From positions 918,619 through 982,618 of the forward strand of contig CAWDFY010000005.1 in assembly GCA_963801745.1 (NCBI GenBank): a stretch of 64,000 nucleotides of DNA, written 5' to 3'. Below, one piece after another: positions 1 through 64,000 of this stretch. Within the stretch, counting starts at the first letter, position 1, and each line of letters begins with the position of its first letter. This stretch comes from an uncultured Chloroflexia bacterium. Lineage in GTDB: Bacteria; Chloroflexota; Limnocylindria; Limnocylindrales; CSP1-4. The notes below the pieces were generated by a model. It saw nothing but the letters and a program-made list of their open reading frames with translations, did not search any database and was not told the origin of the DNA. Made by a program: the position numbers and the translations under genes.

Positions 1-848
1 GGCGACCTGCTGGAAGCTGTGCTCGCCGTGCACCAGCCCGTAGTGCGAGTGAGCTCCGAAGGGCTCGTACTCGGCGTCCAGCCACTCGGCCAGCCGCTCG
101 GCGTCATCGAGCGACGTGCCCCGGTCGAGGCCACCGCTGATGACGAGGCGCGGGATGTCCGAGACGACGCGCCGATCGACCGGCACGCCGGCCAGCACCT
201 GCCGCCGGGCTGCACCCGATTCGTGCGGCTTCTGGCCGAGCAGGTGCTGGATGCGCAGCACGTCGGCGAGGGTCAGGTCGCGCTGATCGCGCAGCAGCTT
301 CTCAGGGAGGGTCTCCCAGCCGATCACGTTCCGGCCGTAGACCTCGGGGATCTCCCGCAGCTGGTACGGGCGGGCGGGTGGGCGCAGGCCGCGCGGCAGC
401 TCCGGAGCGATGAGCACCATGCCCGAGATCGCCACCCGCTCGGCGGCCTTGAGGACGAGCAGCCCGCCCATCCCGTGTCCGACGGCCACCGTAGTCGGCC
501 CGAGCCGGTCGAGCGCCGCGACGACGTCCTCGACATACGTGTCGAAGGACAGCGTCGTCGGGTCCTCGGTCCGCGACCAGTAGTGGTTCTGGAGGTTGAT
601 CGCGTGGCCTTCCCAGCCTCGCCCGGCGAAGTAGCCGAGGTAGCGCTCCCAGACCCACGACCCGGCGAGCTCACCGTGGACGAACGCGAGCGGCTTGCGC
701 CGGGAACGACGCTCGGGCAGCCACGACTCGATGTAGACGCCGCGGTCGTGCAGCTCGATCTCGTCCTTGCGCACCGGCCGGCCGCTCGAAGGCGGGACCT
801 GGGCAGCGCGCGACAGGATGGGCTCCGGGATCGGGTCGGGCATGCGGT

Positions 849-855
<7 letters not shown>
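1..855 (-). CDS. alpha/beta-fold hydrolase, partial (C-terminus beyond window start); nucleophile position is Gly (G-H-G-M-G-G)
   Basis: My own minus-strand translation. The frame is open from the ATG at 855..853 to the window edge. Conceptual translation reads MVNRMPDP...HGELAGSWVWERYLGYFAGRGWEGHAINL...VAVGHGMGGLLVLKAAERVAISGMVLIAPE...HYGLVHGEHSFQQVA. The order HGxxG, nucleophile elbow, downstream His is that of the alpha/beta hydrolase fold. It is absent from the ORF track because there is no stop codon inside the window. The start overlaps the stop of the upstream DUF1015 gene. Confidence 0.6.
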
Positions 856-2291
<1,436 letters not shown>

Positions 2292-2386
2292 CTTTCGCCG
2301 GGGGTGGGGCGTCCATGCTCCGACTCATCCCGCCTACCGGCAGCATCGGAGTCTGCGTGCGTCAACGAGGATTCAAGGGGGTTTCG

Positions 2387-4837
2387 ATGGTCGCGCGTGT
2401 CGGCGCAGCCATCGCGCTGTTGACGGGCCTCGTCGCGGCCCCGGCGGCGGCCGGGCGGCCCGTCCATGCGGTCGCGCCGCCACCCGGTCTGACCATGGAG
2501 GCCCGGGTCCTGCTGAACGGCCACGCCCGGGTCGGGTCGTGGATGGCCATCGACGTGCATCTCGCGAACGAGGGCCCGCCGATCTCCGGCGAGCTGCGGA
2601 TGCCGGGCGGCGTCCAGGGCCGCACGGTGTTCGGCACCGTCGTCGACGTCCCCACCCAGTCCGACAAGACGTACCGCCTGTACGCGCAGCCGCCGGGCTT
2701 CGGCCGCGAGCTCGAGATCAGCCTGGTCGACGGCCCCTCGACCATCGCGACCGCCGCCGCGGAGTTCTCGGTGCACGACATCGGGCAGCTGACCGTCGGC
2801 ATCGTGGCCGAGGATCCGGGCGAGATCATCGGCGACCTCGACCTCCTGCCGAACGCGAGCAACGTCAAGCCGCTTACGGTGGGCCTGGCGCCGGCCGACC
2901 TGCCCACGCGGGTCGAGGCGTGGGGCGCGGTCGACCGGCTGATCTGGCAGGACACCGACTCGACGGCCCTCGACGCCGACCAGCTGGCGGCATTGCGCGG
3001 TTGGGTCGCCGGTGGCGGTCGCATGATCATCGCGGGCGGGACCGCCGGACCGGCCAGCCTGTCGGCGTTCCCTGACGACATCCTCCCCTACCGCCCTTCG
3101 ACGACCACGGACGTCGCGGCGTCGTCGCTCGAGTCGCTGCTCGGCCGGGTCCCGGACGGCGCGACCGACCTGCCTGCTCTCTCTGGCGAGCTGACGGCCG
3201 GTCGGGCCCTCGCCAGCGTCGGCGACCGTGCGGTGGCCGCGGAGCGGGCGTACGGGGCGGGCTCCGTCACGATCATCGGGTTCGACCCGACGGCCGAGTG
3301 GCTGGCGGGCACCTCCCAGGCGGAGGGCCTCTGGCGTCGCCTCATCCCGAGCCGCACGCCGGGCGCGGCGCTGGGCGGCGACGACAGCCAGATCGTCCAG
3401 GCGGCCTCGCAGCTGCCGACCCTCGCGCTGCCGCCGATCGAGGGCCTCATCGCGCTGCTCGGCGGCTACATCCTCCTGATCGGCCCGATCAACTACCTGA
3501 TCCTGCGCCACTTCGACAAGCGCGAGTGGGCGTGGGTCACGATGCCGGCGCTGATCGTCGCGTTCGCCGTGGGTGCATACGGCTTCGGATCGCTCCTCCG
3601 CGGCAGCGACGTCATCATCAACGAAGTCGCCATCGTGCGCGGCGCCCCCGGCGCCACCGAAGGCATCGCCCAGGCGTACTACGGGATCTTCTCGCCGACC
3701 CGGCGCACCTACCAGATCCGCGTGCCGGGTGGTGCGCTGCTGTCGACCCCGGTCAGCGGCGACTTCGGCGGCGCGCAGGCCGGCGGGACCGGCCTCGACG
3801 TGCTCCAGGGCGACCCGTCGCGGATCCGCGACCTGGGCGTCGGCTTCGGGTCGCTGCGGACGATCAAGGCCGAGAGCGCCGTCGACGTGCCCCTCATCCG
3901 GACCGACCTGCGGCTCGAGGACGGGCGGCTCAAGGGGACTATCACCAACGCCTCCGAGGAGACCGTCCTGGAGCCGGCCATCGTCCTCGGCGGCAGCGTC
4001 GCGCGCCTCGACGACCTCGCGCCGGGGGCGTCGGTGCCGGTCGACACCGCGATCCAGCCCGCCCAGATCAACCAGCAGCTGTCCGACAAGGTGGTCGGCT
4101 CGATGTTCTTCGGCGAGCCGGAGCGCGTCGGCGAGGACGGGGCTCGCCAGAACACCCGGCACCTCATCATCGACCAGCTGACGTTCGACCCGCAGTTCGG
4201 GTCGAGCGTCCAGCTGGCCGTCGACGGCCCGGTCCTGCTCGGCTGGTCGGAGCGCGAGCTGCTGCCGATCCAGATCGAGGGCCAGGCGGCCCGCCACACG
4301 GGCAGCATCCTGTGGTTCCTGCCGGCGGACATCGCGATCAGCGGCAAGACCTCGTTCCACCGGGACCTGATCCAGAGCACGGTCCTCGCCAGCGACGCCG
4401 CGATGTTCAACAAGGACCAGGTCAACATCAACTTCGGCCGGGGCAGCGCCGAGGTGTCCTATCGCCCGATGTCGTTCGACGGGACGATGAAGGCGACCGA
4501 GCTCGTGATCGGCTTCAACTTCGGCGACATCGTCGCCGGCGACCCGCAGCCGATCGAGCCGATCACCGACATCCCGGTGATCTGCGAGGCAGGCGAGATC
4601 GTCGACGGCTGCGTCGAGCGCGACTTCGACGGCCTGCCGGAGGTCGAGCTGTACGACCTGACCGGTGACATGTGGCGCCGCCTGCCGCACATGACCGGTG
4701 GCTGGACGTACCGGGTCGCCGACCCCGCCCGATACGTCGATCCCGCGACCGGCACGGTCCTCGCCCGCTACGTCAACGAGTCGAACGACGGTGTCAGCTT
4801 CAACTTCGACCTGACCATCAAGGGTGACGTGTCGTGA
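2387..4837 (+). CDS. large secreted/membrane protein, first gene of the operon (possible GldG-like ABC-exporter auxiliary protein)
   Basis: A strong RBS (AAGGGGG) lies 6 nt upstream of the ATG at 2387. The N-terminal signal peptide reads MVARVGAAIALLTGLVAAPAAAG. An internal pair of TM helices follows (LIALLGGYILLIGPINYLIL / WVTMPALIVAFAVGAYGFGSLL). The remainder is extracytoplasmic. The gene is translationally coupled (GTGA overlap) to the downstream ABC ATPase. Confidence 0.6.
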   Translation: MVARVGAAIALLTGLVAAPAAAGRPVHAVAPPPGLTMEARVLLNGHARVGSWMAIDVHLANEGPPISGELRMPGGVQGRTVFGTVVDVPTQSDKTYRLYAQPPGFGRELEISLVDGPSTIATAAAEFSVHDIGQLTVGIVAEDPGEIIGDLDLLPNASNVKPLTVGLAPADLPTRVEAWGAVDRLIWQDTDSTALDADQLAALRGWVAGGGRMIIAGGTAGPASLSAFPDDILPYRPSTTTDVAASSLESLLGRVPDGATDLPALSGELTAGRALASVGDRAVAAERAYGAGSVTIIGFDPTAEWLAGTSQAEGLWRRLIPSRTPGAALGGDDSQIVQAASQLPTLALPPIEGLIALLGGYILLIGPINYLILRHFDKREWAWVTMPALIVAFAVGAYGFGSLLRGSDVIINEVAIVRGAPGATEGIAQAYYGIFSPTRRTYQIRVPGGALLSTPVSGDFGGAQAGGTGLDVLQGDPSRIRDLGVGFGSLRTIKAESAVDVPLIRTDLRLEDGRLKGTITNASEETVLEPAIVLGGSVARLDDLAPGASVPVDTAIQPAQINQQLSDKVVGSMFFGEPERVGEDGARQNTRHLIIDQLTFDPQFGSSVQLAVDGPVLLGWSERELLPIQIEGQAARHTGSILWFLPADIAISGKTSFHRDLIQSTVLASDAAMFNKDQVNINFGRGSAEVSYRPMSFDGTMKATELVIGFNFGDIVAGDPQPIEPITDIPVICEAGEIVDGCVERDFDGLPEVELYDLTGDMWRRLPHMTGGWTYRVADPARYVDPATGTVLARYVNESNDGVSFNFDLTIKGDVS

Positions 4838-5796
4838 CCGAGATCGTGCGGACCGAGGGTCTCGTCAAGCGCTACGACGGCACGCTCGCCGTGGCGGGCG
4901 TCGACCTGAGCGTCCAGTCGGGCGAGATCTTCGGGCTGGTCGGCCCGAATGGGGCCGGCAAGACGACCACGCTGCGAATCCTGGCCACGCTGCTCCAGCC
5001 ATCGGCCGGCTCAGCCGAGATCGCCGGCATGTCGGTGACCCGGAACCCGGACCACGTCCGACGCGTCCTCGGGTTCATGCCGGACGCGTTCGGGGTGTAC
5101 GACGACATGAAGGTCTGGGAGTACCTGGACTTCTTCGCCCGCTGCTACGGCCTCACCCCGGCCGCACGACGACGGGTCATCGCCGACCTGCTCGAGCTGG
5201 TCGACCTCGGCGACAAGCGCGACGCCTACGTCCAGACGCTGTCGCGCGGCATGCAGCAGCGGCTGTGCCTCGCGCACGCGCTCGTCCACGACCCGCAGGT
5301 CCTGCTGCTCGACGAGCCGGCGTCGGGCCTGGATCCACGCGCCCGCGTCGAGCTGCGCGAGCTGCTCCGCGAGCTGCGGGCGATGGGCAAGACGATCCTC
5401 ATCAGCAGCCACATCCTTCCCGAGCTCGAGGAGCTGTGCACGAGCGTCGCGATCATCGACCGCGGCCAGGTGCTGGCCCAGGGCCGGGTGGCCGACATCG
5501 AGCGACGGCTGCGCTTCGGGGCCGTGCTCCGGGTCCGGCTACTGCTCGAGGGTGAGGCGCTCGACGCCGCGCGCGACCGGTTCGCCGCCGATCCCGACGT
5601 CGCCTCGGCCGTCGTGCTCGAGGATGGGACGATCGAGCTCGGGTTCCGCGGCGACGACGAGGCGACGGCACGCCTCCTCGCGTCATCGATCGCGGCCGGG
5701 CTGCCGATCCTGACCTTCGCCCGCGCTGCCAGCGACCTCGAGGAGCTGTTCCTCCAGGTGACGTCGCCCGACCGCGAACCGGTGGCCGTGGCATGA
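4834..5796 (+). CDS. ABC transporter ATP-binding protein (ABC-2 / GldA-NosF-CcmA type)
   Basis: Walker A is GPNGAGKTT. The ABC signature is LSRGMQQRL. Walker B is LLLDEPASGLD. The H-loop is SSHIL. Confidence 0.9.
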   Translation: MTEIVRTEGLVKRYDGTLAVAGVDLSVQSGEIFGLVGPNGAGKTTTLRILATLLQPSAGSAEIAGMSVTRNPDHVRRVLGFMPDAFGVYDDMKVWEYLDFFARCYGLTPAARRRVIADLLELVDLGDKRDAYVQTLSRGMQQRLCLAHALVHDPQVLLLDEPASGLDPRARVELRELLRELRAMGKTILISSHILPELEELCTSVAIIDRGQVLAQGRVADIERRLRFGAVLRVRLLLEGEALDAARDRFAADPDVASAVVLEDGTIELGFRGDDEATARLLASSIAAGLPILTFARAASDLEELFLQVTSPDREPVAVA

Positions 5797-5806
5797 GGCA
5801 CCGCCG

Positions 5807-6985
5807 ATGACCGAGCTGACCGCGACGACCACGCCGGTCCCGCCGCAGGCGCCGCGCTGGTCGTCGTTCGCGCGCACTGTCGGCGGCGTGACCGCGATCG
5901 GGGTCAAGGAGCTGCGCGGCCGGATGCGCGGCCGTCGGGCCTTCGTGATCCTGACCATCTACCTCGTGCTGCTCGGCCTGTTCGCCCTCATGGTCGAACG
6001 GGTCATGGAGGCGGATTACGCCGAGCGCCTGATCGGGACGCCCGCTTCGGCGGGTCCGGCGATAGGCCAGGGGATCTTCGCCGCCCTGCTGATGCTGATG
6101 ACGCTCCAGGTGGTCTTCCTCGCCCCATCGTCAACCGCGGGCGCGATCTCGCTCGAGCGTGAGAAGCAGACCCTCGATCTGCTGGTCACGACGCCGATCA
6201 GCTCGCTCGCGATCGTCATCGGCAAGCTGCTTTCGGCGCTGGTCTACGTCTTCCTGCTGATCGCGGCGTCGATCCCGTTGATGGCCGTCGTGTTCGTGTT
6301 CGGCGGCGTCGGCCCGGATGATGTGATCCGCGGCTACCTAGTGCTGATCGTCGCGGCCATCGGCTTCGGTGCCTTCGGGTTGTTCTGCTCGAGCCTCGTG
6401 AAGCGGACGACCGCCTCGACCGCGATCACGATCTTCGGTGTGTTGGCGATCACCATCGGGACGATCTTCGTGCTCGTGTTCTGGCAGGCGTTGTCGGACG
6501 TGGACGACAACGGCAACCAGCGCCCGGGCGTGCTCGGGATCCGAACGCCGGCGGTGCTCGCCTGGATGAACCCGTTCGTGGCCCAGGCAGACGTGCTGTG
6601 CGGCACCGAGTCGACGTTCAGCGGCGGCTGGTGCCAGTTCGTCAACGGCCTCGTCCCGAACGACAACGGCGTCGTGATCCGCGACGGCGGCGTGATCCCG
6701 GTGCCGCCACCGCCGGGCCTCGGCGGAGAGCGGGCACCCGTCGCGGTCGGCGGCGTCGCCGTGGGTGGCGGCCAGACCGAGCCCGGGATCGGGGTGAACG
6801 CCGTCCAGGCCTTCGGCCCCGAGCGAGATCGGTTGTGGACGAAGAGCGTCGTGACCTGGCTCGTCCTGTCGGTGGTCTTCATCGCCCTGTCGGTCCAGGC
6901 GGTCTCGCCGACCCGCCGCTGGCAGGTCCGGCGTGGGCCTCGCACGCCGGCGCCGCCGGTGGACAGCGCCGGGCCGGTGGCATGA
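5807..6985 (+). CDS. ABC-2 family permease with large extracytoplasmic insert
   Basis: There are six hydrophobic helices. A long Gly/Pro-rich loop sits between TM5 and TM6. The stop overlaps the next start (ATGA), indicating coupling. Confidence 0.8.
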   Translation: MTELTATTTPVPPQAPRWSSFARTVGGVTAIGVKELRGRMRGRRAFVILTIYLVLLGLFALMVERVMEADYAERLIGTPASAGPAIGQGIFAALLMLMTLQVVFLAPSSTAGAISLEREKQTLDLLVTTPISSLAIVIGKLLSALVYVFLLIAASIPLMAVVFVFGGVGPDDVIRGYLVLIVAAIGFGAFGLFCSSLVKRTTASTAITIFGVLAITIGTIFVLVFWQALSDVDDNGNQRPGVLGIRTPAVLAWMNPFVAQADVLCGTESTFSGGWCQFVNGLVPNDNGVVIRDGGVIPVPPPPGLGGERAPVAVGGVAVGGGQTEPGIGVNAVQAFGPERDRLWTKSVVTWLVLSVVFIALSVQAVSPTRRWQVRRGPRTPAPPVDSAGPVA

Positions 6986-8902
6986 GCCTGACGCTGCGCG
7001 TCCCCGCCGCGCTGCGACCGGCCCGGCCGGCGCACGGCGGCGCCATGGTCCCGCCCGATCCGCGCGAGGCCCTCGACGGCCCGCTCGACCCGACGCTCGA
7101 GACCATCCGCACCTCGCTCGCCCCGCACCGGCGGCGTCTCTGGCTGCGCCGGATCGTCCGCCGTGGATGGATGGCGCTCGCGGCGATCGCCGTCGGCGAG
7201 GTCGCGATCTGGACGATCGCCCGGTTCGTGCCGCTCGAGACGGCCCCGCTGGTCGCGGCAGTGATCCCGGTGGTGGTGCTGCTCGTCTGGCTCGCGGCGT
7301 GCATCCTGGCGCGTCCGTCGCTCGGCGAGACGGCGCTGGCGGTCGACGTCGAGGGCGGGCTCGGAGACCGCGTCTCGTCGGCGCTCGAGCTGGCCGTCGC
7401 GTTCCCAGGCTCGGCAACGCCCCCCGCGGACAGCGTCGACCTCGACGCCCCGGTCGCCGCGGTCGACGAGGCCGCCGAGACCGACCGGTTTGTCCGACGT
7501 CAGCGACGAGATGCGCTGCAGTCGCTGCGCACCGTGCCGGCGTTGTTCAAGCCACGCTTCTCGCGGGATCCTGCGATCGCCGCGGTTGTGGCCGTCGCAC
7601 TGCTCGTTCCGGTGGTCGCCCTGCCCAATCCGCAGAACGCCGTCATCGCCGAGCGACAGGAGGTCCGCGAGGCCGCGGACCGCCAGGCCGATCGACTCGA
7701 GGAGATCGCCCGCGATCTCGAGACCAGGGGTCGCGACTCCGAGGACCCGCGGACCCGGCTCGCCGAGGAGCTGCGCGAGCTCGCTCGCCAGCTGCGCGAC
7801 CGGCCCGGTGAGCTCGCCGCGAACCTGCGCCAGCTCGGTGCGGTCGAGAGCGACGTCCGCGCGCGCATCGACCCCGCGACCGAGCAGCGCGCCTCAGCGA
7901 TGACCTCGCTCGCGCGCTCGCTGTCGCGGGCGGCGACCGGCAACCCCGACGCGAACCGCGACGGCGAGCCGGAGAAGACCAGGGACGACCTGGAGGAGCT
8001 CGGCGACAAGCTCGACGACATGACCGAGGCCGAGCGCCGGGCGCTCGCACAGCGGCTGGCGGAGATGCAATCGACGGCATCGAGTGCCGATGGTGGCGCC
8101 GCGACCGCCCTGCGCGATGCCGCGCAAAGCCTCGCCCAGGGCGACGCCGCGGGTGCACGCTCCGCGCTCGACCGGCTCGGCGAGTCGATGGCCGGGGCGC
8201 AGGCGAGCATCGACACCAACCGTGATCTGGCAGAGGCGGCTTCACGGCTCCAGGACGCCCGTCGCGACCTGGCCGATGCCGGCCAGCCGGGAGATCAGCA
8301 GGGCCAGGGGCAAGGTCAAGGCCAACGCCAAGGTCAAGGCCAGGGGCAGGGCAGCCCGCAGCCCAGCGGTCAAGGCCAGGGTCAGGGTCAAGGCCAGGGT
8401 CAAGGCCAGGGCCAGGGTCAGGGTCAGGGCCAAGGCCAGGGTCAGGGCCAAGGTCAAGGTCAGGGCCAGGGCCAAGGCCAGGGCCAAGGTCAAGGCCAGG
8501 GCCAAGGTCAGGGCCAGGCAGGGCCAGGGCGCCATCGGCGGCGGCGGGTCGAACGCCCGCTCGCTCGGCCAGGGCACCGGTGGCAACGGCCGCCCTGCCG
8601 GGCCGACCAACCCGAACCGTCCTTCCGAGCTGGGCGAGGACCTCTCGTCGGTGTTCGCGCCGTTCGACCGCGTCGGTCGGCCGGGTGACCCGTCGTACGT
8701 CGCCGGTACCGGCGGCGACGGCCAGACCCAGCAGGGGTCCGGCACCGGCTCCGGCACGAACAACGGCGCGCTGACCCCGTACCAGCAGGTCTACGCCGAT
8801 TTCTTCGACTACGCGCAGACGTCGCTCGACCGCGGCTACGTGCCGCTCTCGATCAAGGACTACGTGCGCGACTACTTCAGCTCGCTCGACCCGTCGAACT
8901 AG
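6982..8902 (+). CDS. membrane-anchored coiled-coil protein with a (Gly-Gln)~50 repeat and conserved C-terminal domain; apparent +/-1 frameshift near 8517
   Basis: An ATGA overlap couples it to the permease. Two N-terminal TM helices are present. The middle is rich in E/R/A/L and looks like coiled coil. The GQ repeat in one frame runs into junk (AGPGRHRRRR). The continuation that looks like real protein, QGQGAIGGGGSNARSLGQG...LTPYQQVYADFFDYAQTSLDRGYVPLSIKDYVRDYFSSLDPSN, is in the ORF-track frame 8084..8902. The two frames are reconciled by a 1-nt indel in ggccaggcagggccagggc. Confidence 0.55.
8299..8536 (+). repeat. tandem hexanucleotide repeat (GGN-CAR)n, about 38 units, encoding poly(Gly-Gln)
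   Basis: Direct reading shows ggtcaaggccagggtcagggtcaaggccagggc... repeated continuously. The three frames encode GQ, VKAR/AKVR and SRPGPG respectively. Confidence 0.9.
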
Positions 8903-8942
8903 GGGCGTCGACCACCCGTCGACGGCCGCATCCGGAGGCCGC

Positions 8943-9956
8943 ATGGAATCGCCAGCCACGATCGATCCGACCCAGCGACTCACGCCCGAGGCGTTCGCCG
9001 AACGCGCCGGGGCGATCGAGCGCGAGGTCGGGCGCGTCATCGTCGGCCAGCGGGATCTCGTCCGTCAGACGATGACCGGACTGCTCGCGAACAGCCACGT
9101 GCTGTTGGAGGGCGTGCCCGGGCTGGGCAAGACGATGCTCGTGCGGACCATCGCCGACGTCATCGACTGCACGTTCAACCGCATCCAGTTCACGCCGGAC
9201 CTGATGCCGGCCGACATCACCGGCACGAACATCCTCGTCGAGGAGGATGGCCAGCGGGTCTTCAGGTTCCAGCCGGGCCCGGTCTTCGCGAACCTGGTCC
9301 TCGCCGACGAGATCAACCGGGCGACCCCCAAGACCCAGTCGAGCCTCCTCGAGGCGATGCAGGAGCACCAGGTCACGGTCGCCCGACAGCGCTACAAGCT
9401 CGACCCGCCGTTCTTCGTCCTCGCCACCCAGAACCCGCTCGAGATGGAGGGCACCTATCCCCTCCCCGAGGCGCAGCTCGACCGGTTCATGTTCAAGGTC
9501 ATGGTCCCCTTCCCGTCGGAGGAGGACCTGGTCGCGATCATGGACCGCACGACCGGCGCGGAGGGCGTGTCGGCGAGCAAGATCTGCACGGCGGCGGAGA
9601 TCGTCGAGATGCAGCGCCTGGCCCGGGCCGTCCCGATCGCACCGCACGTGACGGCCTACGCGGTCAGCCTCCTCGCCGCGACCCATCCTGACAGCGGCCG
9701 GGCGCCGGGTCTCGTCCGCGAGTACGTCCGCTACGGTGGATCGCCGCGCGGCGCCCAGGCGCTCGTCACGGCGGGCAAGATCTACGCGCTGCTCGACGGT
9801 CGCTTCAACGTCTCGACCGACGACATCCGGGCGGTGGCGCTCCCGTCCCTCCGCCATCGGATCATCCTCAACTTCGAGGGTGAGGCCGAGGGCATCACCA
9901 GCGAGTCGGCCATCCGCGCGATCCTCGACGCCGTCGCCGTCCCGACCGTCGAATAG
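8943..9956 (+). CDS. MoxR-family AAA+ ATPase
   Basis: Walker A reads GVPGLGKT. Walker B reads LADEINRATPKTQSSLLEAMQE. The sequence ...VLATQNPLE...PEAQLDRF is typical of MoxR/RavA. Confidence 0.9.
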   Translation: MESPATIDPTQRLTPEAFAERAGAIEREVGRVIVGQRDLVRQTMTGLLANSHVLLEGVPGLGKTMLVRTIADVIDCTFNRIQFTPDLMPADITGTNILVEEDGQRVFRFQPGPVFANLVLADEINRATPKTQSSLLEAMQEHQVTVARQRYKLDPPFFVLATQNPLEMEGTYPLPEAQLDRFMFKVMVPFPSEEDLVAIMDRTTGAEGVSASKICTAAEIVEMQRLARAVPIAPHVTAYAVSLLAATHPDSGRAPGLVREYVRYGGSPRGAQALVTAGKIYALLDGRFNVSTDDIRAVALPSLRHRIILNFEGEAEGITSESAIRAILDAVAVPTVE

Positions 9957-9965
9957 TCGGGCGAC

Positions 9966-10946
9966 ATGACCGAGCGGACGAGCCTCGACGCCGGGGCCTC
10001 GCAGCCCACGGGCACGAGCCAGCCGCCGGCGGCCGGGACGCGACAGGCGTTCCTGCCGAGCGAGGTCGACCCGACGGTCTTCGACGAGGCGTTCCTGCGC
10101 CAGCTCGAGCGGCTGCTGCTGCTGATGCGGTCGCCGGTCCGCGGCGGGCTCAAGGGCGGACGGCGCAGCGTCAAGCGCGGCCAGTCGGTCGAGTTCGCGG
10201 ACTACCGCGAATACACGATGGGCGACGATCTGCGCCAGCTCGACTGGAACGTCTACGCCCGTCTCGAGCGGTTGTTCGTGAAGCTCTTCGTCGAGGAGGA
10301 GGACGTCACGGTCACGCTGCTCGTCGATGCGTCGGCGTCGATGGCGACCGGCCGGCCGTCCAAGCTCGTCTTCGCCAAGCGGGCCGCGGCCGCCCTGGGC
10401 TACATCGGTCTCGCCAGCGAGGACCGGGTGGCGGTCAGCTCGTTGGCCGGGCGCGCGGCGCGCCGTCGCGCGTCGCTACGCGGCTCCGGCCGGGTGTTCC
10501 GGCTGCTGGCCGACCTGTCGGCGATCGAACCGGCGGACGGGCCGACCGACCTCGTCGCCGCCGCCAGGCACGCGGCCGCCCAGCTCCATGGGCGAGGCGT
10601 CATCGTGCTGCTGAGCGACCTGCTCGACCCGAACGCCGATCGGATCATCCGCGAGCTGGCGGCGACGGGTTCCGAGCTGATCGTCCTGCACGTCCTCTCG
10701 CCGGACGAGCTCGAACCGCCGCTCGAGGGCGATCTGCGTCTGGTCGACACCGAGACCGGTGACCGGGTCGACATCACGGCCGATCTAGCGACGATCGACG
10801 CGTACAAGGAGCGCCTCGTCGCATGGAAGGCCACGTTCGCCGACCTCGCGGCGCGCCGCGGGGCGAGCTACGTCGACCTCGCATCGGATGTGAACCTCGC
10901 CGAGCTGATGTTCGCCGAGCTGCGTCGCCGTCGAGTGCTGGGCTAG
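9966..10946 (+). CDS. DUF58 domain protein (MoxR partner)
   Basis: The core DYREYTMGDDLRQLDWNVYARLERLFVKLFVEEED is followed by VTLLVDASASM. It starts 9 nt after the MoxR stop. Confidence 0.85.
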   Translation: MTERTSLDAGASQPTGTSQPPAAGTRQAFLPSEVDPTVFDEAFLRQLERLLLLMRSPVRGGLKGGRRSVKRGQSVEFADYREYTMGDDLRQLDWNVYARLERLFVKLFVEEEDVTVTLLVDASASMATGRPSKLVFAKRAAAALGYIGLASEDRVAVSSLAGRAARRRASLRGSGRVFRLLADLSAIEPADGPTDLVAAARHAAAQLHGRGVIVLLSDLLDPNADRIIRELAATGSELIVLHVLSPDELEPPLEGDLRLVDTETGDRVDITADLATIDAYKERLVAWKATFADLAARRGASYVDLASDVNLAELMFAELRRRRVLG

Positions 10947-10955
10947 GGACGGCCG

Positions 10956-13022
10956 ATGCCCTTCACGACACCGCTGGCGCTGCTCGGCCTGCTGTTCATC
11001 CCGGCGGTCATCGCGATGTACCTGCTCAAGCTGCGTCGCGACGAGACGGTCGTGCCTTCGACGCTGCTGTGGACACGTCTGGTCGCCGACGTCGAGGCCA
11101 ACGCGCCGTGGCAGAAGCTGCGACGCAGCCTGCTGCTGCTCCTCCAGCTGCTGCTCGTCGCGGCGCTCGCCCTGCTCGCGGCGCGGCCGTTCCTCGATCG
11201 TCCCGCCGGGCTGGCCCGCGACATCGTCCTGGTCATGGACACATCGGCGAGCATGGCCGCGACCGACGTCGTGCCGAACCGGCTGACGGCCGCCAAGCAG
11301 GTCGCCATCGACGCGCTCAAGGAGCTGCCGACCGGCGGCAAGGTCAGCGTCATCGCGGCAGACCGGAGCGCCCGGATCGTCGTCAATGAGTCGACCGACC
11401 TGGCACGCGTGCGCCAGGCCATCGAGGGCATCGCGGCCACCCGGGCGCGGGGCGACCTCGGCGACGCGCTGGAGCTCGCGTCGAAGCTCGCGGCGCGCTC
11501 CGGGCAGGCCCAGGTCCTCGTCGCGACCGACGCCGCGCTGGCCGCGAGGCCGGCCGGCCGCGTGTCCGCGCCGGTCAAGGTGCTGTCGGTCGGTCGGGAG
11601 CGCAAGAACCAGGCGATCGTCGCGCTCGCGGTCCGGACCGCGCCATCGGCCGTGACCCGATCGGTGTTCGTCAGCGTCGCCAACCTCGACCTCGAGGCCG
11701 CCGGCCGGCGGCTAGAGGTGTGGGGCGACGACCGCCTGATCGAGGTGCGCGACGTCCAGCTCGACCCACAGGCTCGCTCCGACGTCATCATCGACGACCT
11801 GCCGCGCGACGTGCGGACCGTCGAGGTGCGCCTGACGGGCTCGGATCCCGCCGTGACGGCGGCTCCCGACCAGCTGGCGGTCGACGACCGGGCGTGGGCC
11901 GTCGTGCCGCCCGATCGGACCCGGCTCGTGCTCTTGGTCGGCGAGGGCGACCCGTATCTCGAGACGGCGCTGTCGTACCTGCCCGACGTCGAGCTGTTCG
12001 GCGTGACCCCGGCCCAGTACGGCCCGGCCACCGAGCGCACGGATGGCAGGCCATGGGACCTCGTGATCTTCGAGGGCTACCTGCCGGCATCGTTGCCGCG
12101 CAGCGCGATCCTCGCGATCGCGCCGCCCCGGACCAGCGCCCTCGGCGACGTTACCGGCAAGCTGACGAACCCGGGCATCGGCTCGCTCGACACCGATGAG
12201 CCCGTGCTGCGCTTCGTCGACCTCTCGACCACGCACATCTCCGAGGCGGTCAAGCTCACGACCCCGACCTGGGCGCGGACGATCGTGCCCGGGCCGCGCG
12301 GCGCGCCGCTGCTGTATGCCGGCACGCGCGACGGGCTGAACAGCGCGGTCATGGCCTTCGAGCCGCGGCGTTCCGACCTGCCGCTCCAGGTCGCCTTCCC
12401 GATCCTGCTGGCCAACCTGACCGGGGAGCTGCTGGGTTCGTCGACCGCACCAACGGAGGCCGTCGAGCCGGGCACACCGGTCGAGCTGCACATCCCGTCG
12501 GGCGCCGTGGGTCTGACCGTGACCGGTCCGGACGGGGCGACGACCGAGCTGGTCCCCAGCTCGACCGACCTCGGGACGACGGCCGTCACGTTCGCAGCCG
12601 CCGACCTGCCCGGTGTCTACACCGTCACGCCGAAGGTCGATCCAAACGCGTCACCGCCACCGACCTCGAGCGGGGCGGCGTCGCCCCGACCGTCCGTCGC
12701 TCCGTCGGGCTCGCCGGTCGTCGACGACCCGCTCGCCCCGGTGCGCTTCGTGGTCGACCTGTTCGACGTCGACGAATCGACCATCGCGCCCGGGTCGGTC
12801 GCGGCGATCGAGGCACTCGGGACGGCACCCGATGGCGGAGCCGGGGCAGGCGCAACCCCGGTCGAGCGCCCGACCACCCGGGACGAGCTATGGGTGCCGA
12901 TCGTCCTGGCGATCCTCGCCTTCCTGTGCGTCGAATGGGCGCTCTACCACCGTGATGGGCTCGTCCGGGTCCGCCGCTCGCTGTCGGCCCGCTTCGGGCG
13001 CGACGCGGGGAGCGCGACCTGA
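10956..13022 (+). CDS. BatA-like membrane protein: aerotolerance-regulator N-terminal domain plus VWA domain
   Basis: The N-terminus reads MPFTTPLALLGLLFIPAVIAMYLLKLRR...LLLLLQLLLVAALALLAARPF. The MIDAS motif is DIVLVMDTSASM. There is a C-terminal TM helix. It starts 9 nt after DUF58. Confidence 0.8.
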   Translation: MPFTTPLALLGLLFIPAVIAMYLLKLRRDETVVPSTLLWTRLVADVEANAPWQKLRRSLLLLLQLLLVAALALLAARPFLDRPAGLARDIVLVMDTSASMAATDVVPNRLTAAKQVAIDALKELPTGGKVSVIAADRSARIVVNESTDLARVRQAIEGIAATRARGDLGDALELASKLAARSGQAQVLVATDAALAARPAGRVSAPVKVLSVGRERKNQAIVALAVRTAPSAVTRSVFVSVANLDLEAAGRRLEVWGDDRLIEVRDVQLDPQARSDVIIDDLPRDVRTVEVRLTGSDPAVTAAPDQLAVDDRAWAVVPPDRTRLVLLVGEGDPYLETALSYLPDVELFGVTPAQYGPATERTDGRPWDLVIFEGYLPASLPRSAILAIAPPRTSALGDVTGKLTNPGIGSLDTDEPVLRFVDLSTTHISEAVKLTTPTWARTIVPGPRGAPLLYAGTRDGLNSAVMAFEPRRSDLPLQVAFPILLANLTGELLGSSTAPTEAVEPGTPVELHIPSGAVGLTVTGPDGATTELVPSSTDLGTTAVTFAAADLPGVYTVTPKVDPNASPPPTSSGAASPRPSVAPSGSPVVDDPLAPVRFVVDLFDVDESTIAPGSVAAIEALGTAPDGGAGAGATPVERPTTRDELWVPIVLAILAFLCVEWALYHRDGLVRVRRSLSARFGRDAGSAT

Positions 13023-15946
13023 TGGGCATCAGCTTCGACGCGCCGCTCGCGCTGCTGCTGCTGGTCCCGGTCATGGCGCTGACCGTCGGCCTGTACCTGA
13101 GCGCACGTCGGCGCGTCGGCGTGGGTCGGAGGCGGGTCGCCCTGGTCGTCCGCACGCTGCTCCTGTCGTCGCTTGTCCTCGCCCTCGCGGGCTTCCGCAT
13201 CGTGCTGCCGGTCGATCGCCTGGCGACGGTGTTCGTCGTCGACCTGTCCGACTCGGTCGGGGGCGACGGTCGCGAGGACGCGCTCGCGTTCCTGCGCGAG
13301 ACCCTCGCCGCGATCCCCGACGGCGACGTCGCCGGCATCGTCGCGTTCGGCAAGGAGGCGCTCGTCGAGCGGCTGCCGTCCGACCTCGCCGAGATCGACC
13401 GCCTCGCGTCGACGCCGGTCACGACCGCCACCGACATCGGCGCGGCGCTGCGCCTGGCGACCGCGTTGTTCCCCGACGACACCCAGAAGCGGATCGTCCT
13501 GATGTCGGACGGCAACGACACGACCGGCGGCGGCCAGGCCGAGGCGGCGCTGGCCGCGACCCGCGACATCCGCATCGAGACCCGCACCATCGGGCTCGGG
13601 GCGACCGACGAGGTGCTCGTCGAGCGGGTGACGACGCCGACGACGGCGAACCTCGGCGAGACGATCGAGATCACCGCCGACATCCGCTCGTCGGTCGAGC
13701 AGCCCGCGACCGTGCGCCTGTTCATGAACGGCGACGCGGCCGGAACGCCGCAGCGCCTGACGCTCGAGGCCGGGACCAACCGCGTGGCCTTCGACGTCGA
13801 GCCCGGCGAGGCCGGGCTGCACACGTTCCGGATCGTCGTCGAGGCGGCCCGCGACACGTTCAGCCAGAACGACCGGGGCGACTCGATCACGATCGTCAAG
13901 GGCGAGCCGCGGACGCTCATCCTCGCCGGCGACGAGGTCGTGGCGCGGGAGCTCGTCGAGGCGCTGACGACGCAGCGCCAGCAGGTCGACACGATCGCCC
14001 CCGAGGCGCTCCCGACCGACTTCGGCCGGCTGGCGGCGTACGACAGTGTCGTGCTGGTCGACGTCCATCGCTCACGCCTGTCCGACCGGCAGCTGACCGC
14101 GCTCCAGGTCTACGTGCGCGACGTCGGCAAGGGCCTGGTCATGATCGGCGGTCCCGATTCGTACGGCGCCGGCGGCTACCAGAAGACGCCGCTCGAGGAG
14201 ACGCTGCCGGTCGACATGGGCGTGCGCGACCGACAGAAGCAGCCGGACGTGGCACTCGTCGTCGTCATCGACCAGTCGGGTTCGATGGACGCCTGCCACT
14301 GCAACACGTTCGACGGCGGGCAGGGCGGCGGGACCGGGATCGGCGGTGTCCGCAAGGTCGACATCGGCAAGGAGGCGATCCTCCGGGCCGCCGCGGCCCT
14401 GACCGAACGTGACGAGCTTGGCGTCGTGTCCTTCAACGAGCAGGCGCACTGGGTCGTGCGCACCCAGCCGCTGGGAAGCGTCGCCGACCTGCAGGGCAGC
14501 ATCGCGGGCATCCAGCCGGTCGGCCAGACCAACATCTTCGCGGGTCTCGAGCAGGCGGTCGACTCGCTCGAGGGTGCGACCGCGACGCGTCGGCACATCA
14601 TCCTGCTGACCGACGGCTGGTCGAGTTCGGGTCAGTACGACGCGATCATCGAGCGCATGAAGGCGGCCGGCATCACGCTGTCGACGGTCGGCGCCGGCGG
14701 TGGCTCGAACCCGTTCCTGCAGGGTCTCGCCGACCAGGGCGGCGGGCGCTTCTACGACGCGGCCAACCCCGGGAGCATCCCCGACATCTTCCTCAAGGAG
14801 ACCCAGCAGGTCTCAGGCCAGCAGATCATCGAGGAACCGTTCTTCCCGATCCTGACCTCGTCGTCGCCGATCCTGCGCGGCCTCGACGACGGGCTACCCC
14901 GGCTGCGCGGCTACAACGGCACGACGGCCAAGGCCGCCGCGCAGACCGTGCTCGTGTCGTCGCGCGACGACCCGGTGCTCGCGCAGTGGCAGTACGGCCT
15001 GGGCCGGTCGGTGGCGTGGACCTCGGACTCGACCGGTCGCTGGGCGCGCGACTGGCTCGCCTGGGGCGGGTTCGCGCAGTTCTTCAGCCAGCTCGTGTCG
15101 TGGACGTTCCCGGGCGAGGAGACCGGCGGCATCGAGGCCGGGTTCGACGTCCGCGGCGGCCAGACGACGCTCCACGTCGAGAGCGTGGAGTCGGACGGCT
15201 CGCCCCGCGATTTCTACTCGACGGCGGCCGTCGTCGTCGCGCCCGACTTCAGCTCGAGCGAGGTCAAGCTCGTCCAGATCGCGCCCGGCGTGTACGAGGC
15301 GCCGCTCGGCGAGATCGACCCGGGGGCGTACGGCGTGCGGGTCACCCAGACGCGACCCGGCTCGACGCCGCTCGGACGGACCGTGGGGCTGGTCGCGCCG
15401 ACCGCCGCCGAATACCGGCTGCTGGGCACCAACGAACCGTTCCTGACCGCGCTGCGCACGGCGACCGGCGGGGCCGAGGTCGTGACGCCACTCGACCCGT
15501 GGGTCCACGACCTGCGGACGACGTCGCGCTCCACCGACCTGTGGCCGCTACTGCTAGTCCTGGCGTTGCTGCTCTGGCCGCTCGACATCGCGTTGCGACG
15601 CGTGTCGATCGGACGGCGCGAGTTCGCGGCGGCCGGGGCCTGGGTGCGGGCGCTGCCGCGACGGCGGACCGTCACGGCCGCCCGGACCGCGACCGGCGAG
15701 TCGATGCTCGCCACGCGAGCCAGGGCGACATCGGCCGAGACGCGCGCCGCCCTGCTCCGACCCGCCGACACATCGACGGCCGGGACTGCCCCGGCGGCGT
15801 CCCAGCCGGCGGCGACCCCCGCCCCAACGCCTCAGACTCCCGCGCCGCCGGCGCCGGCGCCCGCGTCACCCGTGGCCGAACCCGCGCCGCCCGCCGACAC
15901 CATGGCCCGTCTTCGCGACGCGAAGCGCCGGGCACGCGAGCGCTAG
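13022..15946 (+). CDS. BatB-like membrane protein with two VWA domains and Pro-rich C-terminus
   Basis: MIDAS 1 is VFVVDLSDSV. MIDAS 2 is VVVIDQSGSMD. It has an N-terminal TM pair and a C-terminal TM. Its start overlaps the previous stop by 1 nt. Confidence 0.75.
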   Translation: MGISFDAPLALLLLVPVMALTVGLYLSARRRVGVGRRRVALVVRTLLLSSLVLALAGFRIVLPVDRLATVFVVDLSDSVGGDGREDALAFLRETLAAIPDGDVAGIVAFGKEALVERLPSDLAEIDRLASTPVTTATDIGAALRLATALFPDDTQKRIVLMSDGNDTTGGGQAEAALAATRDIRIETRTIGLGATDEVLVERVTTPTTANLGETIEITADIRSSVEQPATVRLFMNGDAAGTPQRLTLEAGTNRVAFDVEPGEAGLHTFRIVVEAARDTFSQNDRGDSITIVKGEPRTLILAGDEVVARELVEALTTQRQQVDTIAPEALPTDFGRLAAYDSVVLVDVHRSRLSDRQLTALQVYVRDVGKGLVMIGGPDSYGAGGYQKTPLEETLPVDMGVRDRQKQPDVALVVVIDQSGSMDACHCNTFDGGQGGGTGIGGVRKVDIGKEAILRAAAALTERDELGVVSFNEQAHWVVRTQPLGSVADLQGSIAGIQPVGQTNIFAGLEQAVDSLEGATATRRHIILLTDGWSSSGQYDAIIERMKAAGITLSTVGAGGGSNPFLQGLADQGGGRFYDAANPGSIPDIFLKETQQVSGQQIIEEPFFPILTSSSPILRGLDDGLPRLRGYNGTTAKAAAQTVLVSSRDDPVLAQWQYGLGRSVAWTSDSTGRWARDWLAWGGFAQFFSQLVSWTFPGEETGGIEAGFDVRGGQTTLHVESVESDGSPRDFYSTAAVVVAPDFSSSEVKLVQIAPGVYEAPLGEIDPGAYGVRVTQTRPGSTPLGRTVGLVAPTAAEYRLLGTNEPFLTALRTATGGAEVVTPLDPWVHDLRTTSRSTDLWPLLLVLALLLWPLDIALRRVSIGRREFAAAGAWVRALPRRRTVTAARTATGESMLATRARATSAETRAALLRPADTSTAGTAPAASQPAATPAPTPQTPAPPAPAPASPVAEPAPPADTMARLRDAKRRARER

Positions 15947-18235
15947 CTAGCGCCGGGTCTCGAGGCCGGCGCCCGGCGGGAGGTCCTCGATCTCGGGCCG
16001 AGCGGCGTCGTCGAACAGACCGATCGACCAGGCCGTCGCCTCGACCCCGTCGGCACGCCTGCCGGCCGCTCGCAACCCGCGGGCGGCCACCGAGGCCAAC
16101 AGGATCAGGGCGACGATGAGCGCCCACGGGAAGCGCCGGTAGTCGATCCCGCCGATGACCGAGAACTCGGCGGTCGAGGCGTTGCCGGAGGCGTCGGTGG
16201 CCGTCAGGCGCAGCGTCTGGGGCCACGGAGCGAGGCGCGTCTCGACGCGGAACCGGCCGCGGTCGTCGATCGCCATCTCGCCGACGCCGTCGAGGCGGAT
16301 CGTCGAACCCGGCTCGGTCCGCCCCGGCAGGCTGCTCAGCACCGGCCAGACGGGCGTCGTGAACGGGACCTCCATCGCGAGCGTCGGGCCGGTCACGTCG
16401 CGGGCGACGGTCCCGACCACCGGGAACCCGACCTCGCCCCAGTCGTTGATCGGGATGACCCGGATCGACCAGCGCTTCGGTCGCTGGTCGTCGCGGAGCC
16501 GGACGTCGCCGATCGGCAGGGACGCGAACGACCCGTCCCGCCCGGATTCGTTGCCGGGCGGGACCGGCACCCGAACGGTGCGGAGGATGCCATCGCGACC
16601 CGCTCCCTGGCGGAAGCTGTCCAACCGCGTCGGCGGCAGATCGGACACGACCTGGCCCTCGGCGAGGGGCGTCACGCTGGCGAACATCCGCGTGCCCGTG
16701 AAGCCCGGCAGCAGCGTCGACCCATCGCCGCCCACGACGGTGTCGATCGTCGCCTTCGGCACCGGGAACTCCGCGAAGTACGCGATGTCCGTCGCCCGGA
16801 TCTCCGACAGGGCGAACGGCGTGGACGGGCCGTGCCGCCATCGACCCTCCGGACCCGCGGCCCATGGTGACGGTGCGGCGGGAAGCAGCCCGGCCGCCGC
16901 GTCCCAGCCCAGGCCGGCCGCCACGAGGACGCCGCGGCGACCCTCGATCGGCATCGCTGCTACCGGCCGGGTCGCGAGCCAGGCCGCGCCTGGGCGAAGC
17001 TCGGTGGCACCGCACGGCATGATCGCGCCGGGCAGGATCAGGTCGGGACAGGCCGGGTCCGACACGCTCCCCAGCCAGGCGCTGGACAGCCCATGGCGGG
17101 AGAGGTCCTCGACGGTCGCCCGGTACAGCAGCTCCCAGCGATCCGCATCAGGTCCGGCGATCGCGACGTCCGTGCGGTCCGTCGCGGCGATCCCGCCCGC
17201 CTCGCGCCGCAGCCGCTGGGCGTGAAGGCCGTCCGCGTCGATCCACGCCATCCGCACGGCCTGGCCGCCGGTCCCGGCGTCGGGCCCGGCGACGAGCGGC
17301 ATCGATGACCCTTCGGCGACCGTCACGGGCGGCCGGTCGATGCCATCCACGAGCCCGAGCCCGGCCGTCGTCCAGACCACGGCCTGGTCGTTGTCGCCGT
17401 CGTCGAGGCGGACCCGCAGTGGGGCCGGATAGCTGGCGACGTCCAGCTCCGTCCGCGCGATCGTCGACCCGGTCCCGTCGCGCAGCCGCAGCGAGACCAG
17501 TCGCGCGCCGCTCGAACCGCCGGGCGGACATTCGGGCGATGCGAACGCGAGGAGATCGTCGCCGGGAACGCCATCCCAACGCCCGATCGCCCCGACGCCG
17601 AGCCGGCCCGGGACATCGATGCGGAGCCGCGGTCCGAGGGTCGCTCCGTCGTGCACGACGATCGGACTCACGCCGCAGGAGCCGCTCGCGTCGACGACCG
17701 GCCGGAGGCCCAGCGCGAGCTCCGCCGTCCCGGCCCCGTCGATGTCGGCCGGCGCCGCGTACTCCACGGCTCGCCCGAGCCGCTCACGGGCGACCTCGAC
17801 GAGGGCCGGCGTCCCACCATCATCGCGCACCTCCAGGCCGACGATCACGGTGCTGCCGGTCCCGGGCATGGCGGTGGAGCTGGTCGCGATCAGCGCGAAC
17901 CGACGGTCGGTGAGCCCGACGAGCCACCGGGCGGGGAGTGCGTCGTGCTCGAGGTCCACGGTCGCGGTCGCGACCGGGTCCCATCGGCCGGTCCGCCGAA
18001 GGATCGACAGACGCGCCGAGTCGCTGCGAGCCTGGGCGGCGTCGAGAACGAGCAGGTCCGGCGTGGACCCCTCGGCGGCGGACTGGATCACGGCGACATC
18101 GGCCATCGGCGATTCGAGGCGGTTGTCCGATGGCGGATCGGCGGCCGCTGCCGGCGGGACGAGGCCGACCACGAGGGTCATGCCCAGCACGGCACCCCAC
18201 CGGAAGCTTCGTCGCGCTCGGATCGCAGCAGTCAC
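15947..18235 (-). CDS. large secreted cell-surface protein with C-terminal TM anchor and Ig-like C-terminal domain
   Basis: The RBS GAGAGG lies 5 nt before the GTG at 18235. The signal peptide is VTAAIRARRSFRWGAVLGMTLVVGLVPPAAAADP. The C-terminal TM is FPWALIVALILLASVAA. The first 200 residues of the ORF-track entry are off-protein junk. Confidence 0.6.
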   Translation of the reverse strand: MTAAIRARRSFRWGAVLGMTLVVGLVPPAAAADPPSDNRLESPMADVAVIQSAAEGSTPDLLVLDAAQARSDSARLSILRRTGRWDPVATATVDLEHDALPARWLVGLTDRRFALIATSSTAMPGTGSTVIVGLEVRDDGGTPALVEVARERLGRAVEYAAPADIDGAGTAELALGLRPVVDASGSCGVSPIVVHDGATLGPRLRIDVPGRLGVGAIGRWDGVPGDDLLAFASPECPPGGSSGARLVSLRLRDGTGSTIARTELDVASYPAPLRVRLDDGDNDQAVVWTTAGLGLVDGIDRPPVTVAEGSSMPLVAGPDAGTGGQAVRMAWIDADGLHAQRLRREAGGIAATDRTDVAIAGPDADRWELLYRATVEDLSRHGLSSAWLGSVSDPACPDLILPGAIMPCGATELRPGAAWLATRPVAAMPIEGRRGVLVAAGLGWDAAAGLLPAAPSPWAAGPEGRWRHGPSTPFALSEIRATDIAYFAEFPVPKATIDTVVGGDGSTLLPGFTGTRMFASVTPLAEGQVVSDLPPTRLDSFRQGAGRDGILRTVRVPVPPGNESGRDGSFASLPIGDVRLRDDQRPKRWSIRVIPINDWGEVGFPVVGTVARDVTGPTLAMEVPFTTPVWPVLSSLPGRTEPGSTIRLDGVGEMAIDDRGRFRVETRLAPWPQTLRLTATDASGNASTAEFSVIGGIDYRRFPWALIVALILLASVAARGLRAAGRRADGVEATAWSIGLFDDAARPEIEDLPPGAGLETRR

Positions 18236-18308
18236 GGCGGCCTCTCTCGAGCCGCATCGTACTCCGGGCCCGGCGCACCGACCCTCGCGGTGATAGCCTT
18301 CCGGCCCG

Positions 18309-18766
18309 TGCCTCCACTTCGAACGTTCGCGGCGAGCCTCGCGCTCATGCTCGCGACGTCGGCCTGCGGGGCGATCTCGCTGACGCCGCCGGCCCCCACG
18401 CCGGCCGACTTCCCTGGCATCGAGACCCACCTTGCGAACCACTCGATCATCGCGAGCCTGATGGTGTCCGGCGACGCCGGCTGCGACGACCCGAGGCTGA
18501 TCCCGACCGCGATCGCGTTCGACGCACGTGGCCTCGACCAGGCCGACCCGGTCCGCATCTACCTGTACATCTTCCGCAACCGCGGCGCGTTCGAGCGCCT
18601 GCGCGCCAGCGTCGACCTGTGCGCCCGCTCGTTCGTCACCGATCCCGAGACCTTCGAGTCGATCGAGCAGTCGCCGTACGTCCTGGCGGGCCAGGGCCCG
18701 TGGGCGCCGGGGTTCGAGGCGGCGATGCGCGACGCGCTGATGGTCGCCGCCGGTACCGGGAACTAA
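18309..18766 (+). CDS. small lipoprotein (unknown function)
   Basis: GTG start. The signal and lipobox read PPLRTFAASLALMLATSAC. The remainder has protein-like composition. It is divergent from the surface-protein gene. Confidence 0.5.
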
Positions 18767-18846
18767 GTCAGGGGCTCGTCCTTCCCATCGTCGATGGGAC
18801 GACAGGGTGAGGTCCGCGACCCCCTCGCGGTCGCGATGCTCCGCCA

Positions 18847-19464
18847 ATGCCCACCAAATCGCGCCTCTCGCGGTCGGTCCTTGCCATCGCGGTCGTCGTC
18901 AGCCTCCTGTCGGGTGCGCCGACGGTCGTGCTCGCAGCATCCCGGCCAGGTGACGACGGGGCGTCCGCCCCGACCCTGCTGCGGCCGGCGGTCGCACAGG
19001 CCCGGGTCACCACAGTCTCGGCCGCGCCGACCGCGCAGCCGCGTGTCACTACCTCGACCTCGTCCTCGTACCGGGGTCGCAACCACGTCTGGATCCCGAG
19101 CCTCGGGATCGACCGGTCGGTGAGTGGCTACAGCTGCGCGTCGTCGTACTACCCGAGCAACCGGGTCTACCGGTGGGGCTGTGGCGGCAGGAACAACCTG
19201 TACCTGTTCGGGCACGCCCATAGCGTGTTCAAGCCGCTCCACGACGCGTACGTCCGGGGCCGGCTGCGCAAGGGCATGAAGGTCATCTACGCCGACAGCG
19301 GCGGACGGCTCGGCACCTATTCCGTGGTGTGGTGGAAGGTCACGACCCCGACCAACGGCTATTGGGCCTACGCCCCTCTGGCCAAGCCGGGCATGACGCT
19401 CCAGACGTGCGTCGGGGCGAACAGCAGGTACCGGCTGATCGTCCGGCTGTACAAGGTCGGATAG
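18847..19464 (+). CDS. sortase-like cysteine transpeptidase (membrane-anchored)
   Basis: There is an N-terminal TM/signal anchor. A His motif NLYLFGHAH is present. The Cys motif GMTLQTC matches TLxTC. Arg lies 6-8 residues after the Cys (RYRLIVRL). Length is 205 aa. Confidence 0.45.
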   Translation: MPTKSRLSRSVLAIAVVVSLLSGAPTVVLAASRPGDDGASAPTLLRPAVAQARVTTVSAAPTAQPRVTTSTSSSYRGRNHVWIPSLGIDRSVSGYSCASSYYPSNRVYRWGCGGRNNLYLFGHAHSVFKPLHDAYVRGRLRKGMKVIYADSGGRLGTYSVVWWKVTTPTNGYWAYAPLAKPGMTLQTCVGANSRYRLIVRLYKVG

Positions 19465-19470
19465 CGGTCC

Positions 19471-20625
19471 CTAGACCACCCGCAGCCCGAGGATCCTGCG
19501 GGCGATCACCAGGCGCTGGACCTGGCTGGTGCCCTCGCCGATCTCGGTCAGCTTCGCGTCGCGCAGGAAGCGCTCGACCGGATAGTCGGTCGTGTAGCCG
19601 TAGCCGCCGTGGACCTGGATCGCGGCGTTCGTCGCCCGCGAGCTCACCTCGGACGCGAACAGCTTGGCCTCCGCAGCCACCAAGCCGTAGTCGCGACCCT
19701 GGTCCTTGAGCCAGGCCGACTTCCAGACGAGCGACCGGGCCGCCTCGATCTCGGTCGCCATGTCGGCGACCATGAACGCCACGCCCTGGAACGTGCCGAT
19801 CGGCCGCCCGAACTGCTCGCGCGTCTGCGCGTACGGGATGCTGGCATCGAGCGCGGCCTGGGCCAGCCCGACCGCGAGCGCTCCGATCGAGATGCGCCCG
19901 CCGTCGAGGATCTTGAGGAACGTCCGGAAGCCCTCGCCCTCGGTCCCGAGCAGGTTGTCGGCCGGGATGCGCGCGCCGTCGAAGCGCAGCTCGCCGGTGG
20001 CCGAGGCGTGCAGGCCGAGCTTGTCCTCGAGGCGTCCCACGCTGAAGCCCGGCGTGTCGGCCGGCACGATGAATGCGCTGATCGCGGCATCGCCCCGGTC
20101 GGTCGTGCCGGTCCGGGCGGTCACCACGTACGTGCCGGCGTGACCGGCGTTGGTGATGAACCGCTTGGCACCGTCGATGACCCACTCATCGCCATCGCGG
20201 CGCGCGGTCGTGCGGGTGCCGCCGGCGTCCGAGCCCGCGCCCGGCTCGGTCAACCCGTAGGCACCCAGCACCCTGCCGCTCGCCATCGGGACGAGGTAGC
20301 GCTGCTTCTGCTCGTCGGTCCCGGCCAGGTGGAGCGGCCCGCAGCCGAGGCTGGTGTGGGCGGCGACGATGAGACCGAGCGAGCCCCACACGCGGCCGAT
20401 CTCCTCGACCGCGATCGCGTAGGCGAGCGTGTCGAGGCCGGCCCCGCCCTCGTCCTCCGGGATCGGGATGCCGAGCCAGCCGAGCTCGCCGATGCGGCGG
20501 ACGATGTCGGTCGGAAAGCGGCGGTCGCGCTCGTGCTCGTCGACCACCGGGGCGACCTCGGTCGTCATGAAGTCCCGGACCGTGTCGCGCAGGAGTGCGT
20601 GCTCCGGGCCCAGATCGAGGTCCAT
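19471..20625 (-). CDS. acyl-CoA dehydrogenase
   Basis: Full-length ACAD: ...[13 protein letters not shown]...FITNAGHAG...[40 protein letters not shown]. Confidence 0.9.
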
Positions 20626-20687
20626 CGGCCGAGCCTACCATCGCCCGGACAGCGTGACCGCGGCCCCGGTGCTAGCCTTCCCGGACC

Positions 20688-21381
20688 ATGCCCGAGCCGC
20701 ATGCCGACCCGAGCGCGCCCGACGCCCCGCGGCCACCGAGCCCGGTCCAGGAACGTGGCACGGTGCGGCACAACCTGCTCCTGCAGCTCCGCCACGACGG
20801 GCCATCGGCCCCCGAGGAGCTGGCTGCCAGCCTCGGGGCGAGCCGGACGGGAGTCCTGCAGCAGCTCCACGCGCTGGAGATCGGCCGGCCTGGTCAGCCG
20901 GAAGGCGGTTCGCCACGGGGTCGGGCGGCCGCGTCACGTGTACGACGTGACCGACGCGGCCCAGGACCTCTTCCCGACCAACTACGACGGTCTCGCCGAT
21001 GGCCTGCTCAGCGCGATCCGGGCGATCGGCGGCGAGACGCTGGTCGATGACGTGTTCGAGGAACGGCGGCGCCTGACCACCGCGAAGGTGCGCCAGCAGC
21101 TCGCGGACCGGCTGCCGACCGACGCGCCGCTGGTCGATCGGGCGCGTGAGCTGGCGGTCATCCAGGATGAGCAGGGCTACCTGGCGGAGGTGGCGATCGG
21201 TGCGGACGGGGTGATCCGGCTGGTCGAGCGCAACTGCGCGATCCATCACATCGCCGCCGGGAACGCCGCGGCCTGCCAGGCGGAGCTGGACCTGTTCCGT
21301 GACGTGCTCGGCGCCGACGTCGAGCGCGAGACGCACATCGTGGCCGGCGACCGCTGCTGCACCTATCGCATCGGCGGGTAG
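20688..21381 (+). CDS. HTH transcriptional regulator (COG2345-like winged helix) with 1-nt frameshift near 20885
   Basis: Frame A reads RHNLLLQLRHDGPSAPEELAASLGASRTGVLQQLHALE. Frame B continues AGLVSRKAVRHGVGRPRHVYDVTDAAQDLF... through the stop at 21381. One extra G in atcggccgg separates the frames. It is divergent from the ACAD gene. Confidence 0.65.
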
Positions 21382-21430
21382 GAGCGCTCGCGGCCACCAC
21401 GGTGCGGGCCCGCCGAACGGCGCCGAAGAC

Positions 21431-22483
21431 CTAGGCTTCCTCGCGCTCCACGGCACCGCGCGACGCGGGCTCGAGGCGCGGCGCCGGCACGTCGGACACG
21501 TTCGGCACGAACGACGCGGCGAGCGACGTCGCGGCCGCCTGCTCCTGGTCGTCGGCCGACAGGATCCCGAGACGCCCGAGCGTCGCCATCTCGTCGCGGA
21601 TGTACGTCTTGAGCATCTCGGGGCCGTCGGTGTTGATCGTGTACCGGATGCCGTTGCGCCGGAACGTGTCGAAGATCCAGCGGAACTCGTCCCAGCCCGA
21701 CACGACCCGGGTGTTGAGGTTCGAGGTCGGGCAGATCTCGAGGACGATGCCGCGCTCGCGGATCATCTCCATCGCGCGCGGGTCGTACGCGGACTTGACG
21801 CCGTGGCCGATGCGGTCGGGCTCGAGCAGCTCGACGACCCGGGCGATCTCGTCGACCGGACCGGCCTCGCCGGTGTGGACCGTGATCCCCAGCCCGAACT
21901 GGCGGGCCCGCCGGAAGAGCCGCCGGTAGTCGGCGACCCGGAAGGTCGATGCCTCGGGGCCGGCGATGTCGATGCCGACCACGCCCCGGTCGCGCCAGCC
22001 GATCGCCTTCTCCGCGATGATCTCGTTGAGCTCGTACGGGAACGCCCGGTCGAGGCAGAAGATCAGCCCGGGCTTCACCGGGTACTCGAGCGTCGCCTTG
22101 TCCATGCCGCGCAGGGCCGCCGCGATGATGTGGTCGAGGTCCTGCTCGCCGCCGCGGTTCCGCTTCATCGGGTTGAAGCGGAGCTCCATCGTCGTGATGT
22201 TGTTCTTGCGGTAGGCGCCGCCGACGACCTCGTACACGGCCCGCTCGACCGCGATCGGGGAGCTCTGGATCAGCTCGGTCCAGTGGAAGAGCTGGAGGTA
22301 GCCGTCGAAGCTCTGGGAGCGCTTCGAGACCGTGATCATGTCCCGGAACTCCCAGTAGTCCTTGGTCGGGAGCTTGATGCCCTGGGCGTGGGCGATGCCC
22401 CACATGATCGCCGGGGTGACGGCGCCGCCGAGATGGCAGTGCAGCTCCGCGAGGGGGATCTTGCGGGCGAGCTGGCGGGCCAT
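21431..22483 (-). CDS. add: adenosine deaminase family protein
   Basis: The sequence reads MARQLARKIPLAELHCHLGG...ITVHTGE...INTDGPEM. The ATG lies at 22483. Upstream ORF-track residues are a different, frameshifted gene. Confidence 0.85.
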   Translation of the reverse strand: MARQLARKIPLAELHCHLGGAVTPAIMWGIAHAQGIKLPTKDYWEFRDMITVSKRSQSFDGYLQLFHWTELIQSSPIAVERAVYEVVGGAYRKNNITTMELRFNPMKRNRGGEQDLDHIIAAALRGMDKATLEYPVKPGLIFCLDRAFPYELNEIIAEKAIGWRDRGVVGIDIAGPEASTFRVADYRRLFRRARQFGLGITVHTGEAGPVDEIARVVELLEPDRIGHGVKSAYDPRAMEMIRERGIVLEICPTSNLNTRVVSGWDEFRWIFDTFRRNGIRYTINTDGPEMLKTYIRDEMATLGRLGILSADDQEQAAATSLAASFVPNVSDVPAPRLEPASRGAVEREEA

Positions 22484-22512
22484 CACCCGCAGGATAGCGT
22501 CGGCGGTCGCTG

Positions 22513-23213
22513 TCAGTCGCACATCGGCAGGTACTTCTCGCCGTCGCGCCGGAGCAGCTGCACGGTCAGCCCGCCCTTCGACGTGAAGATCGCGTGCTCC
22601 GGGTCGATGATCGCCATCGTCCCGTCCGCGGCGTTGATCGCGTCGGGATGGTCGCCGTCGACCCCGCCGACCGGGTCCCACCACGAGCCGCCGACGTCGA
22701 TCCCGCTCCACAATCCGCAGTGACCGAGCGAGAACGGCCGGGGGCCGAGCCCGGCGGGCGGCGGCGAGCTCGGGCCCAGCGAGCACGCCGAATGCGTCCT
22801 GGCGGTCGATCGTGAGGCCGGCCTCCGGGCCGGTCGAGGTGACGTGGTACGACAGCGCACCGGCGCCCGCCTCGAGCGTGATGTCGCCCTGGGGTCGGAC
22901 GGCGAGCGATGTCGCGCAGCCCTCACCGGCCGCGCAGCCGAACGGGCCGACCTGGACGTAGCGCACCTCCGTCCCGGCCGGCACGACGCTCGCGGTCTGG
23001 GCTAGCACCCGGCTGCAATCCTGCGGGCCGAGGCTGACGCACGCGGTCGGGACGTTCGTGAGGTCGACTCCGGCCGCGCGCCGCGGCCGAGGCCGAGGCT
23101 GACGCGGACGCGACGCTCGCTGATGGGGCCGTGGAGGCCCGTGCGGCGGGTCCGGAGCAGGCCGCGACCACGAGCGCGGCGACCGCGAGGACGACCAGCG
23201 GCGAACGGGCCAT
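22513..23213 (-). CDS. lipoprotein with at least 2 frameshifts (about 22750 and about 23060)
   Basis: The lipoprotein signal is MARSPLVVLAVAALVVAACSGP. A middle frame reads TNVPTACVSLGPQDCSRVLAQTASVVPAGTEVRYVQVGPFGCAAGEGCA...LAGPELAAA. A third frame reads PFSLGHCGLWSGIDVGGSWWDPVGGVDGDHPDAINAADGTMAIIDPEHAIFTSKGGLTVQLLRRDGEKYLPMCD*. The switches occur at GC homopolymers (cggcccccggcc). Confidence 0.4.
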
Positions 23214-23257
23214 GCGCCCCGGGACGCCGCGACGGTCCGGTCGGTTCCGAGGTCGGG

Positions 23258-24289
23258 TCAGCCGGCGAGCGGGACGATGCGGCCGTCGACGTCGACCGTG
23301 GCCTGACGGCGTCGTGCGGCACGCAGCTCCGCGCCCGGCACCTGGTCGCGGGCGTGGTAGCTGGAGCGCACCAGCGGCGCCGACTCGACGTGCCTGAACC
23401 CGAGCGCCAACGCGGCCGACTTCATCTCGGCGAACTCGTCGGGGTGGTAGTAGCGCTCGAGCGGCAGGTGCTGCATCGACGGCCGGAGATACTGGCCGAC
23501 CGTGAGGATGTCGACGTCGTTCGCGCGCAGCGCCTCGAACGCCTCCTGCAGCTCGTCGCGGGTCTCGCCCAGCCCGACCATCAGGCTCGACTTGGTGTGG
23601 ACGGCGTAGCCGACGTCGACCGCCATCTCCTTGGCCCGTCGCAGGACGTACAGCGATCGATCCCAGCGTGCCCGCTTGCGGACCGGCTTCTGCAGGCGGC
23701 GGACGGTCTCGAGATTGTGGTTGAGGATGTCGGGCCGGGCGTCCATCACGATCCGGAGTCGGTCGTCCGAGCCGTCGAAGTCGGGGATCAGCACCTCGAT
23801 GCCCATGCCGGGGCTTGTCGATCGCATCCGGGTGATGGTCTCCGCGAAGACCGTCGAGCCGCCGTCGGGCAGGTCGTCGCGGGCCACGCTCGTGACCACG
23901 ACGTGCTCGAGCCCCATGGCGGCGACCGCGACCGCGACCCGCCGCGGCTCGTCGTCGTCGAACCAGGTCGGTCGGCCGGTCTTGACGGCGCAGAACCCGC
24001 ACGCCCGGGTGCACGTGTCGCCGAGGATCATGATCGTGGCCGTGCGCTGGTCCCAGCACTCCCCGATGTTCGGGCAATGCGCTTCCTCGCAGACGGTGTT
24101 GAGCTCGAGCCCGCGCAGCAGCCGCTTCAGGTCGTGGTAGTTGTCGCCGGACGGCATCCGTGCACGGATCCAGTCCGGGTGACGACGGAGGGGCTGCGCC
24201 GAGCCGCCCATCGCGATCGTGTCGGGGACGGGTGGCGGATGATGCCCGCCGGTCGTCGGCGGCTCGAACATCGGCAGCTCACGGGCCAT
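23258..24289 (-). CDS. lipA: lipoyl synthase
   Basis: It contains [12 protein letters not shown] and the radical-SAM CxxxCxxC motif ([15 protein letters not shown]). The ATG at 24289 is at index 125 of the ORF-track entry. Confidence 0.9.
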
Positions 24290-24324
24290 CGTCGGAGTGT
24301 AGTCGCGTTCCGCTAAGGCGGCGG

Positions 24325-24774
24325 TCAGGACGGGACGCCGCCGGGCGGGGCATGGAACTGGCTCCGGACGGCGCTCGCCACCCGGGTCCCGTCCAGGTCG
24401 ACGATGAGCAGGAACCAGTCGGGCGCCGCATCGAAGGCCGGCGCGCGGTCCGCATCGAGGGCGCTGAGCGGGAGGCTCGTCTTGAGCCCGTCGGCCGTTG
24501 GGAACGTCCCGAAGTCCTGGCAACCGGCGCCGGGCGTCCAGCCGTCCCGTTCCCTGGCACCGTCCGGCAGGCGCGGGGGGTCCGCCGGACACAGGTAGAC
24601 CCTGGATATGTCGGCGAACCAGCCGGGCGCGTCGACCTCGACCGAGGTCGGGGTCGTCCACACATGCAGGTTGATCGGCGTCCCGATGTCGAGCGGCTGG
24701 CCGCCGACGCAGCCTCCGACCAGGAACGACACCGCCAGGGCTCCGGCGACGAGGGCCCGGCGGTCAGCGCGCAT
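24325..24774 (-). CDS. small lipoprotein (unknown function)
   Basis: The signal and lipobox are [22 protein letters not shown]. It occupies the position where lipB normally sits between the epimerase and lipA. Confidence 0.55.
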
Positions 24775-25735
24775 CGAAGGTCGTGCGCAGACCGCTGGCG
24801 AGGTCGCGAGGCTGGTAGCCGAGCTCGGTCGCCGCCTTGGCCGACGAACCCCAGAACGTGACGCCGAGGCTCGTCCGCAGCACCTCGCCCAGGTCGTCGG
24901 GCATGCCGATGGCTCGCGCGAGCGCCGCCGGTGCTCGCGATCCGAGCTTCACGAATGCGGTCGGGATCTCGAGCCGTGGCAGGGAGCGGCCGCCGAGGCG
25001 GGCGGCCATCTCCATGGCGTCGCGCAGTCGCAGGTTCGGGCCGCCGAGGAAGTACGACTCGCCGATCCGGCCGCGGTCGAGCGCCGCGACGATCCCGGCC
25101 GCCACGTCGTCGACGTAGGCCGGCGAGATCCCGATGTCGGCCAGCGCGATGTAGCGCAGCGTCCCGTCGTGGGCGGCCTTGAGCTGCTGGCCGATGGCCG
25201 AATGGTCGTTCGGACCGTAGGTCGTGCCCGGCATCGCGATCACGATCCGCGCGCCGGACCCGATCCGTTCGAGCACGGACCGGTGCGACAGGAACTTGGT
25301 CTCGTCGTAGTAGCTGAGGAATCCCTCGGTCAGGTCGCGGCGGTAGCGCTCGTCGACGATCCGACCGTGCGTGTTGCCGGCCACGTTGATCGTCGTGATC
25401 GCGACCATCCGATCGAGACCGGCGGTGGCGAATGCCTCGAGCACCCGGTGGGTGGCGCCCACGTTCGCGTCGTGCATGGCCGGTCGCTCGCTCGCCGGGA
25501 TCCCGACGCGGTACATGCCCGCGAGGTGAATGGCTGCCTCGGTGCCGCGCATCGCGTCGACGATCGACGCGGTTCGCGAGAGGTCGCTCGCCCGGACGTC
25601 GACGCCGAGCTCGGACAGCTCCTCGGCCCGGTCGGGGTCGCGAACGGCGGCGGTGACGGCGTCGCCGCGGGCGATGAGCCTGCGGACCACGGCCGCGCCG
25701 ATGAACCCGGCGCCACCGGTCACGAAGACGCGCAT
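24764..25735 (-). CDS. NAD-dependent epimerase/dehydratase family protein (SDR, Rv2216-like)
   Basis: The N-terminus reads MRVFVTGGAGFIGAAVVRRL, a Rossmann GxxGxxG. Residues upstream of this Met in the ORF-track entry are junk. Confidence 0.8.
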   Translation of the reverse strand: MRVFVTGGAGFIGAAVVRRLIARGDAVTAAVRDPDRAEELSELGVDVRASDLSRTASIVDAMRGTEAAIHLAGMYRVGIPASERPAMHDANVGATHRVLEAFATAGLDRMVAITTINVAGNTHGRIVDERYRRDLTEGFLSYYDETKFLSHRSVLERIGSGARIVIAMPGTTYGPNDHSAIGQQLKAAHDGTLRYIALADIGISPAYVDDVAAGIVAALDRGRIGESYFLGGPNLRLRDAMEMAARLGGRSLPRLEIPTAFVKLGSRAPAALARAIGMPDDLGEVLRTSLGVTFWGSSAKAATELGYQPRDLASGLRTTFDAR

Positions 25736-25772
25736 CAGCGCACCGACGCCCGCCCCGGAGGCGGGGCGATGC

Positions 25773-27197
25773 TCAGTAGATCGGTGTCTCGGGCCCGACG
25801 GCCTCGAGCCATGCCTTGATGTCGCGCAGGAGGGCGGCCCCACCGGCGCCGTCATTCGCGCGATGGTCGACGCCGAGGACCATGTTCATGACCGGACGGA
25901 TCGCGATGACGTCGCCGTCGGGTGTCGACTGGACGACCGGGCGCTTGGTGATCGCCTCCATCGTCACGATGCCGACCTCGGGCACGTTGAGGATCGGCAT
26001 CACGAGGTTGGTCCCGAGGTACCCGGTGTTGTCGACGGTGAACGTGCCGCCGCCGAAGTCGTCGAGACGCAGCTTGTTCGCGCGAGCCCGGTTGGCGACG
26101 TCGGTGATGGCGACGTTGAGACCGTGGATCGACAGTGTGTCGGCATCGCGGATGACCGGGACGAGCAGGCCGTCGTCGACCGCGACGGCAACGCCGATGT
26201 TGACGCGGCGCTTGGCTAGGAGGCCCCCCTCGGTCCAGTGCGCGTTGAACGTCGGATTGCGCTTCAGGGCCTCGGCCGACGCCTTGACGACGAACGGCAC
26301 GAAGCTCAGCGAGATGCCCTCCTTGGCCTGATATGCCCTCTTGGCACGCTCCCGGAGCGCGACCAGCCGGGTGGCATCGACCTCCATCTGGACATATGCG
26401 TGCGGTGCCTGGAGCGCCCGCGTCATCTGGGCCGCGATGCCCTTGCGCATCTGGGTCATCGGCAGGAGGACTTCGTCGCTGCCCTCGGGGAAGTCGACGG
26501 TCGCAGCGGTCGGGAGACCGGACCGGGGCTGTGCCGGTGCGGTCGGCGGGACTGCGGCTCCGTCGGGCTGGGCCTTCGGGGCCGGGGCGGGTTGCGCGGC
26601 CGGTGCGGGCGCCTCGCCGCCGGTCCGGATCCGTTCGACCACCGCCAGGACGTCGTCGCGAGTGATGCGGCCGCCGCCACCGGTCCCGACGATCTGCTCC
26701 GCGCTTAGGCCGTGCTCACGAAGGAGCCGGCGGACGGCGGGCGTCATCCGCGCGTCCGGGTCACCCTGGGCGGTGGGCAGGGCGGCCGTCGCGGCGGGGG
26801 CTGTGGCCGCGGGCTCGGCGGGCTTGACCGGCCTGGCTTCGGGCGCTGGTTCTTCAGCTGGAGGTGCCGCCTCGGCCTTGTCGTCGGGCGCGACCTCGGA
26901 CGCCTTCGCCTCGGCCGGCTTGGCCTCGGCGGGAGCGGACGCCCCGTTCGACGACCCTTCGTCGGCCGTCTCGATCACCGCGATCTCTGCGTTGTTCGGG
27001 ACGGTCGCGCCCTCCTCCGCCAGGATCTCCTTCAGGACGCCCTCGAACGGCGACGGCACCTCGGCGTTGACCTTGTCGGTGATGACCTCGAGGAGCGGCT
27101 CGTACTTGTCGACATGGTCGCCCGGCTGCTTGAGCCACTTTCCGATCGTCCCCTCAGCGACGCTCTCGCCGAGCTGGGGCATCGTCACCTTCGCCAC
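25773..27197 (-). CDS. dihydrolipoamide acyltransferase, E2 component of a 2-oxoacid dehydrogenase complex
   Basis: The lipoyl domain reads MAKVTMPQLGESVAEGTIGKWLK...EVITDKVNAEV. An Ala/Pro linker follows. Then a PSBD domain (TPAVRRLLREHGL) and a catalytic domain (...DHRANDGAGGAALL). Confidence 0.9.
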   Translation of the reverse strand: MAKVTMPQLGESVAEGTIGKWLKQPGDHVDKYEPLLEVITDKVNAEVPSPFEGVLKEILAEEGATVPNNAEIAVIETADEGSSNGASAPAEAKPAEAKASEVAPDDKAEAAPPAEEPAPEARPVKPAEPAATAPAATAALPTAQGDPDARMTPAVRRLLREHGLSAEQIVGTGGGGRITRDDVLAVVERIRTGGEAPAPAAQPAPAPKAQPDGAAVPPTAPAQPRSGLPTAATVDFPEGSDEVLLPMTQMRKGIAAQMTRALQAPHAYVQMEVDATRLVALRERAKRAYQAKEGISLSFVPFVVKASAEALKRNPTFNAHWTEGGLLAKRRVNIGVAVAVDDGLLVPVIRDADTLSIHGLNVAITDVANRARANKLRLDDFGGGTFTVDNTGYLGTNLVMPILNVPEVGIVTMEAITKRPVVQSTPDGDVIAIRPVMNMVLGVDHRANDGAGGAALLRDIKAWLEAVGPETPIY

Positions 27198-27356
27198 GTT
27201 CGCTGTTCCTCCGAGGATCGGGGCACGCGTCGGCGACTAGTGTCGCCCATCCGGGCGAGGTCGGTCGAGTGGCGGTGGTAGCGCTGGTGATGGCTGCGAG
27301 CGATCATTTTTCGCACTAACGGGTCTGCGGGCCCCTCGATCCGCCGATCGACGGCA

Positions 27357-27381
27357 GATCGATCGCCGCGCGCGATCGATC
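27357..27381. promoter_or_regulatory. 10-bp inverted repeat GATCGATCGC-cgcgc-GCGATCGATC in the divergent E2 / cNMP-transporter promoter region, within a cluster of CGATCG motifs
   Basis: Direct reading of 27330..27540 shows repeated cgatcg / gatcgat motifs and one 25-nt dyad. Coordinates are +/-2 nt. Confidence 0.35.
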
Positions 27382-27554
27382 CGTGGCCGAAGTGGCCCGC
27401 GAGTTGGCGGAACTGGAGCTTGGGCGCGAAAACGATCGCCGGCCGTTATCGCCAGGGGGCGAGGCGGCCGCGTCGCGGCGCCTGGGGCCGAAATCGATCC
27501 CTCACAGCGATCGACGCGCGCCGCGGCCACACCTCGCGGGTACGGTACGGAACG

Positions 27555-30344
27555 ATGGACGCCCTCCAGCGCATCCTCGGCATCCGGCCCGGCGAGGGGC
27601 GGATCGTGGCTGGCGTCGCGGCGCTGTTCGCGCTCCTCGAGGCGGCGCGCGGGTTCGGCGAGGTCGGGGCCGACTCGCTGGTCCTGGCCACGTATGGTCC
27701 GGACGCGCTCCCGACCACCCTGCCGTACCTGTTCATCGCGCTCGGGCTCGTCAGCCTCGCGGTCTCCCTCGCCTACTCGGTCGCCCTCGGGCGCCTGCCC
27801 CGGATCCCGCTCTTCCTGGGCGTGCTGCTCGGGATCGCGGCGCTGCTGATCCTGCTGCGGATCGGCCTGGCATCGGGAATCGGGGCCCTCGTGCCGGTCG
27901 TGTGGCTCATCGTGTTCGCGTCGACCGCCATCAACCTGACGATCGCATGGACCGTGAGCGGCGCAACGTTCGATGCCCGGCAGGCCAAGCGCCTCTTCCC
28001 GATGCTGACCGCCGCGGCGATCGGCGGGAGCTTCGTCGGCACGCTCGCCGCCGGGCCGGTCGCTGGGCTGATCGGGGTCGAGTCGCTGGTCGTGGTCCAG
28101 GCGCTGCTGCTCGCGGCCGCGGCCGTCCTGCTGGGCCGCCTGCCCCGGCGACCACGACGGTCGACTGCGGTGGTCGAGCCCACCTCCGTCATCGACGACC
28201 TGCGTGCCGGCTTCGACACCGTCATCCGCTCGCCGCTCATGCGTCTCGTGGCGCTCGCGTACGTCCTGCTGGCGGTGCTGATGTTCTCGCTCAACTACCC
28301 GTTCATGATCGCCGCCGCGCGTCAGTTCCCGAACGACGTCGAGCTCGCGACGGCGCTCGGGCTCCTGTCGGCCGCGATCACCGCGACCTCGTTCGTGATC
28401 TCGCTGGCCCTCGCCAACCGCATCTACGCGCGGTTTGGGATCTCCGCCGGGGCGCTGGCACTGCCGCTCGTGTACGCGGTCGGCTTTGCCGGCTGGCTGG
28501 TCCAGTTCTCGTTCGCGTCCGCGGCCGCGTTCCGGTACGCCCAACAGGCCACGCAGCGGGGCGTCTCGAATGCAGCATGGAGCGCGTTCTACAACGTCGT
28601 CCCCGCGTCGCGTCGGGCCCAGGCGCTGGCGTTCAATGACGGGGTCCCCGGCCAGGTCGGCACCGTGCTGTCCGGGCTCCTGCTGCTGGTGGTGGCGAAC
28701 CTCAGTGGCCTGGAGCCGGTCTTCTGGCTGGGGCTGGCGACGGCCGTCGTCGCCACGGCCATCGTGCTCGCGATCCGGCGGCGCTACGCCGACAGCCTCC
28801 TCGCCGCGCTCCGATCCGGCCTGGCCGAGCAGGTCCTCGAGGGGGGGCCGGGACTGCCATACGCGATCGACCGACCGGAGGAGCGCGCGGCGGTCGTGGC
28901 GATGCTGGATGCGGCCGAGCCGGCCACGCGCCGCCTCGCCACGTCGATCCTCGGACGGGCCGCGAACCTCCGCCCCGAGGACCGCGCCCGGCTGGTCGGT
29001 CTGCTCGACGACCCCGATCCCGCGGTCCGAGCCGAAGCCGCGGTCGCCGCATTGACGGATCACCCGGACGACGAGCACTCGAACGCGACGCTCGCTGCCC
29101 TGCTCCTGAGCACCGACGACGAGGCGCGTATCGCCGGTCTGGATGCGGCCGCCCGGATCCCCGAGTGCGTTCCATCCGAGCTCCTAGCGCCACTCCTGTC
29201 CGCGGAGCGACCGGCCGTGCGGGCGGCCGCGATCACGGCGGCAGCGGCCCGCCGCGACGCAACGCATGTCGCCCCGACGCCGGCGCTCATCGCCGCGCTC
29301 GACGATCCCGCACGTGTCGTCAGGTCCGCCTCCGCCGACGCGCTGGCGATCCGGCCCGGTGCAGGACCCGGTCTCATCGAGGTCCTGCGCGACGGGGGGC
29401 CCGACGCGATCGACGCCGCCCTCGCCGCGGTGGGCGGACACGCGTCCGACGTCGAGGACGACCTGCTCGGCTGGGCGCGTGGGCGGATCGAGCGGGCCGA
29501 GGACCTCCATCGGGCGCACACGTCGGTCGTGATGCTGGCCGGTCGGACCGAGACGCTCGATTTCCTCGACGCGGTCCTCGATCAGCGTGCCCGCGCCGCC
29601 GAGGACCGCGCGATCGCCGCCGTCGTGGCGGTCGGGGCACCATCGGCCGGTGGCCTGATGCGACGCTCGCTGCGTTCGTCAGACCAGGACGCCCGGGCGC
29701 AGGCCATCGAAGCGCTCGACTCGTTGGGAGGACGCGACCTCGGCCGCGCATTGACCGCGTGCCTCGAGGCGGTCGCCGACCGGCACGGCAGCGATCCACT
29801 GGCGACGCTCGTGGACCTGACGCAAGATGACGATCCGTGGATCGCGTCGCTGAGTCGGAGCGTCCGCGAGGAGATGAGCGGAAACGCAGCGGATGAGAGG
29901 TCGATGTCGGGTCAGGACGGCGCCGCGAGCGAGCTCGAGACGATGCTGCTCTTGCGTCGCGTCCCGCTGTTCGCCGGCCTCGAGCCGGAGGACCTCCAGC
30001 GCGTCGCCGCCGTCGCCGTCGAACGCGAGTACCCGTCGGGCGTCGCGCTCATGCGCGAGGGTGACCTCGGCGACGAGCTGATCGTCCTCGTCGATGGCTC
30101 GGTGCGGGTCGTCCAGGCCGGACCGAACGGCGAGGAGCGGTTCATCCGGCGGTACGAGGCGGGCGAGCACATCGGCGAGCTCGCCGTGCTGCGCGACCGG
30201 CCTCGGATCGCCACGGTGATCGCCGAGGGCGAGGTCCGCGGCCTCGTGCTCGGTGGGGACGGTCTTCGGGCGATCCTGCGCGAGCGTCCCGAGGCGGCCA
30301 TGGCGATGCTCGCCACGCTCGCGGAGCGCATCTCCAGCCAGTAG
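27555..30344 (+). CDS. 12-TM transporter domain (MFS / ADP-ATP-translocase-like) fused to HEAT repeats and a C-terminal cyclic-nucleotide-binding (CNB) domain
   Basis: The ATG is at 27555. About 12 hydrophobic helices span residues 1-440. HEAT-like repeats follow (DPDPAVRAEAAVAAL, ERPAVRAAAITAAA, DDPARVVRSASADALA). The CNB domain reads LLRRVPLFAGLEPEDL...GDELIVLVDGSVRV...GEHIGELAVL...RIATVIAEGEVRGLVL. Confidence 0.8.
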   Translation: MDALQRILGIRPGEGRIVAGVAALFALLEAARGFGEVGADSLVLATYGPDALPTTLPYLFIALGLVSLAVSLAYSVALGRLPRIPLFLGVLLGIAALLILLRIGLASGIGALVPVVWLIVFASTAINLTIAWTVSGATFDARQAKRLFPMLTAAAIGGSFVGTLAAGPVAGLIGVESLVVVQALLLAAAAVLLGRLPRRPRRSTAVVEPTSVIDDLRAGFDTVIRSPLMRLVALAYVLLAVLMFSLNYPFMIAAARQFPNDVELATALGLLSAAITATSFVISLALANRIYARFGISAGALALPLVYAVGFAGWLVQFSFASAAAFRYAQQATQRGVSNAAWSAFYNVVPASRRAQALAFNDGVPGQVGTVLSGLLLLVVANLSGLEPVFWLGLATAVVATAIVLAIRRRYADSLLAALRSGLAEQVLEGGPGLPYAIDRPEERAAVVAMLDAAEPATRRLATSILGRAANLRPEDRARLVGLLDDPDPAVRAEAAVAALTDHPDDEHSNATLAALLLSTDDEARIAGLDAAARIPECVPSELLAPLLSAERPAVRAAAITAAAARRDATHVAPTPALIAALDDPARVVRSASADALAIRPGAGPGLIEVLRDGGPDAIDAALAAVGGHASDVEDDLLGWARGRIERAEDLHRAHTSVVMLAGRTETLDFLDAVLDQRARAAEDRAIAAVVAVGAPSAGGLMRRSLRSSDQDARAQAIEALDSLGGRDLGRALTACLEAVADRHGSDPLATLVDLTQDDDPWIASLSRSVREEMSGNAADERSMSGQDGAASELETMLLLRRVPLFAGLEPEDLQRVAAVAVEREYPSGVALMREGDLGDELIVLVDGSVRVVQAGPNGEERFIRRYEAGEHIGELAVLRDRPRIATVIAEGEVRGLVLGGDGLRAILRERPEAAMAMLATLAERISSQ

Positions 30345-30353
30345 AGTCGGGTC

Positions 30354-32988
30354 GTGGTCGAGAGCGACATCACCGACCGGACGCTGCCGACCGGCACCGT
30401 CACGTTCCTCCGGACCGATGTCGAGGGCTCGATGGCCCTCAGCCGAGCCCTCGGGTCGCGCTGGGACGCGCTGAACGACCGGCACCTCGGGCTCATCCGC
30501 GGGGCGGTCGACGCGGCCGGCGGGGTGGTCGTCCGGACCGAGGGGGACGCCGTCTTCGCGGCCTTCCAGGAAGCCGGTGCCGGCGTCCGGGCGGCCATCG
30601 AGGCGCAACGGGCCCTCGTCGAGGCCGACTGGCCGGCGGACGCGCAGATCCGCGTCCGGATGGGTCTCCACAGCGGCGAGGCGCACCTGGCCGGCGACGA
30701 CTACGGCGGTTTCGACGTCAATCGGGCAGCGCGCGTCGCTGCCACCGGTCACGGCGGCCAGATCATCCTCAGCTCCACGACCCGCGGTCTGGTCGAGTCG
30801 TCACTGCCGGATGGCGTGGACCTCCGCGACCTCGGACGGCATGCGTTGCGCGACCTGCCGCAACCCGAGCAGCTGTTCCAGCTCGACGTGCCAGGCCTTC
30901 GAACGGCATTCCCGGCGCTGCGCACCGCCATGCCGACCATCGGTGATCTGCCATCGCGGATGACCAGCTTCGTCGGTCGCGAGGCCGAGCTCGATGAGCT
31001 ACGCGAGCTGCTGGGCGAGCAGCGGCTGGTGACGCTGACCGGTCCTGGCGGGATCGGCAAGACGAGCCTGGCCGTAGAGACGGCGCGCTCCGTGGCCCAC
31101 CGCTTTGCCGACGGGGCGTGGTTCGTGCCGCTCGCCCAGGTCGACGAGCCGTCGATCGTAGCCTCGGTCATCGCCCGCACGATCGGCCTGTTCGACGGAC
31201 CCGCGAGGCCCGCCAGAGATGCCCTCGGCCCCTACCTCGCCGAGCGGTCGGTCCTGCTCGTGCTCGACAACTTCGAGCGCCTGCTCGACGCGTCGAGCGA
31301 TGTCGCCGACATCCTCCGCGCGTCATCAGCTTCGAGGATCCTGTTGACCAGCCGGGCGCCACTGCGGATCCCAGGCGAGCAGGAGTATCCGGTCAGGCCG
31401 CTGGTCGAAGCCTGCCCGACGCTGTTCGTGGAGCGCGCACGAGCGGTCAAACCTGGCTGGGAGCCCGGGGCCGAAGCAGCAGTCCTCGATGACGTGTGCT
31501 CCCTGCTCGACGGGCTGCCGCTCGGGGTCGAGCTGGCAGCGGCCCGCGTCGCGCACCTACCGGTGACCGCCATCCGGGACCGCCTGGCTGCGCGCTTGCC
31601 GCTCCCGGGTGCGGGCCCGCGCGATGTGCCGGACCGGCAGCGCACGCTGGCGGCCGCCTTCGAGTGGAGCCACGACATGCTCTCGACCGGATCGCAGCAT
31701 GTCCTGCACGATCTGGCCGTATTCGAAGGTGGGTTCGACCTCGACCAGGCCACGCAGGTGGTTCAGCCGACCGATGACGGCGTCGACGTGCTCGATCACC
31801 TCGTGGCGCTCGTCGACCAGAGCCTCGTCAAGCGCGATGCGGAGGACTCGGTCGGATCCGGGATCCGCTTCCGGCTGCTCGCGACGATCCGTGGCTTCGC
31901 GCTCGAGCGACTTGACGGCGAGGGCCGATCGGAGGAGGCCCGGCGGCGGCACGCCGTCGCGTACCTCGCGCTGGCCGAACAGGCGGCGCCGACGATGCCG
32001 GGACCAAACCAGCCGCGGTGGCTAGCGCGCCTGACCATCGACTACGACAACATCCGCGCGGCGATCCGATGGACCATCGACGCCGGTGAGGTCGAGCTCG
32101 CGTTGCGGTTCGTGGCCGCGATGTGGCGCTATTGGCAGCAGGATGGCCATCTTGTCGAAGGCGCCGACCTGGCGGAGGCGGCGCTTGCGATGCCCGGTGC
32201 CGATGCCACGACGGAGCATCGGCTTGCTGCCGTCACGGCGGCGGGTGGGATCGCGTACTGGCAGAACCGGCGAGCGGACGCGCTCGGGTGGTACGAGGAG
32301 GAGCTCGCGGTCGCACGCCGGCTCGGACACGTGGCAGGCGAGGCGGACGCCCTCTGGAACCTGGCCTACGGACGATATGTCGCCGAGGATACGTCGGGTG
32401 CGGAGGAGCTCCTGCGACGGTCTCGTCGGCTGTTCGAGCAAGTCGGTGACGAGCGAGCGATCGCGCGTGTCGATTGGTCGATAGCGACGCTGCTTGGCGC
32501 GATCGCGATGAGTCGGGAACAACTGCCAGTGTTCGAGTCTCTGCTGGACAGAATTCGAGCGCCTCGGCGACCCGTGGTACGCCTCTCAAGCGAAGTCCAG
32601 CATCGCCTGGGTGCTGTTCATGACCGGCGACCTGCCCGGCGCCAGTCGCTGGTACATCCGCGGGCTGACGACGGCGCTTGGCCTTCGAGACCTTACCGGG
32701 GCGACCATCTCGCTCGAGGTCGCGGCTGTGGTGGCCGCGGAAGCCGGGCGGCCCGAGGAGGGTGCGGCGATGATGGGGGCGTCCGAGCACCTTCGCGAGC
32801 TGTACGGGGTGGAGCCACCACAGGGTTTGCAGGAGCTCATCGGACAGGCGTCGCCGCGCGAGCGTCTCGTGGCGCTGCTCCTCCCGGACCGCTTCGCGGC
32901 CTCGTTCGACCGCGGCCGGCAGATGACGATCGATGAGGCGGTCGCCCTGATCATCCGGGTCCAGGACGAGACCTGGGGTGGCGCTTGA
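30354..32988 (+). CDS. class III nucleotidyl (adenylyl/guanylyl) cyclase + NB-ARC/AAA ATPase + TPR (STAND) protein, copy 1; frameshift near 32552
   Basis: The cyclase domain reads TVTFLRTDVEGSMALS...RTEGDAVFAAF...RVRMGLHSGEAHLAGDDYGGFDVNRAARVAATGHGGQII. Walker A is LTGPGGIGKTSLA. The C-terminal 125 aa (ORF 32611..32988) is homologous to the end of copy 2 but lies in a different frame. The gene begins 10 nt after the CNB-transporter stop. Confidence 0.75.
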
Positions 32989-35633
32989 CACACGCAGGTA
33001 CCGACCGGACGCTGCCGACCGGCACCGTCACGTTCCTCCGGACCGATGTCGAGGGCTCCATGGCCCTCAGCCGAGCCCTCGGGTCGCGCTGGGACGCGCT
33101 GAACGACCGGCACCTCGGGCTCATCCGCTCGGCGGTCGACGCGGCCGGCGGGGTGGTCGTCCGGACCGAGGGGGACGCCGTCTTCGCGGCCTTCCAGGAA
33201 GCCGGTGCCGGCGTCCGGGCGGCCATCGAGGCGCAACGGGCCCTCGTCGAGGCCGACTGGCCGGCGGACGCGCAGATCCGCGTCCGGATGGGTCTCCACA
33301 GCGGCGAGGCGCACCTGGCCGGCGACGACTACGGCGGTTTCGACGTCAATCGGGCAGCGCGCGTCGCTGCCACCGGGCACGGCGGCCAGATCCTTCTGTC
33401 GGGCGCATCGCAGGCGCTCGTCGCCGACGCACTGCCCGACGGCGTCACGCTGCGCGACCTTGGCACGTACGTGCTGCGCGACGTGCCGCGCCCGGAGCGG
33501 CTGTTCCAGGCCGACGCCTCCGGCCTGCCGACAGCGTTCCCGCCGCCGCGCGCCGGTCGGGTCGAGATCGGCAACCTCGACGATCGACTCACGACGTTCG
33601 TCGGTCGGGACGAGCCCGTCCGAGAGCTGCGGGAGCTCCTCGGGACGTCACGGCTGGTGACGCTCACCGGGGCGGGCGGCATCGGCAAGTCGAGTCTCGC
33701 GTTGGAGACAGCTCGGGCAGCCCAGGAGGGGTTCGCCGACGGGGCGTGGTTCGTCCCGCTTGCGACCATCGATGGGACCGAGGAGGTGCTGCCTCTCGTC
33801 GCCCGGACGCTCGGGCTGTACGACGGTTCGGCGAGCTCGGCTGCCGACACGCTTCCGCGCTTCATGGCCGATCGCTCGCTCTTACTCCTCCTCGACAACT
33901 TCGAGCACGTCGTCGATGCGGCGCCGGTCGTGGCGAACCTCGTCCGGTGGTCGTCTCGATCGCGAGTCCTGGTCACGAGTCGGACGCCACTGCGTCTCGC
34001 CGCCGAGCAGGAATATCCGGTCGCCCCGCTCACGGTCGAGGCAGGTGCAGACGTGAGTCCGCCCGACGGCGACACTCCCGCTCGACGATTGTTCGTGGAT
34101 CGGGCTCGGGCCGTCCGTCCAGGCTGGGATCCCGGGACGGAGATCTCGGTCGTGGACGAGATCTGCCGGCTCGTCGACGGCCTGCCGCTCGGGATCGAGC
34201 TGGCCGCCGCCCGAGTGGCGCTGCTGCCGCTCGGCGCGATCCGTGATCGCCTGGCCGCGTCGCTACCGCTGCCCGGCGCCGGGTCCCGCGACGCTCCAGC
34301 GCGCCAGCGGACGCTTGAGGCCACCGTCGAGTGGAGCCACGGCCTGCTGAGCCCCGATCTCCAACGCGCACTGCACCGGTTCTCGGTATTCGAGGGCGGC
34401 GCGGATGTCGACCAGGCCCAGGACGTGTTGGTGGATCACGGCGCCGCCGACGACGTCCTCGACCGACTCGTCGAGCTCGCCGAACGAAGCCTGCTCGAGC
34501 GCGACCCCTCGCCGCTCGGCATCCGATTCCGGATGCTCCGAACGATCCAGACCTTCGCCGAGGTGAGACTCGAGCACGACGATGACGAAACGGCGGTCCG
34601 CCGCCGGCACGCCCAGACCTTCCTGGATCTCGCCCGGCAAGCGCAACGAGACGAGGGCACGGCTGCACAGGTCCCCTGGATCGAGCGCCTGTCGATCGAC
34701 GATGCCAACCTTCGCGCGGCGATCCGTTGGGCGATCGACCACGACGCGCGTCTTGCGCTCGCACTCGTGGCGGCCGCCTGGCGGTTCTGGCAGACCGACG
34801 GCCATCTCACCGAGGGCCGCACGCTCGCCGACCGGGCCCTCGCGTTGCCCGATGCCGCCGCCCCGACGGTCGAGCGGATGTGGGCGGTGGGTGCCGCGGG
34901 GAGCATCGCATACTGGCAAGCCGACTCAGAGACGGCACAACGTCGCTACGAAGAGCAGGTCGCCCTGGCCCGGGCGCTCGACGACGAGCGGGGCATCGCC
35001 GACGCCCTCTTCAACCTCGCCCATACGGAGTTCATCCATCTGGCCGATGCGGAAGCGGCGCACGTCCTGCTCGATGACGTCGTCTCGCGATACCGGGATC
35101 TGGGCGACGAGCGCGGGGTAGTCCGGGCGGAGTGGGCGGCCAGCAACGTGCTCCTCGACGAGCACCGGACCGAGGAGGCGACGGCCTTGATGCAGCGGCT
35201 GCTGCTCGAGTTCGAGCGACTCGGCGACACGCAGTATCACGCGATGGCGCTCGGGAGCCTGTCCTGGGCGGCATTCATGGCCGGGGACACGCAGGATTCG
35301 ATCGGCTACGCCGCGGGTGCGCTGCGCGAGTCGTACGACATGCGCGACCTCGGGACCACGACGATCTCGATGCATGTCGGCGTCCTGATCGCGCTGATCA
35401 CCGGGCGACCGGAGGTGGCTGCACGGCTGACCGGTGTCTTCGACGCCGCGAGCGAGCGCTATGGCGTCAGGCCGCCGGCCGCGCTGGACCGGTTCCTCGC
35501 CGACCAAGATCCGTTCAGCGCGGCCCGGGAAGCGCTCACGCCCGAGCGATGGGAGATCGAATACGCGGCGGGCCGCCGGATGAGCCTGGGTGAGGCCGTG
35601 GACGTCGTGGAGTCCATGGCCCCGACCCGCTGA
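32985..35633 (+). CDS. class III nucleotidyl cyclase + NB-ARC/AAA ATPase + TPR (STAND) protein, copy 2 (intact)
   Basis: The N-terminal 150 aa are near-identical to copy 1 at the protein and DNA level. Walker A is LTGAGGIGKSSLA. The C-terminus is a TPR-like helical region. The TTG start overlaps the copy-1 stop (TTGA). Confidence 0.85.
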   Translation: MTHAGTDRTLPTGTVTFLRTDVEGSMALSRALGSRWDALNDRHLGLIRSAVDAAGGVVVRTEGDAVFAAFQEAGAGVRAAIEAQRALVEADWPADAQIRVRMGLHSGEAHLAGDDYGGFDVNRAARVAATGHGGQILLSGASQALVADALPDGVTLRDLGTYVLRDVPRPERLFQADASGLPTAFPPPRAGRVEIGNLDDRLTTFVGRDEPVRELRELLGTSRLVTLTGAGGIGKSSLALETARAAQEGFADGAWFVPLATIDGTEEVLPLVARTLGLYDGSASSAADTLPRFMADRSLLLLLDNFEHVVDAAPVVANLVRWSSRSRVLVTSRTPLRLAAEQEYPVAPLTVEAGADVSPPDGDTPARRLFVDRARAVRPGWDPGTEISVVDEICRLVDGLPLGIELAAARVALLPLGAIRDRLAASLPLPGAGSRDAPARQRTLEATVEWSHGLLSPDLQRALHRFSVFEGGADVDQAQDVLVDHGAADDVLDRLVELAERSLLERDPSPLGIRFRMLRTIQTFAEVRLEHDDDETAVRRRHAQTFLDLARQAQRDEGTAAQVPWIERLSIDDANLRAAIRWAIDHDARLALALVAAAWRFWQTDGHLTEGRTLADRALALPDAAAPTVERMWAVGAAGSIAYWQADSETAQRRYEEQVALARALDDERGIADALFNLAHTEFIHLADAEAAHVLLDDVVSRYRDLGDERGVVRAEWAASNVLLDEHRTEEATALMQRLLLEFERLGDTQYHAMALGSLSWAAFMAGDTQDSIGYAAGALRESYDMRDLGTTTISMHVGVLIALITGRPEVAARLTGVFDAASERYGVRPPAALDRFLADQDPFSAAREALTPERWEIEYAAGRRMSLGEAVDVVESMAPTR

Positions 35634-35649
35634 CCACCGAGATCCTGAT

Positions 35650-36615
35650 TCAGCTCGGGTCGATCCCCCAGTCGACGAAGTACTCGTTGTCGTTCGGCGT
35701 GTTCGTGACCTGGACGAGGTCCGACCCGTCGAGCGCCATCGTGTAGATATCGGCGTTGTCGGACGTGCCGACGGCCATGTTGAACACAAGCCGGGAACCG
35801 TCAGGCGAGAACGTCGGTGCGTTCCCCCAATTGTGGTCCGGGGGAAGGTCGATCATCCGTAGGTCGGACCCGTCGGGTCGCACGAGGATGAACCGGGTCT
35901 CGGTGTACGGCACCAAGGCGCGACCGGCGGCCAGCCACTGGCCGTCGCGCGACCAGCTCACCTCGTTGCCGACCGGGTCGGGGATGACCTGGTGTGCCGC
36001 ACCGGTGTTCACGTCGGCGACCCAGATCGTACCGGTGTCCTCACCCGCATCGCCACGCACGAAGGCGAGCTGCCGGCCGTCCGGCGAGAAGTCACCGGGG
36101 ATGTCGTTGCCGCCTTGGCCGTTCGTCGTCAGCCGGGTCGGGCCCGAACCGTCGGCGGCGTTGGCGAGGAAGATCCCGTTGCGGGACGTGTCCTGATCGT
36201 TCCATCCTTCGGACGCGAGCCGGCGCCCGTCGGGGGACCATGTCGAGCAGCCGAGCGTCACGCCGTCGCCCGTGTTCGGGAACGCGGTCTGGCCCGATCC
36301 GTCGACGTTGATGGTCCCGAAGCCCACGGACAGACGGCGACCGTCCGGCGAGAACTGCGGGCATTCGTTCGGACCAGGGATGACCACGTGGACGTCCGAC
36401 CCATCCGGGCGAGCGATATGGACGACTGTGTCATCGACGGCTGCGGAGAAACGGCCGAAGACGATCGGGCCGTTCTGGACCGGGATCGGTGTCAGTCGCC
36501 AGCCGCCGACCGTGAGGCCGACGGCGACGATGGCGATCAGCAACGCGAGGACGAGGAGGAACGCCCAGACCGGTGCGATGTGCATCCGGCCGAACGAGCG
36601 TGCAGTGGTAGTCAT
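35650..36615 (-). CDS. TolB-like / PD40 WD40 beta-propeller protein with N-terminal TM anchor
   Basis: AGGAG lies 8 nt before the ATG at 36615. The TM helix is MHIAPVWAFLLVLALLIAIVAVGLTV. PD40 repeats recur (FSPDGRRL, WSPDGRRLA, FSPDGRQLAF, WSRDGQWLA, FSPDGSRLVF). Confidence 0.7.
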   Translation of the reverse strand: MTTTARSFGRMHIAPVWAFLLVLALLIAIVAVGLTVGGWRLTPIPVQNGPIVFGRFSAAVDDTVVHIARPDGSDVHVVIPGPNECPQFSPDGRRLSVGFGTINVDGSGQTAFPNTGDGVTLGCSTWSPDGRRLASEGWNDQDTSRNGIFLANAADGSGPTRLTTNGQGGNDIPGDFSPDGRQLAFVRGDAGEDTGTIWVADVNTGAAHQVIPDPVGNEVSWSRDGQWLAAGRALVPYTETRFILVRPDGSDLRMIDLPPDHNWGNAPTFSPDGSRLVFNMAVGTSDNADIYTMALDGSDLVQVTNTPNDNEYFVDWGIDPS

Positions 36616-36768
36616 CGGATGGCTCCTGAGGGACGCCAGCCAGACCGGCTGCTGCCGGCGACCGGCAGTCGTGTCGAGGATCGCGTTCGACCTGGCCATC
36701 CACGATGGTTCGGTCGGCGGTGATCTCGAGATGGGCGCGGAGGATCAGCTCGACGTCTCGCTGTGCGT

Positions 36769-37322
36769 TCATGTCGGGCGCTCCGCTGGACGTGCGATGG
36801 GCCGATCAGCCGCGTCGACGCTGGCCCGCAGGGCCGCGAGGGCGCGGTGGATCCGGGACTTCATCGGCCGGTCGGGATGCCAAGGACTGATGCTGCCTCG
36901 GCGACCGGGAGGTCGAGGTAGTAGATCAATACGAGCACAGTCCGCTGATCGAGCGTGAGACCCTGGAGGCCGCGCTCGATCTGGTCGGTGACCGCGAAAG
37001 TCGATTGAAGGTCGGCGCCGTCAGGATGGTCGGTCGACTGGAGGGGCAGCTCGACGACGCGCCGGCGGGCCCGCCGGCGCGAGTCCTGACAGGATCTGAC
37101 GAGGAGACGAGTCAGCCAGGCTTGGAACTTGTCGGGCTCACGCAGCCCGGGAAGACTCCGCCACGCGTCGACGAAGGCGTCCTGGACCGCGTCCTCGGCG
37201 AGGCCATAGTCGCGAAGGATCAGCCGCGCGATCGCGTTGAGCCGGCCGATCGAATCCGCGACGAGGCGCGCGAAGGCGTCATGATCGCCTTCCCTCGCCA
37301 GGATCACGAGATCTCGATCCAT
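36769..37322 (-). CDS. ECF (sigma-70 family) RNA polymerase sigma factor with 1-nt frameshift near 36862
   Basis: Region 2 reads DAVQDAFVDAWRSLPG...FQAWLTRLL. Region 4 reads LTLDQRTVLVLIYYLDLPVAEAASVLGIPTG. The ORF then stops. The next frame reads MKSRIHRALAALRASVDAADRPIARPAERPT*, the canonical region-4 end. The indel is in accggccgatg. Confidence 0.7.
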
Positions 37323-37368
37323 CCTTGCCGCCTGACCTGACGCGGATATCTTCCGCGCTCGACGTGTA

Positions 37369-37396
37369 TGTCCGTCGCGGTCTGGGGTTTGGTTCC
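37369..37396 (-). promoter_or_regulatory. candidate autoregulated ECF-type promoter (GGAAC -35 ... CGAC -10-like) upstream of the sigma factor gene
   Basis: The minus-strand sequence reads tatGGAACcaaaccccagaccgCGACggaca, about 60 nt upstream of the sigma ATG. The match is weak. Confidence 0.2.
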
Positions 37397-37554
37397 ATAT
37401 TCGTCGCCGCGACTCGACCTACCCCTCCGTCTCCGGCGTCGGCCAAAACCTGCCATATGTTCATCAGGCGCACACAGGACAGAGTTCCGTGCGCGGCCGC
37501 GGGAGGGAGACGCATCTCGGACGAACGGTGCACAGATGGCAGGAAGCCGGGCCG

Positions 37555-38340
37555 TCAGTCGGGTCGGCCGGCCATCAACTCGCGCATCGCGGCCAGCTCG
37601 GATCGGATCTGCGCGAGCTCGACCTCCAGGCGCGAGGTCGCCTCCGCGGTCGCCGCTGTGTCGTCGTCATCGTCCGGCACCAGCACGCTGGCCAGGATGC
37701 TGGCGAGCGACCCGATGATCCCGACGCCAGCGAACATCACGAACACGGCGGTCACTCGACCGAGGGTGGTCACCGGGAACGCGTCCCCGTAGCCCACCGT
37801 CGTGATCGTCGCGAGTCCCCACCACAGCGCGTCGCCGCCGGTGGTGATGTTCGCGTCGGGTGAGCGAACCTCGAACTGGAGAATGAGCACGGACGATGCG
37901 GACAGGACGATGAACGCCGAGAGGAACGTGATGAACAGGGCGTACTTACTCCGGTTCTCGATGACGTCGCGCATGATCGAGCTCTGGTCCTTCGCCCGCA
38001 TCAGGCGGAGGATCCGCGCGACGCGGCCGAGGCGGGCCAGGCGGAACAGCACGGTCAACCGGAACATCCCCAGGCTGGGGATCGAGCCGAGCAGGTCCAG
38101 CCAGCCGCCGCCGCTGATGAAGTACTCGCGCCTCGAACGGGACCGCGCGATGTTCATCGCGAAGTCAACCAGGAAGATCACGCAGATCACATTGTCGAAG
38201 ACCGACAGTGCCGTGAGGGTCGCGTCATCGAGCGGGAGCAGCAGTAGCGCCATGATGACCAGCGACTGGATCGTCAGGACCAGGATGAAGATGTCGTAGG
38301 CGTTGCTGTGCTGCGGCACGGCGCGAGTGTCGGCGGTCAC
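37555..38340 (-). CDS. voltage-gated potassium channel (6-TM, Kv/KvAP-like)
   Basis: The S4 voltage sensor reads RLTVLFRLARLGRVARILRLMR. The pore selectivity filter is TTVGYGD. S1-S6 hydrophobic helices are present. The acidic C-tail is DDDDD. Confidence 0.85.
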   Translation of the reverse strand: MTADTRAVPQHSNAYDIFILVLTIQSLVIMALLLLPLDDATLTALSVFDNVICVIFLVDFAMNIARSRSRREYFISGGGWLDLLGSIPSLGMFRLTVLFRLARLGRVARILRLMRAKDQSSIMRDVIENRSKYALFITFLSAFIVLSASSVLILQFEVRSPDANITTGGDALWWGLATITTVGYGDAFPVTTLGRVTAVFVMFAGVGIIGSLASILASVLVPDDDDDTAATAEATSRLEVELAQIRSELAAMRELMAGRPD

Positions 38341-38467
38341 CCAGAAGCCTCCCTTCCCCGGCGGATACAGCTCCGCCGATCCCTCTTATGCCCGGCCATC
38401 CTGGGTAGATCGATCCCGGATCGCGCGGCCCGGTGGATCGTAGCGGCGCCACCGCTCCTGGCGTGTC

Positions 38468-38878
38468 TTAGGTGCGCGCCGCCTTGTGACCGCCCTCGGC
38501 TCGGCGCGCGGCGCCCCAGCCCGGATCGCCCGCGGTCGCTGCGTAGCCACGGTTGGTGAGGTCCTCGAGCTCCGACAGCAGCACCTCGTCGACCTTCGCG
38601 AAGTTGAAGCACGACTTGCCCTGCATGCGCTTGCGGAGCGCTGGCGACACGTCGTCGAGCAGGTCCGGCTTCGCGTACACCGGCATCAGGTAGTAGCTGA
38701 CGTAGCGCTTGCCGACCCGCGTCGCGCCGAACCACGTCGACGGGTCGCGCTCGGCCTCGGGCGCCATGTCGACGCCGAACCACTGCGGCGAGTCGGCGGA
38801 GACGTACATCTCCCTGGCGTACGGCGCGAGCATCCCCTTGAACCGCTCGAACAGCTGGCCGAACTCGGCCTCCGACAT
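38468..38878 (-). CDS. DUF1801 (YdhG-like) domain protein
   Basis: 136 aa with protein-like composition. It lies 14 nt downstream of the E1beta stop. Confidence 0.55.
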   Translation of the reverse strand: MSEAEFGQLFERFKGMLAPYAREMYVSADSPQWFGVDMAPEAERDPSTWFGATRVGKRYVSYYLMPVYAKPDLLDDVSPALRKRMQGKSCFNFAKVDEVLLSELEDLTNRGYAATAGDPGWGAARRAEGGHKAART

Positions 38879-38892
38879 GGTGGATCCCCTTC

Positions 38893-39876
38893 TCAGTAGG
38901 CCGCCAGCTTGCGGATCGCGTCGGCGATCTTGTCGGGGCTGACCATGAACCAGTCCTCAAGGACGTGGTTGTACGGCACACCGGGCACCTCAGGGCCGGC
39001 GATCCGGGTGACCGGGCCGTCGAGGTAATCGAAGGCCTCCTCCGCGACGAGTGCCGCGACCTCGGCGCCGTATCCCCCGAAGCGGTTGTCCTCGTAGACG
39101 ACGAGGCACTTGCCGGTCTTGCGCACCGACTCGAGGACGGTCTCGGTGTCGAGCGGGCGGAGTGTGCGCAGGTCGACCACCTCGACGCTGATGCCCTCCT
39201 CGGCGACCCGATCGGCGGCCTCCAGCGCGTAGTGCGCCATCAGCCCGTAGGCGAACACCGAGATCTGCGTCCCTGGGTGGGTGATCGCCGCCTTGCCGAG
39301 CGGGACCGTGTAATCGGTGTCGGGGACGTCACCGCGCACTGAGCGATACATCTTCTTGTGCTCGAAGAACAGCACGGGGTCGTCGTCGCGGATCGACGAG
39401 CGAAGCAGGCCGCGCGCGTCGTATGGCGTGGACGGGACCACGACCTTGAGCCCCGGAACGTGGGTGAAGAAGCCCTCGACGCTCTGCGAGTGGTACAACG
39501 CGCCGTGAACGCCGCCGCCGTATGGCGCCCGGACGACCATGGGCACGCCGTAGCCGTTGTTCGAGCGGTAGCGCATCCGGGCCGCCTCTGACACGAGCTG
39601 GTTGAACGCGGGAAAGATGAAGTCCGCGAACTGGATCTCGGCGACCGGCCGCAGCCCATTGACCGCCGCGCCGATCGACGCACCCACGATCATCGACTCG
39701 GACAGCGGCGTGTCGATGACGCGGTCGTCGCCGAACTCCGCCCACAGCCCGTCGGTCGCCAGGAACACGCCGCCCTTCTTGCCGACGTCCTCGCCGAGCA
39801 CGATGACCGACTCGTCACGCCGCATCTCGTCGGCGAGCGTCTCTCGGATGGCGTCGATGAAGGTCCGCGCCGGCAT
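38893..39876 (-). CDS. 2-oxoacid (branched-chain keto acid / pyruvate) dehydrogenase E1 component beta subunit
   Basis: Full-length transketolase-like E1beta: ...EIQFADFIFPAFNQLVSEAA...VVRAPYGGGVHGALYHSQS... Confidence 0.9.
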   Translation of the reverse strand: MPARTFIDAIRETLADEMRRDESVIVLGEDVGKKGGVFLATDGLWAEFGDDRVIDTPLSESMIVGASIGAAVNGLRPVAEIQFADFIFPAFNQLVSEAARMRYRSNNGYGVPMVVRAPYGGGVHGALYHSQSVEGFFTHVPGLKVVVPSTPYDARGLLRSSIRDDDPVLFFEHKKMYRSVRGDVPDTDYTVPLGKAAITHPGTQISVFAYGLMAHYALEAADRVAEEGISVEVVDLRTLRPLDTETVLESVRKTGKCLVVYEDNRFGGYGAEVAALVAEEAFDYLDGPVTRIAGPEVPGVPYNHVLEDWFMVSPDKIADAIRKLAAY

Positions 39877-40895
39877 CAGTCGACGTCCTCGGCGTAGACG
39901 TACCGGGTGGCCGTGGCCGGGTCGGGGTCGGGCTGCGCCTCCGCGTAGTCGGTCGCCTCGTCGACGGTCGCCTTGATGTCGCTACCGACCCGGTCCTCGA
40001 TCTCGTCGGTCAGGACGCCGCCGTCGCGGAGCTGGGCGCGGAATACCGGCACCGGGTCGAGCTCGCGCTCGGCCGCCAGCTCCTCCTCGGAGCGGTACTT
40101 CGTCTGCTGGTCGTCGGACGAGTGCGCGGTCAGGCGGTGGACCTTGGCCTCGATGAGCGTCGGGCCGTCGCCGGCGCGAGCCCTGGCGATCGCGTCGCGC
40201 GCGGCGACGTAGCAGGCCAGCACGTCGTTGCCGTCGACCACGACGCCCGGGATGCCGTAGCCCGGGGCGCGGTCGGCGACGTTGGGCACCGAGACCTGGC
40301 GCGCGGCCGGGACGCTGATGGCGTAGCCGTTGTTCTCGACCACGAACACGAACGGCAGCTTGTGGATGGCCGCGAAGTTCAGGCCCTCGTGGACGTCGCC
40401 CTGGTTGCTGCTGCCCTCGCCCATCGTCGTCATCGCGACCTGACCGGTCTTGCGGATCTTGGCCGCCAGCGCGATCCCGACGGCGTGGAGCAGCTGGGTC
40501 GCGACCGGCGACGAGACCGACACGAGGTTGTGCTCGTGCGACCCGTAGTGGCCGGGCATCTGGCGACCGCCGGATGACGGGTCGTTTGCGGTCGCGTACT
40601 GGGCCGTCAGGATGTCGCGCGGGCTCATTCCGAATGTCAGGCACGTGGCGATCGACCGGTAGAACGGGGCGATCCAGTCGTGGCCCTTCTGGAGCGGCCA
40701 GGTGATGCCGACCTGGGCGCCCTCGTGGCCCTGGCCCGAGATCACGAACGGGATGCGGCCCGCCCGGTTGAGGATCCACATCCGCTCGTCGAGCGCGCGC
40801 GCCAGCGCGACGTAGCGGTACATCTCGACGAGGTCGCCGTCGACCAGGCCGACGCTGGCCGCGAGCCCCGTCTCGCGTTCCTTCGCCACGGCCAT
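39876..40895 (-). CDS. 2-oxoacid dehydrogenase E1 component alpha subunit (TPP-dependent)
   Basis: The sequence reads ...MGEGSSNQGDVHEGLNFAAIHKLPFVFVVENNGYAIS...GYGIPGVVVDGNDV. The start was taken at the ATG at 40895. Upstream ORF-track residues are junk. Confidence 0.8.
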   Translation of the reverse strand: MAVAKERETGLAASVGLVDGDLVEMYRYVALARALDERMWILNRAGRIPFVISGQGHEGAQVGITWPLQKGHDWIAPFYRSIATCLTFGMSPRDILTAQYATANDPSSGGRQMPGHYGSHEHNLVSVSSPVATQLLHAVGIALAAKIRKTGQVAMTTMGEGSSNQGDVHEGLNFAAIHKLPFVFVVENNGYAISVPAARQVSVPNVADRAPGYGIPGVVVDGNDVLACYVAARDAIARARAGDGPTLIEAKVHRLTAHSSDDQQTKYRSEEELAAERELDPVPVFRAQLRDGGVLTDEIEDRVGSDIKATVDEATDYAEAQPDPDPATATRYVYAEDVD

Positions 40896-40902
40896 CGGTC
40901 GA

Positions 40903-42345
40903 TCAGAAGTTGATCGAGCGCCCGTCGACGGCCATCGCCGCCTCGCCGATGACCTCCGATAGCGTCGGATGGGCGTGGGTCGCGCCGCCGATCTCCCACG
41001 CGGTCGCGTCGAGCTCGAAGGCCAGCGACGCCTCGGCGATGAGGTCCGTGGCATGCGGACCGACGACGTGGATGCCGAGCGTGTCGTCGTTCTCGGTGCT
41101 CGAGATGACCTTGGCGAAGCCCTCGTACTCGCCGCCGATGATCGCCTTGGCGATGGCCTGGAACGGTACCTTGCCGACCTTGTACGGCGTGCCGGCGGCC
41201 TTGACCTGTTCCTCGGTCAGGCCGATCGAGGCGATCTCGGGACGGCAGTACGTCGCACGCGGCTGGCTGGCGTAGTCGATCTCATGGACGTCGCTCTCGC
41301 CGGCGATGACATGGGCGGCGGTGATGCCCTCGTGGGCGGCCGTGTGGGCCAGCCACAGCCCGCCGACGATGTCTCCGATCGCGTAGACGTGCGGCTCCCT
41401 GGTCCGCATCCGCCCGTTGACCTTGATGATGCCCTTGTCCGTCTCGACCTTCGTCGTCTCGAGGCCGATGTCCTCGATGTTGGCGGCGCGACCGGTGGCG
41501 ACGAGCATGATCTCGGCGCGGACCTCGCCCTGGTCCTTGCCATCCGGCCCGACCATCAGACAGATGCCGTCCTTCTCGACGCTCACCTTGGCGGGGTCGA
41601 AGCGTGCGTTGGTCATCACCGTCATCCCGCGCTTCTCGAAGCTGCGCTGGACGACACGGCTCACCTCGGCGTCCTCGAGCGGGACGATCTGGGGCAGGTA
41701 CTCAAGCACCGTCACCGCGACACCCATGTCCGCATAGAAGCTGGCGAACTCGACGCCGACCGCACCGGCTCCGACGATCACCACGTCCTTCGGCAGCGCC
41801 TCGGCCTTGAGGACGTCGTCGCTGGTCACGATGCGCTTGCCGTCGGGCGTCAGACCCGGCAGCGACTTGACCCGCGAGCCGGTCGCGAGGATCACGTCGG
41901 TCGCCTGGAGGACCCGCTCGCCACCCTTGCCCGGTGCGCCATCCTCACCTGGCTGGCTGACGCGGATCTTGTTCGGGCCGTCCAGCCGGCCGCGGCCCTC
42001 GACCCACGTCACCTTGTTCTTGGTGACCAGTGACTTCACGCCCGTCCACATCCGCTTGACGACCGCGTCGCGCCGGGCGGCGATGGCGGGGTAGTCGATC
42101 TCGGGCTCACCCGGCAGGATCAGGCCGTAGTCCTTCGCGTGGCGGACCTTCTCGGTGAAGGCCGCCGACTCGAGCAGGGCCTTGGTCGGGATGCAGCCGC
42201 GGTGGAGGCACGTCCCGCCGATCTTGTCCTCGTCGACGAGCGCCACCTTGAGCCCGAGCTGGGCGGCGCGGAAGGCCGCCGTGTAGCCGCCGGTGCCGGC
42301 ACCGAGGACGACGACGTCGAAGTCGTTGGACGAGCCGACGGCCAT
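40903..42345 (-). CDS. lpd: dihydrolipoyl dehydrogenase (E3)
   Basis: The FAD site is GAGTGGY. The redox-active disulfide is GGTCLHRGCIPTK. The second nucleotide-binding site is GAGAVGVEFA. The C-terminal HAHPTLSE is present. Confidence 0.9.
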   Translation of the reverse strand: MAVGSSNDFDVVVLGAGTGGYTAAFRAAQLGLKVALVDEDKIGGTCLHRGCIPTKALLESAAFTEKVRHAKDYGLILPGEPEIDYPAIAARRDAVVKRMWTGVKSLVTKNKVTWVEGRGRLDGPNKIRVSQPGEDGAPGKGGERVLQATDVILATGSRVKSLPGLTPDGKRIVTSDDVLKAEALPKDVVIVGAGAVGVEFASFYADMGVAVTVLEYLPQIVPLEDAEVSRVVQRSFEKRGMTVMTNARFDPAKVSVEKDGICLMVGPDGKDQGEVRAEIMLVATGRAANIEDIGLETTKVETDKGIIKVNGRMRTREPHVYAIGDIVGGLWLAHTAAHEGITAAHVIAGESDVHEIDYASQPRATYCRPEIASIGLTEEQVKAAGTPYKVGKVPFQAIAKAIIGGEYEGFAKVISSTENDDTLGIHVVGPHATDLIAEASLAFELDATAWEIGGATHAHPTLSEVIGEAAMAVDGRSINF

Positions 42346-42541
42346 CGCTCAGGGAGCCTCGGATCGCCTCGGCGCGGAGGCCGTCGAACAGATGTCGAAG
42401 GTCTGCGCGGGCGGGTGGATCATCGCGTTCGATGGTACGCGTGCCCTCGCGACGGACGCAACCGACCGGGGGTCCCGGCGGGCGTCGAGGCCGGTGCTAT
42501 GCTCGCGCGACCCGAGTCGCAAACTCGAACCTGGAGCATCG

Positions 42542-43189
42542 ATGGGACCGGACATCCTGCGCACGGTCGGCCTCATGCTCGTGGCCTATCTTGCCGGCTC
42601 GATCCCCGTCGGTGCGATCGTCGCCCAGCGGGTCGGCGGGCCGGACCTCCGGTCGATCGGGTCGGGGCGGACCGGCGGCACGAACGCGCTGCGGGCGCTC
42701 GGTCGGAAGTGGGCGGTCGTCGTGGTCATCGGCGACCTGTTGAAGGGTGCGCTGCCTGTGCTCCTGGCGCGGGCCGTCACGGGCGACCCGCTCGTCGAGG
42801 TCCTGTGCGGCGTGGCCGCGGTCGCGGGCGCGATCTGGAGCGTGTTCGCGGGCTTCCGCAGCGGTCGAGGCGTCGGGACCGGCGTCGGGACGATGCTCGT
42901 GATCCAGCCGGTCGCCGTGCTGCTCGCCGCCCCGGTGTTCGTGGTGGTGATCCTGCTGACGCGGTACGTGTCGCTCGGGTCCCTGCTTGGGTCAGCGGCC
43001 ATGATCCCGGCGATGCTCCTCATGATGCTGGTGGTGCCGGAGACGCCGTTGCCGTACGTCATCTACACGGCTGTCGGCGTGGCGCTCATCTGGCTCGCCC
43101 ACGCCGACAACATCGAGCGGCTGCTGCACGGCACCGAGCGCAAGTTCGACCTGGGCCTGCTGGCAGGGAAGCCTCCCAGCGGCGGGTAG
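42542..43189 (+). CDS. plsY: glycerol-3-phosphate acyltransferase PlsY
   Basis: GGAG lies 7 nt before the ATG. The motif IGSGRTGGTNALRALG is present. There are 5-6 TM helices. Length is 215 aa. Confidence 0.85.
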   Translation: MGPDILRTVGLMLVAYLAGSIPVGAIVAQRVGGPDLRSIGSGRTGGTNALRALGRKWAVVVVIGDLLKGALPVLLARAVTGDPLVEVLCGVAAVAGAIWSVFAGFRSGRGVGTGVGTMLVIQPVAVLLAAPVFVVVILLTRYVSLGSLLGSAAMIPAMLLMMLVVPETPLPYVIYTAVGVALIWLAHADNIERLLHGTERKFDLGLLAGKPPSGG

Positions 43190-43287
43190 CAGCGGGTTAG
43201 CCGCGGGTCGCGGCGGCCGTTGACTCCCAAACCACGCCACGCCTTCGTAGCGTTGACAGTCCACAGCCGCGCGTTCCGGTCGCGGTT

Positions 43288-43303
43288 TCTGCTCCCAGCA
43301 GAA
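43288..43303. repeat. perfect palindrome TCTGCT-CCC-AGCAGA(A), copy 1
   Basis: Direct reading. It lies in the convergent plsY / LLM intergenic region. Confidence 0.7.
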
Positions 43304-43402
43304 GATCCGGGGCTCCGGTGATGGCTAGAGCCCAGGTCGGCGCGGTGCCGCGCGTGGCTCGAGTCGCGGGTGGGCCGTTATCGGTCGCCGACGGCCGAAT
43401 CG

Positions 43403-43418
43403 TCTGCTCCCAGCAGAA
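43403..43418. repeat. perfect palindrome TCTGCT-CCC-AGCAGA(A), copy 2 (115 nt from copy 1)
   Basis: Direct reading. It is identical to copy 1, and flanking gaatcg is also shared. Confidence 0.7.
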
Positions 43419-43467
43419 TCGAACTCAGTAACAGACAAAGCCTCGCAAGACGCGAGCGGATGGCCGC

Positions 43468-44401
43468 CTAGCGAGTGGCCTCGGCGCCGGCAGCCACCCG
43501 CGCCCGCGCGACCTCCGCCGCGGCACCCAGCAGCTCGACTGCCTCGGACGTCCGCGGCCAGACGTGCACGATCAGGTGGGAGATCCCAAGGTCCGCGTAC
43601 CCGGCGAGTGCAGTTCCGACCTCGTCGATGCTGCCGCGGATCGCCTCCTCGGGGCGGTCGTCGTCGCCGGGCGCGATCGCGACGAACACGCCGACGGTCC
43701 GTTCCATCGAATCGCGCGGTCGGCCGGCCGCGTCGAGCGCCTCGTCGAGCCGCGCGAGGCGCTCACGCAGCTCGTCGGCCTCGTCGGGATGTCCGTACCA
43801 CGCCGCATTCCAGGCGTCCGCGTGGCGGGCCACCAGCTCGAGCATGCGCGGCCCCTTGCCGGCGATGAGGATCGGCAGGCCGTCCGGCCGCGGACCGGGC
43901 GGCGCCAGTCGCGCATCGGCCGCATGCTGCCAGCGGCCGTCGAACGTGGCCGTGCCGGTCCGCAGCATCGGCGCGATGATCTCGAGCGCCTCGGCGAACT
44001 GGCTGACGCGGTGGTCGAACTCGTAGCCGAACGCGTCGAACTCGGGCTCATGCCAGCCGCACCCGAGACCCAGCACCAGGCGGCCGCCGCTGATCTCGTC
44101 GAGTGTCGTCGCCATCTTCGCGGTCAGGGCCGGGTTCCGGAACGGCACGCACAGCACGAGTGGGCCGACCTCGACCCGTGACGTGATGGCGGCCACGGCT
44201 GCGAGCACGGTCCACGCCTCGTGGATCCCGTCGGTCCGGTCACCGTCCTCGTCGTCGCGGAACAGCAGGTGGTCCGCACACCACACCGAATCGAGCCCGC
44301 TCGCCTCGGCGGCAAGGACCATTTCCCGGAGCGGCGACCACCTGTCGGGACACGGTCAGGAGCTCCTGCTGGCCGATGGGCAGCATCAGACCGATCTTCA
44401 T
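43468..44401 (-). CDS. LLM-class (luciferase-like) F420-dependent oxidoreductase, 1-nt frameshift near 44330
   Basis: The N-terminus MKIGLMLPIGQQELLTVSRQVVAAP is in one frame. The body EMVLAAEASGLDSVWCADHLLF... continues in the next frame. The indel is in gctccgggaaatgg. Confidence 0.7.
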
Positions 44402-44521
44402 GGCGACGATCGTAGCGGCGGAGCTCGCCACGAATCATTCGACCCGGGTCGGCTGACGACCCGGGTCGGGGATCACGCTGGTTCGGCGGGCCGTGGGTCG
44501 GCCCGCGCCGAGAGGATGTGA

Positions 44522-44911
44522 CTAGGCGCCGCGCATGCTCCGGAAGCAGTCGCTGCAGTAGACGGGCTTGCCGCTCGTCGGGCGGAATGGGACCTGGGCC
44601 TCGCGACCGCAATTCGAGCAGGTGGCTGCGAACATCTCGCGCGGACCGCGGTCGCGGTACCCACCGCCACCACCGTACCCGCCGCCGCCGCCACCACCAC
44701 CGGCGGAATAGCCGCCGCTGGCACCGTAGCTGCCGTACGAGCCGCCGCCGCCGCCGGTGTCCGCGTTGCGCGCCGCCTTGCGGCTGGCGCGGCACGAAGC
44801 GCAGCGGCGCGGCTCGGTGAAGCCACGCTGTGCGTAGAAGTCCTGCTCGGACGCGGTGAACACGAACTCCTGTCCACAGTCCGCGCAGGTCAGGTTCTTG
44901 TCGCTGTACAA
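44522..44911 (-). CDS. CxxC-x17-CxxC zinc-ribbon protein with Gly-rich linker
   Basis: GAGAGGAG lies 8 nt before the TTG start. The sequence reads YSDKNLTCADCGQEFVFTASEQDFYAQRGFTEPRRCASC. Then a GGGGGSYGSYGASGGYSAGGGGGGGGYGGGGG linker. A second ribbon follows (CSNCGREAQVPFRPTSGKPVYCSDC). Confidence 0.7.
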   Translation of the reverse strand: MYSDKNLTCADCGQEFVFTASEQDFYAQRGFTEPRRCASCRASRKAARNADTGGGGGSYGSYGASGGYSAGGGGGGGGYGGGGGYRDRGPREMFAATCSNCGREAQVPFRPTSGKPVYCSDCFRSMRGA

Positions 44912-45111
44912 GGAACAGACTCCTCTCGGTAGCCGGCGCGATCCCGTCGGGTTTCTCGCGTCAGCCGTGAGAGGAGTCCGAGTGCGTCGAGCTACGTCTC
45001 TGGCCACGGACGCTTCCGTGGCGTTTGCAGCGCGATGCTACGCGGTCAGAACGTCGATGTACAGCCCTGACTTTCGTGAGATTCGCGCACCGCCGGCGGT
45101 CCCGGGCACGC

Positions 45112-45819
45112 TCAGAAAGGCGCGACCGCGAACAGGTGGCTGAACTGCTTGCACCAGATGATCGCGCTGCGGAATCGGTCCGGGTCGGTGCCTGCCGGCA
45201 GGTCGTAGCCGAAGGAGCCGTCGGTCGCCTTGAGCACCCCGACTTCGAGCGCGTCGTCAGCGTAGTCATCGGCGGCCGTCGACAGGTACACGTAGAGGTC
45301 GGGGCCGTTGCGGACGCTGAAATCCTGGAGCCGCAGGTGGAAGCGACCCGGCTCCACCTCGACGATCGATGCGGTCCCGCGGCCGAAGTGGAACTCGTCG
45401 GTGCCGGAGAACTCGCCCGTCGCTAGCGTCACAGGCTCGAACGGCGTCGGCGAGGGCGCCCGGGTGGGTTCGGGCGAGCGGGTCGGCGTGGCGGACGGAG
45501 GCGCCGTCGGCGCCGAGCTGGCGACCGACGGCGCCGGGTCGGACGCGACCGAGGGAGCCGCCGGGCCTGCCTCGACCAGTGACGTCCGGATCCAGATGGG
45601 CGAGGCGAGATACCAGACCAGCGGCGCCCCGACCGCGATCGCGAGCGCGGCGACCGCGGTCGACCTGCCCGGGTGGCGCCGAGCGGCCGCGAACCAGCCG
45701 CGCCGCCAGGCGGCGGCGAGCAGGACGACGACCACCAGCGCCGTCGCGATCGCGATCGGGAAGCGGAAGTCGTACAGCGCTTCGAAGAACGTCCGTCCGA
45801 TGTCGGCCGCGTCATCCAT
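45112..45819 (-). CDS. DM13 domain-containing membrane-anchored protein
   Basis: There is an N-terminal TM and a Pro/Ser/Ala linker. The C-terminal portion reads GEFSGTDEFHFGRGTASIVEVEPGRFHLRLQDFSVRNGPDLYVYLS...AIIWCKQFSHLFAVAPF, as expected for DM13. Confidence 0.65.
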   Translation of the reverse strand: MDDAADIGRTFFEALYDFRFPIAIATALVVVVLLAAAWRRGWFAAARRHPGRSTAVAALAIAVGAPLVWYLASPIWIRTSLVEAGPAAPSVASDPAPSVASSAPTAPPSATPTRSPEPTRAPSPTPFEPVTLATGEFSGTDEFHFGRGTASIVEVEPGRFHLRLQDFSVRNGPDLYVYLSTAADDYADDALEVGVLKATDGSFGYDLPAGTDPDRFRSAIIWCKQFSHLFAVAPF

Positions 45820-45873
45820 CGCCCCGAACGGTGACCCGCCCCGATGACGACCTGATGACCGACCCGCGTCGGG

Positions 45874-47555
45874 TCAGCCGGCCGGTGGCGGCACCCCGTA
45901 CTCGCGGCGGGCGCTGGCAAGGTACGCGTCGCGCTCGCGTTCGCACTCGTCGTCGTCCCAGCCGAGCTCGCGGGCCATGATCGCCGCCACCCTCGGCGCG
46001 ACGGCCTGACCGCGGTCGGCGAGCTCGGGACTCAACCGGAAGCGGCGCGACAGGACGTCGTCGACGGACATGGCCAGCTCGTGACGCACCGCCCACGCCA
46101 CCTCGGCCTCGAGGAACGGCCGCTCCGGCACGAGCGGCCGGATGAGGTCCAGCTCCTCCCCGAGCGGCCACGACGGCGGACGCCTGGGATCCGTGCCGCG
46201 CGACCAGGCGCGCCTGCGGCGTCAGGGTGCGCCGCGGCCACGGCCGGGTGCGCCGCGATCTCCGTCACGAGCCGCGGCAGTGCATCGGCATCGGCCGCCC
46301 CGACCAGCCGGTGCTCGGCCGTTCCGCTGGGCCGCCGCCGCGCTTCCTCGGGCCCGAGGGCGGCATCGATCACGTCTGCGCGCCATGACCCGGTACGTCG
46401 TGTACTTGCCACCACCGATGCGGACGACACCGTTCGACTCGACCGTTACCCGATGCTCGCGCGACGCCTTGACGGTCGAGCCTCCCGACGGCGCGATGAG
46501 CGGCCGCAGCCCGGCGTAGGTGCCGACCACGTCGGTCCGTTCGAGGTCGACGTCGAGCGTGCCGTTGACGGTCGCCAGCAGCTCGTCGACCTCCCAGCCG
46601 TCGGCCACGGGTCGCTCGAACGGCCCCGTGTACGGTGCGTCGGTCGTGCCGATGACCCAGTGATCCGGCCAGGGCACGAGGAACACGACCTTGCCCGGGA
46701 CGCGGATCGTCAGGCCGGCCGACATCGGGATCCGCTCGCGCGGAACTACGACGTGTGCGCCCCTGCTCGGCTGGATGCGCAGCGACTCGCTCGAGAACGG
46801 GTGATCGGCCTCGGCCGCCCACGCACCCGTCGCGTCGACCACGAGGCGTGTTCGGACCTCGTGCTCGTCGCCGGTCACTCGGTCGACCACGAACAGCGTC
46901 CGCAGCCCGCCCGGCGCCGCGTCGCCGAGGCCGGTCGCTCGGGCTCGCGTCAGGACGACTGGCGCGGCATCCGTCGCGAGCGCGGTCCTGGCCACCGCGA
47001 GGGCGAGGCGAGCGTCGTCCTCGACACCGTCGTGGTAAAGGAGCGCCGCCGCGCAGCCGGTCCCGGCGGAGCGCGGGCGCGACCTCGAGGGTGGCAGCGA
47101 CGCCGAGGCGCCGATGCCAGCCGCCGTCGTGACGGGCGCCCAGCAGGTCGTACAGCGTGAGGCCGGTGTCGTAGAACGCCTTGTGGACGACCGGCAGGCC
47201 GTAGATCGGGAAGAGCTGCGGCTCGAGCGTCACGAGGTGCGGGGCGTTGCGCAGGAGCCGGCCACGCTCCGCGCAGCCCCTCGCGGACCAGCGGGAAGTG
47301 GAGCTGCTCGAGGTAGCGCAGCCCGCCGTGGATGAGTCGCGACGATCGCGACGACGTCCCCGACGCGATGTCGTCCTGTTCGACGAGCGCGGCGCGCAGC
47401 CCGCGCGTCGCGGCGTCGAGCAGAGCGCCCGACCCGACGATGCCGCCACCGACGATCACCACGTCCCAGGTCTCGTCGACCAGGCGAGCGAGGTCGGCCG
47501 ACCGGCGCTGGAGTGGGGCCGATAGGTCCGCGGGCTTCGCTCCCGGCCCCGTCAC
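45874..47555 (-). pseudogene. glpD: FAD-dependent glycerol-3-phosphate dehydrogenase, at least 4 frameshifts
   Basis: Consecutive GlpD segments lie in four different minus-strand frames. These are the FAD site (DVVIVGGGIVGSGALLDAATRGLRAALVE...SGTSSRSSRLIHGGLRYLEQ), then RNAPHLVTLEPQLFPIYG..., then ...GAHVVVPRERIPMSAGL...GKYTTYRVMA, then the C-terminus PFLEAEVAWAVRHELAMSVDDVLSRRFRLS. Confidence 0.7.
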
Positions 47556-47782
47556 CGCTCGCCGTCGACCGGCCGGCCGCGCGAGATGCGCCACAACAGC
47601 CAGGCCGTGCCGACGATCAGGACCACGATCAGGACCGGCCCCTGGAAGATCGCCTGCTGGATCGGCGTCGGCAGGAAGCCGGTGAGCGCCGCCGCGCCGA
47701 GCACGACCACCACGACGCCGATGGCCAGCAGGACGACCTGTGGCCAGCCGGGTTCGCGACCGGGCGCCTCGGGCTCAGCCAC
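47552..47782 (-). CDS. small 2-TM membrane protein (hypothetical)
   Basis: The GTG at 47782 lies 2 nt after the YjeF_N stop. Two hydrophobic helices are QVVLLAIGVVVVVLGAAALTGFL and VLIVVLIVGTAWLLW. Confidence 0.35.
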   Translation of the reverse strand: MAEPEAPGREPGWPQVVLLAIGVVVVVLGAAALTGFLPTPIQQAIFQGPVLIVVLIVGTAWLLWRISRGRPVDGER

Positions 47783-48581
47783 GGTCCGCGTCGGCAGGGA
47801 TGCCGATCGGGGCGACCAGCACCTTGCCCGCATGCGCCGAGCCGCGTCGCGTCGCCAGGCCGGTCTTCGGGCGGTGGAACGTGACCGTCAGGTCGGCGAG
47901 CACGGCCGGATCGGAGGGTTCGCCGCTGGACAGGTCGACGGCCGTCGGCGTGTCGACGGCCACCACCGGGATGCCGGCACGGTGCGCGCGATCGATGACC
48001 TCGACCGCGCTGCGGATCGGCTCGCGAAGCGGTCCGCGAACGCCCGTTCCGAGCAGCGCGTCGACGATCACGGCGGCCTTCTCGATGCCTTGCCCGAAGA
48101 CCGCCACGTCGCGGGCGACCGCCGCGTGGACCTTGGCGATCCCCGTGTCGCGCGCGATGCGATCCCAGTTCCGGGACGACGTCGCTCCGGTCGGACGCGC
48201 CTCGGCGGCGATCACGGCGACGACGACGCGGCCACCGTTGAGGGCGAGCCGGCGGGCGGCGACATAGCCGTCGCCGCCGTTGTTGCCGGGTCCGCACAGG
48301 ATCACGATCGGTCCCTTGTCCCATCGGTCCGTGTCGACGGCGAGCGCCCGGACCGCCGCGGCGACCGCGGTCCCGGCGTGTTCCATCAGCCGTTCCTCGC
48401 TGACGCCGAGCGCCTGGGCGCGCCGGTCGGCACCGCGCATCGCCTCTGCGCCGATCGGAGGCAGGTCCGCGCGGTCGGCCCACCGATGTCGGAGCCCGCG
48501 CAGGTCGAGCTCGAAGATCAGGGGGTCGTCGGCGGGCAGGGGCGAGGTGGCGGACCCGCTGGCCGCCGGGCTGGACGACAT
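47775..48581 (-). CDS. NAD(P)H-hydrate epimerase (YjeF N-terminal domain)
   Basis: The sequence reads ...GPIVILCGPGNNGGDGYVAARRLALNGGRVVVAV...DALLGTGVRGPLREP. The ATG lies at 48581. Confidence 0.75.
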   Translation of the reverse strand: MSSSPAASGSATSPLPADDPLIFELDLRGLRHRWADRADLPPIGAEAMRGADRRAQALGVSEERLMEHAGTAVAAAVRALAVDTDRWDKGPIVILCGPGNNGGDGYVAARRLALNGGRVVVAVIAAEARPTGATSSRNWDRIARDTGIAKVHAAVARDVAVFGQGIEKAAVIVDALLGTGVRGPLREPIRSAVEVIDRAHRAGIPVVAVDTPTAVDLSSGEPSDPAVLADLTVTFHRPKTGLATRRGSAHAGKVLVAPIGIPADADRG

Positions 48582-48615
48582 GGTCCGCCAAGGGTATCCG
48601 ACCGTGGTCGACGGG

Positions 48616-49551
48616 TCAGGCCGTGGCCAGCCGTGCCCGCAGACCACCGGTCGACGTCATCTCCTCGAGCTCCAGCAGGCCGTCGCCGGCCATCGCCAGC
48701 GCTGCCGTCCGGACCCGCCCGAGATCGTGTGCGCCGATCGGCTCGTCGAGGGCGACCCAGCTGTCGCCCGGAGCTGCCCGCAGCCGGTCGAGGATGCGGC
48801 CGCGAAGCCAGCGGGTCGTGGCCGGGAACGCCTGCGGCGGTCGACGACGTGACAGCCGAGCTGCGTCCCCCGGCTCCCGTCCGCCACTCGCCGCGAAGCG
48901 ACACCAGGCGCGCATCGGGCAGTCGTCGCAACGCGGCCCGCGCGGGCGGCAGATCGTGGCGCCGAGATCCATGACCGCGTGGGTCCAGGCGGCGGGTCGG
49001 TCGGTCGGGACGGCTCTGTCGGCAAGGGCCTGCAGCGCTCGCGTCGACAGCACTCCCGGGTCGCCGGCGACGATGCGGCCGAGGACCCGACGGACGTTGA
49101 CGTCGACCGCTCCGACCGGCCGGTCGAACGCGATGGCCGCGACCGCCCGGGCGGTGTACGGACCAACGCCGGGCAGGGCCTCGAGCGCCTCGACCGAGTC
49201 GGGGACTCGACCGCCATGCTCGTCGCGGATCATGATCGCGGCCCGTCGAAGGGCGAGCGCGCGACGGTCGTAGCCGAGCCCGCGCCACGCCCGGAGGACC
49301 TCCGCCGGGGAGGCAGACGCGAGCGACTCGACCGTCGGGAAGCGCGCCATGAAGCGCTCCCAGCTGGCGGCGGCGCGCGCGGCCTGGGTCTGCTGGGCCA
49401 TCGCCTCCGACACGAGGACCGCGTAGGGATCGGCGGTCCGGCGGAACGCGAGGGGACGCCCACGCTCCGCGTACCAGTCGAGAAGGGCGTCTCTCGCCGC
49501 GGGCTCGATGCCGGCCGGGTGCTCCACGCGGCGAGGATAGCCTCGGTGCAT
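48616..49551 (-). CDS. mutY: A/G-specific adenine DNA glycosylase (HhH-GPD, 4Fe-4S)
   Basis: The HhH region is LPGVGPYTARAVAAIAFD. The Fe-S cluster loop is CRPRGPRCDDCPMRAWC. The ATG lies at 49551. Confidence 0.8.
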   Translation of the reverse strand: MHRGYPRRVEHPAGIEPAARDALLDWYAERGRPLAFRRTADPYAVLVSEAMAQQTQAARAAASWERFMARFPTVESLASASPAEVLRAWRGLGYDRRALALRRAAIMIRDEHGGRVPDSVEALEALPGVGPYTARAVAAIAFDRPVGAVDVNVRRVLGRIVAGDPGVLSTRALQALADRAVPTDRPAAWTHAVMDLGATICRPRGPRCDDCPMRAWCRFAASGGREPGDAARLSRRRPPQAFPATTRWLRGRILDRLRAAPGDSWVALDEPIGAHDLGRVRTAALAMAGDGLLELEEMTSTGGLRARLATA

Positions 49552-49630
49552 CGACAAGTGAGCGACGGTTGACCGGGCGATGACCGACGACGCGTACGAT
49601 GCTCGTGCATCCGCCCGGGAGGTTCGTTCC

Positions 49631-50343
49631 ATGGCCGTCGCCACGCTGCCCTTCACCGGCTTCCGCCCCGAGGCGATCGACTTCCTCGCGGACCTCGCCC
49701 AGAACAACGACCGCTCCTGGTTCCAGCCGCGCAAGGCCGACTACGAGCGGCTCCTCAAGGAGCCGATGGAGGCATTCGTCGAGGCCCTGGCCGAGCGGCA
49801 TTCGAACGCCGAGACCTGCCGCTCCAGGCCGATCCGAAGCGGTCGATCTTCCGGATCTACCGCGACACACGCTTCGCCAAGGACAAGTCGCCCTACAAGA
49901 CCCACCTGGGCGCGAGCTTCCCGTGGGTGGAGGGCATGGACCCGGACACGGCGATGTCCCACGGCGAGCACCGCAACGGCGCGTACTTCCACCTCCAGCC
50001 GGGCAACAACTACGCCGGTGGCGGGATGTGGCGCGCCTCGAAGGCCGTCCTCGACGCCTTCCGCCAGGCCATCCTCGACGACGAGGCGCGGGTCCGCGCG
50101 GCGCTCGAGGACCCCCGGTTCATCGCCGAGTTCGGGCCGGTCGAGAGCCACGACACCCTCAAGCGCGTGCCGCCGGGCTACCCGCCCGACCACCCGATGG
50201 CCGAGCTGTTCCGCTACAAGGACGTGGTCTTCGGGCGACGGCTGTCCGACGACGAGGTCTACTCCGCCGAGCTGCCCGACATCCTGGCGACGGCGTACGC
50301 CTCGGCGACGCCGGTGTTCCGGTTCCTGTCCTCGCTCGACTGA
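49631..50343 (+). CDS. DUF2461 / TIGR02453 family protein, 1 frameshift near 49815
   Basis: The N-terminus reads MAVATLPFTGFRPEAIDFLADLAQNNDRSWFQPRKADYERLLKEPMEAFVEALAE. The next frame reads DPKRSIFRIYRDTRFAKDKSPYKTHLGASF...RVPPGYPPDHPMAELFRYKDVVF. Confidence 0.7.
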
Positions 50344-50352
50344 CGACGGAGG

Positions 50353-51295
50353 ATGCGGTTCGGCGCTGCGTTCTGGATCCAGCGCACCAGCTGGCCCGAC
50401 CTGCGCGATGCGTGCCTCGCCGTCGAGGCGGCGGGCTGGGACTCGATCTGGCTCGACGACCACCTGCTGTCGGACGAGGGGGACTGGAGCGACCCGAAGC
50501 TGGAGGGCTGGGCGTCGCTCGCCGCGGTCGCATCGCTGACGACGCGCGTCCGCCTCGGGCTGCTGGTGTCGTCGACGACGTTCCGGAACCCGGGGCTCAT
50601 CGCCAAGCTGGCGACGACGCTGGACCACGTGTCGGGCGGGCGGAGCGTGCTCGGGCTCGGCGGCGGCTGGTTCGGCCGCGAGCACGACGCCTTCGGCATC
50701 GATTTCGGGACAGGCTTCGGGGAACGGCTCGACCGGCTCGACGAGGCGACGATGATCGTCCGGCGGCTGCTCGACGGCGAGCGGTTCTCACACGCCGGCC
50801 GCTTCTTCCGGGTCGACGACGCGGTGTGCGAACCGCGCCCCGTGCAGGAGCGGCTGCCGATCCTGATCGGCGGCTCCGGGCCGACCAAGACGCTGCGCAC
50901 GACGGCCCGGTACGCCGACCTGTGGAACGGCTATGGCGACCCGGACCGCATCGCCGACGTGTCCGAGGTCCTGCGCACCCGCTGCGGGGAGGATCGGCCG
51001 TCCGTTCGAGTCGATCGAGCGGACCGTGACGGTCCACGCCGTCGTGCGCGACACCGCGGCGCACGCGGTCGAGGCGTGGACGCCGATCGCCAAGCGGCAC
51101 GGCCTGGTCGACCGCGTGGCCGCCGACGGCACCGATCGGGGCCTCACCGTCGGTGGTTCGCCGCAAGAAGTAGCCGCGTACCTCGACGGCTATCGCCGCA
51201 TCGGGGTCGGCGAGGTGGTGTTCGTGTTCCGCCACCCCTTCGACCTGGAGACCGTCGGGCGGCTCGACGAGGTCCGGGCCGCGCTCGGCGGCTAG
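50353..51295 (+). CDS. LLM-class F420-dependent oxidoreductase (second copy), 1 frameshift near 50990
   Basis: The N-terminus reads MRFGAAFWIQRTSWPDLRDACLAVEAAGWDSIWLDDHLL. The C-terminus GRPFESIERTVTVHAVV...GVGEVVFVFRHPFDLETVGRL is in the +1 frame after the cggggag run. Confidence 0.7.
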
Positions 51296-52270
51296 GTCCC
51301 TGACCGCTCCTCGGCGGTCGTGCGTCGCCACAGCTCGGCCGCGAGCAGCTCGGCCACCACCGAGGCGACGATCGCCCGCTCGAAGCGATCGGCCGCCGGA
51401 CGCGGCGGGACCGGGATCGTCAGCGCGGCGCCATCGACCGCGTCTCCGACGACGATCGTCTCCCCTCCCCGGCGGGCGATCGTGCGGACGACCTCCGCGT
51501 CGGCCGGCGCGCCGCCGAAGAGCAGCGCCCGGTGGCCGGGCAGCGCGAGGTAGACCGCGGTGTGCAGCCAGTCGCCGGTGTCGTGTCGCGGTGCGCCGGC
51601 AGACGCGGCGCCTCGCGCAGCATGAGCGCCGCCTGCTGGACCAGCGCCGAGTCGGCCGCGTCGCCGACGACGTCGATCGCCGTGGCGCCGTCGAGGAGAT
51701 CGGCCGCGTCGGACAGCCACGCATCGCGGCCGTCGATCGCGGCCCCCAGTGCCTCGACCGCCGGGCGGAACGAGCCGGCGCTCGGACCGTCCGCCGACCC
51801 AGCGACCGGCGAGCATCGCCGAGCACCGCGACCGTGGCCCGGAACGTGCGCGTGGCGATGCCGGACGCCTCTTGCCGCGCGAACAGCGGCAACACGTGAT
51901 CGGCGGCCTCGGCCAGCGGCGACTCGATCCTGTCGGTCACCGCCACGACCCGGCCGTGGCCGCGATGGCGTCGGGCCGCCTCGACGACCTCCGGCGTGTG
52001 GTCCCGGACGCCGACACCGCGACCACGACGAGGTCCCCGGACGGTGCGGTCGGCGCGCCGCTCGACGCGTACTCGGACCAGGCCGCGACACCGCGGCTCC
52101 GGAGCTCCGCGGCGGCGGTCAGCGCCGCGTACCGCGAGCTGCCGAGCCCGACGAACGCGACCCGGCCGGGCGCCGCGCCGATGCCCGCGAGGGGTCCGCG
52201 CGGGTCCCCGTACGCGTCGAGCAGCTCGGCCAGGGCGGACGGCCCGGCGAGGATGTCGTCGAGCAGCGCG
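51292..52270 (-). pseudogene. SIS-domain sugar-phosphate isomerase/deaminase-like protein, at least 2 frameshifts
   Basis: The N-terminal SIS segment is RVAFVGLGSSRYAALTAAAELRSRGVAAWSEYAS...DLVVVAVSASGTT. The C-terminal segment DWLHTAVYLALPGHRALLF...AIVASVVAELLAAELWRR lies in another frame. Confidence 0.5.
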
Positions 52271-52286
52271 TCGGCGCGATCGGCGC

Positions 52287-53500
52287 TCACGCCCCTGCCC
52301 CGGCGTCCTCGAACAGCGCCCGCATCCCCTCGGTCGGCGCGTACAGCCACGCGGGCAGGTAGGTCGTGGCGTAGGCGAACTCGTACAGCTCCTTGTCGAC
52401 CTCGAAGGCGTGGAGGAGGTCCGGGTCGACGTCGACCCAGACCCGCCGCTCCGCCAGCTCGGCGCGGTACGCCTCGAGGAACCGTTCGCGGGCCCGCCGG
52501 ATCCAGGCCTCGGGGTCGAGCCCGGTGTGGTCCAGCGGGCCGCCGTGACGCGTCTCGGCACGTCGACGCGCGCTCCGCGCGACGTGATCGAGCGACCGCA
52601 GCATGGACGCCACGTCGCGGAGCGGCCGGCCGGTGCGCTCGGCGCTCCTCGGGCGTGGCGAGCGGCTCGCCCTCGAAGTCGATGATCCGGAAGCCGTCAG
52701 GTGCGATGAGCACCTGGCCCAGGTGGTAGTCGCCATGGGCACGGATCACCTCCGGCGCGGAGGCCAGCGCGTCGATCACGGTGATCGCCTCGGCGATGCG
52801 CGGCGCGAGGTCGCGGACGAGTCGCCCGGCGTCGCCGGACGTGGCCTCCAGCGCGGCGGCGAGATGCTCGTGCGCGGCCGTCGCCCAGCCCCGGATCTCG
52901 TCTCGGGTCGCGTTCCGCGGCGCCATGTCGGGCAGCCCGTGGCCGTCCGCGACCGCCGCGTGGAGCCCGGCCGTCAGCGTGCCCAGGTCGGCCGCGATCT
53001 CGGTCGCGAACTCGAGGCTCACCTCGCCGGGCGCCAGCGATCCACTCCGCGAGGGCCTCGGCCAGCGACTCGAACGCGTCGGCGCCGTCGGCCACGAACT
53101 CCTGGAGCATCGCGACCGTGGTCGAGCCATCGCGCTGGGTGATCACCTCGGCGAAGCCGGCGAGGCGGGGGATCGCCGGGAAGCCGGCGTCCTCGCTCAG
53201 GAACGCCGTCATCTCGAGGTCCGGGTTGAGGCCGGGCTGGAGCCGGCGGAACGCCTTGAGCAGGAGCGCGTCCCGCCAGCACCACCGAGGTGTGCGACTG
53301 GTCCGCCCCGAGGTCGCGCTCCGGGCCCGGCGCGTCAGGAGCCAGGTCGCGGAGAGCACGGGCCGGGCGGGCCACCAGGGCGGCCGTCGGACCCGTACCC
53401 GGGGTCGTCGACCCGCGCCAGCGCGGCGATGGTCCGGCCCTCGGCCATCGCCACGGCCAGCGTCCGCCACGTCCCGTCGCCGGGCGCCGCGACCCGCAGC
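52287..53500 (-). pseudogene. maltokinase-like (aminoglycoside-phosphotransferase-fold) kinase, at least 3 frameshifts
   Basis: Fragments lie in different frames. These are ALLLKAFRRLQPGLNPDLEMTAFL..., then HGDYHLGQVLIAPDGFRIIDFEGEP..., then the C-terminus ERRVWVDVDPDLLHAFEVDKELYEFAYATTYLPAWL. The 5-prime boundary is uncertain. Confidence 0.45.
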
Positions 53501-53729
53501 GGGTCGGCCGGTCAGCGCGAGGCTGTATCGCTCGCGGACGCCGTCGTCGAGCCGGACGACGATCGTCGCGAGGACGTGCGGACCGGCCTCGTCGAGGACG
53601 AACGCCTCCTCGAGCGACGCCTCGCCGATGGTCCGGCCCTTGGCGCCGAACCAGCGCGCCCCGGCGACCGCGTCGAGGTCGAGCGCCGAGATCGCCGCGG
53701 CGACCTCGGCTCGGGTGGGACCGCCGACG

Positions 53730-55183
53730 TCAGCCGCCCGTGTTGATCATCACGTGCTTGACGAACGTGTAGTCCTCGAGCGCGTACTTCGAGCCGTCCT
53801 TGCCGTAGCCGGACTGCTTCACGCCGCCGTGCGGTGTCTCCGACGCCAGCGTGAAGTGCTCGTTGATCCAGACGTGGCCGAACTCGAGCGCCTTGGCGAC
53901 GCGCATCGCCTTGCCGATGTCGCTCGTGAAGATCGACGACGCGAGGCCGTAGGGCGTGTCGTTCGCCCACTGCGATCGCCGTGTCCTCGTCGCTGAAGCG
54001 CTGGACCGTGACGACCGGCCCGAAGATCTCGTCCTGGATGATCTCGGACTTCTGGTCGGGGCCGGCGATGATCGTCGGCTCGTAGTAGGCGCCAGGCCGG
54101 TCGGGCCGCTTGCCGCCGACGACGACCTCGGCGCCGCCGCGCGCGCGGTCGACCATGCCCTCGACCTTGTCGGCCTGGGCCTTGGCGATGAGCGAGCCCA
54201 TCTCGATGTCGTCGCCCTCGGCCGGGTCGCCCCACTTGATCGTGCGGACCTGGTCGGCGAGCGCCGAGACGAAGTTGTCGTAGACCTTCGGCCCGGCGAT
54301 GACGCGGGTCGCGGCCGTGCAGTCCTGGCCGGAGTTCCAGTAGCCGGCCGAGCGCAGGGTCTCGGCGGCGAGGTCGATGTCGGCGTCGTCGAAGACGATG
54401 ATCGGCGCCTTGCCGCCGAGCTCGAGGTGCAGCCGCTTGACGGTGTCGGCGGCGATCTTGGCGATGCGCTTGCCGGTCGCCGTGTCGCCGGTGATCGAGA
54501 CCATCCGGACCTTCGGATGGCCGACCAGCGCGTCGCCGATGTCGGCGCCCGAGCCGGACAGGACGTTGACCACGCCCGGCGGCAGGATGTCGGCGAGGAT
54601 CTGGGCGAACGCCAGTGCGGTCAGCGGGGTGCGGGCCGAGGGCTTCAGCACGACGGTGTTGCCGGTCGCGAGCGCCGGGCCCGAGCTTCCACGTCGCCAT
54701 GTAGAGCGGGTAGTTCCACGGCGCGATCGACGCGACGACGCCGATCGGGTCGCGCCGGATGATCGACGTGTGGCCGGCCAGGAACTCGTTGGCGGCGAGG
54801 CCGTCCATCACCCGCGCGGCGCCGGCGAAGAAGCGGAACAGGTCGGCGCAGGTGGCCATCTCGTCGATCGCCGCACCGACCGGCTTGCCGGCGTTGGCGC
54901 TCTCGAGCCGGCCGAGCTCGTCGGCCTTGGCATCGAGCGCGTCGGCGATCTTGAGCATCAGCAGCGAGCGGTCCTGCGGGGTCGTCTGCTTCCACGTCTC
55001 GAAGGCCGTGTCGGCGGCCTCGACGGCCCGATCGACGTCCTCCTGCGAGCTCGCCGGCACGTTGGCGATGACCTCGTCGTTGGCCGGGTTGACGACCTCG
55101 GCGGTCTTGCCGTCGGCGGCATCGACGAAGTCGCCGCCGATGAGCTGCTGGTAGGTCTTGGCTCGTTCGAGGGTCTCGGTCAC
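53730..55183 (-). CDS. aldehyde dehydrogenase (NAD(P)+), 2 frameshifts (about 54645 and about 53935)
   Basis: GTG start. The N-terminus up to [17 protein letters not shown] is in frame 1. The middle [14 protein letters not shown]...ELGGKAP...GQDCTAATR... is in frame 2. The C-terminus [15 protein letters not shown]...[24 protein letters not shown]...INTGG* returns to another frame. Confidence 0.8.
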
Positions 55184-55500
55184 GGGTCGCTCCTCCGGGC
55201 GTGACGGATCGGGTGGGAAAGTGTCGCCATCCTAGTCCCGGACCGGTAGCGGCGTCCCGCAGCGTGGGCGCCGGGAGCGCCGGGAATGCTCGGCCTGTGC
55301 TGTGGCGCCCGGGCGGTCGGGATCGTCGCTCAGCGGTGCTATCGACGAAGGACGGCCCGCTGTTCGGTCGATGTCGTCGCCCAGCGACGCAATTGACCAC
55401 GAAGCTCGATCCCAAGGGTCGAACGCACCGGCCAGCGACAGGTTCAACCAAGGTGCTCGGTCCATAGCACCGCCTGGCGACGATGGCGGCGCCACCGCGT

Positions 55501-55776
55501 TCAGCCGGGACGCAGCACCATCAGCACGACGATGACCACCACCAGCGCCAGCTCGATCCAGCCGAGCAACCGCGCTCGCGGCTCGGTGAGCAGTTCGATC
55601 ACACCCGCGTCGTCGCCGGCATCGGCGGTCGCCCGCACCATCGCCGATCGGCGGCGCCAGACGACGGACCCGATGAACACGACGATCGCGTACAGCACGA
55701 TCGAGGCGAGGACCCAGGCTTGGGTCAGCGCGGAGCCGATGTGGACGAGCGCCAGGATCGGCCTCAGGACCTCCAT
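55501..55776 (-). CDS. small 3-TM membrane protein (hypothetical)
   Basis: 91 aa. Hydrophobic helices are ILALVHIGSALTQAWVLASIVLYAIVVFIGSVVW and LLGWIELALVVVIVVLMVL. Confidence 0.4.
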   Translation of the reverse strand: MEVLRPILALVHIGSALTQAWVLASIVLYAIVVFIGSVVWRRRSAMVRATADAGDDAGVIELLTEPRARLLGWIELALVVVIVVLMVLRPG

Positions 55777-55885
55777 CGCCCCATCCTAGTGGCGCCCCTT
55801 GCACCCTAGGATGACGGACGGGAGGCCGATGTCGGCCTCCCGATCGCCGTTTGCGCCGCCCGGTGCAACGCCCGGGAGAAGTAGG

Positions 55886-56191
55886 TCAGTCCGTCTTGCG
55901 ACCGCCTCGCGGCCCGCACTTGGTGGACGCTGCGCGGAGCGACCTGGTCGGCTTCGCGATGCTCGAGTCCTCGTCGACCTCGATCTCGAAGCGCTTCGCG
56001 GCGCTCAGCACCTTCTTGCGGGCGCGTTCCTTGGCGGCCTTGCTCTCGAACCCGGTCTGGTTGAACCGGGCGATCGCGTTGCGCACGTGTGATGCGTCGT
56101 TGATCGGCAGATGCTCGCCGCCATCGGAATCGACATAAGCGAACTGGTTCGACCGGAGCTTGTCGCGGTCACTGGCATCGAGCTGGGTCAT
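55886..56191 (-). CDS. small conserved hypothetical protein (101 aa)
   Basis: A strong RBS GGTGGAGGTGA lies just before the ATG at 56191. The sequence reads MTQLDASDRDKLRSNQFAYVDSDGGEHLPINDASHVRNAIARFNQTGFES.... It abuts the glycosyltransferase stop. Confidence 0.5.
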   Translation of the reverse strand: MTQLDASDRDKLRSNQFAYVDSDGGEHLPINDASHVRNAIARFNQTGFESKAAKERARKKVLSAAKRFEIEVDEDSSIAKPTRSLRAASTKCGPRGGRKTD

Positions 56192-56195
56192 GTGG

Positions 56196-57621
56196 TCACC
56201 TCCACCTGAACACCCTCGCACGCGGCACGTCACCAACGGTCCGCCGGACGCTTGCGAGCCCTTTCAGGGGCGTTTCGGTCGTCCAGGGGGACGCGTCGCT
56301 CCGACGGCCGGTCGCAGCGATCTGCTCGACGAGGTCGGCGGCCCGGACGGTGCCCGACGAGGCCTTGATCCGGTCCGACATCGCCGCGAGTCGGCTCGCC
56401 AGCGCCCGATCGGCGAGCAGCCGGTCGATGGCGCCCGTCAGCTCGTCGTCCTCGAAGCCGTAGGTCGAGAGACGCCTGCCGAAGCCCGGTCTCGTCGACC
56501 CGCTGGGCGTTGTCGACCTGGTCCCAGAACAGGGGCAGCACGATCATCGGCTTGCCGTGGTGGAACGCCTCGGTGACGGTGTTGTTGCCGCCGTGGGTGA
56601 TGACCAGGTCGACCTGCGGCAGGATCGCCGGCTGGGGCAGGAAGCCCTCGCCGGTCTGGTTGTCGTGCAGCCGTGATCTGGTCGGCGAGCGGCCCCTTCG
56701 ACACGATCACCCGGTGCGGCGTCGTCGGCCAGCACGTCGACCAGCCGCTGCATCAGCTCGACGTCGGCCGAGCCGAGCGACCCCAGGGAGAGGTAGATCA
56801 GCGCTCCATCCCGCTCGGCCAGGTCCTCGGGCAGCGACCACGTCGCCTCCGGCGCGCGGACCGTCGAGTCGAGCCGATGCCACGTCGGGCCGAGCGGCGC
56901 CGACCGCTCGTAGTCGGCCTCGGCCGGGTACGAGTACAGGTTGAGGTACGGCGACTCGGCGATGAACTCGGGTCCGAGCATCGCCGTAGGTCAGGCCGGT
57001 CTCGCCGTGCGTCCGGCAGAACGCGTCGAAGTCCGCCCACATGTCGGCGTGCGTCCGGCGGACCTCGTCGAGGAACGCCGGCCAGCCGCTCTGGTCGGCG
57101 ACCGGATAGCCGCTGCGAGAACGGCGCGATCCGCGGATCCTTCATCTCCATCGGGTTGCACGACACGATCCGCACCCACGGCCGCCCGACTGGCGGCGAT
57201 GGCCGGGAAGGCGACGACGTTGTCCTCGACGATGACGTCGGGCGCGACCTCGTCGAAGATCTCGGTCGAGGCGCGGGTCCACGTACTTCGCACCGTCGAT
57301 GAGCGCCTGCCAGGTCGGCGCGATGAAGTCGCCCAGCTGCTCGAGCGTCGTCTTGCGGAAGACCGGCGCGGTGTCGCGGATGAAGTCGATCCAGAACTGG
57401 CCCGGGACCTCGGGCTCGGCCGGCGGCGGGCCGAGGCGCATCAGCCGCTCCTCGAACCCCTTGGCCTCGAGCGTGCCCGCGAACGACTCCTCGACGATGA
57501 ACACGACCCGGTGCCCGCGGGCCCGCAGCACCTGCCCGATGCCGACGCAGTTGTTCGTCGGACCGTAGGCGCCCTCGGGGAAGAAGACGATCGTGCGCGC
57601 GTCGGTCACGTGCCCCTCCAT
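56196..57621 (-). pseudogene. UDP-glycosyltransferase (GT1 / MGT family), at least 4 frameshifts
   Basis: The N-terminus is MEGHVTDARTIVFFPEGAYGPTNNCVGIGQVLRARGHRVVF. The middle is PWVRIVSCNPMEMKDPRIAP. The donor-binding region is HHGG..MIVLPLFWDQVDNAQRVDETGLR. The C-terminus is SDRIKASSGTVRAADLVEQIAATG. Each lies in a different frame. Confidence 0.5.
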
Positions 57622-57639
57622 TGCGGCGATGTCGGGCGA

Positions 57640-60480
57640 ATCTACCGTCCCAGGATGCAGGGCGATCGCGAGGATCGCGACGGCCGCGACCGCGACCGCC
57701 GGGTCGAGCCACGACCAGCGCATGATCCGGTAGTAGGTGCGCGGCCCGGACCCGAACGCGCGCGCGTCCATCGACACCGCCATCCGGTCGCCGTGGCGGA
57801 TCGCGAGCACGAGCAGGCCGACGAACAGGCGCGGGTGCCAGCCGCCACGCAACCCGCGGATCCGCCGGGCCTCGCGGAGCGTCTGTGAGGTCGTCGGCGA
57901 AGCGCGGGATCGCCTGGTACGCGGCCAGCGCCCCGTACGCGAACCGCGCCGGCACACGGCGCCTGCTGGACGAGCGAGTCGACCAGCCGGGTCGAGTCGG
58001 TCGTCAGCGCGAAGACCGCCCCGACGCAGGCGATCGCTACGACCCGCATCGCGATCGCGAACCCATGCGACCACGGCCTCGTCGGCGATGCGGATCGGCC
58101 CGACCGTCAGGAACGTCGGCCGTCGTCGGATCGCCGTTGGCCGCCGAGAACAGCGTGTTCGACACGCCGATCGCCAGCGCCGCCAGCCACAGCGGGGTCG
58201 AGTGTCCGGAGCAGGTTCGCGGGCGTGATGCCGCCGAGGACGAGGCCGGCGACCAGCACGACCACGGCCAGCACGACCGGGGGCACCGGGTGGAGCGTGA
58301 ACGCCAGGCCGATCAGCCACAGCAACGCGATCGCCAGCTTCACGATCGGGCTGGTCCGGCCGAGGACGCTGTCGAGCTGGGCGTCCGCGACCTCGAACCG
58401 TCCGGCGATCACGCGACGGCCTCGTCGCGCACGATCCAGCCCTCGTCGAGCTGCGACGACGCGGACGGCGACGTCCCGCGACGAAGCGCTCGTCGTGGGT
58501 CGCGGCGATGAGGCACGCCCCGTCGTCGAGATGCTCGCCGAGGATGCCGAGCAGGCCCTCGTAGCCGAGCCGGTCCTGCCCGAACGTCGGCTCGTCGAGG
58601 ACCAGCACCTCCGGGCGGCGGACCAGCACGCACGCCAGGGACAGCCGCCGCTGCTCACCGCCGGACAGCCGGTACGGGCTGCGCGCGCCCGAACTCGCTC
58701 GAGCGGCAGCCCGAGCCGGGCCATCAGGTCGTCGAGCCGCGGCCTCCTCGTCGACCGGCAGCCCGAGCGACACCTCGTCGGCGACGGTCTGGGCGAGGAA
58801 CTGGCGCTCCGGCTCCTGGAAGACGTAGCCGGCGTGCCGGGCGAGCGTCGCGGGCGGCAGGTCGGCCGGGTCGCTCGCCGTCGAGTCGGACGCGTGCCCT
58901 GGTCGGGACGCAGCAGCCCGACCAGGAGACGACCGAGCGTCGACTTGCCGCTGCCGTTCGCGCCGACGAGCGCGATGCGCTCGCCGACCGCCGCCTCGAG
59001 GTCGACATCGCGAAGGACCGGGTCGCGCGCGGTCGTACCCGAACCGGACGGCGTCGGCGCGGACGGCGACCGCGGCCCGGCGATGGCGTGCTTCGAGAGC
59101 CGGCTCGTGCGCGACCTCGCCGGGCAGCCAGATGCCCGGCCGCCCGCATCGCGTCGGCGGAACGCGCCAGGACGTCGGCCGGGACGCCCGACGTCGATCG
59201 GGCGGCCGTCGGGGCCGAGCGCCAGCACGATGTCGGCGAGCGGCCACGCCGGTCGACCCGGTGCTCGATCAGCACGACGGTCGTCGGAGCGCGCGCTCGC
59301 GCAGCGACGCGAGGGCGATCATGAGCGCCTCGGCGCCGGCGCGGTCGAGGTTGGCGGTCGGCTCGTCGAGGACGAGCAGCCCGGGTCGCGGCGCGAGCGC
59401 GCCGGCCAGCGCGAGCCGCTGCTGCTGACCGCCCGACAGCCGGCGCGACCGTCGCCGCTCCATGCTCGCCCAGGCCCGACCGTCGCCGAGCGCCTCGGGC
59501 ACGCGCGCCTGCATGTCGCTCAGCGGCCAGGCCCGGTTCTCGAGCCCGAACGCGACATCGTCCTCGACGCGCTCCATGACGAGCTGGACGGACGGGTCCT
59601 GGAGCACGAGGCCGACGCGGGCACCGACGTCGACCGGGCCGAGCGTCCGGACGTCCTCGCCGTCGAGCTCGAGCGACCCCGTCATCGTGGCCGGGAGCTC
59701 GCGCGGGCACCAGGCCCGCGACCGCCAGCGCGAGCGTGCTCTTGCCCGAGCCCGACGGCCCGACGACCAGCAGCACCGCGCCCGGCTCGAGGTCGAGGTC
59801 GACCGCCTCGAGCGCCGGCCGCTCGGCGCCGGCGTAGGTGACCCCGAGGTCACGGGCCCGGAGCGCGACGGGGCGTCAGTCCGGGAACCCTTCGAGCACG
59901 CCGGCCTGCTTGAGCGCGCGGTGGAGCACCACCGACCCACCCGCAACGATGACCACCGCCGAGATGCGCCATCGCGACGCCGCGGACGATCTGGACGACC
60001 GGGTCGAACGCCCGCGTAGTAGACGACCCAGTCGTGGATCCAGGCGGCGGCGCGCTGGCGACGGCGGCGACGGCGAGGACCGGGAACGTCCAGATCCGGT
60101 ACAGCGTGAACGCGAACACGAGCTCGGCGGCCGCGCCCTGGACGAACCCGGACAGCAGCGTGTCGACACCCCACAGGCTGCCCAGCAGCGCCGACACGCC
60201 GGCCGCCACCATCTCGGCGAACAGCGCGGCGCCAGGCTTGCGGATGATCAGCGGCGCGAGCACGGCAGGGATGAGCCAGACCGCGTAGAACAGGTCGCGC
60301 AGCGGCGGGGCGATCGCGTTGATGGCCGCGAGCGGGCCGTCCCAGACGATGCCCCAGACCCAGAACACGACGCCGAACGCGACGCCGATGACCGCGGCGA
60401 CGACGATGTCGCGCGTCCGCCAGCGCGTATCGGGGTAGGCGGTCGGCGCCGGCGCGTCGATGGTCGTCGGTCATGATGTC
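57640..60480 (-). pseudogene. ECF-type (energy-coupling factor) transporter module: EcfT, two ABC ATPase domains (EcfA/EcfA') and an S component; heavily frameshifted
   Basis: Recognisable pieces are scattered over all three minus frames. These are EcfT (IVKLAIALLWLIGLAFTL..., ...MAVSMDARAFGSGPRTYYR). ATPase 1 (LVGANGSGKSTLGRLL; YRLSGGEQRRLSLACVLVRRPEVLVLDEPT). ATPase 2 (LSGGQQQRLALAGALAPRPGLLVLDEPTANLD). An S-component-like helical protein (MFWVWGIVWDGPLAAINAIAPPLRDLFYAVWLIP...). Internal gene boundaries were not resolved. Confidence 0.4.
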
Positions 60481-60512
60481 CGAACCTCCTCGGTCGATCT
60501 CGAGCGACGCCG

Positions 60513-61440
60513 TCACCGACTCCGGTCGGGCGTCATGGATCGATGTGGCCTGCTTCCTTCGCCGGTACGAGCCGGATCAGGTTCGGCGGGTCTGTGGCGT
60601 CGCCACACTCTCAGCGCGCAGGGCGCTCCCCGGAGGCGGTGTTCGGTTGTGCCGGAAGCGTAGCACGCGGGCGGAGCCAGCCGATGACGTCGTCGAGGAC
60701 GGCGGGCCACTCCGGTTCGTTGTGCAGCTCGTGGCGAAGGCCCGGGTACGTCCGCCGCTCGACGCCGGGCGCGCCCTCGAACACCTCGGTGGCCGCGGGC
60801 GGGACGAGCCCGTCGTCGAGACCGTGCAGGACCAGCGTCGGCCCGCCGATCGACCGCGCGCCGGCGCGGACACGGGCCTGCTCGGCGAGCGCCTCGGCGC
60901 CGAACCGGGTGGTGCTGGTCCGGACGTTCAGCGGATCGGCGGCCGAGCGCCGACCGACCTCCGGATCGCGCGACAGCGCCTCGGGCCGCGATGTCGTTCG
61001 AGATCGACAGGGTCGGGACGAGCCTGCCGAGGATCGGCGCCAGGCGTCGCTTCCACCAGGCCAGCGTCGAGTCGAGGCCCGGTGCCGAGAGCACCGTCAG
61101 GTCCGGCCGCGGCCGGTCGGTCAGCAGGTAGCCCGCCCCGACGAGCCCGCCCATCGAATGGGCGTACAGCGCGACCGGCCGGCCGTCGGCGCCGGCGCGC
61201 ACCGCCGCCAGGCGCTCCTCGAGGTCGTCGTGGTAGCGACTCCAGCGGTCGATGTCACCGCGCCGGCCATCGCTGCCGCCGTTCCCGCGCTGGTCGTACG
61301 CGTGCGCGTCGAGGCCGGCGGCGGCGAAGTGCTCGCCGACGTGCTCGTACCGGCCCGACTGCTCGCCGAGCCCGTGCACGATCAGGACGGTCGCCCACGG
61401 ATCGGCCGCGCGGCCAGTGGCGGGTACGCAGGCCGATGCC
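60513..61440 (-). CDS. alpha/beta hydrolase (lysophospholipase / monoacylglycerol-lipase-like), frameshifted C-terminus
   Basis: The N-terminus reads VLIVHGLGEQSGRYEHVGEHFAAAGLDAHAYDQRGNGGSDGRRG. The nucleophile elbow is YAHSMGGLVG. The C-terminal 120 aa continue in another frame. Confidence 0.6.
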
Positions 61441-61498
61441 GTCGGCGGTGACGACACGCCCGATGTCGGAGGGCATCGGGCCGTAGGATGCACCAGCG

Positions 61499-62336
61499 AT
61501 GGGTGTGTCCGACGGATGGGTCGAGATCGGTGACCGCGTCTTCGTGCGCCGGTACGAGTTCTACGACCAGAACATCGGCGTCGTGCTCGGGCGCGCTGAG
61601 GCGCTCGTCATCGACACGCGCTCGACCTATGCGCAGGCGCGCGAGATCCAGGCCGACCTGCGCGAGCTGACCGACGACCCGGTCGGCGTCGTCGTCGACA
61701 CGCACGGCCACTTCGACCACGTCTTCGGCAACGGCATCTTCCGCCCGGCGACGATCTGGGGCCACGAGCGCTGTGTCACGTTCATGGTCCGCACCGGCGA
61801 AGCGCGCAAGAAGACCATCGCGGCCGAGGAGCCGCTCCTCGCCGACGAGCTCGCGGAGATCGTCATCGACCCGCCCGATCGCGTCTTCGCGACGAAGACG
61901 CGGGTCGAGGTCGGCGGTCGCGAGGTCGTGCTCCGCCATCTCGGCCGCGGCCACACCGACCACGACATCGTGATCGAGGTGCCGGGCACCGACGTCCTGT
62001 TCGCCGGCGACCTGCTCGAGAACGGCAGCGTGCCGTTCTTCGGCGATGCCTATCCGCTCGAATGGCCGGCGACAGCCGCCGCGCTCGCCGTGCGGGTGCA
62101 CCCTGACCGGGGCGTCGTCGTGCCGGGCCACGGCGACCATGGCGGGCGGGCCGTCGCCGACGCCCAGGCGGCGTCGCTTGAAGCGCTGGCGGATCTCGCC
62201 CGACGCGTGGAGGCCGGGGAGCTGCCGTTCGAGGAGGCGATCGCCGCGCAGGCCGTTCCCCGACCACCCGGCCGAGGATGCCCGCCGCGGCTTCGAGCGC
62301 GCCCGGCGCCAGATCCGCGGCGAGCTCGACTGACGG
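61499..62336 (+). CDS. MBL-fold metallo-hydrolase, frameshift near 62255
   Basis: The HxHxDH motif is DTHGHFDH. Later motifs are GHTDHDIV and HGD. The last 25 aa (FPDHPAEDARRGFERARRQIRGELD*) are in the adjacent frame. Confidence 0.7.
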
Positions 62337-62340
62337 CGGG

Positions 62341-62544
62341 TCAGTCGTCGAGGATGAACGTGATCAGCAGGTTGACCCGGTAGCCGACGATCCGGCCGTC
62401 CTCGACGTCGACCGCCTGCTCCTTGATCCAGCCGCCCTTGACGTTGCGGAGCGTCTTGTTGGCCCGTTCGATCCCCTGGTTGATGGCGTCCTCGAAGCTC
62501 GCCTCCGAGCGCGAGCTGATCTCCGTCACACGTGCGACCGACAT
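62341..62544 (-). CDS. dodecin family flavin-binding protein
   Basis: 67 aa. It reads MSVARVTEISSRSEASFEDAINQGIERANKTLRNVKGGWIKEQAVDVEDGRIVGYRVNLLITFILDD, as expected for dodecin. Confidence 0.85.
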   Translation of the reverse strand: MSVARVTEISSRSEASFEDAINQGIERANKTLRNVKGGWIKEQAVDVEDGRIVGYRVNLLITFILDD

Positions 62545-62584
62545 GTCGGCACCTCCTGGAGCGTTCGGGGGACGAGGGACTACC

Positions 62585-63601
62585 TTACCGCTCGCCCACC
62601 CTGACGACCCAGCGACCCCGCGCGCCGCCGGCGATGATCCCGTCGAGGGCGCCGTCGAGCGTGTCGAGCGTCACCTCGGTCAGCCCATCGCCGAGCGCCC
62701 GCGGTCGCAGGTCGGTCGCGAGCCGCGCCCAGATCGCCCGGCGTCGGTCGATCGGCATCTGCGCCGAGTCCATCCCGAGCAACGCCACGCCGCGCAGGAT
62801 GAACGGGAACACCGTCGTGTCGAGCTTGGGGCCGCTCGCGTTCCCGCTCGACGCCACCGCGGCACCGGTGCGCAGCGTGCGCAGCACGTACGGAAGCGTC
62901 GCCGCACCGACCGGGTCGACCGCCCCGGCCCACCGCTCCGACTCGAGCGGCCGGCCCTCGCCGGTCACCTCGTCACGGCCGAGGATGCCGGCGGCACCCA
63001 GCCCGCGCAGCCGGTCGGCCTCGTCGGCCTTGCCGGTCGCCGCCCAGACCTCGTGGCCGCGCTGGGCGAGGATCGCGACGGCGGTGCTGCCGACGCCGCC
63101 GCTGGCACCCGTGACGAGGACCGGTCCATCGCCCGGCGTGAGGCCGCGCTCCTCCAGTGCCACCACCGACATCGCCGCGGTGAAACCGGCGGTCCCGATG
63201 GCCATCGCGTCGTGCGCCGACAACCCGCGGTCGAGCGGCACGATCCAGTCCGCCGGCACCCGCTGGTACTCGGTGTAGCCGCCGTGGCGCGACACGCCGA
63301 GCTCGTAGCCATGGGCGAGCACCGGCGCGCCGACCGCGATCGACGGATCCGCGCTTTCGACGACCTCGCCGGCCAGGTCGATGCCGGGGATGATCGGGTT
63401 GATCCGGGCGACCTTGCCGTCGACCCGCGTCGCGAGGCCGTCCTTGTAGTTGACGCTCGACCAGCCGACCCGCACGGCGACCTCGCCCGGCGGCAGGTCG
63501 GTCGCGTCGAAGTCACGCACGCCGCGTTCGACCCGCGGCTCGCGCGCCGGTCTCGACCCGCTCGGCGACGTACGCGCGGAATGTGGCGGGGATCGCGCCC
63601 A
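62585..63601 (-). CDS. MDR-superfamily quinone oxidoreductase (YhdH / acryloyl-CoA reductase-like), frameshift near 63535
   Basis: The N-terminus MGAIPATFRAYVAERVETGA is in one frame. The body continues EPRVERGVRDFDATDLPPGEVAVRVGWSSVNYKDGLA...VLVTGASGGVGSTAVAILAQRGHEVWAATG.... Confidence 0.7.
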   Translation of the reverse strand, partial: WARSPPHSARTSPSGSRPAREPRVERGVRDFDATDLPPGEVAVRVGWSSVNYKDGLATRVDGKVARINPIIPGIDLAGEVVESADPSIAVGAPVLAHGYELGVSRHGGYTEYQRVPADWIVPLDRGLSAHDAMAIGTAGFTAAMSVVALEERGLTPGDGPVLVTGASGGVGSTAVAILAQRGHEVWAATGKADEADRLRGLGAAGILGRDEVTGEGRPLESERWAGAVDPVGAATLPYVLRTLRTGAAVASSGNASGPKLDTTVFPFILRGVALLGMDSAQMPIDRRRAIWARLATDLRPRALGDGLTEVTLDTLDGALDGIIAGGARGRWVVRVGER

Positions 63602-63648
63602 TGGCCCAAGCGTAGCGCGCCGACCGACCCACCGGGCGGGCGGCGACG

Positions 63649-64000
63649 TCAGCGCTTGAAGAACTCGTGATAGCGGGAGCGGAACGACTCGATGTCGCGG
63701 CTCACCGCCCGCCACTCGGCGGATCCCTCCGGGACATCGGCGAGCTTCCGCTCGGCGGCACGCCACTCGGCCAGGACCTGTCCGGCGGTGTATAGGACCG
63801 GCGGCGCCTCGACCGTGGTCGCGACCGGCTCCATCACGGCCACGAAGCGACCCTCCTCGATGGGCGAGATCCCGAACTTCACCCTGACCTGCGAGCCGTC
63901 GAGCCGCTGGATCGTCGCCTCACCGCCGATGTCGGGGTTGCCGACCCGCTCCCACTCCGAGCGGAACGCGGCCTGCGCCTCGGGGTCCGGTTCCTCCGGC
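63649..64000 (-). CDS. hypothetical protein, partial (N-terminus beyond window end)
   Basis: The frame is open from the window edge. It reads ...PEEPDPEAQAAFRSEWERVGNPDIGGEATIQRLDGSQVRVKFGISPIEEGRFVAVMEPVATTVEAPPVLYTAGQVLAEWRAAERKLADVPEGSAEWRAVSRDIESFRSRYHEFFKR*. Composition is protein-like. Confidence 0.4.
   Translation of the reverse strand, partial: PEEPDPEAQAAFRSEWERVGNPDIGGEATIQRLDGSQVRVKFGISPIEEGRFVAVMEPVATTVEAPPVLYTAGQVLAEWRAAERKLADVPEGSAEWRAVSRDIESFRSRYHEFFKR

Follow-up and report, generated by a model that had tools for sequence, protein, structure and literature searches.

A frame break in the poly(Gly-Gln) tract of a Limnocylindria membrane protein gene, very probably a long-read consensus error

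The locus described here raises the question of whether a gene of an uncultured Limnocylindrales bacterium really loses its reading frame at the 3' end of a long coding repeat, or whether the loss was introduced with the consensus sequence. The stretch of DNA analysed, henceforth called the window, comprises 64,000 nucleotides of contig CAWDFY010000005.1 (assembly GCA_963801745.1). The first-pass annotation, made from the letters of the window, had left two explanations side by side, an assembly error in a difficult repeat and a genuine frameshift or phase-variable switch controlling the expression of a C-terminal domain. These were weighed using the repeat itself, the protein family, the closest relative, and related loci grouped by sequencing technology.

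The repeat tract and the gene around it

Tandem Repeats Finder reported a period-6 array at positions 8299–8530 (39 copies, consensus CAGGGC), well beyond chance expectation, with higher-order periods of 18 and 30 nt in the GGN-CAR tract. On the forward strand, this (GGN-CAR)n hexanucleotide tract encodes a Gly-Gln linker (GQGQ...) in frame 1 (pos%3==1), which is the frame of the upstream part of the gene, and yields VKAR-type and SRPG-type repeats in frames 2 and 3, respectively, as had been annotated. The number of GQ dipeptides had been overestimated at about 50, the count being 33 in the sequence as given and 35 once repaired. Two in-frame interruptions are present, CGC (Arg, 8329–8331) and GSPQPS (8359–8376). 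The single CGC codon replaces a Gly position (giving GQRQGQ), leaves the frame unaffected, and may be either a true substitution or a base error. G and C runs inside the tract are only 2–4 nt long.

Read as codons, the tract is regular through GGC CAG at 8512–8517, is followed by the irregular 4-nt unit GCAG at 8518–8521 (forward strand), where the codon layout calls for GGCCAG and where frame 1 is lost, and then continues in hexamers one frame over. GCAG is the sole non-hexamer unit of the tract and lies inside ggccaggcagggccagggc, the string singled out in the first-pass annotation. Past this break, the GQ frame runs into an Arg/Pro-rich tail and stops at 8688. The peak of GC content at third codon positions (GC3) moves from phase 0 at 7000–8200 to phase 1 at 8590–8900, and the coding frame therefore truly changes across the tract. 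The description of a poly(Gly-Gln) hexamer tract that loses its frame at the 3' end was thus borne out by the tandem array, the GC3 phase switch, and the GCAG unit. A 1-nt change had been regarded as the only way to reach the C-terminal domain; removing 1 nt does restore the frame, but it is not the only way, as restoring 2 nt (GCAG to GGCCAG) also works. Judged by the layout of the repeat, the 2-nt restoration fits more consistently and would be the more natural repair. No slippery heptamer was found at 8512–8524, and Rfam and tRNA scans gave no match in or near the tract. The sole Rfam match in the window was a full-length TPP riboswitch (RF00059, 60536–60642, reverse strand, 62 bits), and no tRNA genes were found in the window.

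After repair, positions 6982–8902 very probably constitute one gene, a single open reading frame of ~640 amino acids encoding a membrane-anchored protein; this high confidence applies jointly to the single open reading frame and to the consensus error proposed below. The 5' part of the gene (6982–8517, forward strand, frame 1, with ATG 6982 as its most plausible start) encodes three hydrophobic segments (predicted transmembrane segments at amino acids 62–83, 88–110, and 197–215), a charged helical region, and the poly(GQ) linker. The conserved C-terminal domain of ~120 amino acids, delimited by homologue alignment and pN/pS, lies in frame 2 of the same strand (8531–8902) and reads AIGGGGSNARSLG...KDYVRDYFSSLDPSN followed by a stop codon.

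The start codon and the TGA stop of the preceding ABC-2 permease gene overlap in ATGA (6982–6985), which suggests that the gene may be translationally coupled to the upstream transporter genes. These comprise an ABC transporter ATPase (4834–5796) and the ABC-2 permease (5807–6985); downstream follow a MoxR AAA+ ATPase (8943–9956), a DUF58 gene (9966–10946), and a BatA-N/VWA protein (10956–13022), all on the forward strand and in the order seen in the closest relative (L001, see below). The MoxR-DUF58-VWA adjacency is present at both loci surveyed, i.e., in the window and in L001, and by synteny the gene may be functionally tied to this cluster. The arrangement resembles Bat-type MoxR-DUF58-VWA clusters (Bacteroides aerotolerance operon type; Pfam AAA_3, DUF58, BatA, VWA_2) in the MoxR, DUF58, and BatA-N/VWA genes that follow directly downstream, and differs from them in that the gene here matches no Pfam, NCBIfam, or PDB entry.

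Protein family and linker

The de-repeated fusion of both parts was used as a query and retrieved 131 homologues at E ≤ 1e-3 (best 8e-252) from metagenome-assembled genomes (MAGs) of Chloroflexota, mostly Candidatus Limnocylindrales. A full scan of 1.84 billion representatives yielded 1121 clusters at E ≤ 1e-3, and 319 genomic loci of the family were confirmed. N-domain identity was 94% to the public homologue P0001 and 45–76% to many Limnocylindria homologues. Homology to both domains was found in the same order: among the matches listed, 39 of 120 homologues have one frame running from the N-domain through a G/Q-rich linker into the C-domain, and such a fusion holds for all 39 homologues that retain both domains. 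The C-terminal domain is indeed conserved, as had been stated, and its alignment contains 31 invariant columns at a mean column identity of 73%. A lack of homologues for this region, named beforehand as grounds for taking the stop in the GQ frame as possibly genuine, is thereby contradicted. Family members including P0135, P0154, and P0196 have three transmembrane segments, a coiled-coil region, a G/Q-rich linker, and a C-terminal PY..V...F...YVRDYF..L.P motif, and distant members (28–37% identity) retain the architecture with a linker of mixed G/Q/S/N/P composition. No significant family emerged when the repaired protein and intact or distant homologues were scanned with Pfam and NCBIfam, and PDB sequences searched with a C-domain profile gave no match. 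The AlphaFold2 model of the C-domain had a mean pLDDT of 53, with only the C-terminal helical hairpin (residues 84–119) being moderately confident. The family is uncharacterised and widespread in Chloroflexota, and is a modest lead in itself.

The tract is a real, conserved flexible linker, and the proposal of a linker is upheld by homologues carrying GQ-rich linkers (75–402 nt) between both domains. It resembles other low-complexity Gly/Gln/Ser/Pro-rich interdomain linkers in its placement after a helical region and ahead of a C-terminal domain and in the variation of length and composition among homologues (pure GQ, GQQ-GT/GS, GQP/GQS). Unlike in those, the linkers of the Limnocylindria clade are homogenised to near-pure (GQ)n of 25–130 residues.

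Frame defects in relatives and in the window

The closest relative (MFD02360.bin.2.141, contig_446; loci L001/L002) shares 94.6% nucleotide identity with the window over 18.6 kb. Outside the tract, no frame-breaking indel within genes was seen between the window and L001 in this shared region; the assembly is therefore locally good and the defect specific to the repeat. The tract of L001/L002 is broken as well, by GGAG near its 5' end, and that of the window by GCAG near its 3' end; since these positions differ, the breaks were not inherited and are independent. Between the window and L001, tract length shows a net difference of 18 nt, and among close relatives it varies in steps of 6 or 18 nt. 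In the C-domain, which is out of frame in both the window and L001, 21 differences were counted, 15 of them at third codon positions (pN/pS 0.18), and pN/pS ranged from 0.13 to 0.20 in all nine comparisons, with the partner in or out of frame alike. The region past the break is thus still evolving as coding sequence in its own frame, and the C-domain is under equal purifying selection whatever the frame state of the partner. Because this constraint equals that of intact relatives, any real frameshift would have to be very recent.

A set of 80 related Limnocylindria species-representative loci was fetched via the C-domain, and the DNA from the end of the N-domain to the start of the C-domain was measured. 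Loci spanning the tract comprised 40 Nanopore-only loci (titles with MFD isolate names) and 28 short-read loci, the latter class being assigned by contig naming (k141_, NODE_, scaffold_; typical of MEGAHIT, SPAdes, etc.). Frame defects tracked technology rather than phylogeny: linker length was not a multiple of 3 in 20 of the 40 Microflora Danica Nanopore-only loci (13 at +1, 7 at −1), with compensated internal out-of-frame stretches in 5 further ones, and in 1 of the 28 short-read loci (L030), with no other defects in that class (Fisher's exact test, p = 3.2e-5 for net shifts and 4.5e-7 for any defect). Repeat length was ruled out as a confounder of this effect, as short-read linkers reached 402 nt and all 13 of those with at least 240 nt were in frame. 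The Microflora Danica MAGs were built from Nanopore data only, with Flye as the assembler and a single round of Medaka for polishing (PMC12313526). The same group reported that indels in Nanopore consensus sequences lead to frameshifted gene calls, and that short-read polishing is required for bins whose coverage is below about 40-fold (Sereika et al. 2022, PMC9262707).

The lone short-read locus out of frame, L030 (JACQEF010000350.1, a groundwater MAG), contains a 5-nt unit, GTCAG; either this is a short-read error or genuine frameshifts happen occasionally. Many short-read MAG contigs (P0009, P0011, P0022, P0041, P0045, and others) stop within the GQ tract, giving 'partial' proteins of ~390–480 amino acids. 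The GQ tract both breaks short-read assemblies and corrupts long-read consensus.

Most defects in the Nanopore loci consisted of one additional G inserted between hexamers, or of units of 5 or 4 nt (GGCAG, GTCAG, GCAG); their positions differed among loci, and both directions occurred. They are length miscalls of 2–4-nt G or C runs. A 4-nt GCAG unit like that of the window also occurs in the Nanopore locus L037, and three defects were counted in the tract of L003. In public homologues, the shift lies at the start of the tract (P0001) or mid-tract (P0007, P0012), and P0002 runs through all three frames and then back. The L004 gene (MFD09267.bin.2.90) seems intact by length; six single-G insertions at linker positions 141–272 sum to 0 mod 3, and the predicted protein alternates between GQ, PRPG, and KVRG stretches. 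The N-domains of the Nanopore loci contained 6 frameshifts in ~52 kb and their tracts ~40 defects in ~11 kb, which by this rough tally makes the tract an error hot spot roughly 30-fold above the adjacent N-domain. Ambiguous read alignment in the periodic repeat, together with short homopolymers, may be the cause of the hot spot.

Conserved genes elsewhere in the window were also split. As a GC3-based scan of the whole window for frame changes was too noisy alone, only sites with split Pfam domains were kept; candidate frame changes at ~24335 and ~32450 from the scan were unsupported by split Pfam domains. At least four further frameshifts were found in Pfam-recognisable genes. A DUF2461 gene (49580–50343, forward strand) is split over two frames (profile positions 1–47 and 53–208; break at ~49813–49828). 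In the adjacent luciferase-like monooxygenase gene (50344–51303, forward strand), the Pfam domain breaks off near 50980, at position 208 of the 314 in its profile, and the remainder was seen as a weak match in another frame (50933–51295). An aldehyde dehydrogenase gene (53733–55183, reverse strand) is broken twice, near 54660 and 53965, with profile positions 2–149, positions 159–388, and a recognisable C-terminus each in a different one of three frames. These three additional split genes all lie within ~6 kb, which suggests poor local consensus quality in that stretch.

Cause of the frame loss and its meaning

The frame loss at 8518–8521 is, with high probability, a Nanopore-type long-read consensus error, and of the explanations originally offered it is the assembly or consensus error that stands. 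This is concluded because the defects are technology-specific, the C-domain remains under selection, other genes in the window are split, and the defects are length miscalls of short runs. We infer that the window itself comes from a Nanopore-type assembly and that a regular GGCCAG unit in truth stands at 8518. In this periodic GGCCAG setting, short runs of G and C would have been miscalled, leaving GCAG; the error would be the loss of one letter each from GG and CC, or else one extra G. The counterpoint is L030, which is out of frame in a short-read assembly. Known Nanopore consensus indels that split genes (PMC9262707, PMC12313526) are alike in consisting of 1–2 nt indels at short G/C runs, in splitting several genes in one contig, and in occurring in Nanopore-only assemblies and being absent from short-read assemblies of related organisms. 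The hot spot here differs from the typical case in being a periodic hexamer repeat of G2–4 and C2 runs with no long homopolymer.

If this strain had instead truly lost 2 nt, or gained 1 nt, in its recent past, translation would end at 8688, the C-domain would be lost, and the gene would be a nascent pseudogene or a truncated allele. The break is present in the sequence as given, and the 5-nt unit in the short-read tract of L030 extends frameshifts, real or apparent, beyond Nanopore data; this reading is nevertheless unlikely, given purifying selection on the C-domain as in intact relatives, like defects in half of the Nanopore assemblies against a single short-read one, and the other split genes in the window. 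Less likely again is a real concentration of indels at the tract within Limnocylindria populations, with frame-shifted subpopulations lacking the C-terminal domain that long reads capture and that short-read assemblers collapse to the in-frame majority.

A phase-variable or hypermutable contingency locus, in which expression of the C-terminal domain is turned on and off within populations by indels in the repeat and true variation is picked up by the Nanopore consensus, would agree with frame states that differ among related genomes in both directions and at varied positions, and with tract lengths differing by 6 or 18 nt among close relatives, which indicates that the repeat does slip. Contingency loci based on simple sequence repeats are altered by slipped-strand mispairing, e.g., at tetranucleotide or homopolymer tracts in Haemophilus and Neisseria. 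The tract shares with them a long tandem repeat in a coding region with copy number varying between relatives, but its unit is a multiple of three, its G/C runs are merely 2–4 nt, the frame is kept in accurate assemblies (27 of 28 short-read loci), and it lies in the 3' third of the gene, far from the start. Slippage cannot provide an on/off switch, because units of 6, 18, or 30 nt alter the length of the linker and never the frame; the expected proneness to slipped-strand mispairing is therefore supported by the net 18-nt difference from L001 and fails as a source of frame change. Alternating shifts within one tract (L003, L004, L071) would also make no sense as a switch. Phase variation is accordingly highly improbable, and the earlier suggestion of a genuine frameshift or phase-variable switch is disfavoured by the 6-nt unit, the in-frame short-read loci, and breaks that differ between close relatives. 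The least probable reading, to the point of being ruled out, is that the sequence as written yields the whole protein through programmed +1 ribosomal frameshifting, or through slippage of transcription, where the tract ends. In keeping with such a mechanism, the C-domain here shows conservation and constraint despite being out of frame; against this, no shift site, position, or direction is conserved, the sign being +1 in 13 and −1 in 7 of the shifted Nanopore loci, no slippery heptamer accompanies the break, and most relatives, including the 13 short-read loci with long tracts, are unbroken and encode the fusion in one frame.

The favoured consensus error matters chiefly for annotation, as about half of the Nanopore-only MAGs lose the frame at the GQ tract, or 63% when compensated internal shifts are included. 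Truncated or chimeric-frame entries (e.g., P0001, P0002, P0007, P0012) abound in the public protein sets of this family, because of Nanopore frame breaks and of short-read contigs ending in the tract. Claims of pseudogenes or phase variation at such GQ-type coding repeats hence need accurate reads. For the organism itself the biological import would be small, the gene very probably being an ordinary single open reading frame with no switch.

Follow-up and report, generated by a model that had tools for sequence, protein, structure and literature searches.

The window, a stretch of 64,000 nt, carries from 20.7 kb onwards genes for ordinary metabolism and transport, among them those for an HTH regulator, a sigma factor, glpD, an aldehyde dehydrogenase (ALDH), two luciferase-like monooxygenases and a TPP-riboswitch-controlled ECF transporter (Table 1). 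Many of these genes are interrupted by changes of reading frame. The initial annotation had reported pervasive frameshifting with at least 25 switches; this was borne out, although the number was too low. About 85 frameshifts are genuinely present in the letters of the sequence, and a codon-usage Viterbi model applied to the whole window detected 79 same-strand frame switches on its own. All the genes that had been named as affected proved to be so, including the last two listed in Table 1.

Table 1. Features with frameshift sites, and the riboswitch, in the window (positions in nt; +1, +2 and -1 denote extra or missing bases).
Feature	Position	Strand	Sites and remarks
HTH regulator	20688..21372	+	one +1 insertion, T at 20881
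A_deaminase-family 'lipoprotein'	21431..23261	-	-1 at 22576; +1 G at 22783
Cyclase-like copy 1	30354..32990	+	+1 frameshift at ~32550
Beta-propeller gene adjoining the sigma factor (possible anti-sigma factor)	35650..36775	-	+1 G at 36683
ECF sigma factor	36769..37322	-	one-base deletion at 36867
Luciferase-like monooxygenase 1 (LLM1)	43474..44431	-	+1 G at 44349
glpD (DAO + DAO_C)	45874..47594	-	five +1: 46165, 46215, 46380, 47048, 47271
DUF2461 gene	49580..50343	+	+2 insertion (CG) at 49792
Luciferase-like monooxygenase 2 (LLM2)	50353..51295	+	+1 T at 50994
SIS-domain gene	51292..52350	-	five insertion sites: 51588, 51593, 51790, 51818, 51996 (+2)
Maltokinase-like gene (no Pfam match)	52287..53732	-	five +1: 52624, 53038, 53275, 53401, 53500
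Aldehyde dehydrogenase (ALDH)	53730..55183	-	two +1: 53972 G, 54675 C
GT1 glycosyltransferase	56292..57712	-	eight +1 insertions
ECF transporter T component (CbiQ)	57642..58412	-	six +1 insertions
Fused ECF ATPase (two ABC_tran domains)	58409..59878	-	26 indel sites, net +19
Small gene downstream of riboswitch (probable ECF S component)	59876..60474	-	four sites
TPP riboswitch upstream of ECF operon	60536..60642	-	Rfam RF00059, 62.1 bits (gathering score 54.3)
Alpha/beta hydrolase	60671..61560	-	two +1: ~60993 and ~61410
MBL-fold hydrolase	61499..62383	+	+1 frameshift at ~62252
MDR (zinc-type alcohol dehydrogenase) oxidoreductase	62585..63651	-	+1 frameshift at ~63542

The closest relative used for comparison was an uncultured Chloroflexia MAG (L001) that shows 94% DNA identity to the window and is collinear with it from 39.3 to 60.8 kb (21.4 kb). 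The genes of L001 are all intact and its ORFs match Pfam at full length; the Viterbi model found just 10 frame switches in these 21.4 kb, all of them at gene boundaries, while 38 window switches in the shared stretch had no L001 counterpart. A blastn alignment of the two sequences over 42.4-60.6 kb revealed 73 indels of a length not multiple of three, 64 of which lie inside genes, and the codon-usage frame switches of the window were found a few bases from these sites. Relative to L001, the window contains 60 single-base insertions, three two-base insertions and seven single-base deletions, a ratio of insertions to deletions of about 9:1. Apart from +1 and -1 changes, only three frame-breaking indels were present in genes, every one a +2. 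Elsewhere in the window, too, most of the inferred frameshifts are +1. With references at 4-6% divergence, a small number of the indels may be true differences, above all the intergenic ones and the few -1 events.

A more distant genome (L004, 71-85% identity) provided proteins that span the breaks in the window, so that the ancestral frames are intact at the protein level. As had been claimed from the translated letters, homology continues across the switches: for ALDH, glpD and the alpha/beta hydrolase, one protein of a relative aligned as consecutive HSPs in different frames. The L004 glpD protein aligned in three frames, and in L001 the orthologous protein is intact, at 571 aa. The L004 ALDH protein was also split over three frames (residues 8-180, 179-414 and 415-490), the middle fragment of the window gene corresponding to positions 159-386 of 461 in Pfam Aldedh. 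For the alpha/beta hydrolase, residues 1-62, 73-212 and 205-319 of the L004 protein were found in frames -2, -3 and -1, respectively. In the MBL-fold hydrolase, the last ~45 codons of the ORF are in the wrong frame; the next frame encodes the true C-terminus, PFPDHPAEDARRGFERARRQIRGELD*, which agrees with the one in L004. The N-terminus of the MDR oxidoreductase, MGAIPATFRAYVAERVETG, and ...DLPPGEVAVRVGWSSVNYKDGLA are encoded in different frames, with a Viterbi switch at 63542, and in the raw ORF Pfam ADH_N starts only at residue 93. The ORF at 49599-51029 of the window is a wrong reading frame; as a query it nonetheless retrieved L001, owing to the 94% DNA identity. No indel relative to L001 was present in the TPP riboswitch according to the blastn indel list.

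Upstream of 43 kb, another relative (L011) served as reference. The HTH regulator passes from frame +2 to +0 at 20885, where the window has a T in surplus relative to L011; without this T, a single clean winged-helix ORF ending in a stop codon is obtained. The 'lipoprotein' gene runs through frames -1, -0 and -1, its L011 orthologue being a single 599-aa ORF, and the switch at 36688 in the beta-propeller gene coincides with a G in surplus relative to L011. The sigma factor gene switches frame at 36866, the L011 gene coding for an intact 184-aa sigma-70 protein; addition of one base regained the region-4 motif GIPTGxMKSRIHRA. Cyclase-like copy 1 has a Viterbi switch from +2 to +0 at 32549, and its paralogue at 32985-35633 gave the same multi-frame HSP pattern (residues 6-748 in frame 3, residues 742-875 in frame 1). 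Three groups of candidate sites were set aside. The Viterbi switches at 26830-26867 are not frameshifts, the E2 (2-oxoacid_dh) gene being rich in in-frame indels at this point; the extra bases at 38371, 38426 and 38885 did not enter the count of coding frameshifts, being located at gene starts or outside them; and the indels relative to L011 at 30.8-32.1 kb were discarded as noise from the alignment of a paralogue.

The sites are unevenly distributed. About 7-9 lie between 20.7 and 43 kb, roughly one per 2.5-3 kb, and housekeeping genes such as those for 2-oxoacid dehydrogenase at 38.9-42.3 kb are spared; beyond 43 kb there is about one site per 0.25 kb. The rise after 43 kb noted in the initial annotation was therefore correct in direction, but the step is not sharp: the density climbs as a gradual ramp with clean gaps (no site at all at 47.5-49.5 kb). 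The fused ECF ATPase gene is the densest stretch, with 9-13 sites per 500 nt and the maximum of 13 (2.6%) at 59.0-59.5 kb, and the repaired ORF nevertheless contains no internal stop. GC content was considered as a cause and rejected, since the segment at 16-18 kb is free of frameshifts at 74.6% GC, whereas that at 56-58 kb contains many at 70.5% GC.

The change in density at around 43-44 kb had been read as a possible chimeric join, that is, a misassembly in which a sound contig was fused to one that is poor or foreign, and a 282-bp intergenic segment at 43207-43487 of the window is indeed missing from L001. However, the gene order of both L001 and L004 is the same across this point, and mismatches to L001 amount to 5.0% in the large block before 43 kb and to 5.9% and 5.2% in the two that follow. 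As synteny and substitution divergence are unbroken, and the density forms a ramp with a clean stretch rather than a step, a chimeric join appears highly improbable. Two strains of one species might still have been joined here; the ratio of window-derived to L001-derived substitutions falls slightly, from 0.76 to about 0.5.

The frameshifts had also been ascribed mostly to short G or C homopolymers, a bias taken as the signature of uncorrected long-read or ion-type sequencing. The insertion spectrum contradicts this. In 52 of the 60 single-base insertions (87%) the inserted base is unlike both neighbours, and just eight touch a run of the same base. When only insertions with identical 5+5 flanks were considered, 24 of 26 (92%) were non-homopolymer, against 44% expected from a simulation of random insertions (p = 3e-7). 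The base most commonly inserted was G after C, or C before G, so that typical insertions create a CpG (C^A to CGA, GG to GCG). A minority of sites do lengthen G/C runs, as at 42468 (G5 versus G3), 53401 (G4 versus G3) and 59135 (C3 versus C2), and most contexts look G/C-rich because the genome has 72% GC. Homopolymer compression, however, typically produces deletions, while the errors here are insertions. Classic homopolymer-length miscalls by uncorrected Nanopore or ion-type reads are thus very unlikely to account for the sites. In published long-read assemblies, consensus errors consist mostly of homopolymer deletions (PMC12007338, PMC9262707), and our searches of the literature turned up no account of +1 insertions that create CpG.

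The frameshifts could be real mutations, with some 20 kb from glpD to the ECF transporter and beyond decaying in this lineage. The clustering of the sites in one part of the window, with the housekeeping genes upstream spared, would fit such pseudogenisation. In addition, the ECF genes at 57.6-60.5 kb may be accessory, since L004 has no DNA-level match to them and only fragmentary protein matches. The state of the genes argues against decay. Projection onto L001 coordinates restored 15 of 15 genes to full length, and no nonsense substitution was found in the ~5,700 repaired codons. The repaired genes share 87-98% amino-acid identity with L001; in the densest zone dN/dS is 0.06-0.23, with no sign of relaxed selection, and third codon positions hold most of the differences. 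When substitutions were polarised with L004 as the outgroup, the window lineage had fewer derived changes than L001 in every zone, still biased to third positions. In GT1, for example, 16 derived substitutions were assigned to the window (11 of them at third positions) and 40 to L001, beside the eight insertions. On the evidence of these comparisons, the underlying genes are almost certainly intact and under normal purifying selection.

The indels themselves also differ from those of a decaying segment. In neutral decay, substitutions far outnumber indels; here, indels reach about 1% per site beside only about 1% derived substitutions. Spontaneous indels in bacteria are deletion-biased and arise by slippage in repeats, whereas those of the window are insertions in a 9:1 ratio, nearly all exactly 1 nt long and non-duplicative, rather than mixed lesions. 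The relatives were searched for the frameshifts of the window and none was common to them; where all three assemblies can be compared, no indel occurs in more than one of them. True pseudogenisation is thus extremely improbable. A variant of this explanation, also extremely improbable, is that the +1 insertions are real and stem from a very recent, insertion-biased, CpG-creating mutational burst in one strain; it would have struck a partly accessory segment of about 17 kb from glpD to the riboswitch-controlled ECF transporter, too recently for substitutions or nonsense mutations to have accumulated.

The frameshifts are very probably consensus errors of the assembly, the genes looking broken because some 80 surplus bases entered the assembled sequence. 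The contention of the initial annotation that error rather than biological pseudogenisation was involved is thereby upheld, on the private nature of the indels, the repair without internal stops, the low dN/dS and the absence of excess substitutions. The insertions are spread over the three codon junctions without phase preference (21, 18 and 16; n = 55), which indicates that selection has not filtered them.

As to how the errors might have arisen, the contig belongs to an uncultured Chloroflexota bacterium from soil with a high GC content (72%), and the software building the consensus would have added single spurious bases in the second half of the window, mostly unlike both neighbours and placed as G after C or C before G to give CpG, at a rate climbing to about 1-2.6% per base. 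Locally thin or conflicting long-read support would be the likeliest cause, for instance where an accessory segment is present in some members of the population only; low local read depth is a plausible factor. The platform and pipeline may have been those of the nearest relatives, whose metagenomes were sequenced on Nanopore R10.4.1, with Flye used for assembly and Medaka for polishing. Their catalogue, MFD-LR, relies on Nanopore data alone and was produced with Flye --meta and a single Medaka round, and its authors point to Nanopore-associated errors in lower-coverage MAGs (PMC12313526). The acyl-CoA dehydrogenase gene of L011, in which three compensating single-base insertions leave a gene still called at 385 aa, appears to be a case of the same error type in another public assembly.

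Two features sit less easily with an assembly artefact: its signature is not the textbook one, 87% of the insertions being non-homopolymer, and low coverage of the raw-read kind should also add substitutions and deletions. As window-derived substitutions are not in excess, the hypothesis that a single raw read underlies the sequence is weakened. By eye, G-after-C and C-before-G insertions are interleaved along the window, and there is thus no sign of tiling by single reads.

A consensus built from a mixture of strains, with both alleles of a SNP written as adjacent bases, would explain why the inserted bases are unlike their neighbours and why the sites occur in patches, as expected of regions that vary between strains. 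Yet the insertions do not cluster beside third codon positions: 18 of the 55, the share expected by chance, fall at the junction between the first and second positions, away from the third, and the association with L001 mismatches is weak (clean 5+5 flanks in 26 of 58 cases, against a rough estimate of ~33 expected). Strain mixing is unlikely, the writing out of both SNP alleles being rejected by the uniform codon phase.

No biological significance attaches to the breaks, but the warning that automated annotation would fragment these genes was justified, as about 20 of them would be reported as fragments or pseudogenes. Because wrong frames in 72%-GC DNA often lack stop codons, frameshifted stretches can also become silently translated long ORFs and enter protein databases, as exemplified by the end of the MBL hydrolase and by the L011 acyl-CoA dehydrogenase call. 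Polishing or quality checks focused on homopolymers would miss this class of error, 87% of which lies outside them.

Decaying genomes such as those of Mycobacterium leprae and recent symbionts combine nonsense mutations and relaxed dN/dS with deletions that vary in length and outnumber insertions. The window resembles them in having many neighbouring genes interrupted by frameshifts, but has none of these traits. The frameshifts from collapsed haplotypes outlined in PMC8445201 also offer a likeness, being consensus frameshifts carried by no single molecule, although the case described there is a diploid eukaryote and the codon-phase test gives allele mixing no support in the window. A further parallel lies in the indel errors of long-read (Nanopore/PacBio) assemblies and MAGs (bioRxiv 10.1101/285049; PMC9262707; PMC12007338), where private single-base indels likewise split conserved genes, at a density that depends on the region, and are removed by reference-guided editing. 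The window departs from the homopolymer deletions published for such assemblies in that its errors are ~9:1 insertions, 87% of them outside homopolymers, CpG-creating and unaccompanied by excess substitution errors.

The window, with a GC content of 72% along its whole length, was found to have its closest relatives among MAGs of uncultured Chloroflexia with MFD isolate names, obtained from metagenomes of Danish soil. Three related loci were compared with it: L001 (CAWEMV010000002.1), collinear with window positions 39338-60810 at ∼94% DNA identity; L011 (ENA ERZ25039576 contig_122920), which spans 17775-42755 with 94-96% identity; and L004, syntenic over 39.9-62.3 kb with 71-85% identity and also used as an outgroup. 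Between the aldehyde dehydrogenase (ALDH) and glycosyltransferase (GT1) genes, L001 contains an additional + strand gene of ∼130 aa (L001 16474-16866) that the window lacks.

A codon-usage Viterbi model trained on the window's clean genes detected 79 same-strand frame switches, which are thinly scattered up to 43 kb and very closely spaced beyond. Applied to L001, the same model gave 10 switches in 21.4 kb, every one at a gene boundary. Where the two sequences overlap, 38 switches of the window had no L001 counterpart, and the blastn alignment placed a frame-breaking indel no more than a few bases from each. This alignment (42.4-60.6 kb) revealed 73 such indels, 64 of them intragenic. Viterbi analysis, blastn against L001 and single-gene checks brought the total to ∼85 sites, bearing out the pervasive frame switches (at least 25) claimed in the initial annotation; its per-gene counts were equalled or surpassed by the indel counts against L001. 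Homology was also carried across the breaks, as had been stated: the L004 ALDH protein, for example, aligned in three successive frames (residues 8-180, 179-414 and 415-490). Site density was ∼1 per kb over 44-55 kb, apart from a clean gap at 47.5-49.5 kb, and climbed to 9-13 per 500 nt at 58.5-59.5 kb. At 8299-8530, a (CAGGGC)n array with ∼39 copies of the hexanucleotide codes for a Gly-Gln repeat in a large + strand gene; the frame moves from +0 to +1 within the array ('cag g cag', ∼8518), and at least one frameshift therefore lies upstream of 20688-63601, the region initially flagged.

Genes affected by frame breaks, and the interval of the additional L001 gene
Feature	Window position	Change	Basis
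LLM1 (luciferase-like monooxygenase)		1 frame-breaking indel	vs L001
glpD		5-6 frame-breaking indels	vs L001
DUF2461		1 frame-breaking indel	vs L001
LLM2 (luciferase-like monooxygenase)		1 frame-breaking indel	vs L001
SIS		5 frame-breaking indels	vs L001
Maltokinase-like		5 frame-breaking indels	vs L001
ALDH		2 frame-breaking indels	vs L001
GT1		8 frame-breaking indels	vs L001
EcfT		6 frame-breaking indels	vs L001
Fused EcfA		26 frame-breaking indels	vs L001
Small gene downstream of riboswitch (probable S component)		4 frame-breaking indels	vs L001
HTH regulator	20881	+T	one-base repair; outside L001 overlap
ECF sigma factor	36867	-1	one-base repair; outside L001 overlap
Deaminase-family "lipoprotein"	22576, 22783		comparison with L011; outside L001 overlap
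Cyclase-like copy 1	∼32550		comparison with paralogue; outside L001 overlap
Alpha/beta hydrolase	∼60993, ∼61410		comparison with L004; outside L001 overlap
MBL hydrolase	∼62252		outside L001 overlap
MDR oxidoreductase	∼63542		outside L001 overlap
Extra-gene interval	56236-56307		L001 16369-16925

When the window was projected onto L001 coordinates, dropping the extra bases, all 15 genes became full-length ORFs, with zero internal stops in ∼5,700 codons and 87-98% amino-acid identity. The four densest genes showed dN/dS values against L001 of 0.18, 0.23, 0.20 and 0.06, with most differences at third positions. Substitutions polarised by L004 were fewer in the window lineage than in L001 in every zone; in GT1, which has 8 insertions in 1.3 kb, 16 changes were window-derived, 11 of them at third positions, compared with 40 derived in L001. 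The window thus has extra insertions without extra substitutions. Insertions were evenly spread over the codon junctions (21, 18 and 16), and none of the window frameshifts was shared with L001, L011 or L004; L011 has private frameshifts of its own. Real gene decay should be accompanied by nonsense mutations, a relaxed dN/dS and deletions that vary in size and outnumber insertions, and real spontaneous insertions mostly duplicate the adjacent base, but none of these features was seen in the window. Five independent tests (repair, selection, polarised substitutions, codon phase and privacy) point the same way, and the frameshifts are very probably an assembly or consensus artefact, of low biological interest. 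The artefact reading of the initial annotation is upheld in its conclusion, though not in its homopolymer argument or its suggestion of a chimeric join.

Such a join had been proposed near 43 kb. Gene order across this point is the same in the window, L001 and L004, and mismatch divergence from L001 was 5.0% at 39.3-43.2 kb, 5.9% at 43.5-55.3 kb and 5.2% at 56.3-60.8 kb, which does not bear out a chimera, although two strains of one species may possibly be joined there. The single structural difference at the boundary is a 282-bp intergenic segment (43207-43487) found in the window alone and absent from L001. It holds two exact copies (43288 and 43403) of a 15-nt hairpin-forming motif, TCTGCTCCCAGCAGA, of which neither the rest of the window nor the related loci showed a further copy.

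Several other features were observed. The region ∼44430-45080 (-), non-coding according to the codon-usage model, encodes a small, conserved protein in which a linker rich in Gly and Tyr joins two CxxC...CxxC zinc-ribbon halves; at the DNA level it is 84% identical to L004, more than its neighbours are, and its mismatches show a 3-nt periodicity (50, 21, 18). A cNMP-binding/HEAT-repeat protein of 930 aa (27552-30344) is followed by tandem paralogues of ∼880 aa each (30354-32990 and 32985-35633; 60% amino-acid identity), at whose position L011 appears to have only one copy. The ECF transporter operon, itself heavily frameshifted, has a TPP riboswitch (RF00059, 62 bits; 60536-60642, -) upstream of it, which suggests that the transporter is thiamine-related; the riboswitch shows zero indels against L001. 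The small intact gene between the MBL hydrolase and MDR oxidoreductase (62344-62550, -; start MSVARVTEISSRSEASFEDAINQGIERANKTLRNVKGG) may, from its appearance, be dodecin-like.

The relatives carry private frameshifts at L011 1758-2915, ∼16226 and 20022, and at L004 15499-16796; the L004 GT1 gene also has a frame switch. In the L011 acyl-CoA dehydrogenase gene, three single-base insertions (2340, 2468 and 2607) cancel each other out, and a 385-aa protein is still called despite ∼88 out-of-frame codons. The L011 E1 alpha and beta genes are merged in one 667-aa call. The MFD long-read catalogue, the source of the relatives, was assembled from Nanopore R10.4.1 reads only with Flye --meta and a single Medaka round, and its authors report Nanopore-associated errors in lower-coverage MAGs (PMC12313526). 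Since L011 has similar non-homopolymer single-base insertions, an error mode shared at the pipeline level is suggested, which would act on very GC-rich DNA with thin read support. Over the ECF genes (57.6-60.5 kb), L004 had no match at the DNA level and matched only in fragments at the protein level, so the densest stretch may be an accessory segment at lower depth.

Relative to L001, the window has 60 single-base insertions, seven single-base deletions and three two-base insertions. The initial annotation placed most errors in short G/C homopolymers; this did not hold, since the inserted base differed from both neighbours in 52 of the 60 single-base insertions. In 26 insertions the 5+5 flanks were identical; of these, 24 were non-homopolymer, where random insertion would give 44% (p = 3e-7), and 18 created a new CpG, where the expectation was 30% (p = 4e-5). 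Inserted bases were G (32), C (16), T (9) and A (3), in events typically of the form C^A to CGA, CC to CGC, GG to GCG or TG to TCG. Homopolymer-focused checks miss this class of error, which in high-GC DNA can silently yield plausible-looking translated ORFs. The platform is left unnamed because the spectrum departs from that of published long-read consensus errors: the latter are chiefly homopolymer deletions (PMC12007338; PMC9262707), whereas those of the window are mostly non-homopolymer insertions.

Follow-up and report, generated by a model that had tools for sequence, protein, structure and literature searches.

The window, a 64,000-nt stretch of DNA from soil Chloroflexota (class Candidatus Limnocylindria), contains the genes of a 2-oxoacid dehydrogenase, which are separated by an 11.7 kb block that carries a cyclic nucleotide-binding transporter, two cyclase genes, and several genes of other kinds. 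The question raised by this locus is whether the block is a single signaling system that was inserted into the dehydrogenase genes or a set of parts with different histories. The initial annotation favored an accessory insertion, reasoning that E1alpha, E1beta, and E2 genes are normally contiguous in actinobacteria, a premise that is wrong for a host belonging to the Chloroflexota. The reading preferred here, with a probability of roughly 60%, is that the region is a composite, in which an old transporter-cyclase operon, predicted to carry out transport switched by cyclic nucleotides, was joined by later additions at the boundary of two transcription units.

The dehydrogenase flanks

The seven open reading frames (ORFs) that had been placed between E2 and E1beta are present at their original positions (Table 1), and domain searches agree with the identities given to both flanks. 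E2 is the first gene of the E2-epimerase-lipA unit on the left of the block; its matches to SucB/PDH-type NCBIfam models are under the equivalog cut-offs, lipA contains Radical_SAM and LIAS_N domains, and the identity of the epimerase was confirmed too. On the right, the lpd-E1alpha-E1beta genes show the domain sets Transket_pyr and Transketolase_C, E1_dh, and Pyr_redox_2 and Pyr_redox_dim. E1beta (38893-39876, minus strand) scores 332.6 bits against NF006667 (cut-off 321), and its orthologues are named 2-oxoisovalerate dehydrogenase E1 beta by JGI.

Table 1. Features of the block and its flanks (positions in the window)
Feature	Position	Strand	Evidence or remark
E2 dihydrolipoyl acyltransferase	25773..27197	-	Biotin_lipoyl, E3_binding, 2-oxoacid_dh (1e-69)
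17-nt conserved motif TAGTGTCGCCCATCCGG	27238..27254	.	~41 nt 5' of E2 start
NTT/TLC-like MFS domain + HEAT + cNBD protein	27555..30344	+	cNMP_binding 2.6e-18, HEAT_2 1.5e-11, weak MFS_1
Cyclase-STAND 1 (class III cyclase, NB-ARC, TPR)	30354..32988 corrected; ORF as read ends 32936	+	Pfam
Cyclase-domain tract, 393 nt	30372..30764	+	99% identical to 33000-33392, sharp edges (repeat search)
Cyclase-STAND 2, intact tandem paralogue	32985..35633	+	Guanylate_cyc, NB-ARC, TPR_12
PD40 (TolB-like) beta-propeller, extracytoplasmic, single-pass membrane protein	35650..36699	-	PD40 6.7e-18
ECF sigma factor	36769..37322 corrected; ORF as read 36861-37322	-	Sigma70_r2, r4_2
Kv-type six-helix voltage-gated K+ channel	37555..38340	-	Ion_trans 3.2e-22, Ion_trans_2
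Small conserved ORF, directly 3' of E1beta	38468..38878	-	Homology to L086 ORF
lpd, E1alpha, E1beta (PDH/BCKDH-type 2-oxoacid dehydrogenase; right flank)	38893..42345	-	Domain profiles

Six of the seven domain calls made for the block hold. The exception is the small ORF behind E1beta, for which a DUF1801 assignment was not confirmed (E = 0.037 at 14.9 bits, the cut-off being 27.2; comparison with a bona fide DUF1801 protein gave E = 0.053). The ORF is present in 23 loci (tblastn), and it is homologous (E = 9e-19) to the ORF that follows E1beta in L086, one of the related loci or genomes (labeled L001, L002, and so on) compared with the window; L086 lacks the transporter-cyclase pair. Rather than a member of the block, it is the predicted tail of the lpd-E1alpha-E1beta operon.

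The conserved motif TAGTGTCGCCCATCCGG occurs in the window and 41 related loci, in one copy each and next to E2 every time (at most two mismatches). It stays at E2 in L065 and L078, where the transporter is 9 kb and 3 kb off, respectively, and it is also found beside E2 in L084, another genome without the pair. It is probably a promoter, operator, or leader element of E2, and its conservation, including in L084, suggests that E2 heads its own transcription unit. Based on this motif, the 11.7 kb region appears to lie at an old boundary between an lpd-E1alpha-E1beta-small ORF unit and an E2-epimerase-lipA unit.

The transporter

The first plus-strand gene of the block encodes a protein of 929 residues, with a start in line with its homologues, composed of a 12-helix MFS domain (residues ~1-430), HEAT repeats (~440-760), and a C-terminal cNBD (~815-929) in which the phosphate-binding cassette GELAV...RPRAATV is intact. 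A Foldseek comparison of the AF2-modeled membrane domain (pLDDT 82.5) with the PDB gives AtNTT1 (9j3m_A, E = 1.5e-7) as the best match, and other MFS transporters score close to it. When all PDB sequences are searched with a profile of the transporter family, the two NTTs are the only matches (1.4e-6 and 3.6e-5). The Pfam TLC model recognizes 12 of 30 family members and gives no match to the window transporter itself. Together with the modeled fold, the profiles point to an NTT-like membrane domain.

Fusions of NTT, HEAT, and cNBD were described in 2017, with no function assigned, together with the speculation that cAMP from adenylate cyclases could tune their transport (Major, Embley & Williams, 2017, Genome Biol Evol, PMC5381601). 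Like the window protein, they combine an NTT/TLC-type membrane domain with HEAT repeats (PF13646, PF02985) and a C-terminal PF00027 cNBD, whereas the membrane domain in the window is divergent, missed by TLC, and linked to NTTs by profile and fold. The relevant passages of that paper name Chloroflexi only for the clade of non-fused NTTs and mention neither a dedicated cyclase partner gene nor a dehydrogenase context; the window has a fused protein in Chloroflexota with both. Another precedent for a cNBD on a secondary transporter, instead of on a channel or kinase, is a eukaryotic cNBD-containing Na+/H+ exchanger. It carries a voltage sensor, its transporter fold is unrelated, and its homology to the window protein is limited to the cNBD.

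The cyclase-STAND genes

Both cyclase-STAND products exceed the Pfam cut-offs for Guanylate_cyc (21.9 bits) and NB-ARC (23.5 bits), with 24.1 and 25.6 bits for the first (30354-32936) and 23.4 and 27.3 bits for the second; AAA_16 matched, and TPR_12 was sub-threshold. The cyclase and CNB domains proposed at the outset are thus both confirmed. Across ~75 homologues, the two metal aspartates of the cyclase domain are conserved, as are its transition-state Asn and Arg and the Asp that contacts the base, while the Lys that specifies adenine in canonical adenylyl cyclases is replaced by Arg. The closest solved structure is that of the cyclase Ma1120 of M. avium (E = 1.7e-21).

Cyclase-STAND proteins are a known kind, reportedly represented by the mycobacterial multidomain cyclase-ATPase class III cyclases Rv0386, Rv1358, and Rv2488c, which fall within the STAND NTPases. 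These reportedly share with the window proteins an N-terminal class III cyclase starting LPxGTVTFL..D.EGS, a P-loop NB-ARC/AAA_16 domain, helical repeats, and the replacement of canonical substrate-specifying residues. Unlike them, the window proteins end in TPR-like repeats, with no C-terminal LuxR-type HTH detected by domain search, and share their operon with a transporter that bears a cNBD.

Apart from the window, only L006 and L079 have two cyclase-STAND copies. The first copy seems to correspond to the one cyclase gene that relatives have, because the stretch following its cyclase domain closely matches, as judged by eye, the single copy of L002. The second is a putative lineage-specific tandem duplicate in the window genome and its closest relative, L006. 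Outside the cyclase domain the two copies are ~60% identical, and within it they share the 393-nt tract (register 2628), which has four mismatches and beyond which identity drops at once to 52-74%. A tract 99% identical with such sharp edges indicates gene conversion between the paralogues, by which their cyclase domains would have been homogenized in the window genome and L006.

The first copy has a frameshift near 32510-32550, where GC3 also dips (32200-32800); with the second paralogue as tblastn query, its homology goes on in frame 1 from 32551, and the homologous C-terminus ends at a stop at 32986-32988. The ECF sigma gene has a similar break near 36865, its last 30 codons being in another frame with a stop at 36769-36771; the intact 184-aa orthologue of L001 aligns across both frames, and the copy in L006 is intact. 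The first cyclase copy may therefore be decaying or mis-assembled, since it also lacks a single full-length frame in L006 (longest ORFs 608, 469, and 233 codons). That this copy and the sigma gene are both pseudogenes, leaving the transporter and the second cyclase as the only functional parts, is a tentative possibility, to which the single, recombinant cyclase gene of L001 also lends some weight. However, split genes are found in several related loci of long-read MAGs too, a pattern that indel errors typically leave in high-GC assemblies: L003 has split E2, sigma, propeller, and cyclase genes, L004 has split E1beta and lpd, and L001 has E1alpha and E1beta called as one fused gene. Moreover, the downstream frame of the first copy still codes for a recognizable C-terminus, and the corrected frame overlaps the beginning of the second copy by 4 nt, a preserved coupling signal.

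Inheritance of the transporter-cyclase pair

The transporter and the cyclase are adjacent on the same strand in 66 of 80 related loci; the pair occurs with either gene first and in neighborhoods unrelated to one another, often with 4-nt overlaps, and moves as a unit. Between E2 and E1beta it is found in 46 loci, in the order E2(-), transporter(+), cyclase(+), zero to four genes, E1beta(-), with the cyclase directly next to E1beta in 17 of them and transporter identity ranging from 94% down to ~44%. Pairwise transporter identity follows that of E2/E1alpha/lpd (Mantel r = 0.80, reached in 0 of 2000 permutations), but cyclase divergence correlates only weakly with that of the transporter (Spearman 0.42). 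GC and GC3 of the block show no shift from the flanks, no tRNA gene and no boundary repeats were found, and none of the block's gene products has an integrase domain. The accessory insertion fails for the core pair, which is conserved in order at this site, co-diverges with its flanks, and is compositionally unshifted. The core is, by these comparisons, a predicted two-gene operon, vertically inherited and ancestral to the sampled Limnocylindria. L084 and L086 are predicted to have lost the pair, because a tree of the flank genes places both within lineages that carry it; in the L038 lineage, the transporter is kept and most of the cyclase is gone.

The remaining genes of the block have a different distribution. 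The propeller, which has one hydrophobic helix ahead of it, is found in only ~10 related loci, each time together with the sigma gene, whose product matches the SigE family in NCBIfam. Homologues of the K+ channel, which has a TTVGYGD filter and the S4 arginine ladder RLARLGRVARILRLMR, are found in L001 and L006 only. Due to this patchiness, which speaks against their belonging to one system with the pair, these genes are regarded as putative later, lineage-restricted additions to a permissive E1beta-E2 gap. The gap also holds other cargo elsewhere: L084 has an HTH_31 gene there, L086 a gene for a 500-aa uncharacterized protein, and L002 one for a Na/H exchanger. Such turnover, and the patchiness of the right-hand part, would fit a recently acquired island, with one integrated signaling system breaking a once-contiguous E1-E2 operon. 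That origin is nevertheless highly improbable given the 46-locus conservation of the core pair, its unshifted composition, the lack of mobility marks, the channel's restriction to two related loci, and the retention of the E2 motif in L084, the sole pair-less genome where it was found.

The long-held position could instead reflect a tie to the dehydrogenase, for example through a cAMP-gated nucleotide-type carrier (ATP/ADP, NAD, or a CoA precursor), which would possibly tune the supply or exchange of cofactors and energy carriers to the metabolic state that the STAND cyclase senses. The site within the cluster is held across deep divergence while other gap cargo turns over, L035 and L076 have a paralogous pair in divergent orientation beside an lpd-E2 pair, and NTT relatives carry ATP/ADP and NAD (PMC5381601). 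Such a tie is, however, rather unlikely: retention may be inertia, because synteny extends over the whole 20 kb between acyl-CoA dehydrogenase and PlsY; further paralogous pairs adjoin ABC exporters, EamA, malate synthase, or MMPL genes; L084 and L086 kept the dehydrogenase genes after losing the pair; and the pair is divergent from E2, the conserved motif following E2 only.

The layout of a nucleotide cyclase adjoining a cNBD membrane protein also resembles Pycsar, and STAND NTPases are common phage sensors. An anti-phage pair of the Pycsar/Avs type, in which the STAND part senses infection, the cyclase makes a cyclic nucleotide, and the membrane protein kills or arrests the cell, is very unlikely all the same, even though the PycTIR model recognizes the transporter (1.6e-9), a match confined to the generic cNBD. 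The PADLOC PycC and Avs models match neither cyclase-STAND, the putative effector combines HEAT repeats with a complete transporter fold of 12 helices instead of being a short pore-forming protein, and the pair, unlike defense islands, has descended vertically at one fixed chromosomal housekeeping site in dozens of species.

Proposed mechanism and significance

Within the preferred composite reading, the view of the core as a messenger producer plus a reader is supported by anatomy and co-inheritance, that is, by the catalytic residues, the intact cNBD cassette, and the adjacency of the two genes. The TPR/STAND part would bind a ligand or protein partner and undergo nucleotide-dependent oligomerization. 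Since cyclase domains are active only as dimers, their joining would lead to the synthesis of a cyclic nucleotide, most likely cAMP considering the conserved catalytic residues. The messenger would then bind the PKA-like cNBD, and the HEAT arm would switch transport by the NTT-like domain, presumably of a nucleotide or a related phosphorylated compound.

The initial annotation did not recognize the combination as one already described. Cyclase-STANDs were known, and the transporter architecture was published in 2017 (PMC5381601), but no description of the conserved operonic pairing of a cyclase-STAND with an NTT-HEAT-cNBD transporter was found in the literature searched. For this uncharacterized family of NTT-like orphan transporters, the pairing with a cyclase provides a testable regulator.

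Gene content of the region

The window has a G+C content of about 71%, and its gene order was derived from an ORF listing, a GC3 analysis and scans with Pfam and NCBIfam. For the block between E2 and E1beta, these left the gene list of the initial annotation essentially right, with corrections to one assignment and two reading frames. The 136-residue ORF next to E1beta had been called a DUF1801 protein, a match that stays below threshold (E = 0.037, 14.9 bits against a cut-off of 27.2). The proposed Kv channel has the TTVGYGD filter and, in S4, the arginine ladder of a genuine K+ channel type.

The first cyclase gene is frameshifted near 32510-32550; its homologous C-terminus runs on in another frame to a stop codon at 32986-32988, and the corrected end overlaps the start of the second cyclase gene by 4 nt. 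The sigma factor gene is frameshifted near 36865 relative to intact, 184-residue orthologues in L001 and L006, the related loci nearest to the window (about 93% identical in DNA). Copy 1 of the cyclase gene in L006 is likewise without one full-length reading frame. Since split genes are seen in several related MAG loci assembled from long reads, the frameshifts of the window may be assembly indels; they may also be real decay.

The initial annotation had argued from actinobacterial gene order, a comparison that is not applicable here. A taxonomy look-up places the relatives in the Chloroflexota, class Candidatus Limnocylindria: where transporter homologues are named, the name is Candidatus Limnocylindrales or Chloroflexota, and the MAGs from the genome scan are labelled uncultured Chloroflexia or Candidatus Limnocylindrales.

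Features of the E2-E1beta region and its flanks, in window positions
Feature	Position	Strand
Acyl-CoA dehydrogenase	19471-20634	-
Adenosine deaminase	21431-23008	-
lipA	from 23258	-
149-aa ORF	24325-24774	-
NAD-dependent epimerase	24764-25855	-
E2	25773-27197	-
Block between E2 and E1beta	27198-38892	
E2/transporter intergenic region	27198-27554	
17-nt motif	27238-27254	+
MFS-like, HEAT, cNMP-binding protein (transporter)	27555-30344	+
Cyclase / NB-ARC / TPR protein 1	30354-32936 (as read)	+
393-nt tract, copy 1	30372-30764	
Cyclase / NB-ARC / TPR protein 2	32985-35633	+
393-nt tract, copy 2	33000-33392	
PD40 propeller, membrane-anchored	35650-36699	-
ECF sigma factor	36861-37322 (as read); 36769-37322 (frameshifted gene)	-
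Kv-type channel	37555-38340	-
136-aa ORF	38468-38878	-
E1beta	38893-39876	-
E1alpha	from 39876	-
lpd	40903-42345	-
PlsY	42293-43189	+

The transporter

The transporter appears to fit the NTT-HEAT-cNBD fusion architecture, judged from its HEAT repeats, its cNBD and the NTT-like fold and profile matches. The HEAT repeats (PF13646/PF02985) lie 3' of the membrane domain (HEAT_2, 1.5e-11; HEAT, 8.2e-5), and this part is strongly matched by the alphaRep HEAT proteins of the PDB. The C-terminal cNBD (PF00027) is equally confirmed (cNMP_binding, 2.6e-18, 66.2 bits against a cut-off of 27.5) and finds its best PDB matches in the cNBDs of PKA and PKG. Its phosphate-binding cassette, GELAV...RPRAATV, is intact and is invariant or nearly so in alignments of 17 and 45 sequences; we take it to resemble the cAMP-type cassette of PKA rather than the Thr-containing cGMP type.

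For the membrane domain, Pfam TLC (PF03219) gives no match to the window protein even at E <= 10, and the only Pfam match is MFS_1 (18.8 bits). The TLC model matches 12 of 30 members of the transporter family (best 2.3e-7), the window protein not being one of them, and a profile of the 30 members, run against 177,635 PDB sequences, matches only AtNTT1 (1.4e-6) and NTT1 of C. pneumoniae (3.6e-5). The AlphaFold model of the domain is confident (pLDDT 82.5, pTM 0.82) and has about twelve long helices. The Arabidopsis ATP/ADP translocator AtNTT1 is the best Foldseek match in the PDB, with other, generic MFS carriers scoring nearly equal. The family is of moderate size, with 493 clusters at 50% identity and E <= 1e-30.

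The fusion architecture has been described by Major, Embley and Williams (2017; PMC5381601). According to the available part of that paper, NTT-HEAT(-cNBD) proteins are common in free-living bacteria, Chlamydiae and oomycetes and have no known substrate or regulator, and its authors speculate that the NTT-HEAT-cNBD transporter is tuned by cAMP from an adenylate cyclase. No characterised member of the fusion family was found in the literature searched. A precedent for a carrier bearing a cNBD is SLC9C1, as described in the available part of PMC6052114.

The cyclase-STAND proteins

Both cyclase-STAND proteins carry a cyclase homology domain that passes the Pfam threshold (Guanylate_cyc, 24.1 bits for copy 1 and 23.4 for copy 2, against 21.9). 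The nearest solved cyclase is Ma1120 (1.7e-21), and the cyclase region of LipJ is matched at 3.3e-18 and 9e-16. The two metal-binding Asp residues and the transition-state Asn and Arg are present, in the motifs FLRTD, EGD and VNRAAR; among 84 aligned cyclase domains the Asp residues are kept in 76 and 74, the Asn in 63 (Ser or His in 12) and the Arg in 76. The canonical adenine-specifying Lys/Asp pair is incomplete: the Asp is kept in 73 of the 84 domains, and instead of the Lys there is Arg in the dehydrogenase-linked group (VRTEGD, where Ma1120 has VKSQGD) and Gly in a paralogous group. As far as the sequence allows a judgement, the cyclase product is probably cAMP.

C-terminal to the cyclase domain lie an NB-ARC/AAA_16 P-loop module (NB-ARC, 25.6 bits in copy 1 and 27.3 in copy 2, against a cut-off of 23.5; Walker A GPGGIGKT and GAGGIGKS, respectively) and then TPR-like repeats, which is the composition of a STAND protein. 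TPR_12 stays below threshold (17-19 bits against 30.1), the NCBIfam models AfsR, FxSxx_TPR and HaaT align across the NTPase and helical region, and HTH_77 is recorded for orthologues. These proteins are presumably Rv0386-like and, as such, of a known kind.

A tract of 393 nt that exactly spans the cyclase domain is 99% identical between the two genes and has sharp edges. Since the paralogues are otherwise only about 60% identical as proteins, the tract points to gene conversion between them. Two adjacent cyclase copies are also found in L006 and in the related locus L079, while L001 has a single, recombinant copy.

Membership of Pycsar or of another known defence system was considered and rejected: PADLOC gives no match to the cyclase model (PycC), and the matches of its PycTIR and TIR-effector models are confined to residues 815-927, which are the generic cNBD. 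Outside the cNBD, PADLOC matched no counterpart of a Pycsar effector in the window transporter.

Pairing of transporter and cyclase

At 66 of the 80 loci compared, a cyclase-STAND gene adjoins the transporter gene and shares its strand; it follows the transporter in 61 loci and precedes it in five. Where ORFs were called, a 4-nt overlap of the two genes is frequent. Paralogous pairs, which form separate clades in the transporter tree, occur in unrelated contexts, next to ABC exporters, EamA, malate synthase, MMPL, a Crp-family regulator, or an AAA_16-TPR-LuxR gene with an integrase. The distant relatives (31-37% identity; Acidimicrobiia, Anaerolineae) are mostly without an adjoining cyclase; in L056 and L058 a related cyclase gene is encoded on the other strand, no more than a few kb away, and in L059 there is a weak cyclase-domain match 1.5 kb downstream on the same strand. 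The predicted functional unit is the pair, in an operon-like arrangement.

The initial annotation did not recognise the combination as a described system. The kinds of component are already known; for the conserved operonic pairing, or for its fixed place in the dehydrogenase cluster, no description was found in the literature searched, so that this part of the claim stands.

Two neighbourhoods of paralogous pairs were also noted. In L050 (8230-8970), a gene for a Crp-family cNMP-binding transcription factor lies near the pair, with an EamA transporter gene between them, and in L033 (2474-7265) the pair is preceded by genes for an AAA_16-TPR-LuxR STAND regulator and an integrase (rve).

Inheritance of the pair within the dehydrogenase cluster

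The block had been read as an accessory insertion, for which a compositional shift was to be looked for. Per gene and in sliding windows, its GC (0.66-0.73) and GC3 (0.79-0.95) overlap those of the flanks, the exceptions, at about 0.80, being cyclase 1 with its frameshifted tail and the short, frameshifted sigma ORF. No tRNA genes were found as a mark of an island and no boundary repeats, repeats being confined to the two cyclase paralogues, and the Pfam scan found no integrase domain among the gene products of the block.

For the comparison of synteny, gene contexts were looked up, one genome per species was scanned, and the results were mapped by tblastn; this gave 80 distinct loci with a transporter relative. 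In 46 of them the genes stand in the order E2 (-), transporter (+), cyclase-STAND (+), zero to four genes, E1beta (-), and their transporters range from 94% to about 44% identity with that of the window. The cyclase gene directly adjoins E1beta, with no gene between, in 17 of these 46, for example in L020 (OY970306.1, a chromosome record). The more alike two loci are in E2, E1alpha and lpd, the more alike are their transporters (Mantel r = 0.80 for pairwise identities, a value reached in 0 of 2000 permutations), as predicted by vertical co-inheritance of the transporter with its flanks. Thus, for the core pair, which keeps its order in 46 loci and shows no compositional shift, an accessory insertion is not supported. 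Nor does the block look like one inserted unit; patchiness is confined to the propeller, sigma and Kv genes. A genomic island or a recent horizontal insertion was rejected on composition, mobility genes, repeats and presence in relatives.

A second sample, drawn through E1beta and therefore independent of the presence of the transporter, added one more carrier (L085) and two pair-less genomes, in which the place of the pair is taken by an HTH_31 gene (L084) or by a 500-residue protein with no Pfam match (L086/L087). Since both nest among carriers in the tree of flank proteins, their lack of the pair is most simply explained by losses. The search for outgroup synteny through E1beta reached the same clade only, the best 120 matches being 88-97% identical. 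Decay variants are found as well: in L082 (9090-10418), the 1.3 kb that separate E2 from the cyclase gene hold only about 0.4 kb (10001-10378) that still correspond to the cNBD part of the transporter, and in L038 (12734-13893) the transporter is kept but the cyclase gene is reduced to a remnant of 140 nt.

The ENA contig_122920 (151,212 nt) holds two diverged, inverted copies of the 20 kb neighbourhood, L001 (61931-84720) and L002 (100954-123746, reversed), whose transporters are 95% and 74% identical to that of the window. Either the duplication of the segment is real or two strains have been joined in a chimeric assembly.

The E2 motif and a probable inter-operon boundary

A 17-nt motif, TAGTGTCGCCCATCCGG, is found once per locus, 40-60 nt ahead of the E2 start, in the window and 41 related loci. 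It is kept in the pair-less L084 and also in L065 and L078, whose transporters are 9 kb and 3 kb distant from E2, and therefore tracks E2. The motif probably serves E2 as a promoter, operator or leader element, and its behaviour suggests that E2-epimerase-lipA is a transcription unit of its own throughout the clade. The 136-residue ORF 3' of E1beta has a homologue (E = 9e-19) at the same position in the pair-less L086, which assigns it to the lpd-E1alpha-E1beta unit. With the motif tracking E2 and the small ORF going with lpd-E1alpha-E1beta, the junction between them looks like an inter-operon boundary that collects cargo. This cargo is the pair in most genomes, the propeller and ECF sigma genes in about ten loci and, outside the window, the Kv channel only in its two closest relatives; a Na/H exchanger (L002), the HTH gene of L084 and the unknown 500-residue gene of L086 are further examples.

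Searches for other regulatory elements were negative. Rfam, at E <= 1, gave no known RNA element in 22000-44000, no locus had a CRP-type operator (TGTGA-N6-TCACA) within three mismatches in the E2/transporter intergenic region, and a consensus scan for sigma-70 promoters and terminators gave nothing above shuffled expectation. The intergenic region measures 357 nt in the window, about 418 nt in L001 and L006 and 95-250 nt in many other relatives, and the extra sequence looks rich in runs containing GATC, such as GATCGATCG.

A single transmembrane helix anchors the propeller protein, whose N-terminus is short and cytoplasmic, and in relatives the propeller gene is always accompanied by the ECF sigma gene. 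By analogy, this layout resembles a sigma factor with a membrane-anchored partner; no anti-sigma domain was detected in the propeller protein.

A possible link to the dehydrogenase

A direct functional link between the pair and the 2-oxoacid dehydrogenase would agree with the position of the pair being kept while other cargo in the E1beta-E2 gap turns over, and with a paralogous pair lying divergently beside an lpd-E2 pair in L035 and L076. However, the entire 20 kb neighbourhood is syntenic, so that retention may be inertia, other paralogous pairs have unrelated neighbours, and two lineages have lost the pair but kept the complex. We regard such a link as unlikely. E1beta is highly conserved, with a mean pairwise identity of 0.91 in related loci, compared with 0.55 in the transporter. 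The dehydrogenase may be of either substrate type, because the name given by JGI to the E1beta orthologues is 2-oxoisovalerate dehydrogenase, and the NCBIfam model scoring above its cut-off is that of a pyruvate dehydrogenase E1beta subfamily.

In about 45 loci the adenosine deaminase gene is found where it lies in the window, as a regular part of the series acyl-CoA dehydrogenase, deaminase, lipA, epimerase, E2. It is possibly a nucleotide-metabolism neighbour of a nucleotide-transporter-like gene, or possibly conserved synteny.

Proposed mechanism and implications

The domain content and motifs, the operon-like pairing and the co-inheritance with the flanks are the observations on which a mechanism can be built, the steps of which we infer. 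A ligand sensed by the TPR/STAND part would cause oligomerisation, which would let the cyclase domains dimerise and cNMP synthesis start; the cNMP would then bind the cNBD and, via the HEAT arm, switch the NTT-like carrier. In a more specific form, which we regard as unlikely, the pair would be a sensor-to-carrier circuit for the dehydrogenase, in which a metabolic signal received by the STAND/TPR part leads to cAMP that gates the exchange of a nucleotide-type cofactor or energy carrier, the candidate cargo being ATP/ADP, NAD, a CoA-related compound or cAMP itself. If true, the widespread orphan NTT-HEAT(-cNBD) family, also present in Chlamydia, cyanobacteria and oomycetes, would thereby gain its first physiological role and its first regulator.

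The apparent island splitting an operon becomes an ancient arrangement at a likely inter-operon boundary, one that collects variable cargo, in an abundant soil lineage. A dimerisation-dependent cyclase fused to an NTPase that oligomerises on ligand also suggests how STAND-fused cyclases switch on. For the orphan transporter family, the pairing provides a candidate regulator, a dedicated, co-inherited and often translationally coupled cyclase-STAND protein in the Limnocylindria, and turns the 2017 speculation on cAMP tuning into a concrete, clonable and testable hypothesis. The finding overturns nothing; its value lies in a specific, testable regulator for this family.

Follow-up and report, generated by a model that had tools for sequence, protein, structure and literature searches.

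Genes and features at the locus

The window, i.e. the whole 64-kb stretch of DNA that was analysed, contains a gene for a large membrane protein followed on the same strand by two tandem genes for putative nucleotidyl cyclases (Table 1). The reading frame of the first gene is open from position 27420; an ATG at 27555 agrees with the N-termini of 34 aligned homologues and, with the frame ending at 30344, gives a protein of 929 aa. The original prediction had described it as a fusion of a transporter, HEAT-like repeats and a cyclic nucleotide-binding (CNB) domain, and this description was borne out by the open reading frame, the Pfam matches, the AF2 models and the homologues. The architecture is far beyond chance, with 577 database matches, more than 120 of them full-length with the same arrangement of domains. 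The window gene is an ordinary member of the NTT-HEAT-cNBD family, found here in a soil Chloroflexota MAG. The NTT-HEAT(-cNBD) family as a whole comprises 6,233 cluster representatives at 50% identity.

Table 1. Position of the genes, domains and motifs within the window.
Feature	Position	Strand	Evidence
Presumed promoter region, 318 nt, divergent intergenic	27237..27554		Lies between the E2 gene (- strand) and the transporter gene; from gene positions
NTT-like transporter-HEAT-CNB gene, 929 aa	27555..30344	+	ORF and translation, Pfam domains, >120 full-length homologues
Membrane domain (aa 15-420), 12 helices, MFS fold, predicted divergent NTT/TLC family	27597..28814	+	
FDARQAKRLFP motif (aa 139-149), family signature	27969..28001	+	Aligns with NTT motif EAK(R/K)FYxLF
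Juxtamembrane linker RRRYADSLLAALRSGLAEQVLEGGPG (aa 408-433), nearly invariant	28776..28853	+	Invariant columns in alignments A1 and A2
HEAT-repeat alpha-solenoid (aa ~441-775, ~20 helices)	28875..29879	+	Pfam HEAT_2/HEAT, AF2, PDB profile matches
CNB domain (aa ~800-929), conserved C-terminal helix	29952..30341	+	Pfam cNMP_binding, PDB matches
Phosphate-binding cassette GEHIGELAVLRDRPRIATVIA (aa 870-890)	30162..30224	+	Aligns with PKA cassette GELALL..PRAATV
Cyclase-STAND-TPR copy 1, frame broken as assembled	30354..32988	+	Pfam Guanylate_cyc, NB-ARC/AAA_16, TPR_12
Cyclase-STAND-TPR copy 2, 882 aa, intact	32985..35633	+	Pfam; PDB match; conserved catalytic residues

The stop codon of the transporter gene ends at 30344 and the first cyclase gene (copy 1) starts with GTG at 30354, leaving a spacer of 9 nt. 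As assembled, copy 1 is an open reading frame of 30354-32936 whose last ~130 aa are out of frame. By tblastn and by comparison with the closest relative, L008, a 1-nt insertion was located at about 32551/32552, after which the homology to copy 2 resumes in another frame. Since the homology past the insertion lies in that other frame, the second junction overlaps only for the frame-corrected gene, which ends at 32988 and shares 4 nt with the TTG start of copy 2 at 32985. The predicted "10-nt and overlapping junctions" therefore hold for the first junction, with its 9-nt spacer, and for the second one after frame correction, not in the sequence as assembled. In L008 the gene copy is broken by a frameshift other than this one, and split genes are numerous in the long-read MAG contigs, so an assembly indel is at least as likely as a real pseudogene.

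The intergenic region upstream of the transporter may serve as the promoter of the operon, a role suggested by the gene positions. A search of this region for a sigma-70-like promoter consensus and for Rfam matches gave neither, and scans with Rfam and for promoters and terminators in and near the operon revealed nothing regulatory. No terminator-like site was detected between the genes of the operon, and together with the 9-nt spacer and the 4-nt overlap this suggests that the transporter and the cyclases would be co-transcribed.

Domains of the 929-aa protein

The AF2 models show 12 membrane helices in the membrane domain, six on either side of an Arg-rich central loop (6+6), in agreement with the approximately 12 helices of the original prediction, and according to the Lys and Arg counts of the loops the protein has both its termini on the cytoplasmic side. 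In Pfam, MFS_1 was reached only below threshold, and single-sequence searches of Pfam and NCBIfam gave no TLC match for the window domain; relatives P0265, P0267 and P0181, homologues at E ~1e-72, exceed the Pfam TLC gathering score. When profiles were compared with the PDB, the narrow membrane-domain profile A2 matched nothing meaningful, and the diverse family profile A3 matched CpNTT1 (E 5.6e-9) and AtNTT1 (E 9e-8) only. AtNTT1 also stood first in the Foldseek ranking for the membrane domain. The earlier wording "MFS-like or ADP/ATP-translocase-like" was thus right. Judged by its sequence, the membrane domain is a very divergent member of the NTT (TLC, ATP/ADP-translocase) family, an assignment that can be made at the level of profiles and not of the single sequence. 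Within the signature motif, RQAKRLFP shows no variation across the distant alignment A4 and aligned to CpNTT1 and AtNTT1. No other part of the protein is as conserved as the membrane domain: in A2 its mean column identity is 70%, and many Arg, Gln, Asp and Glu residues in or near its helices are invariant.

Directly C-terminal to the membrane domain, Pfam recognised HEAT_2 (PF13646, E 1.8e-11) and HEAT (PF02985, E 1.3e-4). This region covers ~330 aa, its helices were modelled by AF2 with pLDDT of 85-94, and its profile matched alphaRep/HEAT proteins in the PDB. The linker between the membrane and HEAT domains, modelled with pLDDT <50 over aa 412-432, is a candidate coupling element. The full-length AF2 model reached a pTM of 0.49, so no inter-domain geometry backs the coupling path proposed below and the packing of the domains was not interpreted.

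At the C-terminus, Pfam cNMP_binding, PF00027, was matched at aa 823-910 (E 2.4e-18 to 1.3e-19), and the PDB matches of the CNB domain include the regulatory subunits of PKA, PKG and proteins of the CRP family. The cassette string given in the original prediction, GEHIGELAVL...RIATVIAEGEVRGLVL, is present at aa 870-900, and IGELAVLRDRPRIATV aligned with the cAMP-binding cassette of PKA. All of 35 close homologues share residues G874, E875, L876, A877, R884 and A886, and the corresponding G, E, R and A do not vary among the 13 relatives of 33-41% identity that make up alignment A4. Loss of the cassette Arg or Glu, named beforehand as the observation that would speak against the CNB assignment, was seen in neither the close nor the distant homologues. 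The cassette Arg is followed by Ile in the window protein and by Ala in the consensus of the family (RAAT, the same as in PKA); with no Thr or Ser at this position the cassette resembles those of the cAMP type, which we take as a hint from the sequence only. We conclude that the protein carries a predicted CNB domain of the PKA/CAP/Epac type with an intact phosphate-binding cassette.

The downstream cyclases

The Pfam cyclase scores of the window proteins are barely above threshold (~24 bits vs 21.9), and the closest solved relative of copy 2 is the adenylyl cyclase Ma1120 (E 1.7e-21). Both copies keep the D, D, N and R catalytic residues. Among 70 cyclase domains adjacent to the transporter, both metal-binding Asp residues, the transition-state Arg and the adenine-type Asp occur in 70/70 and the Asn in 57/70. 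With the metal-binding Asp and the transition-state Asn and Arg in place, both copies are predicted class III nucleotidyl cyclases. The position of the substrate-selecting Lys is occupied by Arg in 62/70 of the adjacent domains, by Gly in 8/70 and by Lys in none (0/70). As the canonical Lys is absent, the product of the cyclase could differ from cAMP.

The cyclase domains are followed by matches to NB-ARC, AAA_16, nSTAND1 and TPR_12 in Pfam. The P-loop reads GPGGIGKT in copy 1 and GAGGIGKS in copy 2, and the Walker B motif (hhhhDN) is intact. With a P-loop, a Walker B motif and a C-terminal repeat sensor, both copies are predicted STAND NTPases. In some genomes the STAND-TPR partner is tandemly duplicated in 2-3 copies; among such duplicates the TPR ends have diverged (24-39% aa), whereas the cyclase core is ~99% identical in DNA.

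Linkage between transporter and cyclase

A class III cyclase directly adjoins the transporter on the same strand in 69 of 77 loci, 63 times downstream and 6 times upstream; the loci counted were species representatives with room for a neighbour. A cyclase is lacking nearby in about 10% of the close loci and in over half of the distant ones. The linkage is kept where the flanking E2 gene is absent. It extends to distant relatives as well: in one of ~33% identity a cyclase of the Rv1264 type lies 50 nt upstream, another distant relative has a cyclase-AAA_16-TPR gene downstream, and in full-length loci from varied metagenomes a cyclase lies within 4.5 kb in 14/32. Two proteins, P0190 (2154 aa) and P0212 (2129 aa), unite the transporter, HEAT, CNB, cyclase, STAND and TPR domains in a single chain in the order of the operon, with Arg or Gln at the substrate-selecting Lys position. 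Their genomic contexts are unrelated and the two fusions are independent. The idea that the cyclases and the CNB protein form a pair of ligand producer and reader is thus supported, beyond what a single operon could tell, by the same-strand adjacency in both gene orders, by the two fusions and by the pairing of distant relatives with other cyclase architectures.

In dozens of species the transporter-cyclase pair occupies a fixed place within a cluster of 2-oxoacid dehydrogenase genes, and in many relatives it is embedded between the E2 and the E1/E3 genes. On the contig of one relative, both paralogous dehydrogenase clusters carry a transporter-cyclase pair of their own. The GC content is uniform throughout the 64-kb window. 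Because of this uniformity and the conserved synteny, an origin from a mobile element or island was rejected.

Proposed mechanism and alternative explanations

We propose, with a probability of roughly 0.6, that the locus encodes a two-module second-messenger circuit in which a cyclic nucleotide made by the STAND cyclases gates the NTT-like transporter; most likely the STAND-type cyclases make cAMP and cAMP regulates the transporter. Module 1 would be formed by the products of the two cyclase genes, in which a class III cyclase at the N-terminus precedes a STAND NTPase (NB-ARC/AAA_16) and a TPR sensor at the C-terminus. Other STAND proteins suggest how these products may be activated: once the TPR region has bound a signal, nucleotide exchange and oligomerisation would follow. 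Class III cyclases are active only as dimers. Oligomerisation would bring the cyclase domains together, and a cyclic nucleotide, most likely cAMP, would be made. Module 2 would be the 929-aa inner-membrane protein, whose cytoplasmic CNB domain would bind this nucleotide. Movement of the C-terminal helix of the CNB domain could then travel along the HEAT solenoid and across the juxtamembrane linker until it reaches the 12-helix NTT-like domain, and the transport of an anionic, probably nucleotide-type, substrate would be switched on or off. What we infer in this scheme is that the ligand is cAMP, that oligomerisation activates the cyclases, which way the regulation runs, what is transported and that the genes are co-transcribed. 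If the circuit exists as proposed, it would represent a bacterial second-messenger-regulated secondary transporter with its own STAND-controlled source of messenger.

The same genes could be read as a producer and a secretion route, or sink, instead of a producer and a regulated importer. The NTT-like domain would then expel the product of the cyclase (cAMP, or ATP) and the CNB domain would act as a cytoplasmic sensor of its level, opening the exporter once the nucleotide accumulates. We regard this as unlikely. It agrees with the relation of the membrane domain to NTTs, a family whose substrates are nucleotides, and with the tight linkage, up to fusion, of the transporter to a cyclase. In addition, Rv0386, which has the mycobacterial cyclase-ATPase-TPR layout, has been linked to delivery of cAMP outside the bacterium, and to our knowledge bacterial cAMP exporters are poorly defined. 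On the other hand, the NTTs known so far exchange ATP and ADP or import nucleotides and are not known as exporters of cyclic nucleotides, and the sequence separates neither export from import nor a cyclic nucleotide from another substrate.

It is also conceivable, if improbable, that the parts of the proposed circuit form one physical machine, in which the TPR-STAND protein docks on the HEAT solenoid and locally made nucleotide opens an NTT-type pathway for nucleotide release. Since the substrate-selecting Lys is replaced by Arg, Gly or Gln, this nucleotide may not be cAMP, and its release may constitute an extracellular signal or a response resembling abortive infection. Such a machine would constitute a ligand-gated nucleotide conduit of a new class, and would explain what the widespread NTT-HEAT proteins of cyanobacteria, chlamydiae and oomycetes do.

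Alternatively, the membrane domain could have become a receptor that senses an external or membrane cue without transport, with the HEAT repeats docking the STAND cyclase and the CNB domain giving feedback on the cyclase. HEAT repeats are protein-interaction scaffolds, the fusions indicate that the modules can act as one assembly, and there is a wide gap between the membrane domain and functional NTTs, with no direct Pfam TLC match for the window protein. Nevertheless, the strong conservation of the membrane domain, with its NTT signature motif kept, is more in keeping with a substrate path that still works than with a relic, and we consider this explanation improbable.

An anti-phage system of the Pycsar/STAND (Avs-like) type, in which the TPR-STAND protein would sense an invader, the cyclic nucleotide would be the alarm and the CNB-bearing membrane effector would drain nucleotides or collapse the membrane, seems very unlikely to us. 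The logic of a class III-like cyclase with a CNB-bearing membrane effector does fit, and the substrate-selecting residues of the cyclases are non-canonical. The duplicated STAND-TPR genes, with diverged TPR ends and a preserved cyclase core, resemble sensor diversification. The CNB domain matches the PADLOC PycTIR model (E 1.6e-9) and the PDB entry of PycTIR, 8jsj (E 3e-8); it is, however, far closer to PKA/CRP-type domains (E 1e-25 to 1e-18). In the PADLOC search the CNB domain alone was matched, and no significant match to PycC or Avs was obtained for the cyclase-STAND proteins. Against defence also speak the uniform GC content and the fixed site in the dehydrogenase cluster across dozens of species, which is not a variable island. 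Moreover, instead of a short membrane-disrupting module the effector has the 12 helices of a complete transporter, and its polar residues are strongly conserved. By the PADLOC matches and the conserved synteny, the locus does not qualify as a Pycsar system.

Finally, NtcA, a protein of the CNB fold, binds 2-oxoglutarate, and the positions of the pair between the E2 and E1/E3 genes and in both paralogous dehydrogenase clusters of one contig could point to a ligand other than a cyclic nucleotide, tied to the dehydrogenase genes, with the cyclase only an incidental neighbour, yet the canonical cassette is invariant and the link to the cyclase outlasts the loss of the dehydrogenase context and reaches gene fusion, which makes this explanation extremely improbable.

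Comparison with known systems

Proteins of the NTT-HEAT-cNBD architecture were reported from sequence data in 2017; they were uncharacterised, and the same work already proposed that cAMP from an adenylate cyclase might tune transport (Major, Embley & Williams, Genome Biol Evol, PMC5381601). The window protein has the same domain order of NTT-like membrane domain, HEAT repeats and C-terminal cNBD. As presented there, NTT-HEAT(-cNBD) proteins occur in cyanobacteria, Chlamydia trachomatis and oomycetes and only 2 Chloroflexi sequences were included in the survey, and the parts of the text available to us report neither cyclase gene neighbours nor cyclase fusions. The window clade is divergent enough for the window protein to miss Pfam TLC. 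No later characterisation of NTT-HEAT(-cNBD) proteins came up in our literature searches. What is new here is the link to the cyclase, by adjacency and fusion; the architecture and the idea of regulation by cAMP were already published. A conserved, sometimes fused cyclase partner turns the speculation of 2017 into a defined experiment with three questions: which nucleotide is the product of the cyclase, whether this product binds to the CNB domain, and what effect it has on transport.

With the canonical NTT/TLC proteins (AtNTT1 and Chlamydia pneumoniae NTT1; PDB 9j3j-9j3o) the window family has in common the 12-helix MFS fold and the motif W..A......AK(R/K).(F/Y)P.LF.

The cyclases resemble the mycobacterial proteins Rv0386, Rv1358 and Rv2488c, which likewise consist of an N-terminal class III cyclase, an NB-ARC/AAA STAND NTPase and TPR repeats. 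They differ in that no C-terminal LuxR helix-turn-helix was found in the window cyclases by Pfam and in being tied to a CNB-bearing transporter. Rv0386 has non-canonical substrate-selecting residues, Gln/Asn; the window cyclases carry Arg-Asp, as against Lys-Asp or Gln-Asn. The titles and abstracts listed by a literature search contained no functional data on the mycobacterial MFS-CNB proteins Rv3239c and Rv3728.

Pycsar and the window locus have in common the two-gene logic of a cyclase and an effector with a CNB domain. The window locus differs in its core-genome location and in its full MFS/NTT transporter in place of a short TM/TIR effector, and its cyclase, unlike PycC, is fused to a STAND NTPase and has no PADLOC match.

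A secondary transporter with a C-terminal cytoplasmic CNB domain, as here, is also known in SLC9C1, the Na+/H+ exchanger of sperm, which combines a voltage sensor and a CNBD. This protein headed the full-length Foldseek list through its CNBD, with TM-scores of ~0.13, as the CNBD alone matches. Unlike the window protein, SLC9C1 is eukaryotic, has an NhaA-type and not an MFS fold, and possesses neither a HEAT solenoid nor a genetically linked cyclase. Its structure has been solved, and cAMP- and cGMP-bound forms have been deposited.

Domain architecture of the transporter

The window has a G+C content of about 72% throughout. The first ATG of the transporter reading frame (see table) matches the N-termini of 34 aligned homologues. 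Pfam assigned aa 823-910 to cNMP_binding (E 2.4e-18) and also found HEAT_2 (E 1.8e-11); in the N-terminal 420 aa, the sole match was a sub-threshold MFS_1. AlphaFold2 models of the full-length protein (pLDDT 82, pTM 0.49) and of the membrane domain alone (pLDDT 78, pTM 0.80) predict 12 membrane helices, arranged 6+6 with an Arg-rich central loop between them; aa 441-775 form a solenoid of some 20 helices, and helices flank a beta-roll domain in aa 800-929. The Lys/Arg counts of the loops place both termini, and hence the HEAT and CNB domains, on the predicted cytoplasmic side. The original prediction of a transporter–HEAT–CNB fusion was correct.

Features of the transporter–cyclase locus and its surroundings
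Feature	Position	Strand	Remarks
2-oxoacid dehydrogenase cluster	19471-27236 and 38893-42348	-	
Adenosine deaminase gene	21431-23257	-	A_deaminase at aa 268-586 of 608
E2	25773-27236	-	
Transporter	27555-30344	+	929 aa; frame open from 27420
Copy 1, cyclase-STAND-TPR	30354-32988	+	GTG start, nine nt after transporter stop; frame-corrected end; paralogue of copy 2
Copy 2, cyclase-STAND-TPR	32985-35633	+	TTG start; paralogue of copy 1
PD40-repeat gene	35650-36744	-	
Small voltage-gated-type ion channel gene	37555-38385	-	276 aa; Ion_trans / Ion_trans_2
E1-beta	38893-39981	-	
E1-alpha	39876-41216	-	
E3	40903-42348	-	
TPP riboswitch	60536-60642	-	RF00059, 62.1 bits, E 8.9e-10

The closest genome contigs were soil MAGs labelled uncultured Chloroflexia or Candidatus Limnocylindrales, with a best match of 94% identity in amino-acid sequence. 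A word-indexed protein search gave 577 matches, of which over 120 cover the full length, at 47-95% identity and unchanged in architecture; some were named 'HEAT repeat protein/ATP/ADP translocase' or 'Npt1/Npt2 family nucleotide transporter'. When a membrane-domain profile was compared with 1.84 billion cluster representatives, 6,233 matched at E<=1e-3 and 2,887 at E<=1e-10, and most of the 150 matches listed were 900-1,050 aa long.

The window protein did not reach the Pfam threshold for TLC. Among 35 homologues, eight reached it weakly and 29 touched MFS_1, and the distant members P0265, P0267 and P0181 exceeded the TLC gathering score. A profile of the close homologues' membrane domain found no meaningful match in the PDB. 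With a profile of ten diverse membrane domains exactly two PDB sequences were matched, Chlamydia pneumoniae NTT1 (E 5.6e-9) and Arabidopsis NTT1 (E 9e-8), and the NTT alignment passes through the invariant family motif (D)ARQAKRLFP. AtNTT1 came first in the Foldseek ranking (E 2.7e-8, TM 0.74), with other MFS transporters behind it. We conclude that the membrane domain, of predicted MFS fold, is related in sequence specifically to NTTs, from which it has diverged very far; any substrate assigned to it is putative.

Two cyclase genes follow the transporter

Copies 1 and 2 share one domain layout. A class III cyclase domain at the N-terminus (Guanylate_cyc, scoring about 24 bits where the Pfam cut-off is 21.9) is followed by an NB-ARC/AAA_16 STAND NTPase, whose P-loop and Walker B are intact, and by TPR repeats. 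No terminator-like site was found between the transporter, copy 1 and copy 2. In the assembly, the frame of copy 1 shifts near 32551/32552, where the window reads GGACAGAATTC, with an extra A, against GGACAG-ATTC in the sister-species locus L008. The predicted overlap of the two cyclase genes exists for frame-corrected copy 1 (4 nt) and is lost in the sequence as assembled, owing to the 1-nt insertion. Split genes are common in these long-read MAG contigs, so an assembly indel is no less likely than a pseudogene; the copies in L008 and in the closest relative, L001, are frameshifted at other places, which suggests long-read indel errors.

The paralogues share 98-100% DNA identity over gene nt ~100-400 (30354-30760 compared with 32985-33390), and beyond this core the identity falls abruptly to ~62-65%, with 41-58% in the 3' part that encodes the TPR repeats. 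The pattern suggests that gene conversion has recently homogenised the cyclase core while the sensor ends diverged, and L008 shows it between its paralogues too. Two or three tandem genes of this type lie downstream of the transporter in L008, L034, L050 and L056; L001 has a single copy.

Transporter and cyclase genes are often neighbours across the family

We scored 79 species-representative loci for a cyclase with a cyclase-domain HMM and tblastn. A same-strand cyclase gene starts about -15 to +150 nt from the transporter stop in 60 loci, and in three more the same arrangement was masked by frameshifted transporter matches. The cyclase is immediately upstream on the same strand in six (spacers of 6-12 nt in the two checked by Pfam), eight have no adjacent cyclase, and in two the contig leaves no room for one. 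A cyclase thus adjoins the transporter in 69 of the 77 loci with room, and the pairing is kept in loci lacking the flanking E2 gene. In one locus without an adjacent cyclase (L081:2834-5887), an AAA_16-TPR-LuxR (GerE) STAND regulator, the same kind of partner minus the cyclase domain, is directly upstream of the transporter.

Distant homologues have partners of different build: an Rv1264-type cyclase (Ad_Cy_reg + Guanylate_cyc) precedes P0265 by 50 nt, and P0226 is followed by a cyclase-AAA_16-TPR gene. Within a diverse metagenome sample, a cyclase domain lies <=4.5 kb away in 14 of 32 full-length loci. In two homologues from unrelated contexts, P0190 (2,154 aa) and P0212 (2,129 aa, on a 321-kb contig), the membrane domain, HEAT, cNMP_binding, Guanylate_cyc, AAA_16 and MalT-like TPR form a single chain, in the gene order of the predicted operon in the window. 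Because adjacency is kept in both orders, cyclase architectures are swapped and the genes are fused, there is a strong case that transporter and cyclase are functionally linked. The comparative evidence accordingly supports the proposed pairing of a ligand producer with a ligand reader.

Catalytic residues and the nucleotide-binding cassette

Among solved proteins, the cyclases are most closely related to the mycobacterial adenylyl cyclase Ma1120 (E 1.7e-21). Six diagnostic positions taken from the alignment with Ma1120 were counted in 70 cyclase domains adjoining transporter homologues. Both metal-binding Asp residues, the transition-state Arg and the adenine-type Asp are present in all 70, and the transition-state Asn in 57. 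The canonical selecting Lys occurs in none, the position being Arg in 62 and Gly in eight; it is Arg60 in copy 2 (codon 33162-33164), also Arg in copy 1 and in P0190, and Gln in P0212. The cyclases look catalytically competent, with cAMP as the most likely, but not an assured, product.

The CNB cassette, IGELAVLRDRPRIATV, and those of PKA regulatory subunits align residue for residue. Loss of its Arg or Glu, named in advance as grounds for rejecting a cyclic-nucleotide-gated transporter, was looked for and was not seen: all close homologues in the alignment, and the relatives at 33-41% identity too, keep the cassette's Gly, Glu, Arg and Ala without exception. The residue after the cassette Arg is neither Thr nor Ser, a hint of a cAMP-type cassette. 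The C-terminal helix, RERPEAAMAMLATLAERI, is nearly invariant among homologues, as is the juxtamembrane linker (aa 408-433), which is modelled at low confidence; we propose these as candidate output and coupling elements.

Genomic surroundings

The pair sits within a 2-oxoacid dehydrogenase cluster, a layout that recurs in many Limnocylindrales loci; any functional link between pair and cluster is putative. The cluster's neighbours are an epimerase, adenosine deaminase and acyl-CoA dehydrogenase, with lipoyl synthase in relatives. The adenosine deaminase has ~265 extra N-terminal residues, and ~350-aa or ~600-aa versions occupy the same position in relatives. The interval from the cyclases to the E1 genes contains the ion channel gene and, in L001, a sigma-70 factor gene as well. 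The TPP riboswitch is the sole Rfam match within the window.

In the closest relative, one contig (ENA ERZ25039576 contig_122920) carries two paralogous sets ~39 kb apart, L001 and L002, each with E2, transporter, cyclase-STAND, E1 and E3; one of the two transporters shares 95% identity with the window protein and the other 74%. Since both dehydrogenase clusters carry the pair, it was co-duplicated with them or retained in both. By position, a second set in the window genome would lie just past the window's 3' end.

Discussion

The genes encode the parts of a proposed messenger circuit and are genetically coupled. The best-supported reading is that cyclases and transporter form a private circuit, in which each step of signal flow is our inference. 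A signal would be detected by the TPR sensor and the STAND NTPase would oligomerise, bringing the cyclase domains together as dimers that produce a cyclic nucleotide, probably cAMP. This would bind the CNB domain; the resulting change, relayed by the HEAT solenoid and linker, would reach the NTT-like domain and alter transport.

A rival is that the protein exports cNMP or ATP and is gated by its own substrate; others are that it acts as a transceptor or scaffold, or that its CNB domain binds a ligand other than a cNMP. A Pycsar/Avs-like conflict system is disfavoured because the locus keeps a fixed position inside the dehydrogenase cluster in many species, PADLOC matches only the generic CNB domain, and the CNB is much nearer to PKA and CRP types than to PycTIR.

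Through the proposed private circuit, the function of NTT-HEAT proteins can be approached directly by experiment. The window protein has the architecture of the NTT-HEAT-cNBD fusion described by Major, Embley and Williams, 2017 (PMC5381601) as monophyletic, widespread and uncharacterised, and is a further, ordinary member of that family. Those authors speculated that cAMP from adenylate cyclase might tune ATP uptake; the text consulted reports no cyclase neighbours or fusions, and our literature searches found no later characterisation of these proteins. What is new is the conserved partnership with a cyclase, together with the fusions. Among solved proteins, SLC9C1 already combines a secondary transporter with a CNB domain, although its transporter fold is unrelated, and the mycobacterial Rv0386 group shares the layout of the cyclase partners, which differ from it in having no LuxR domain.
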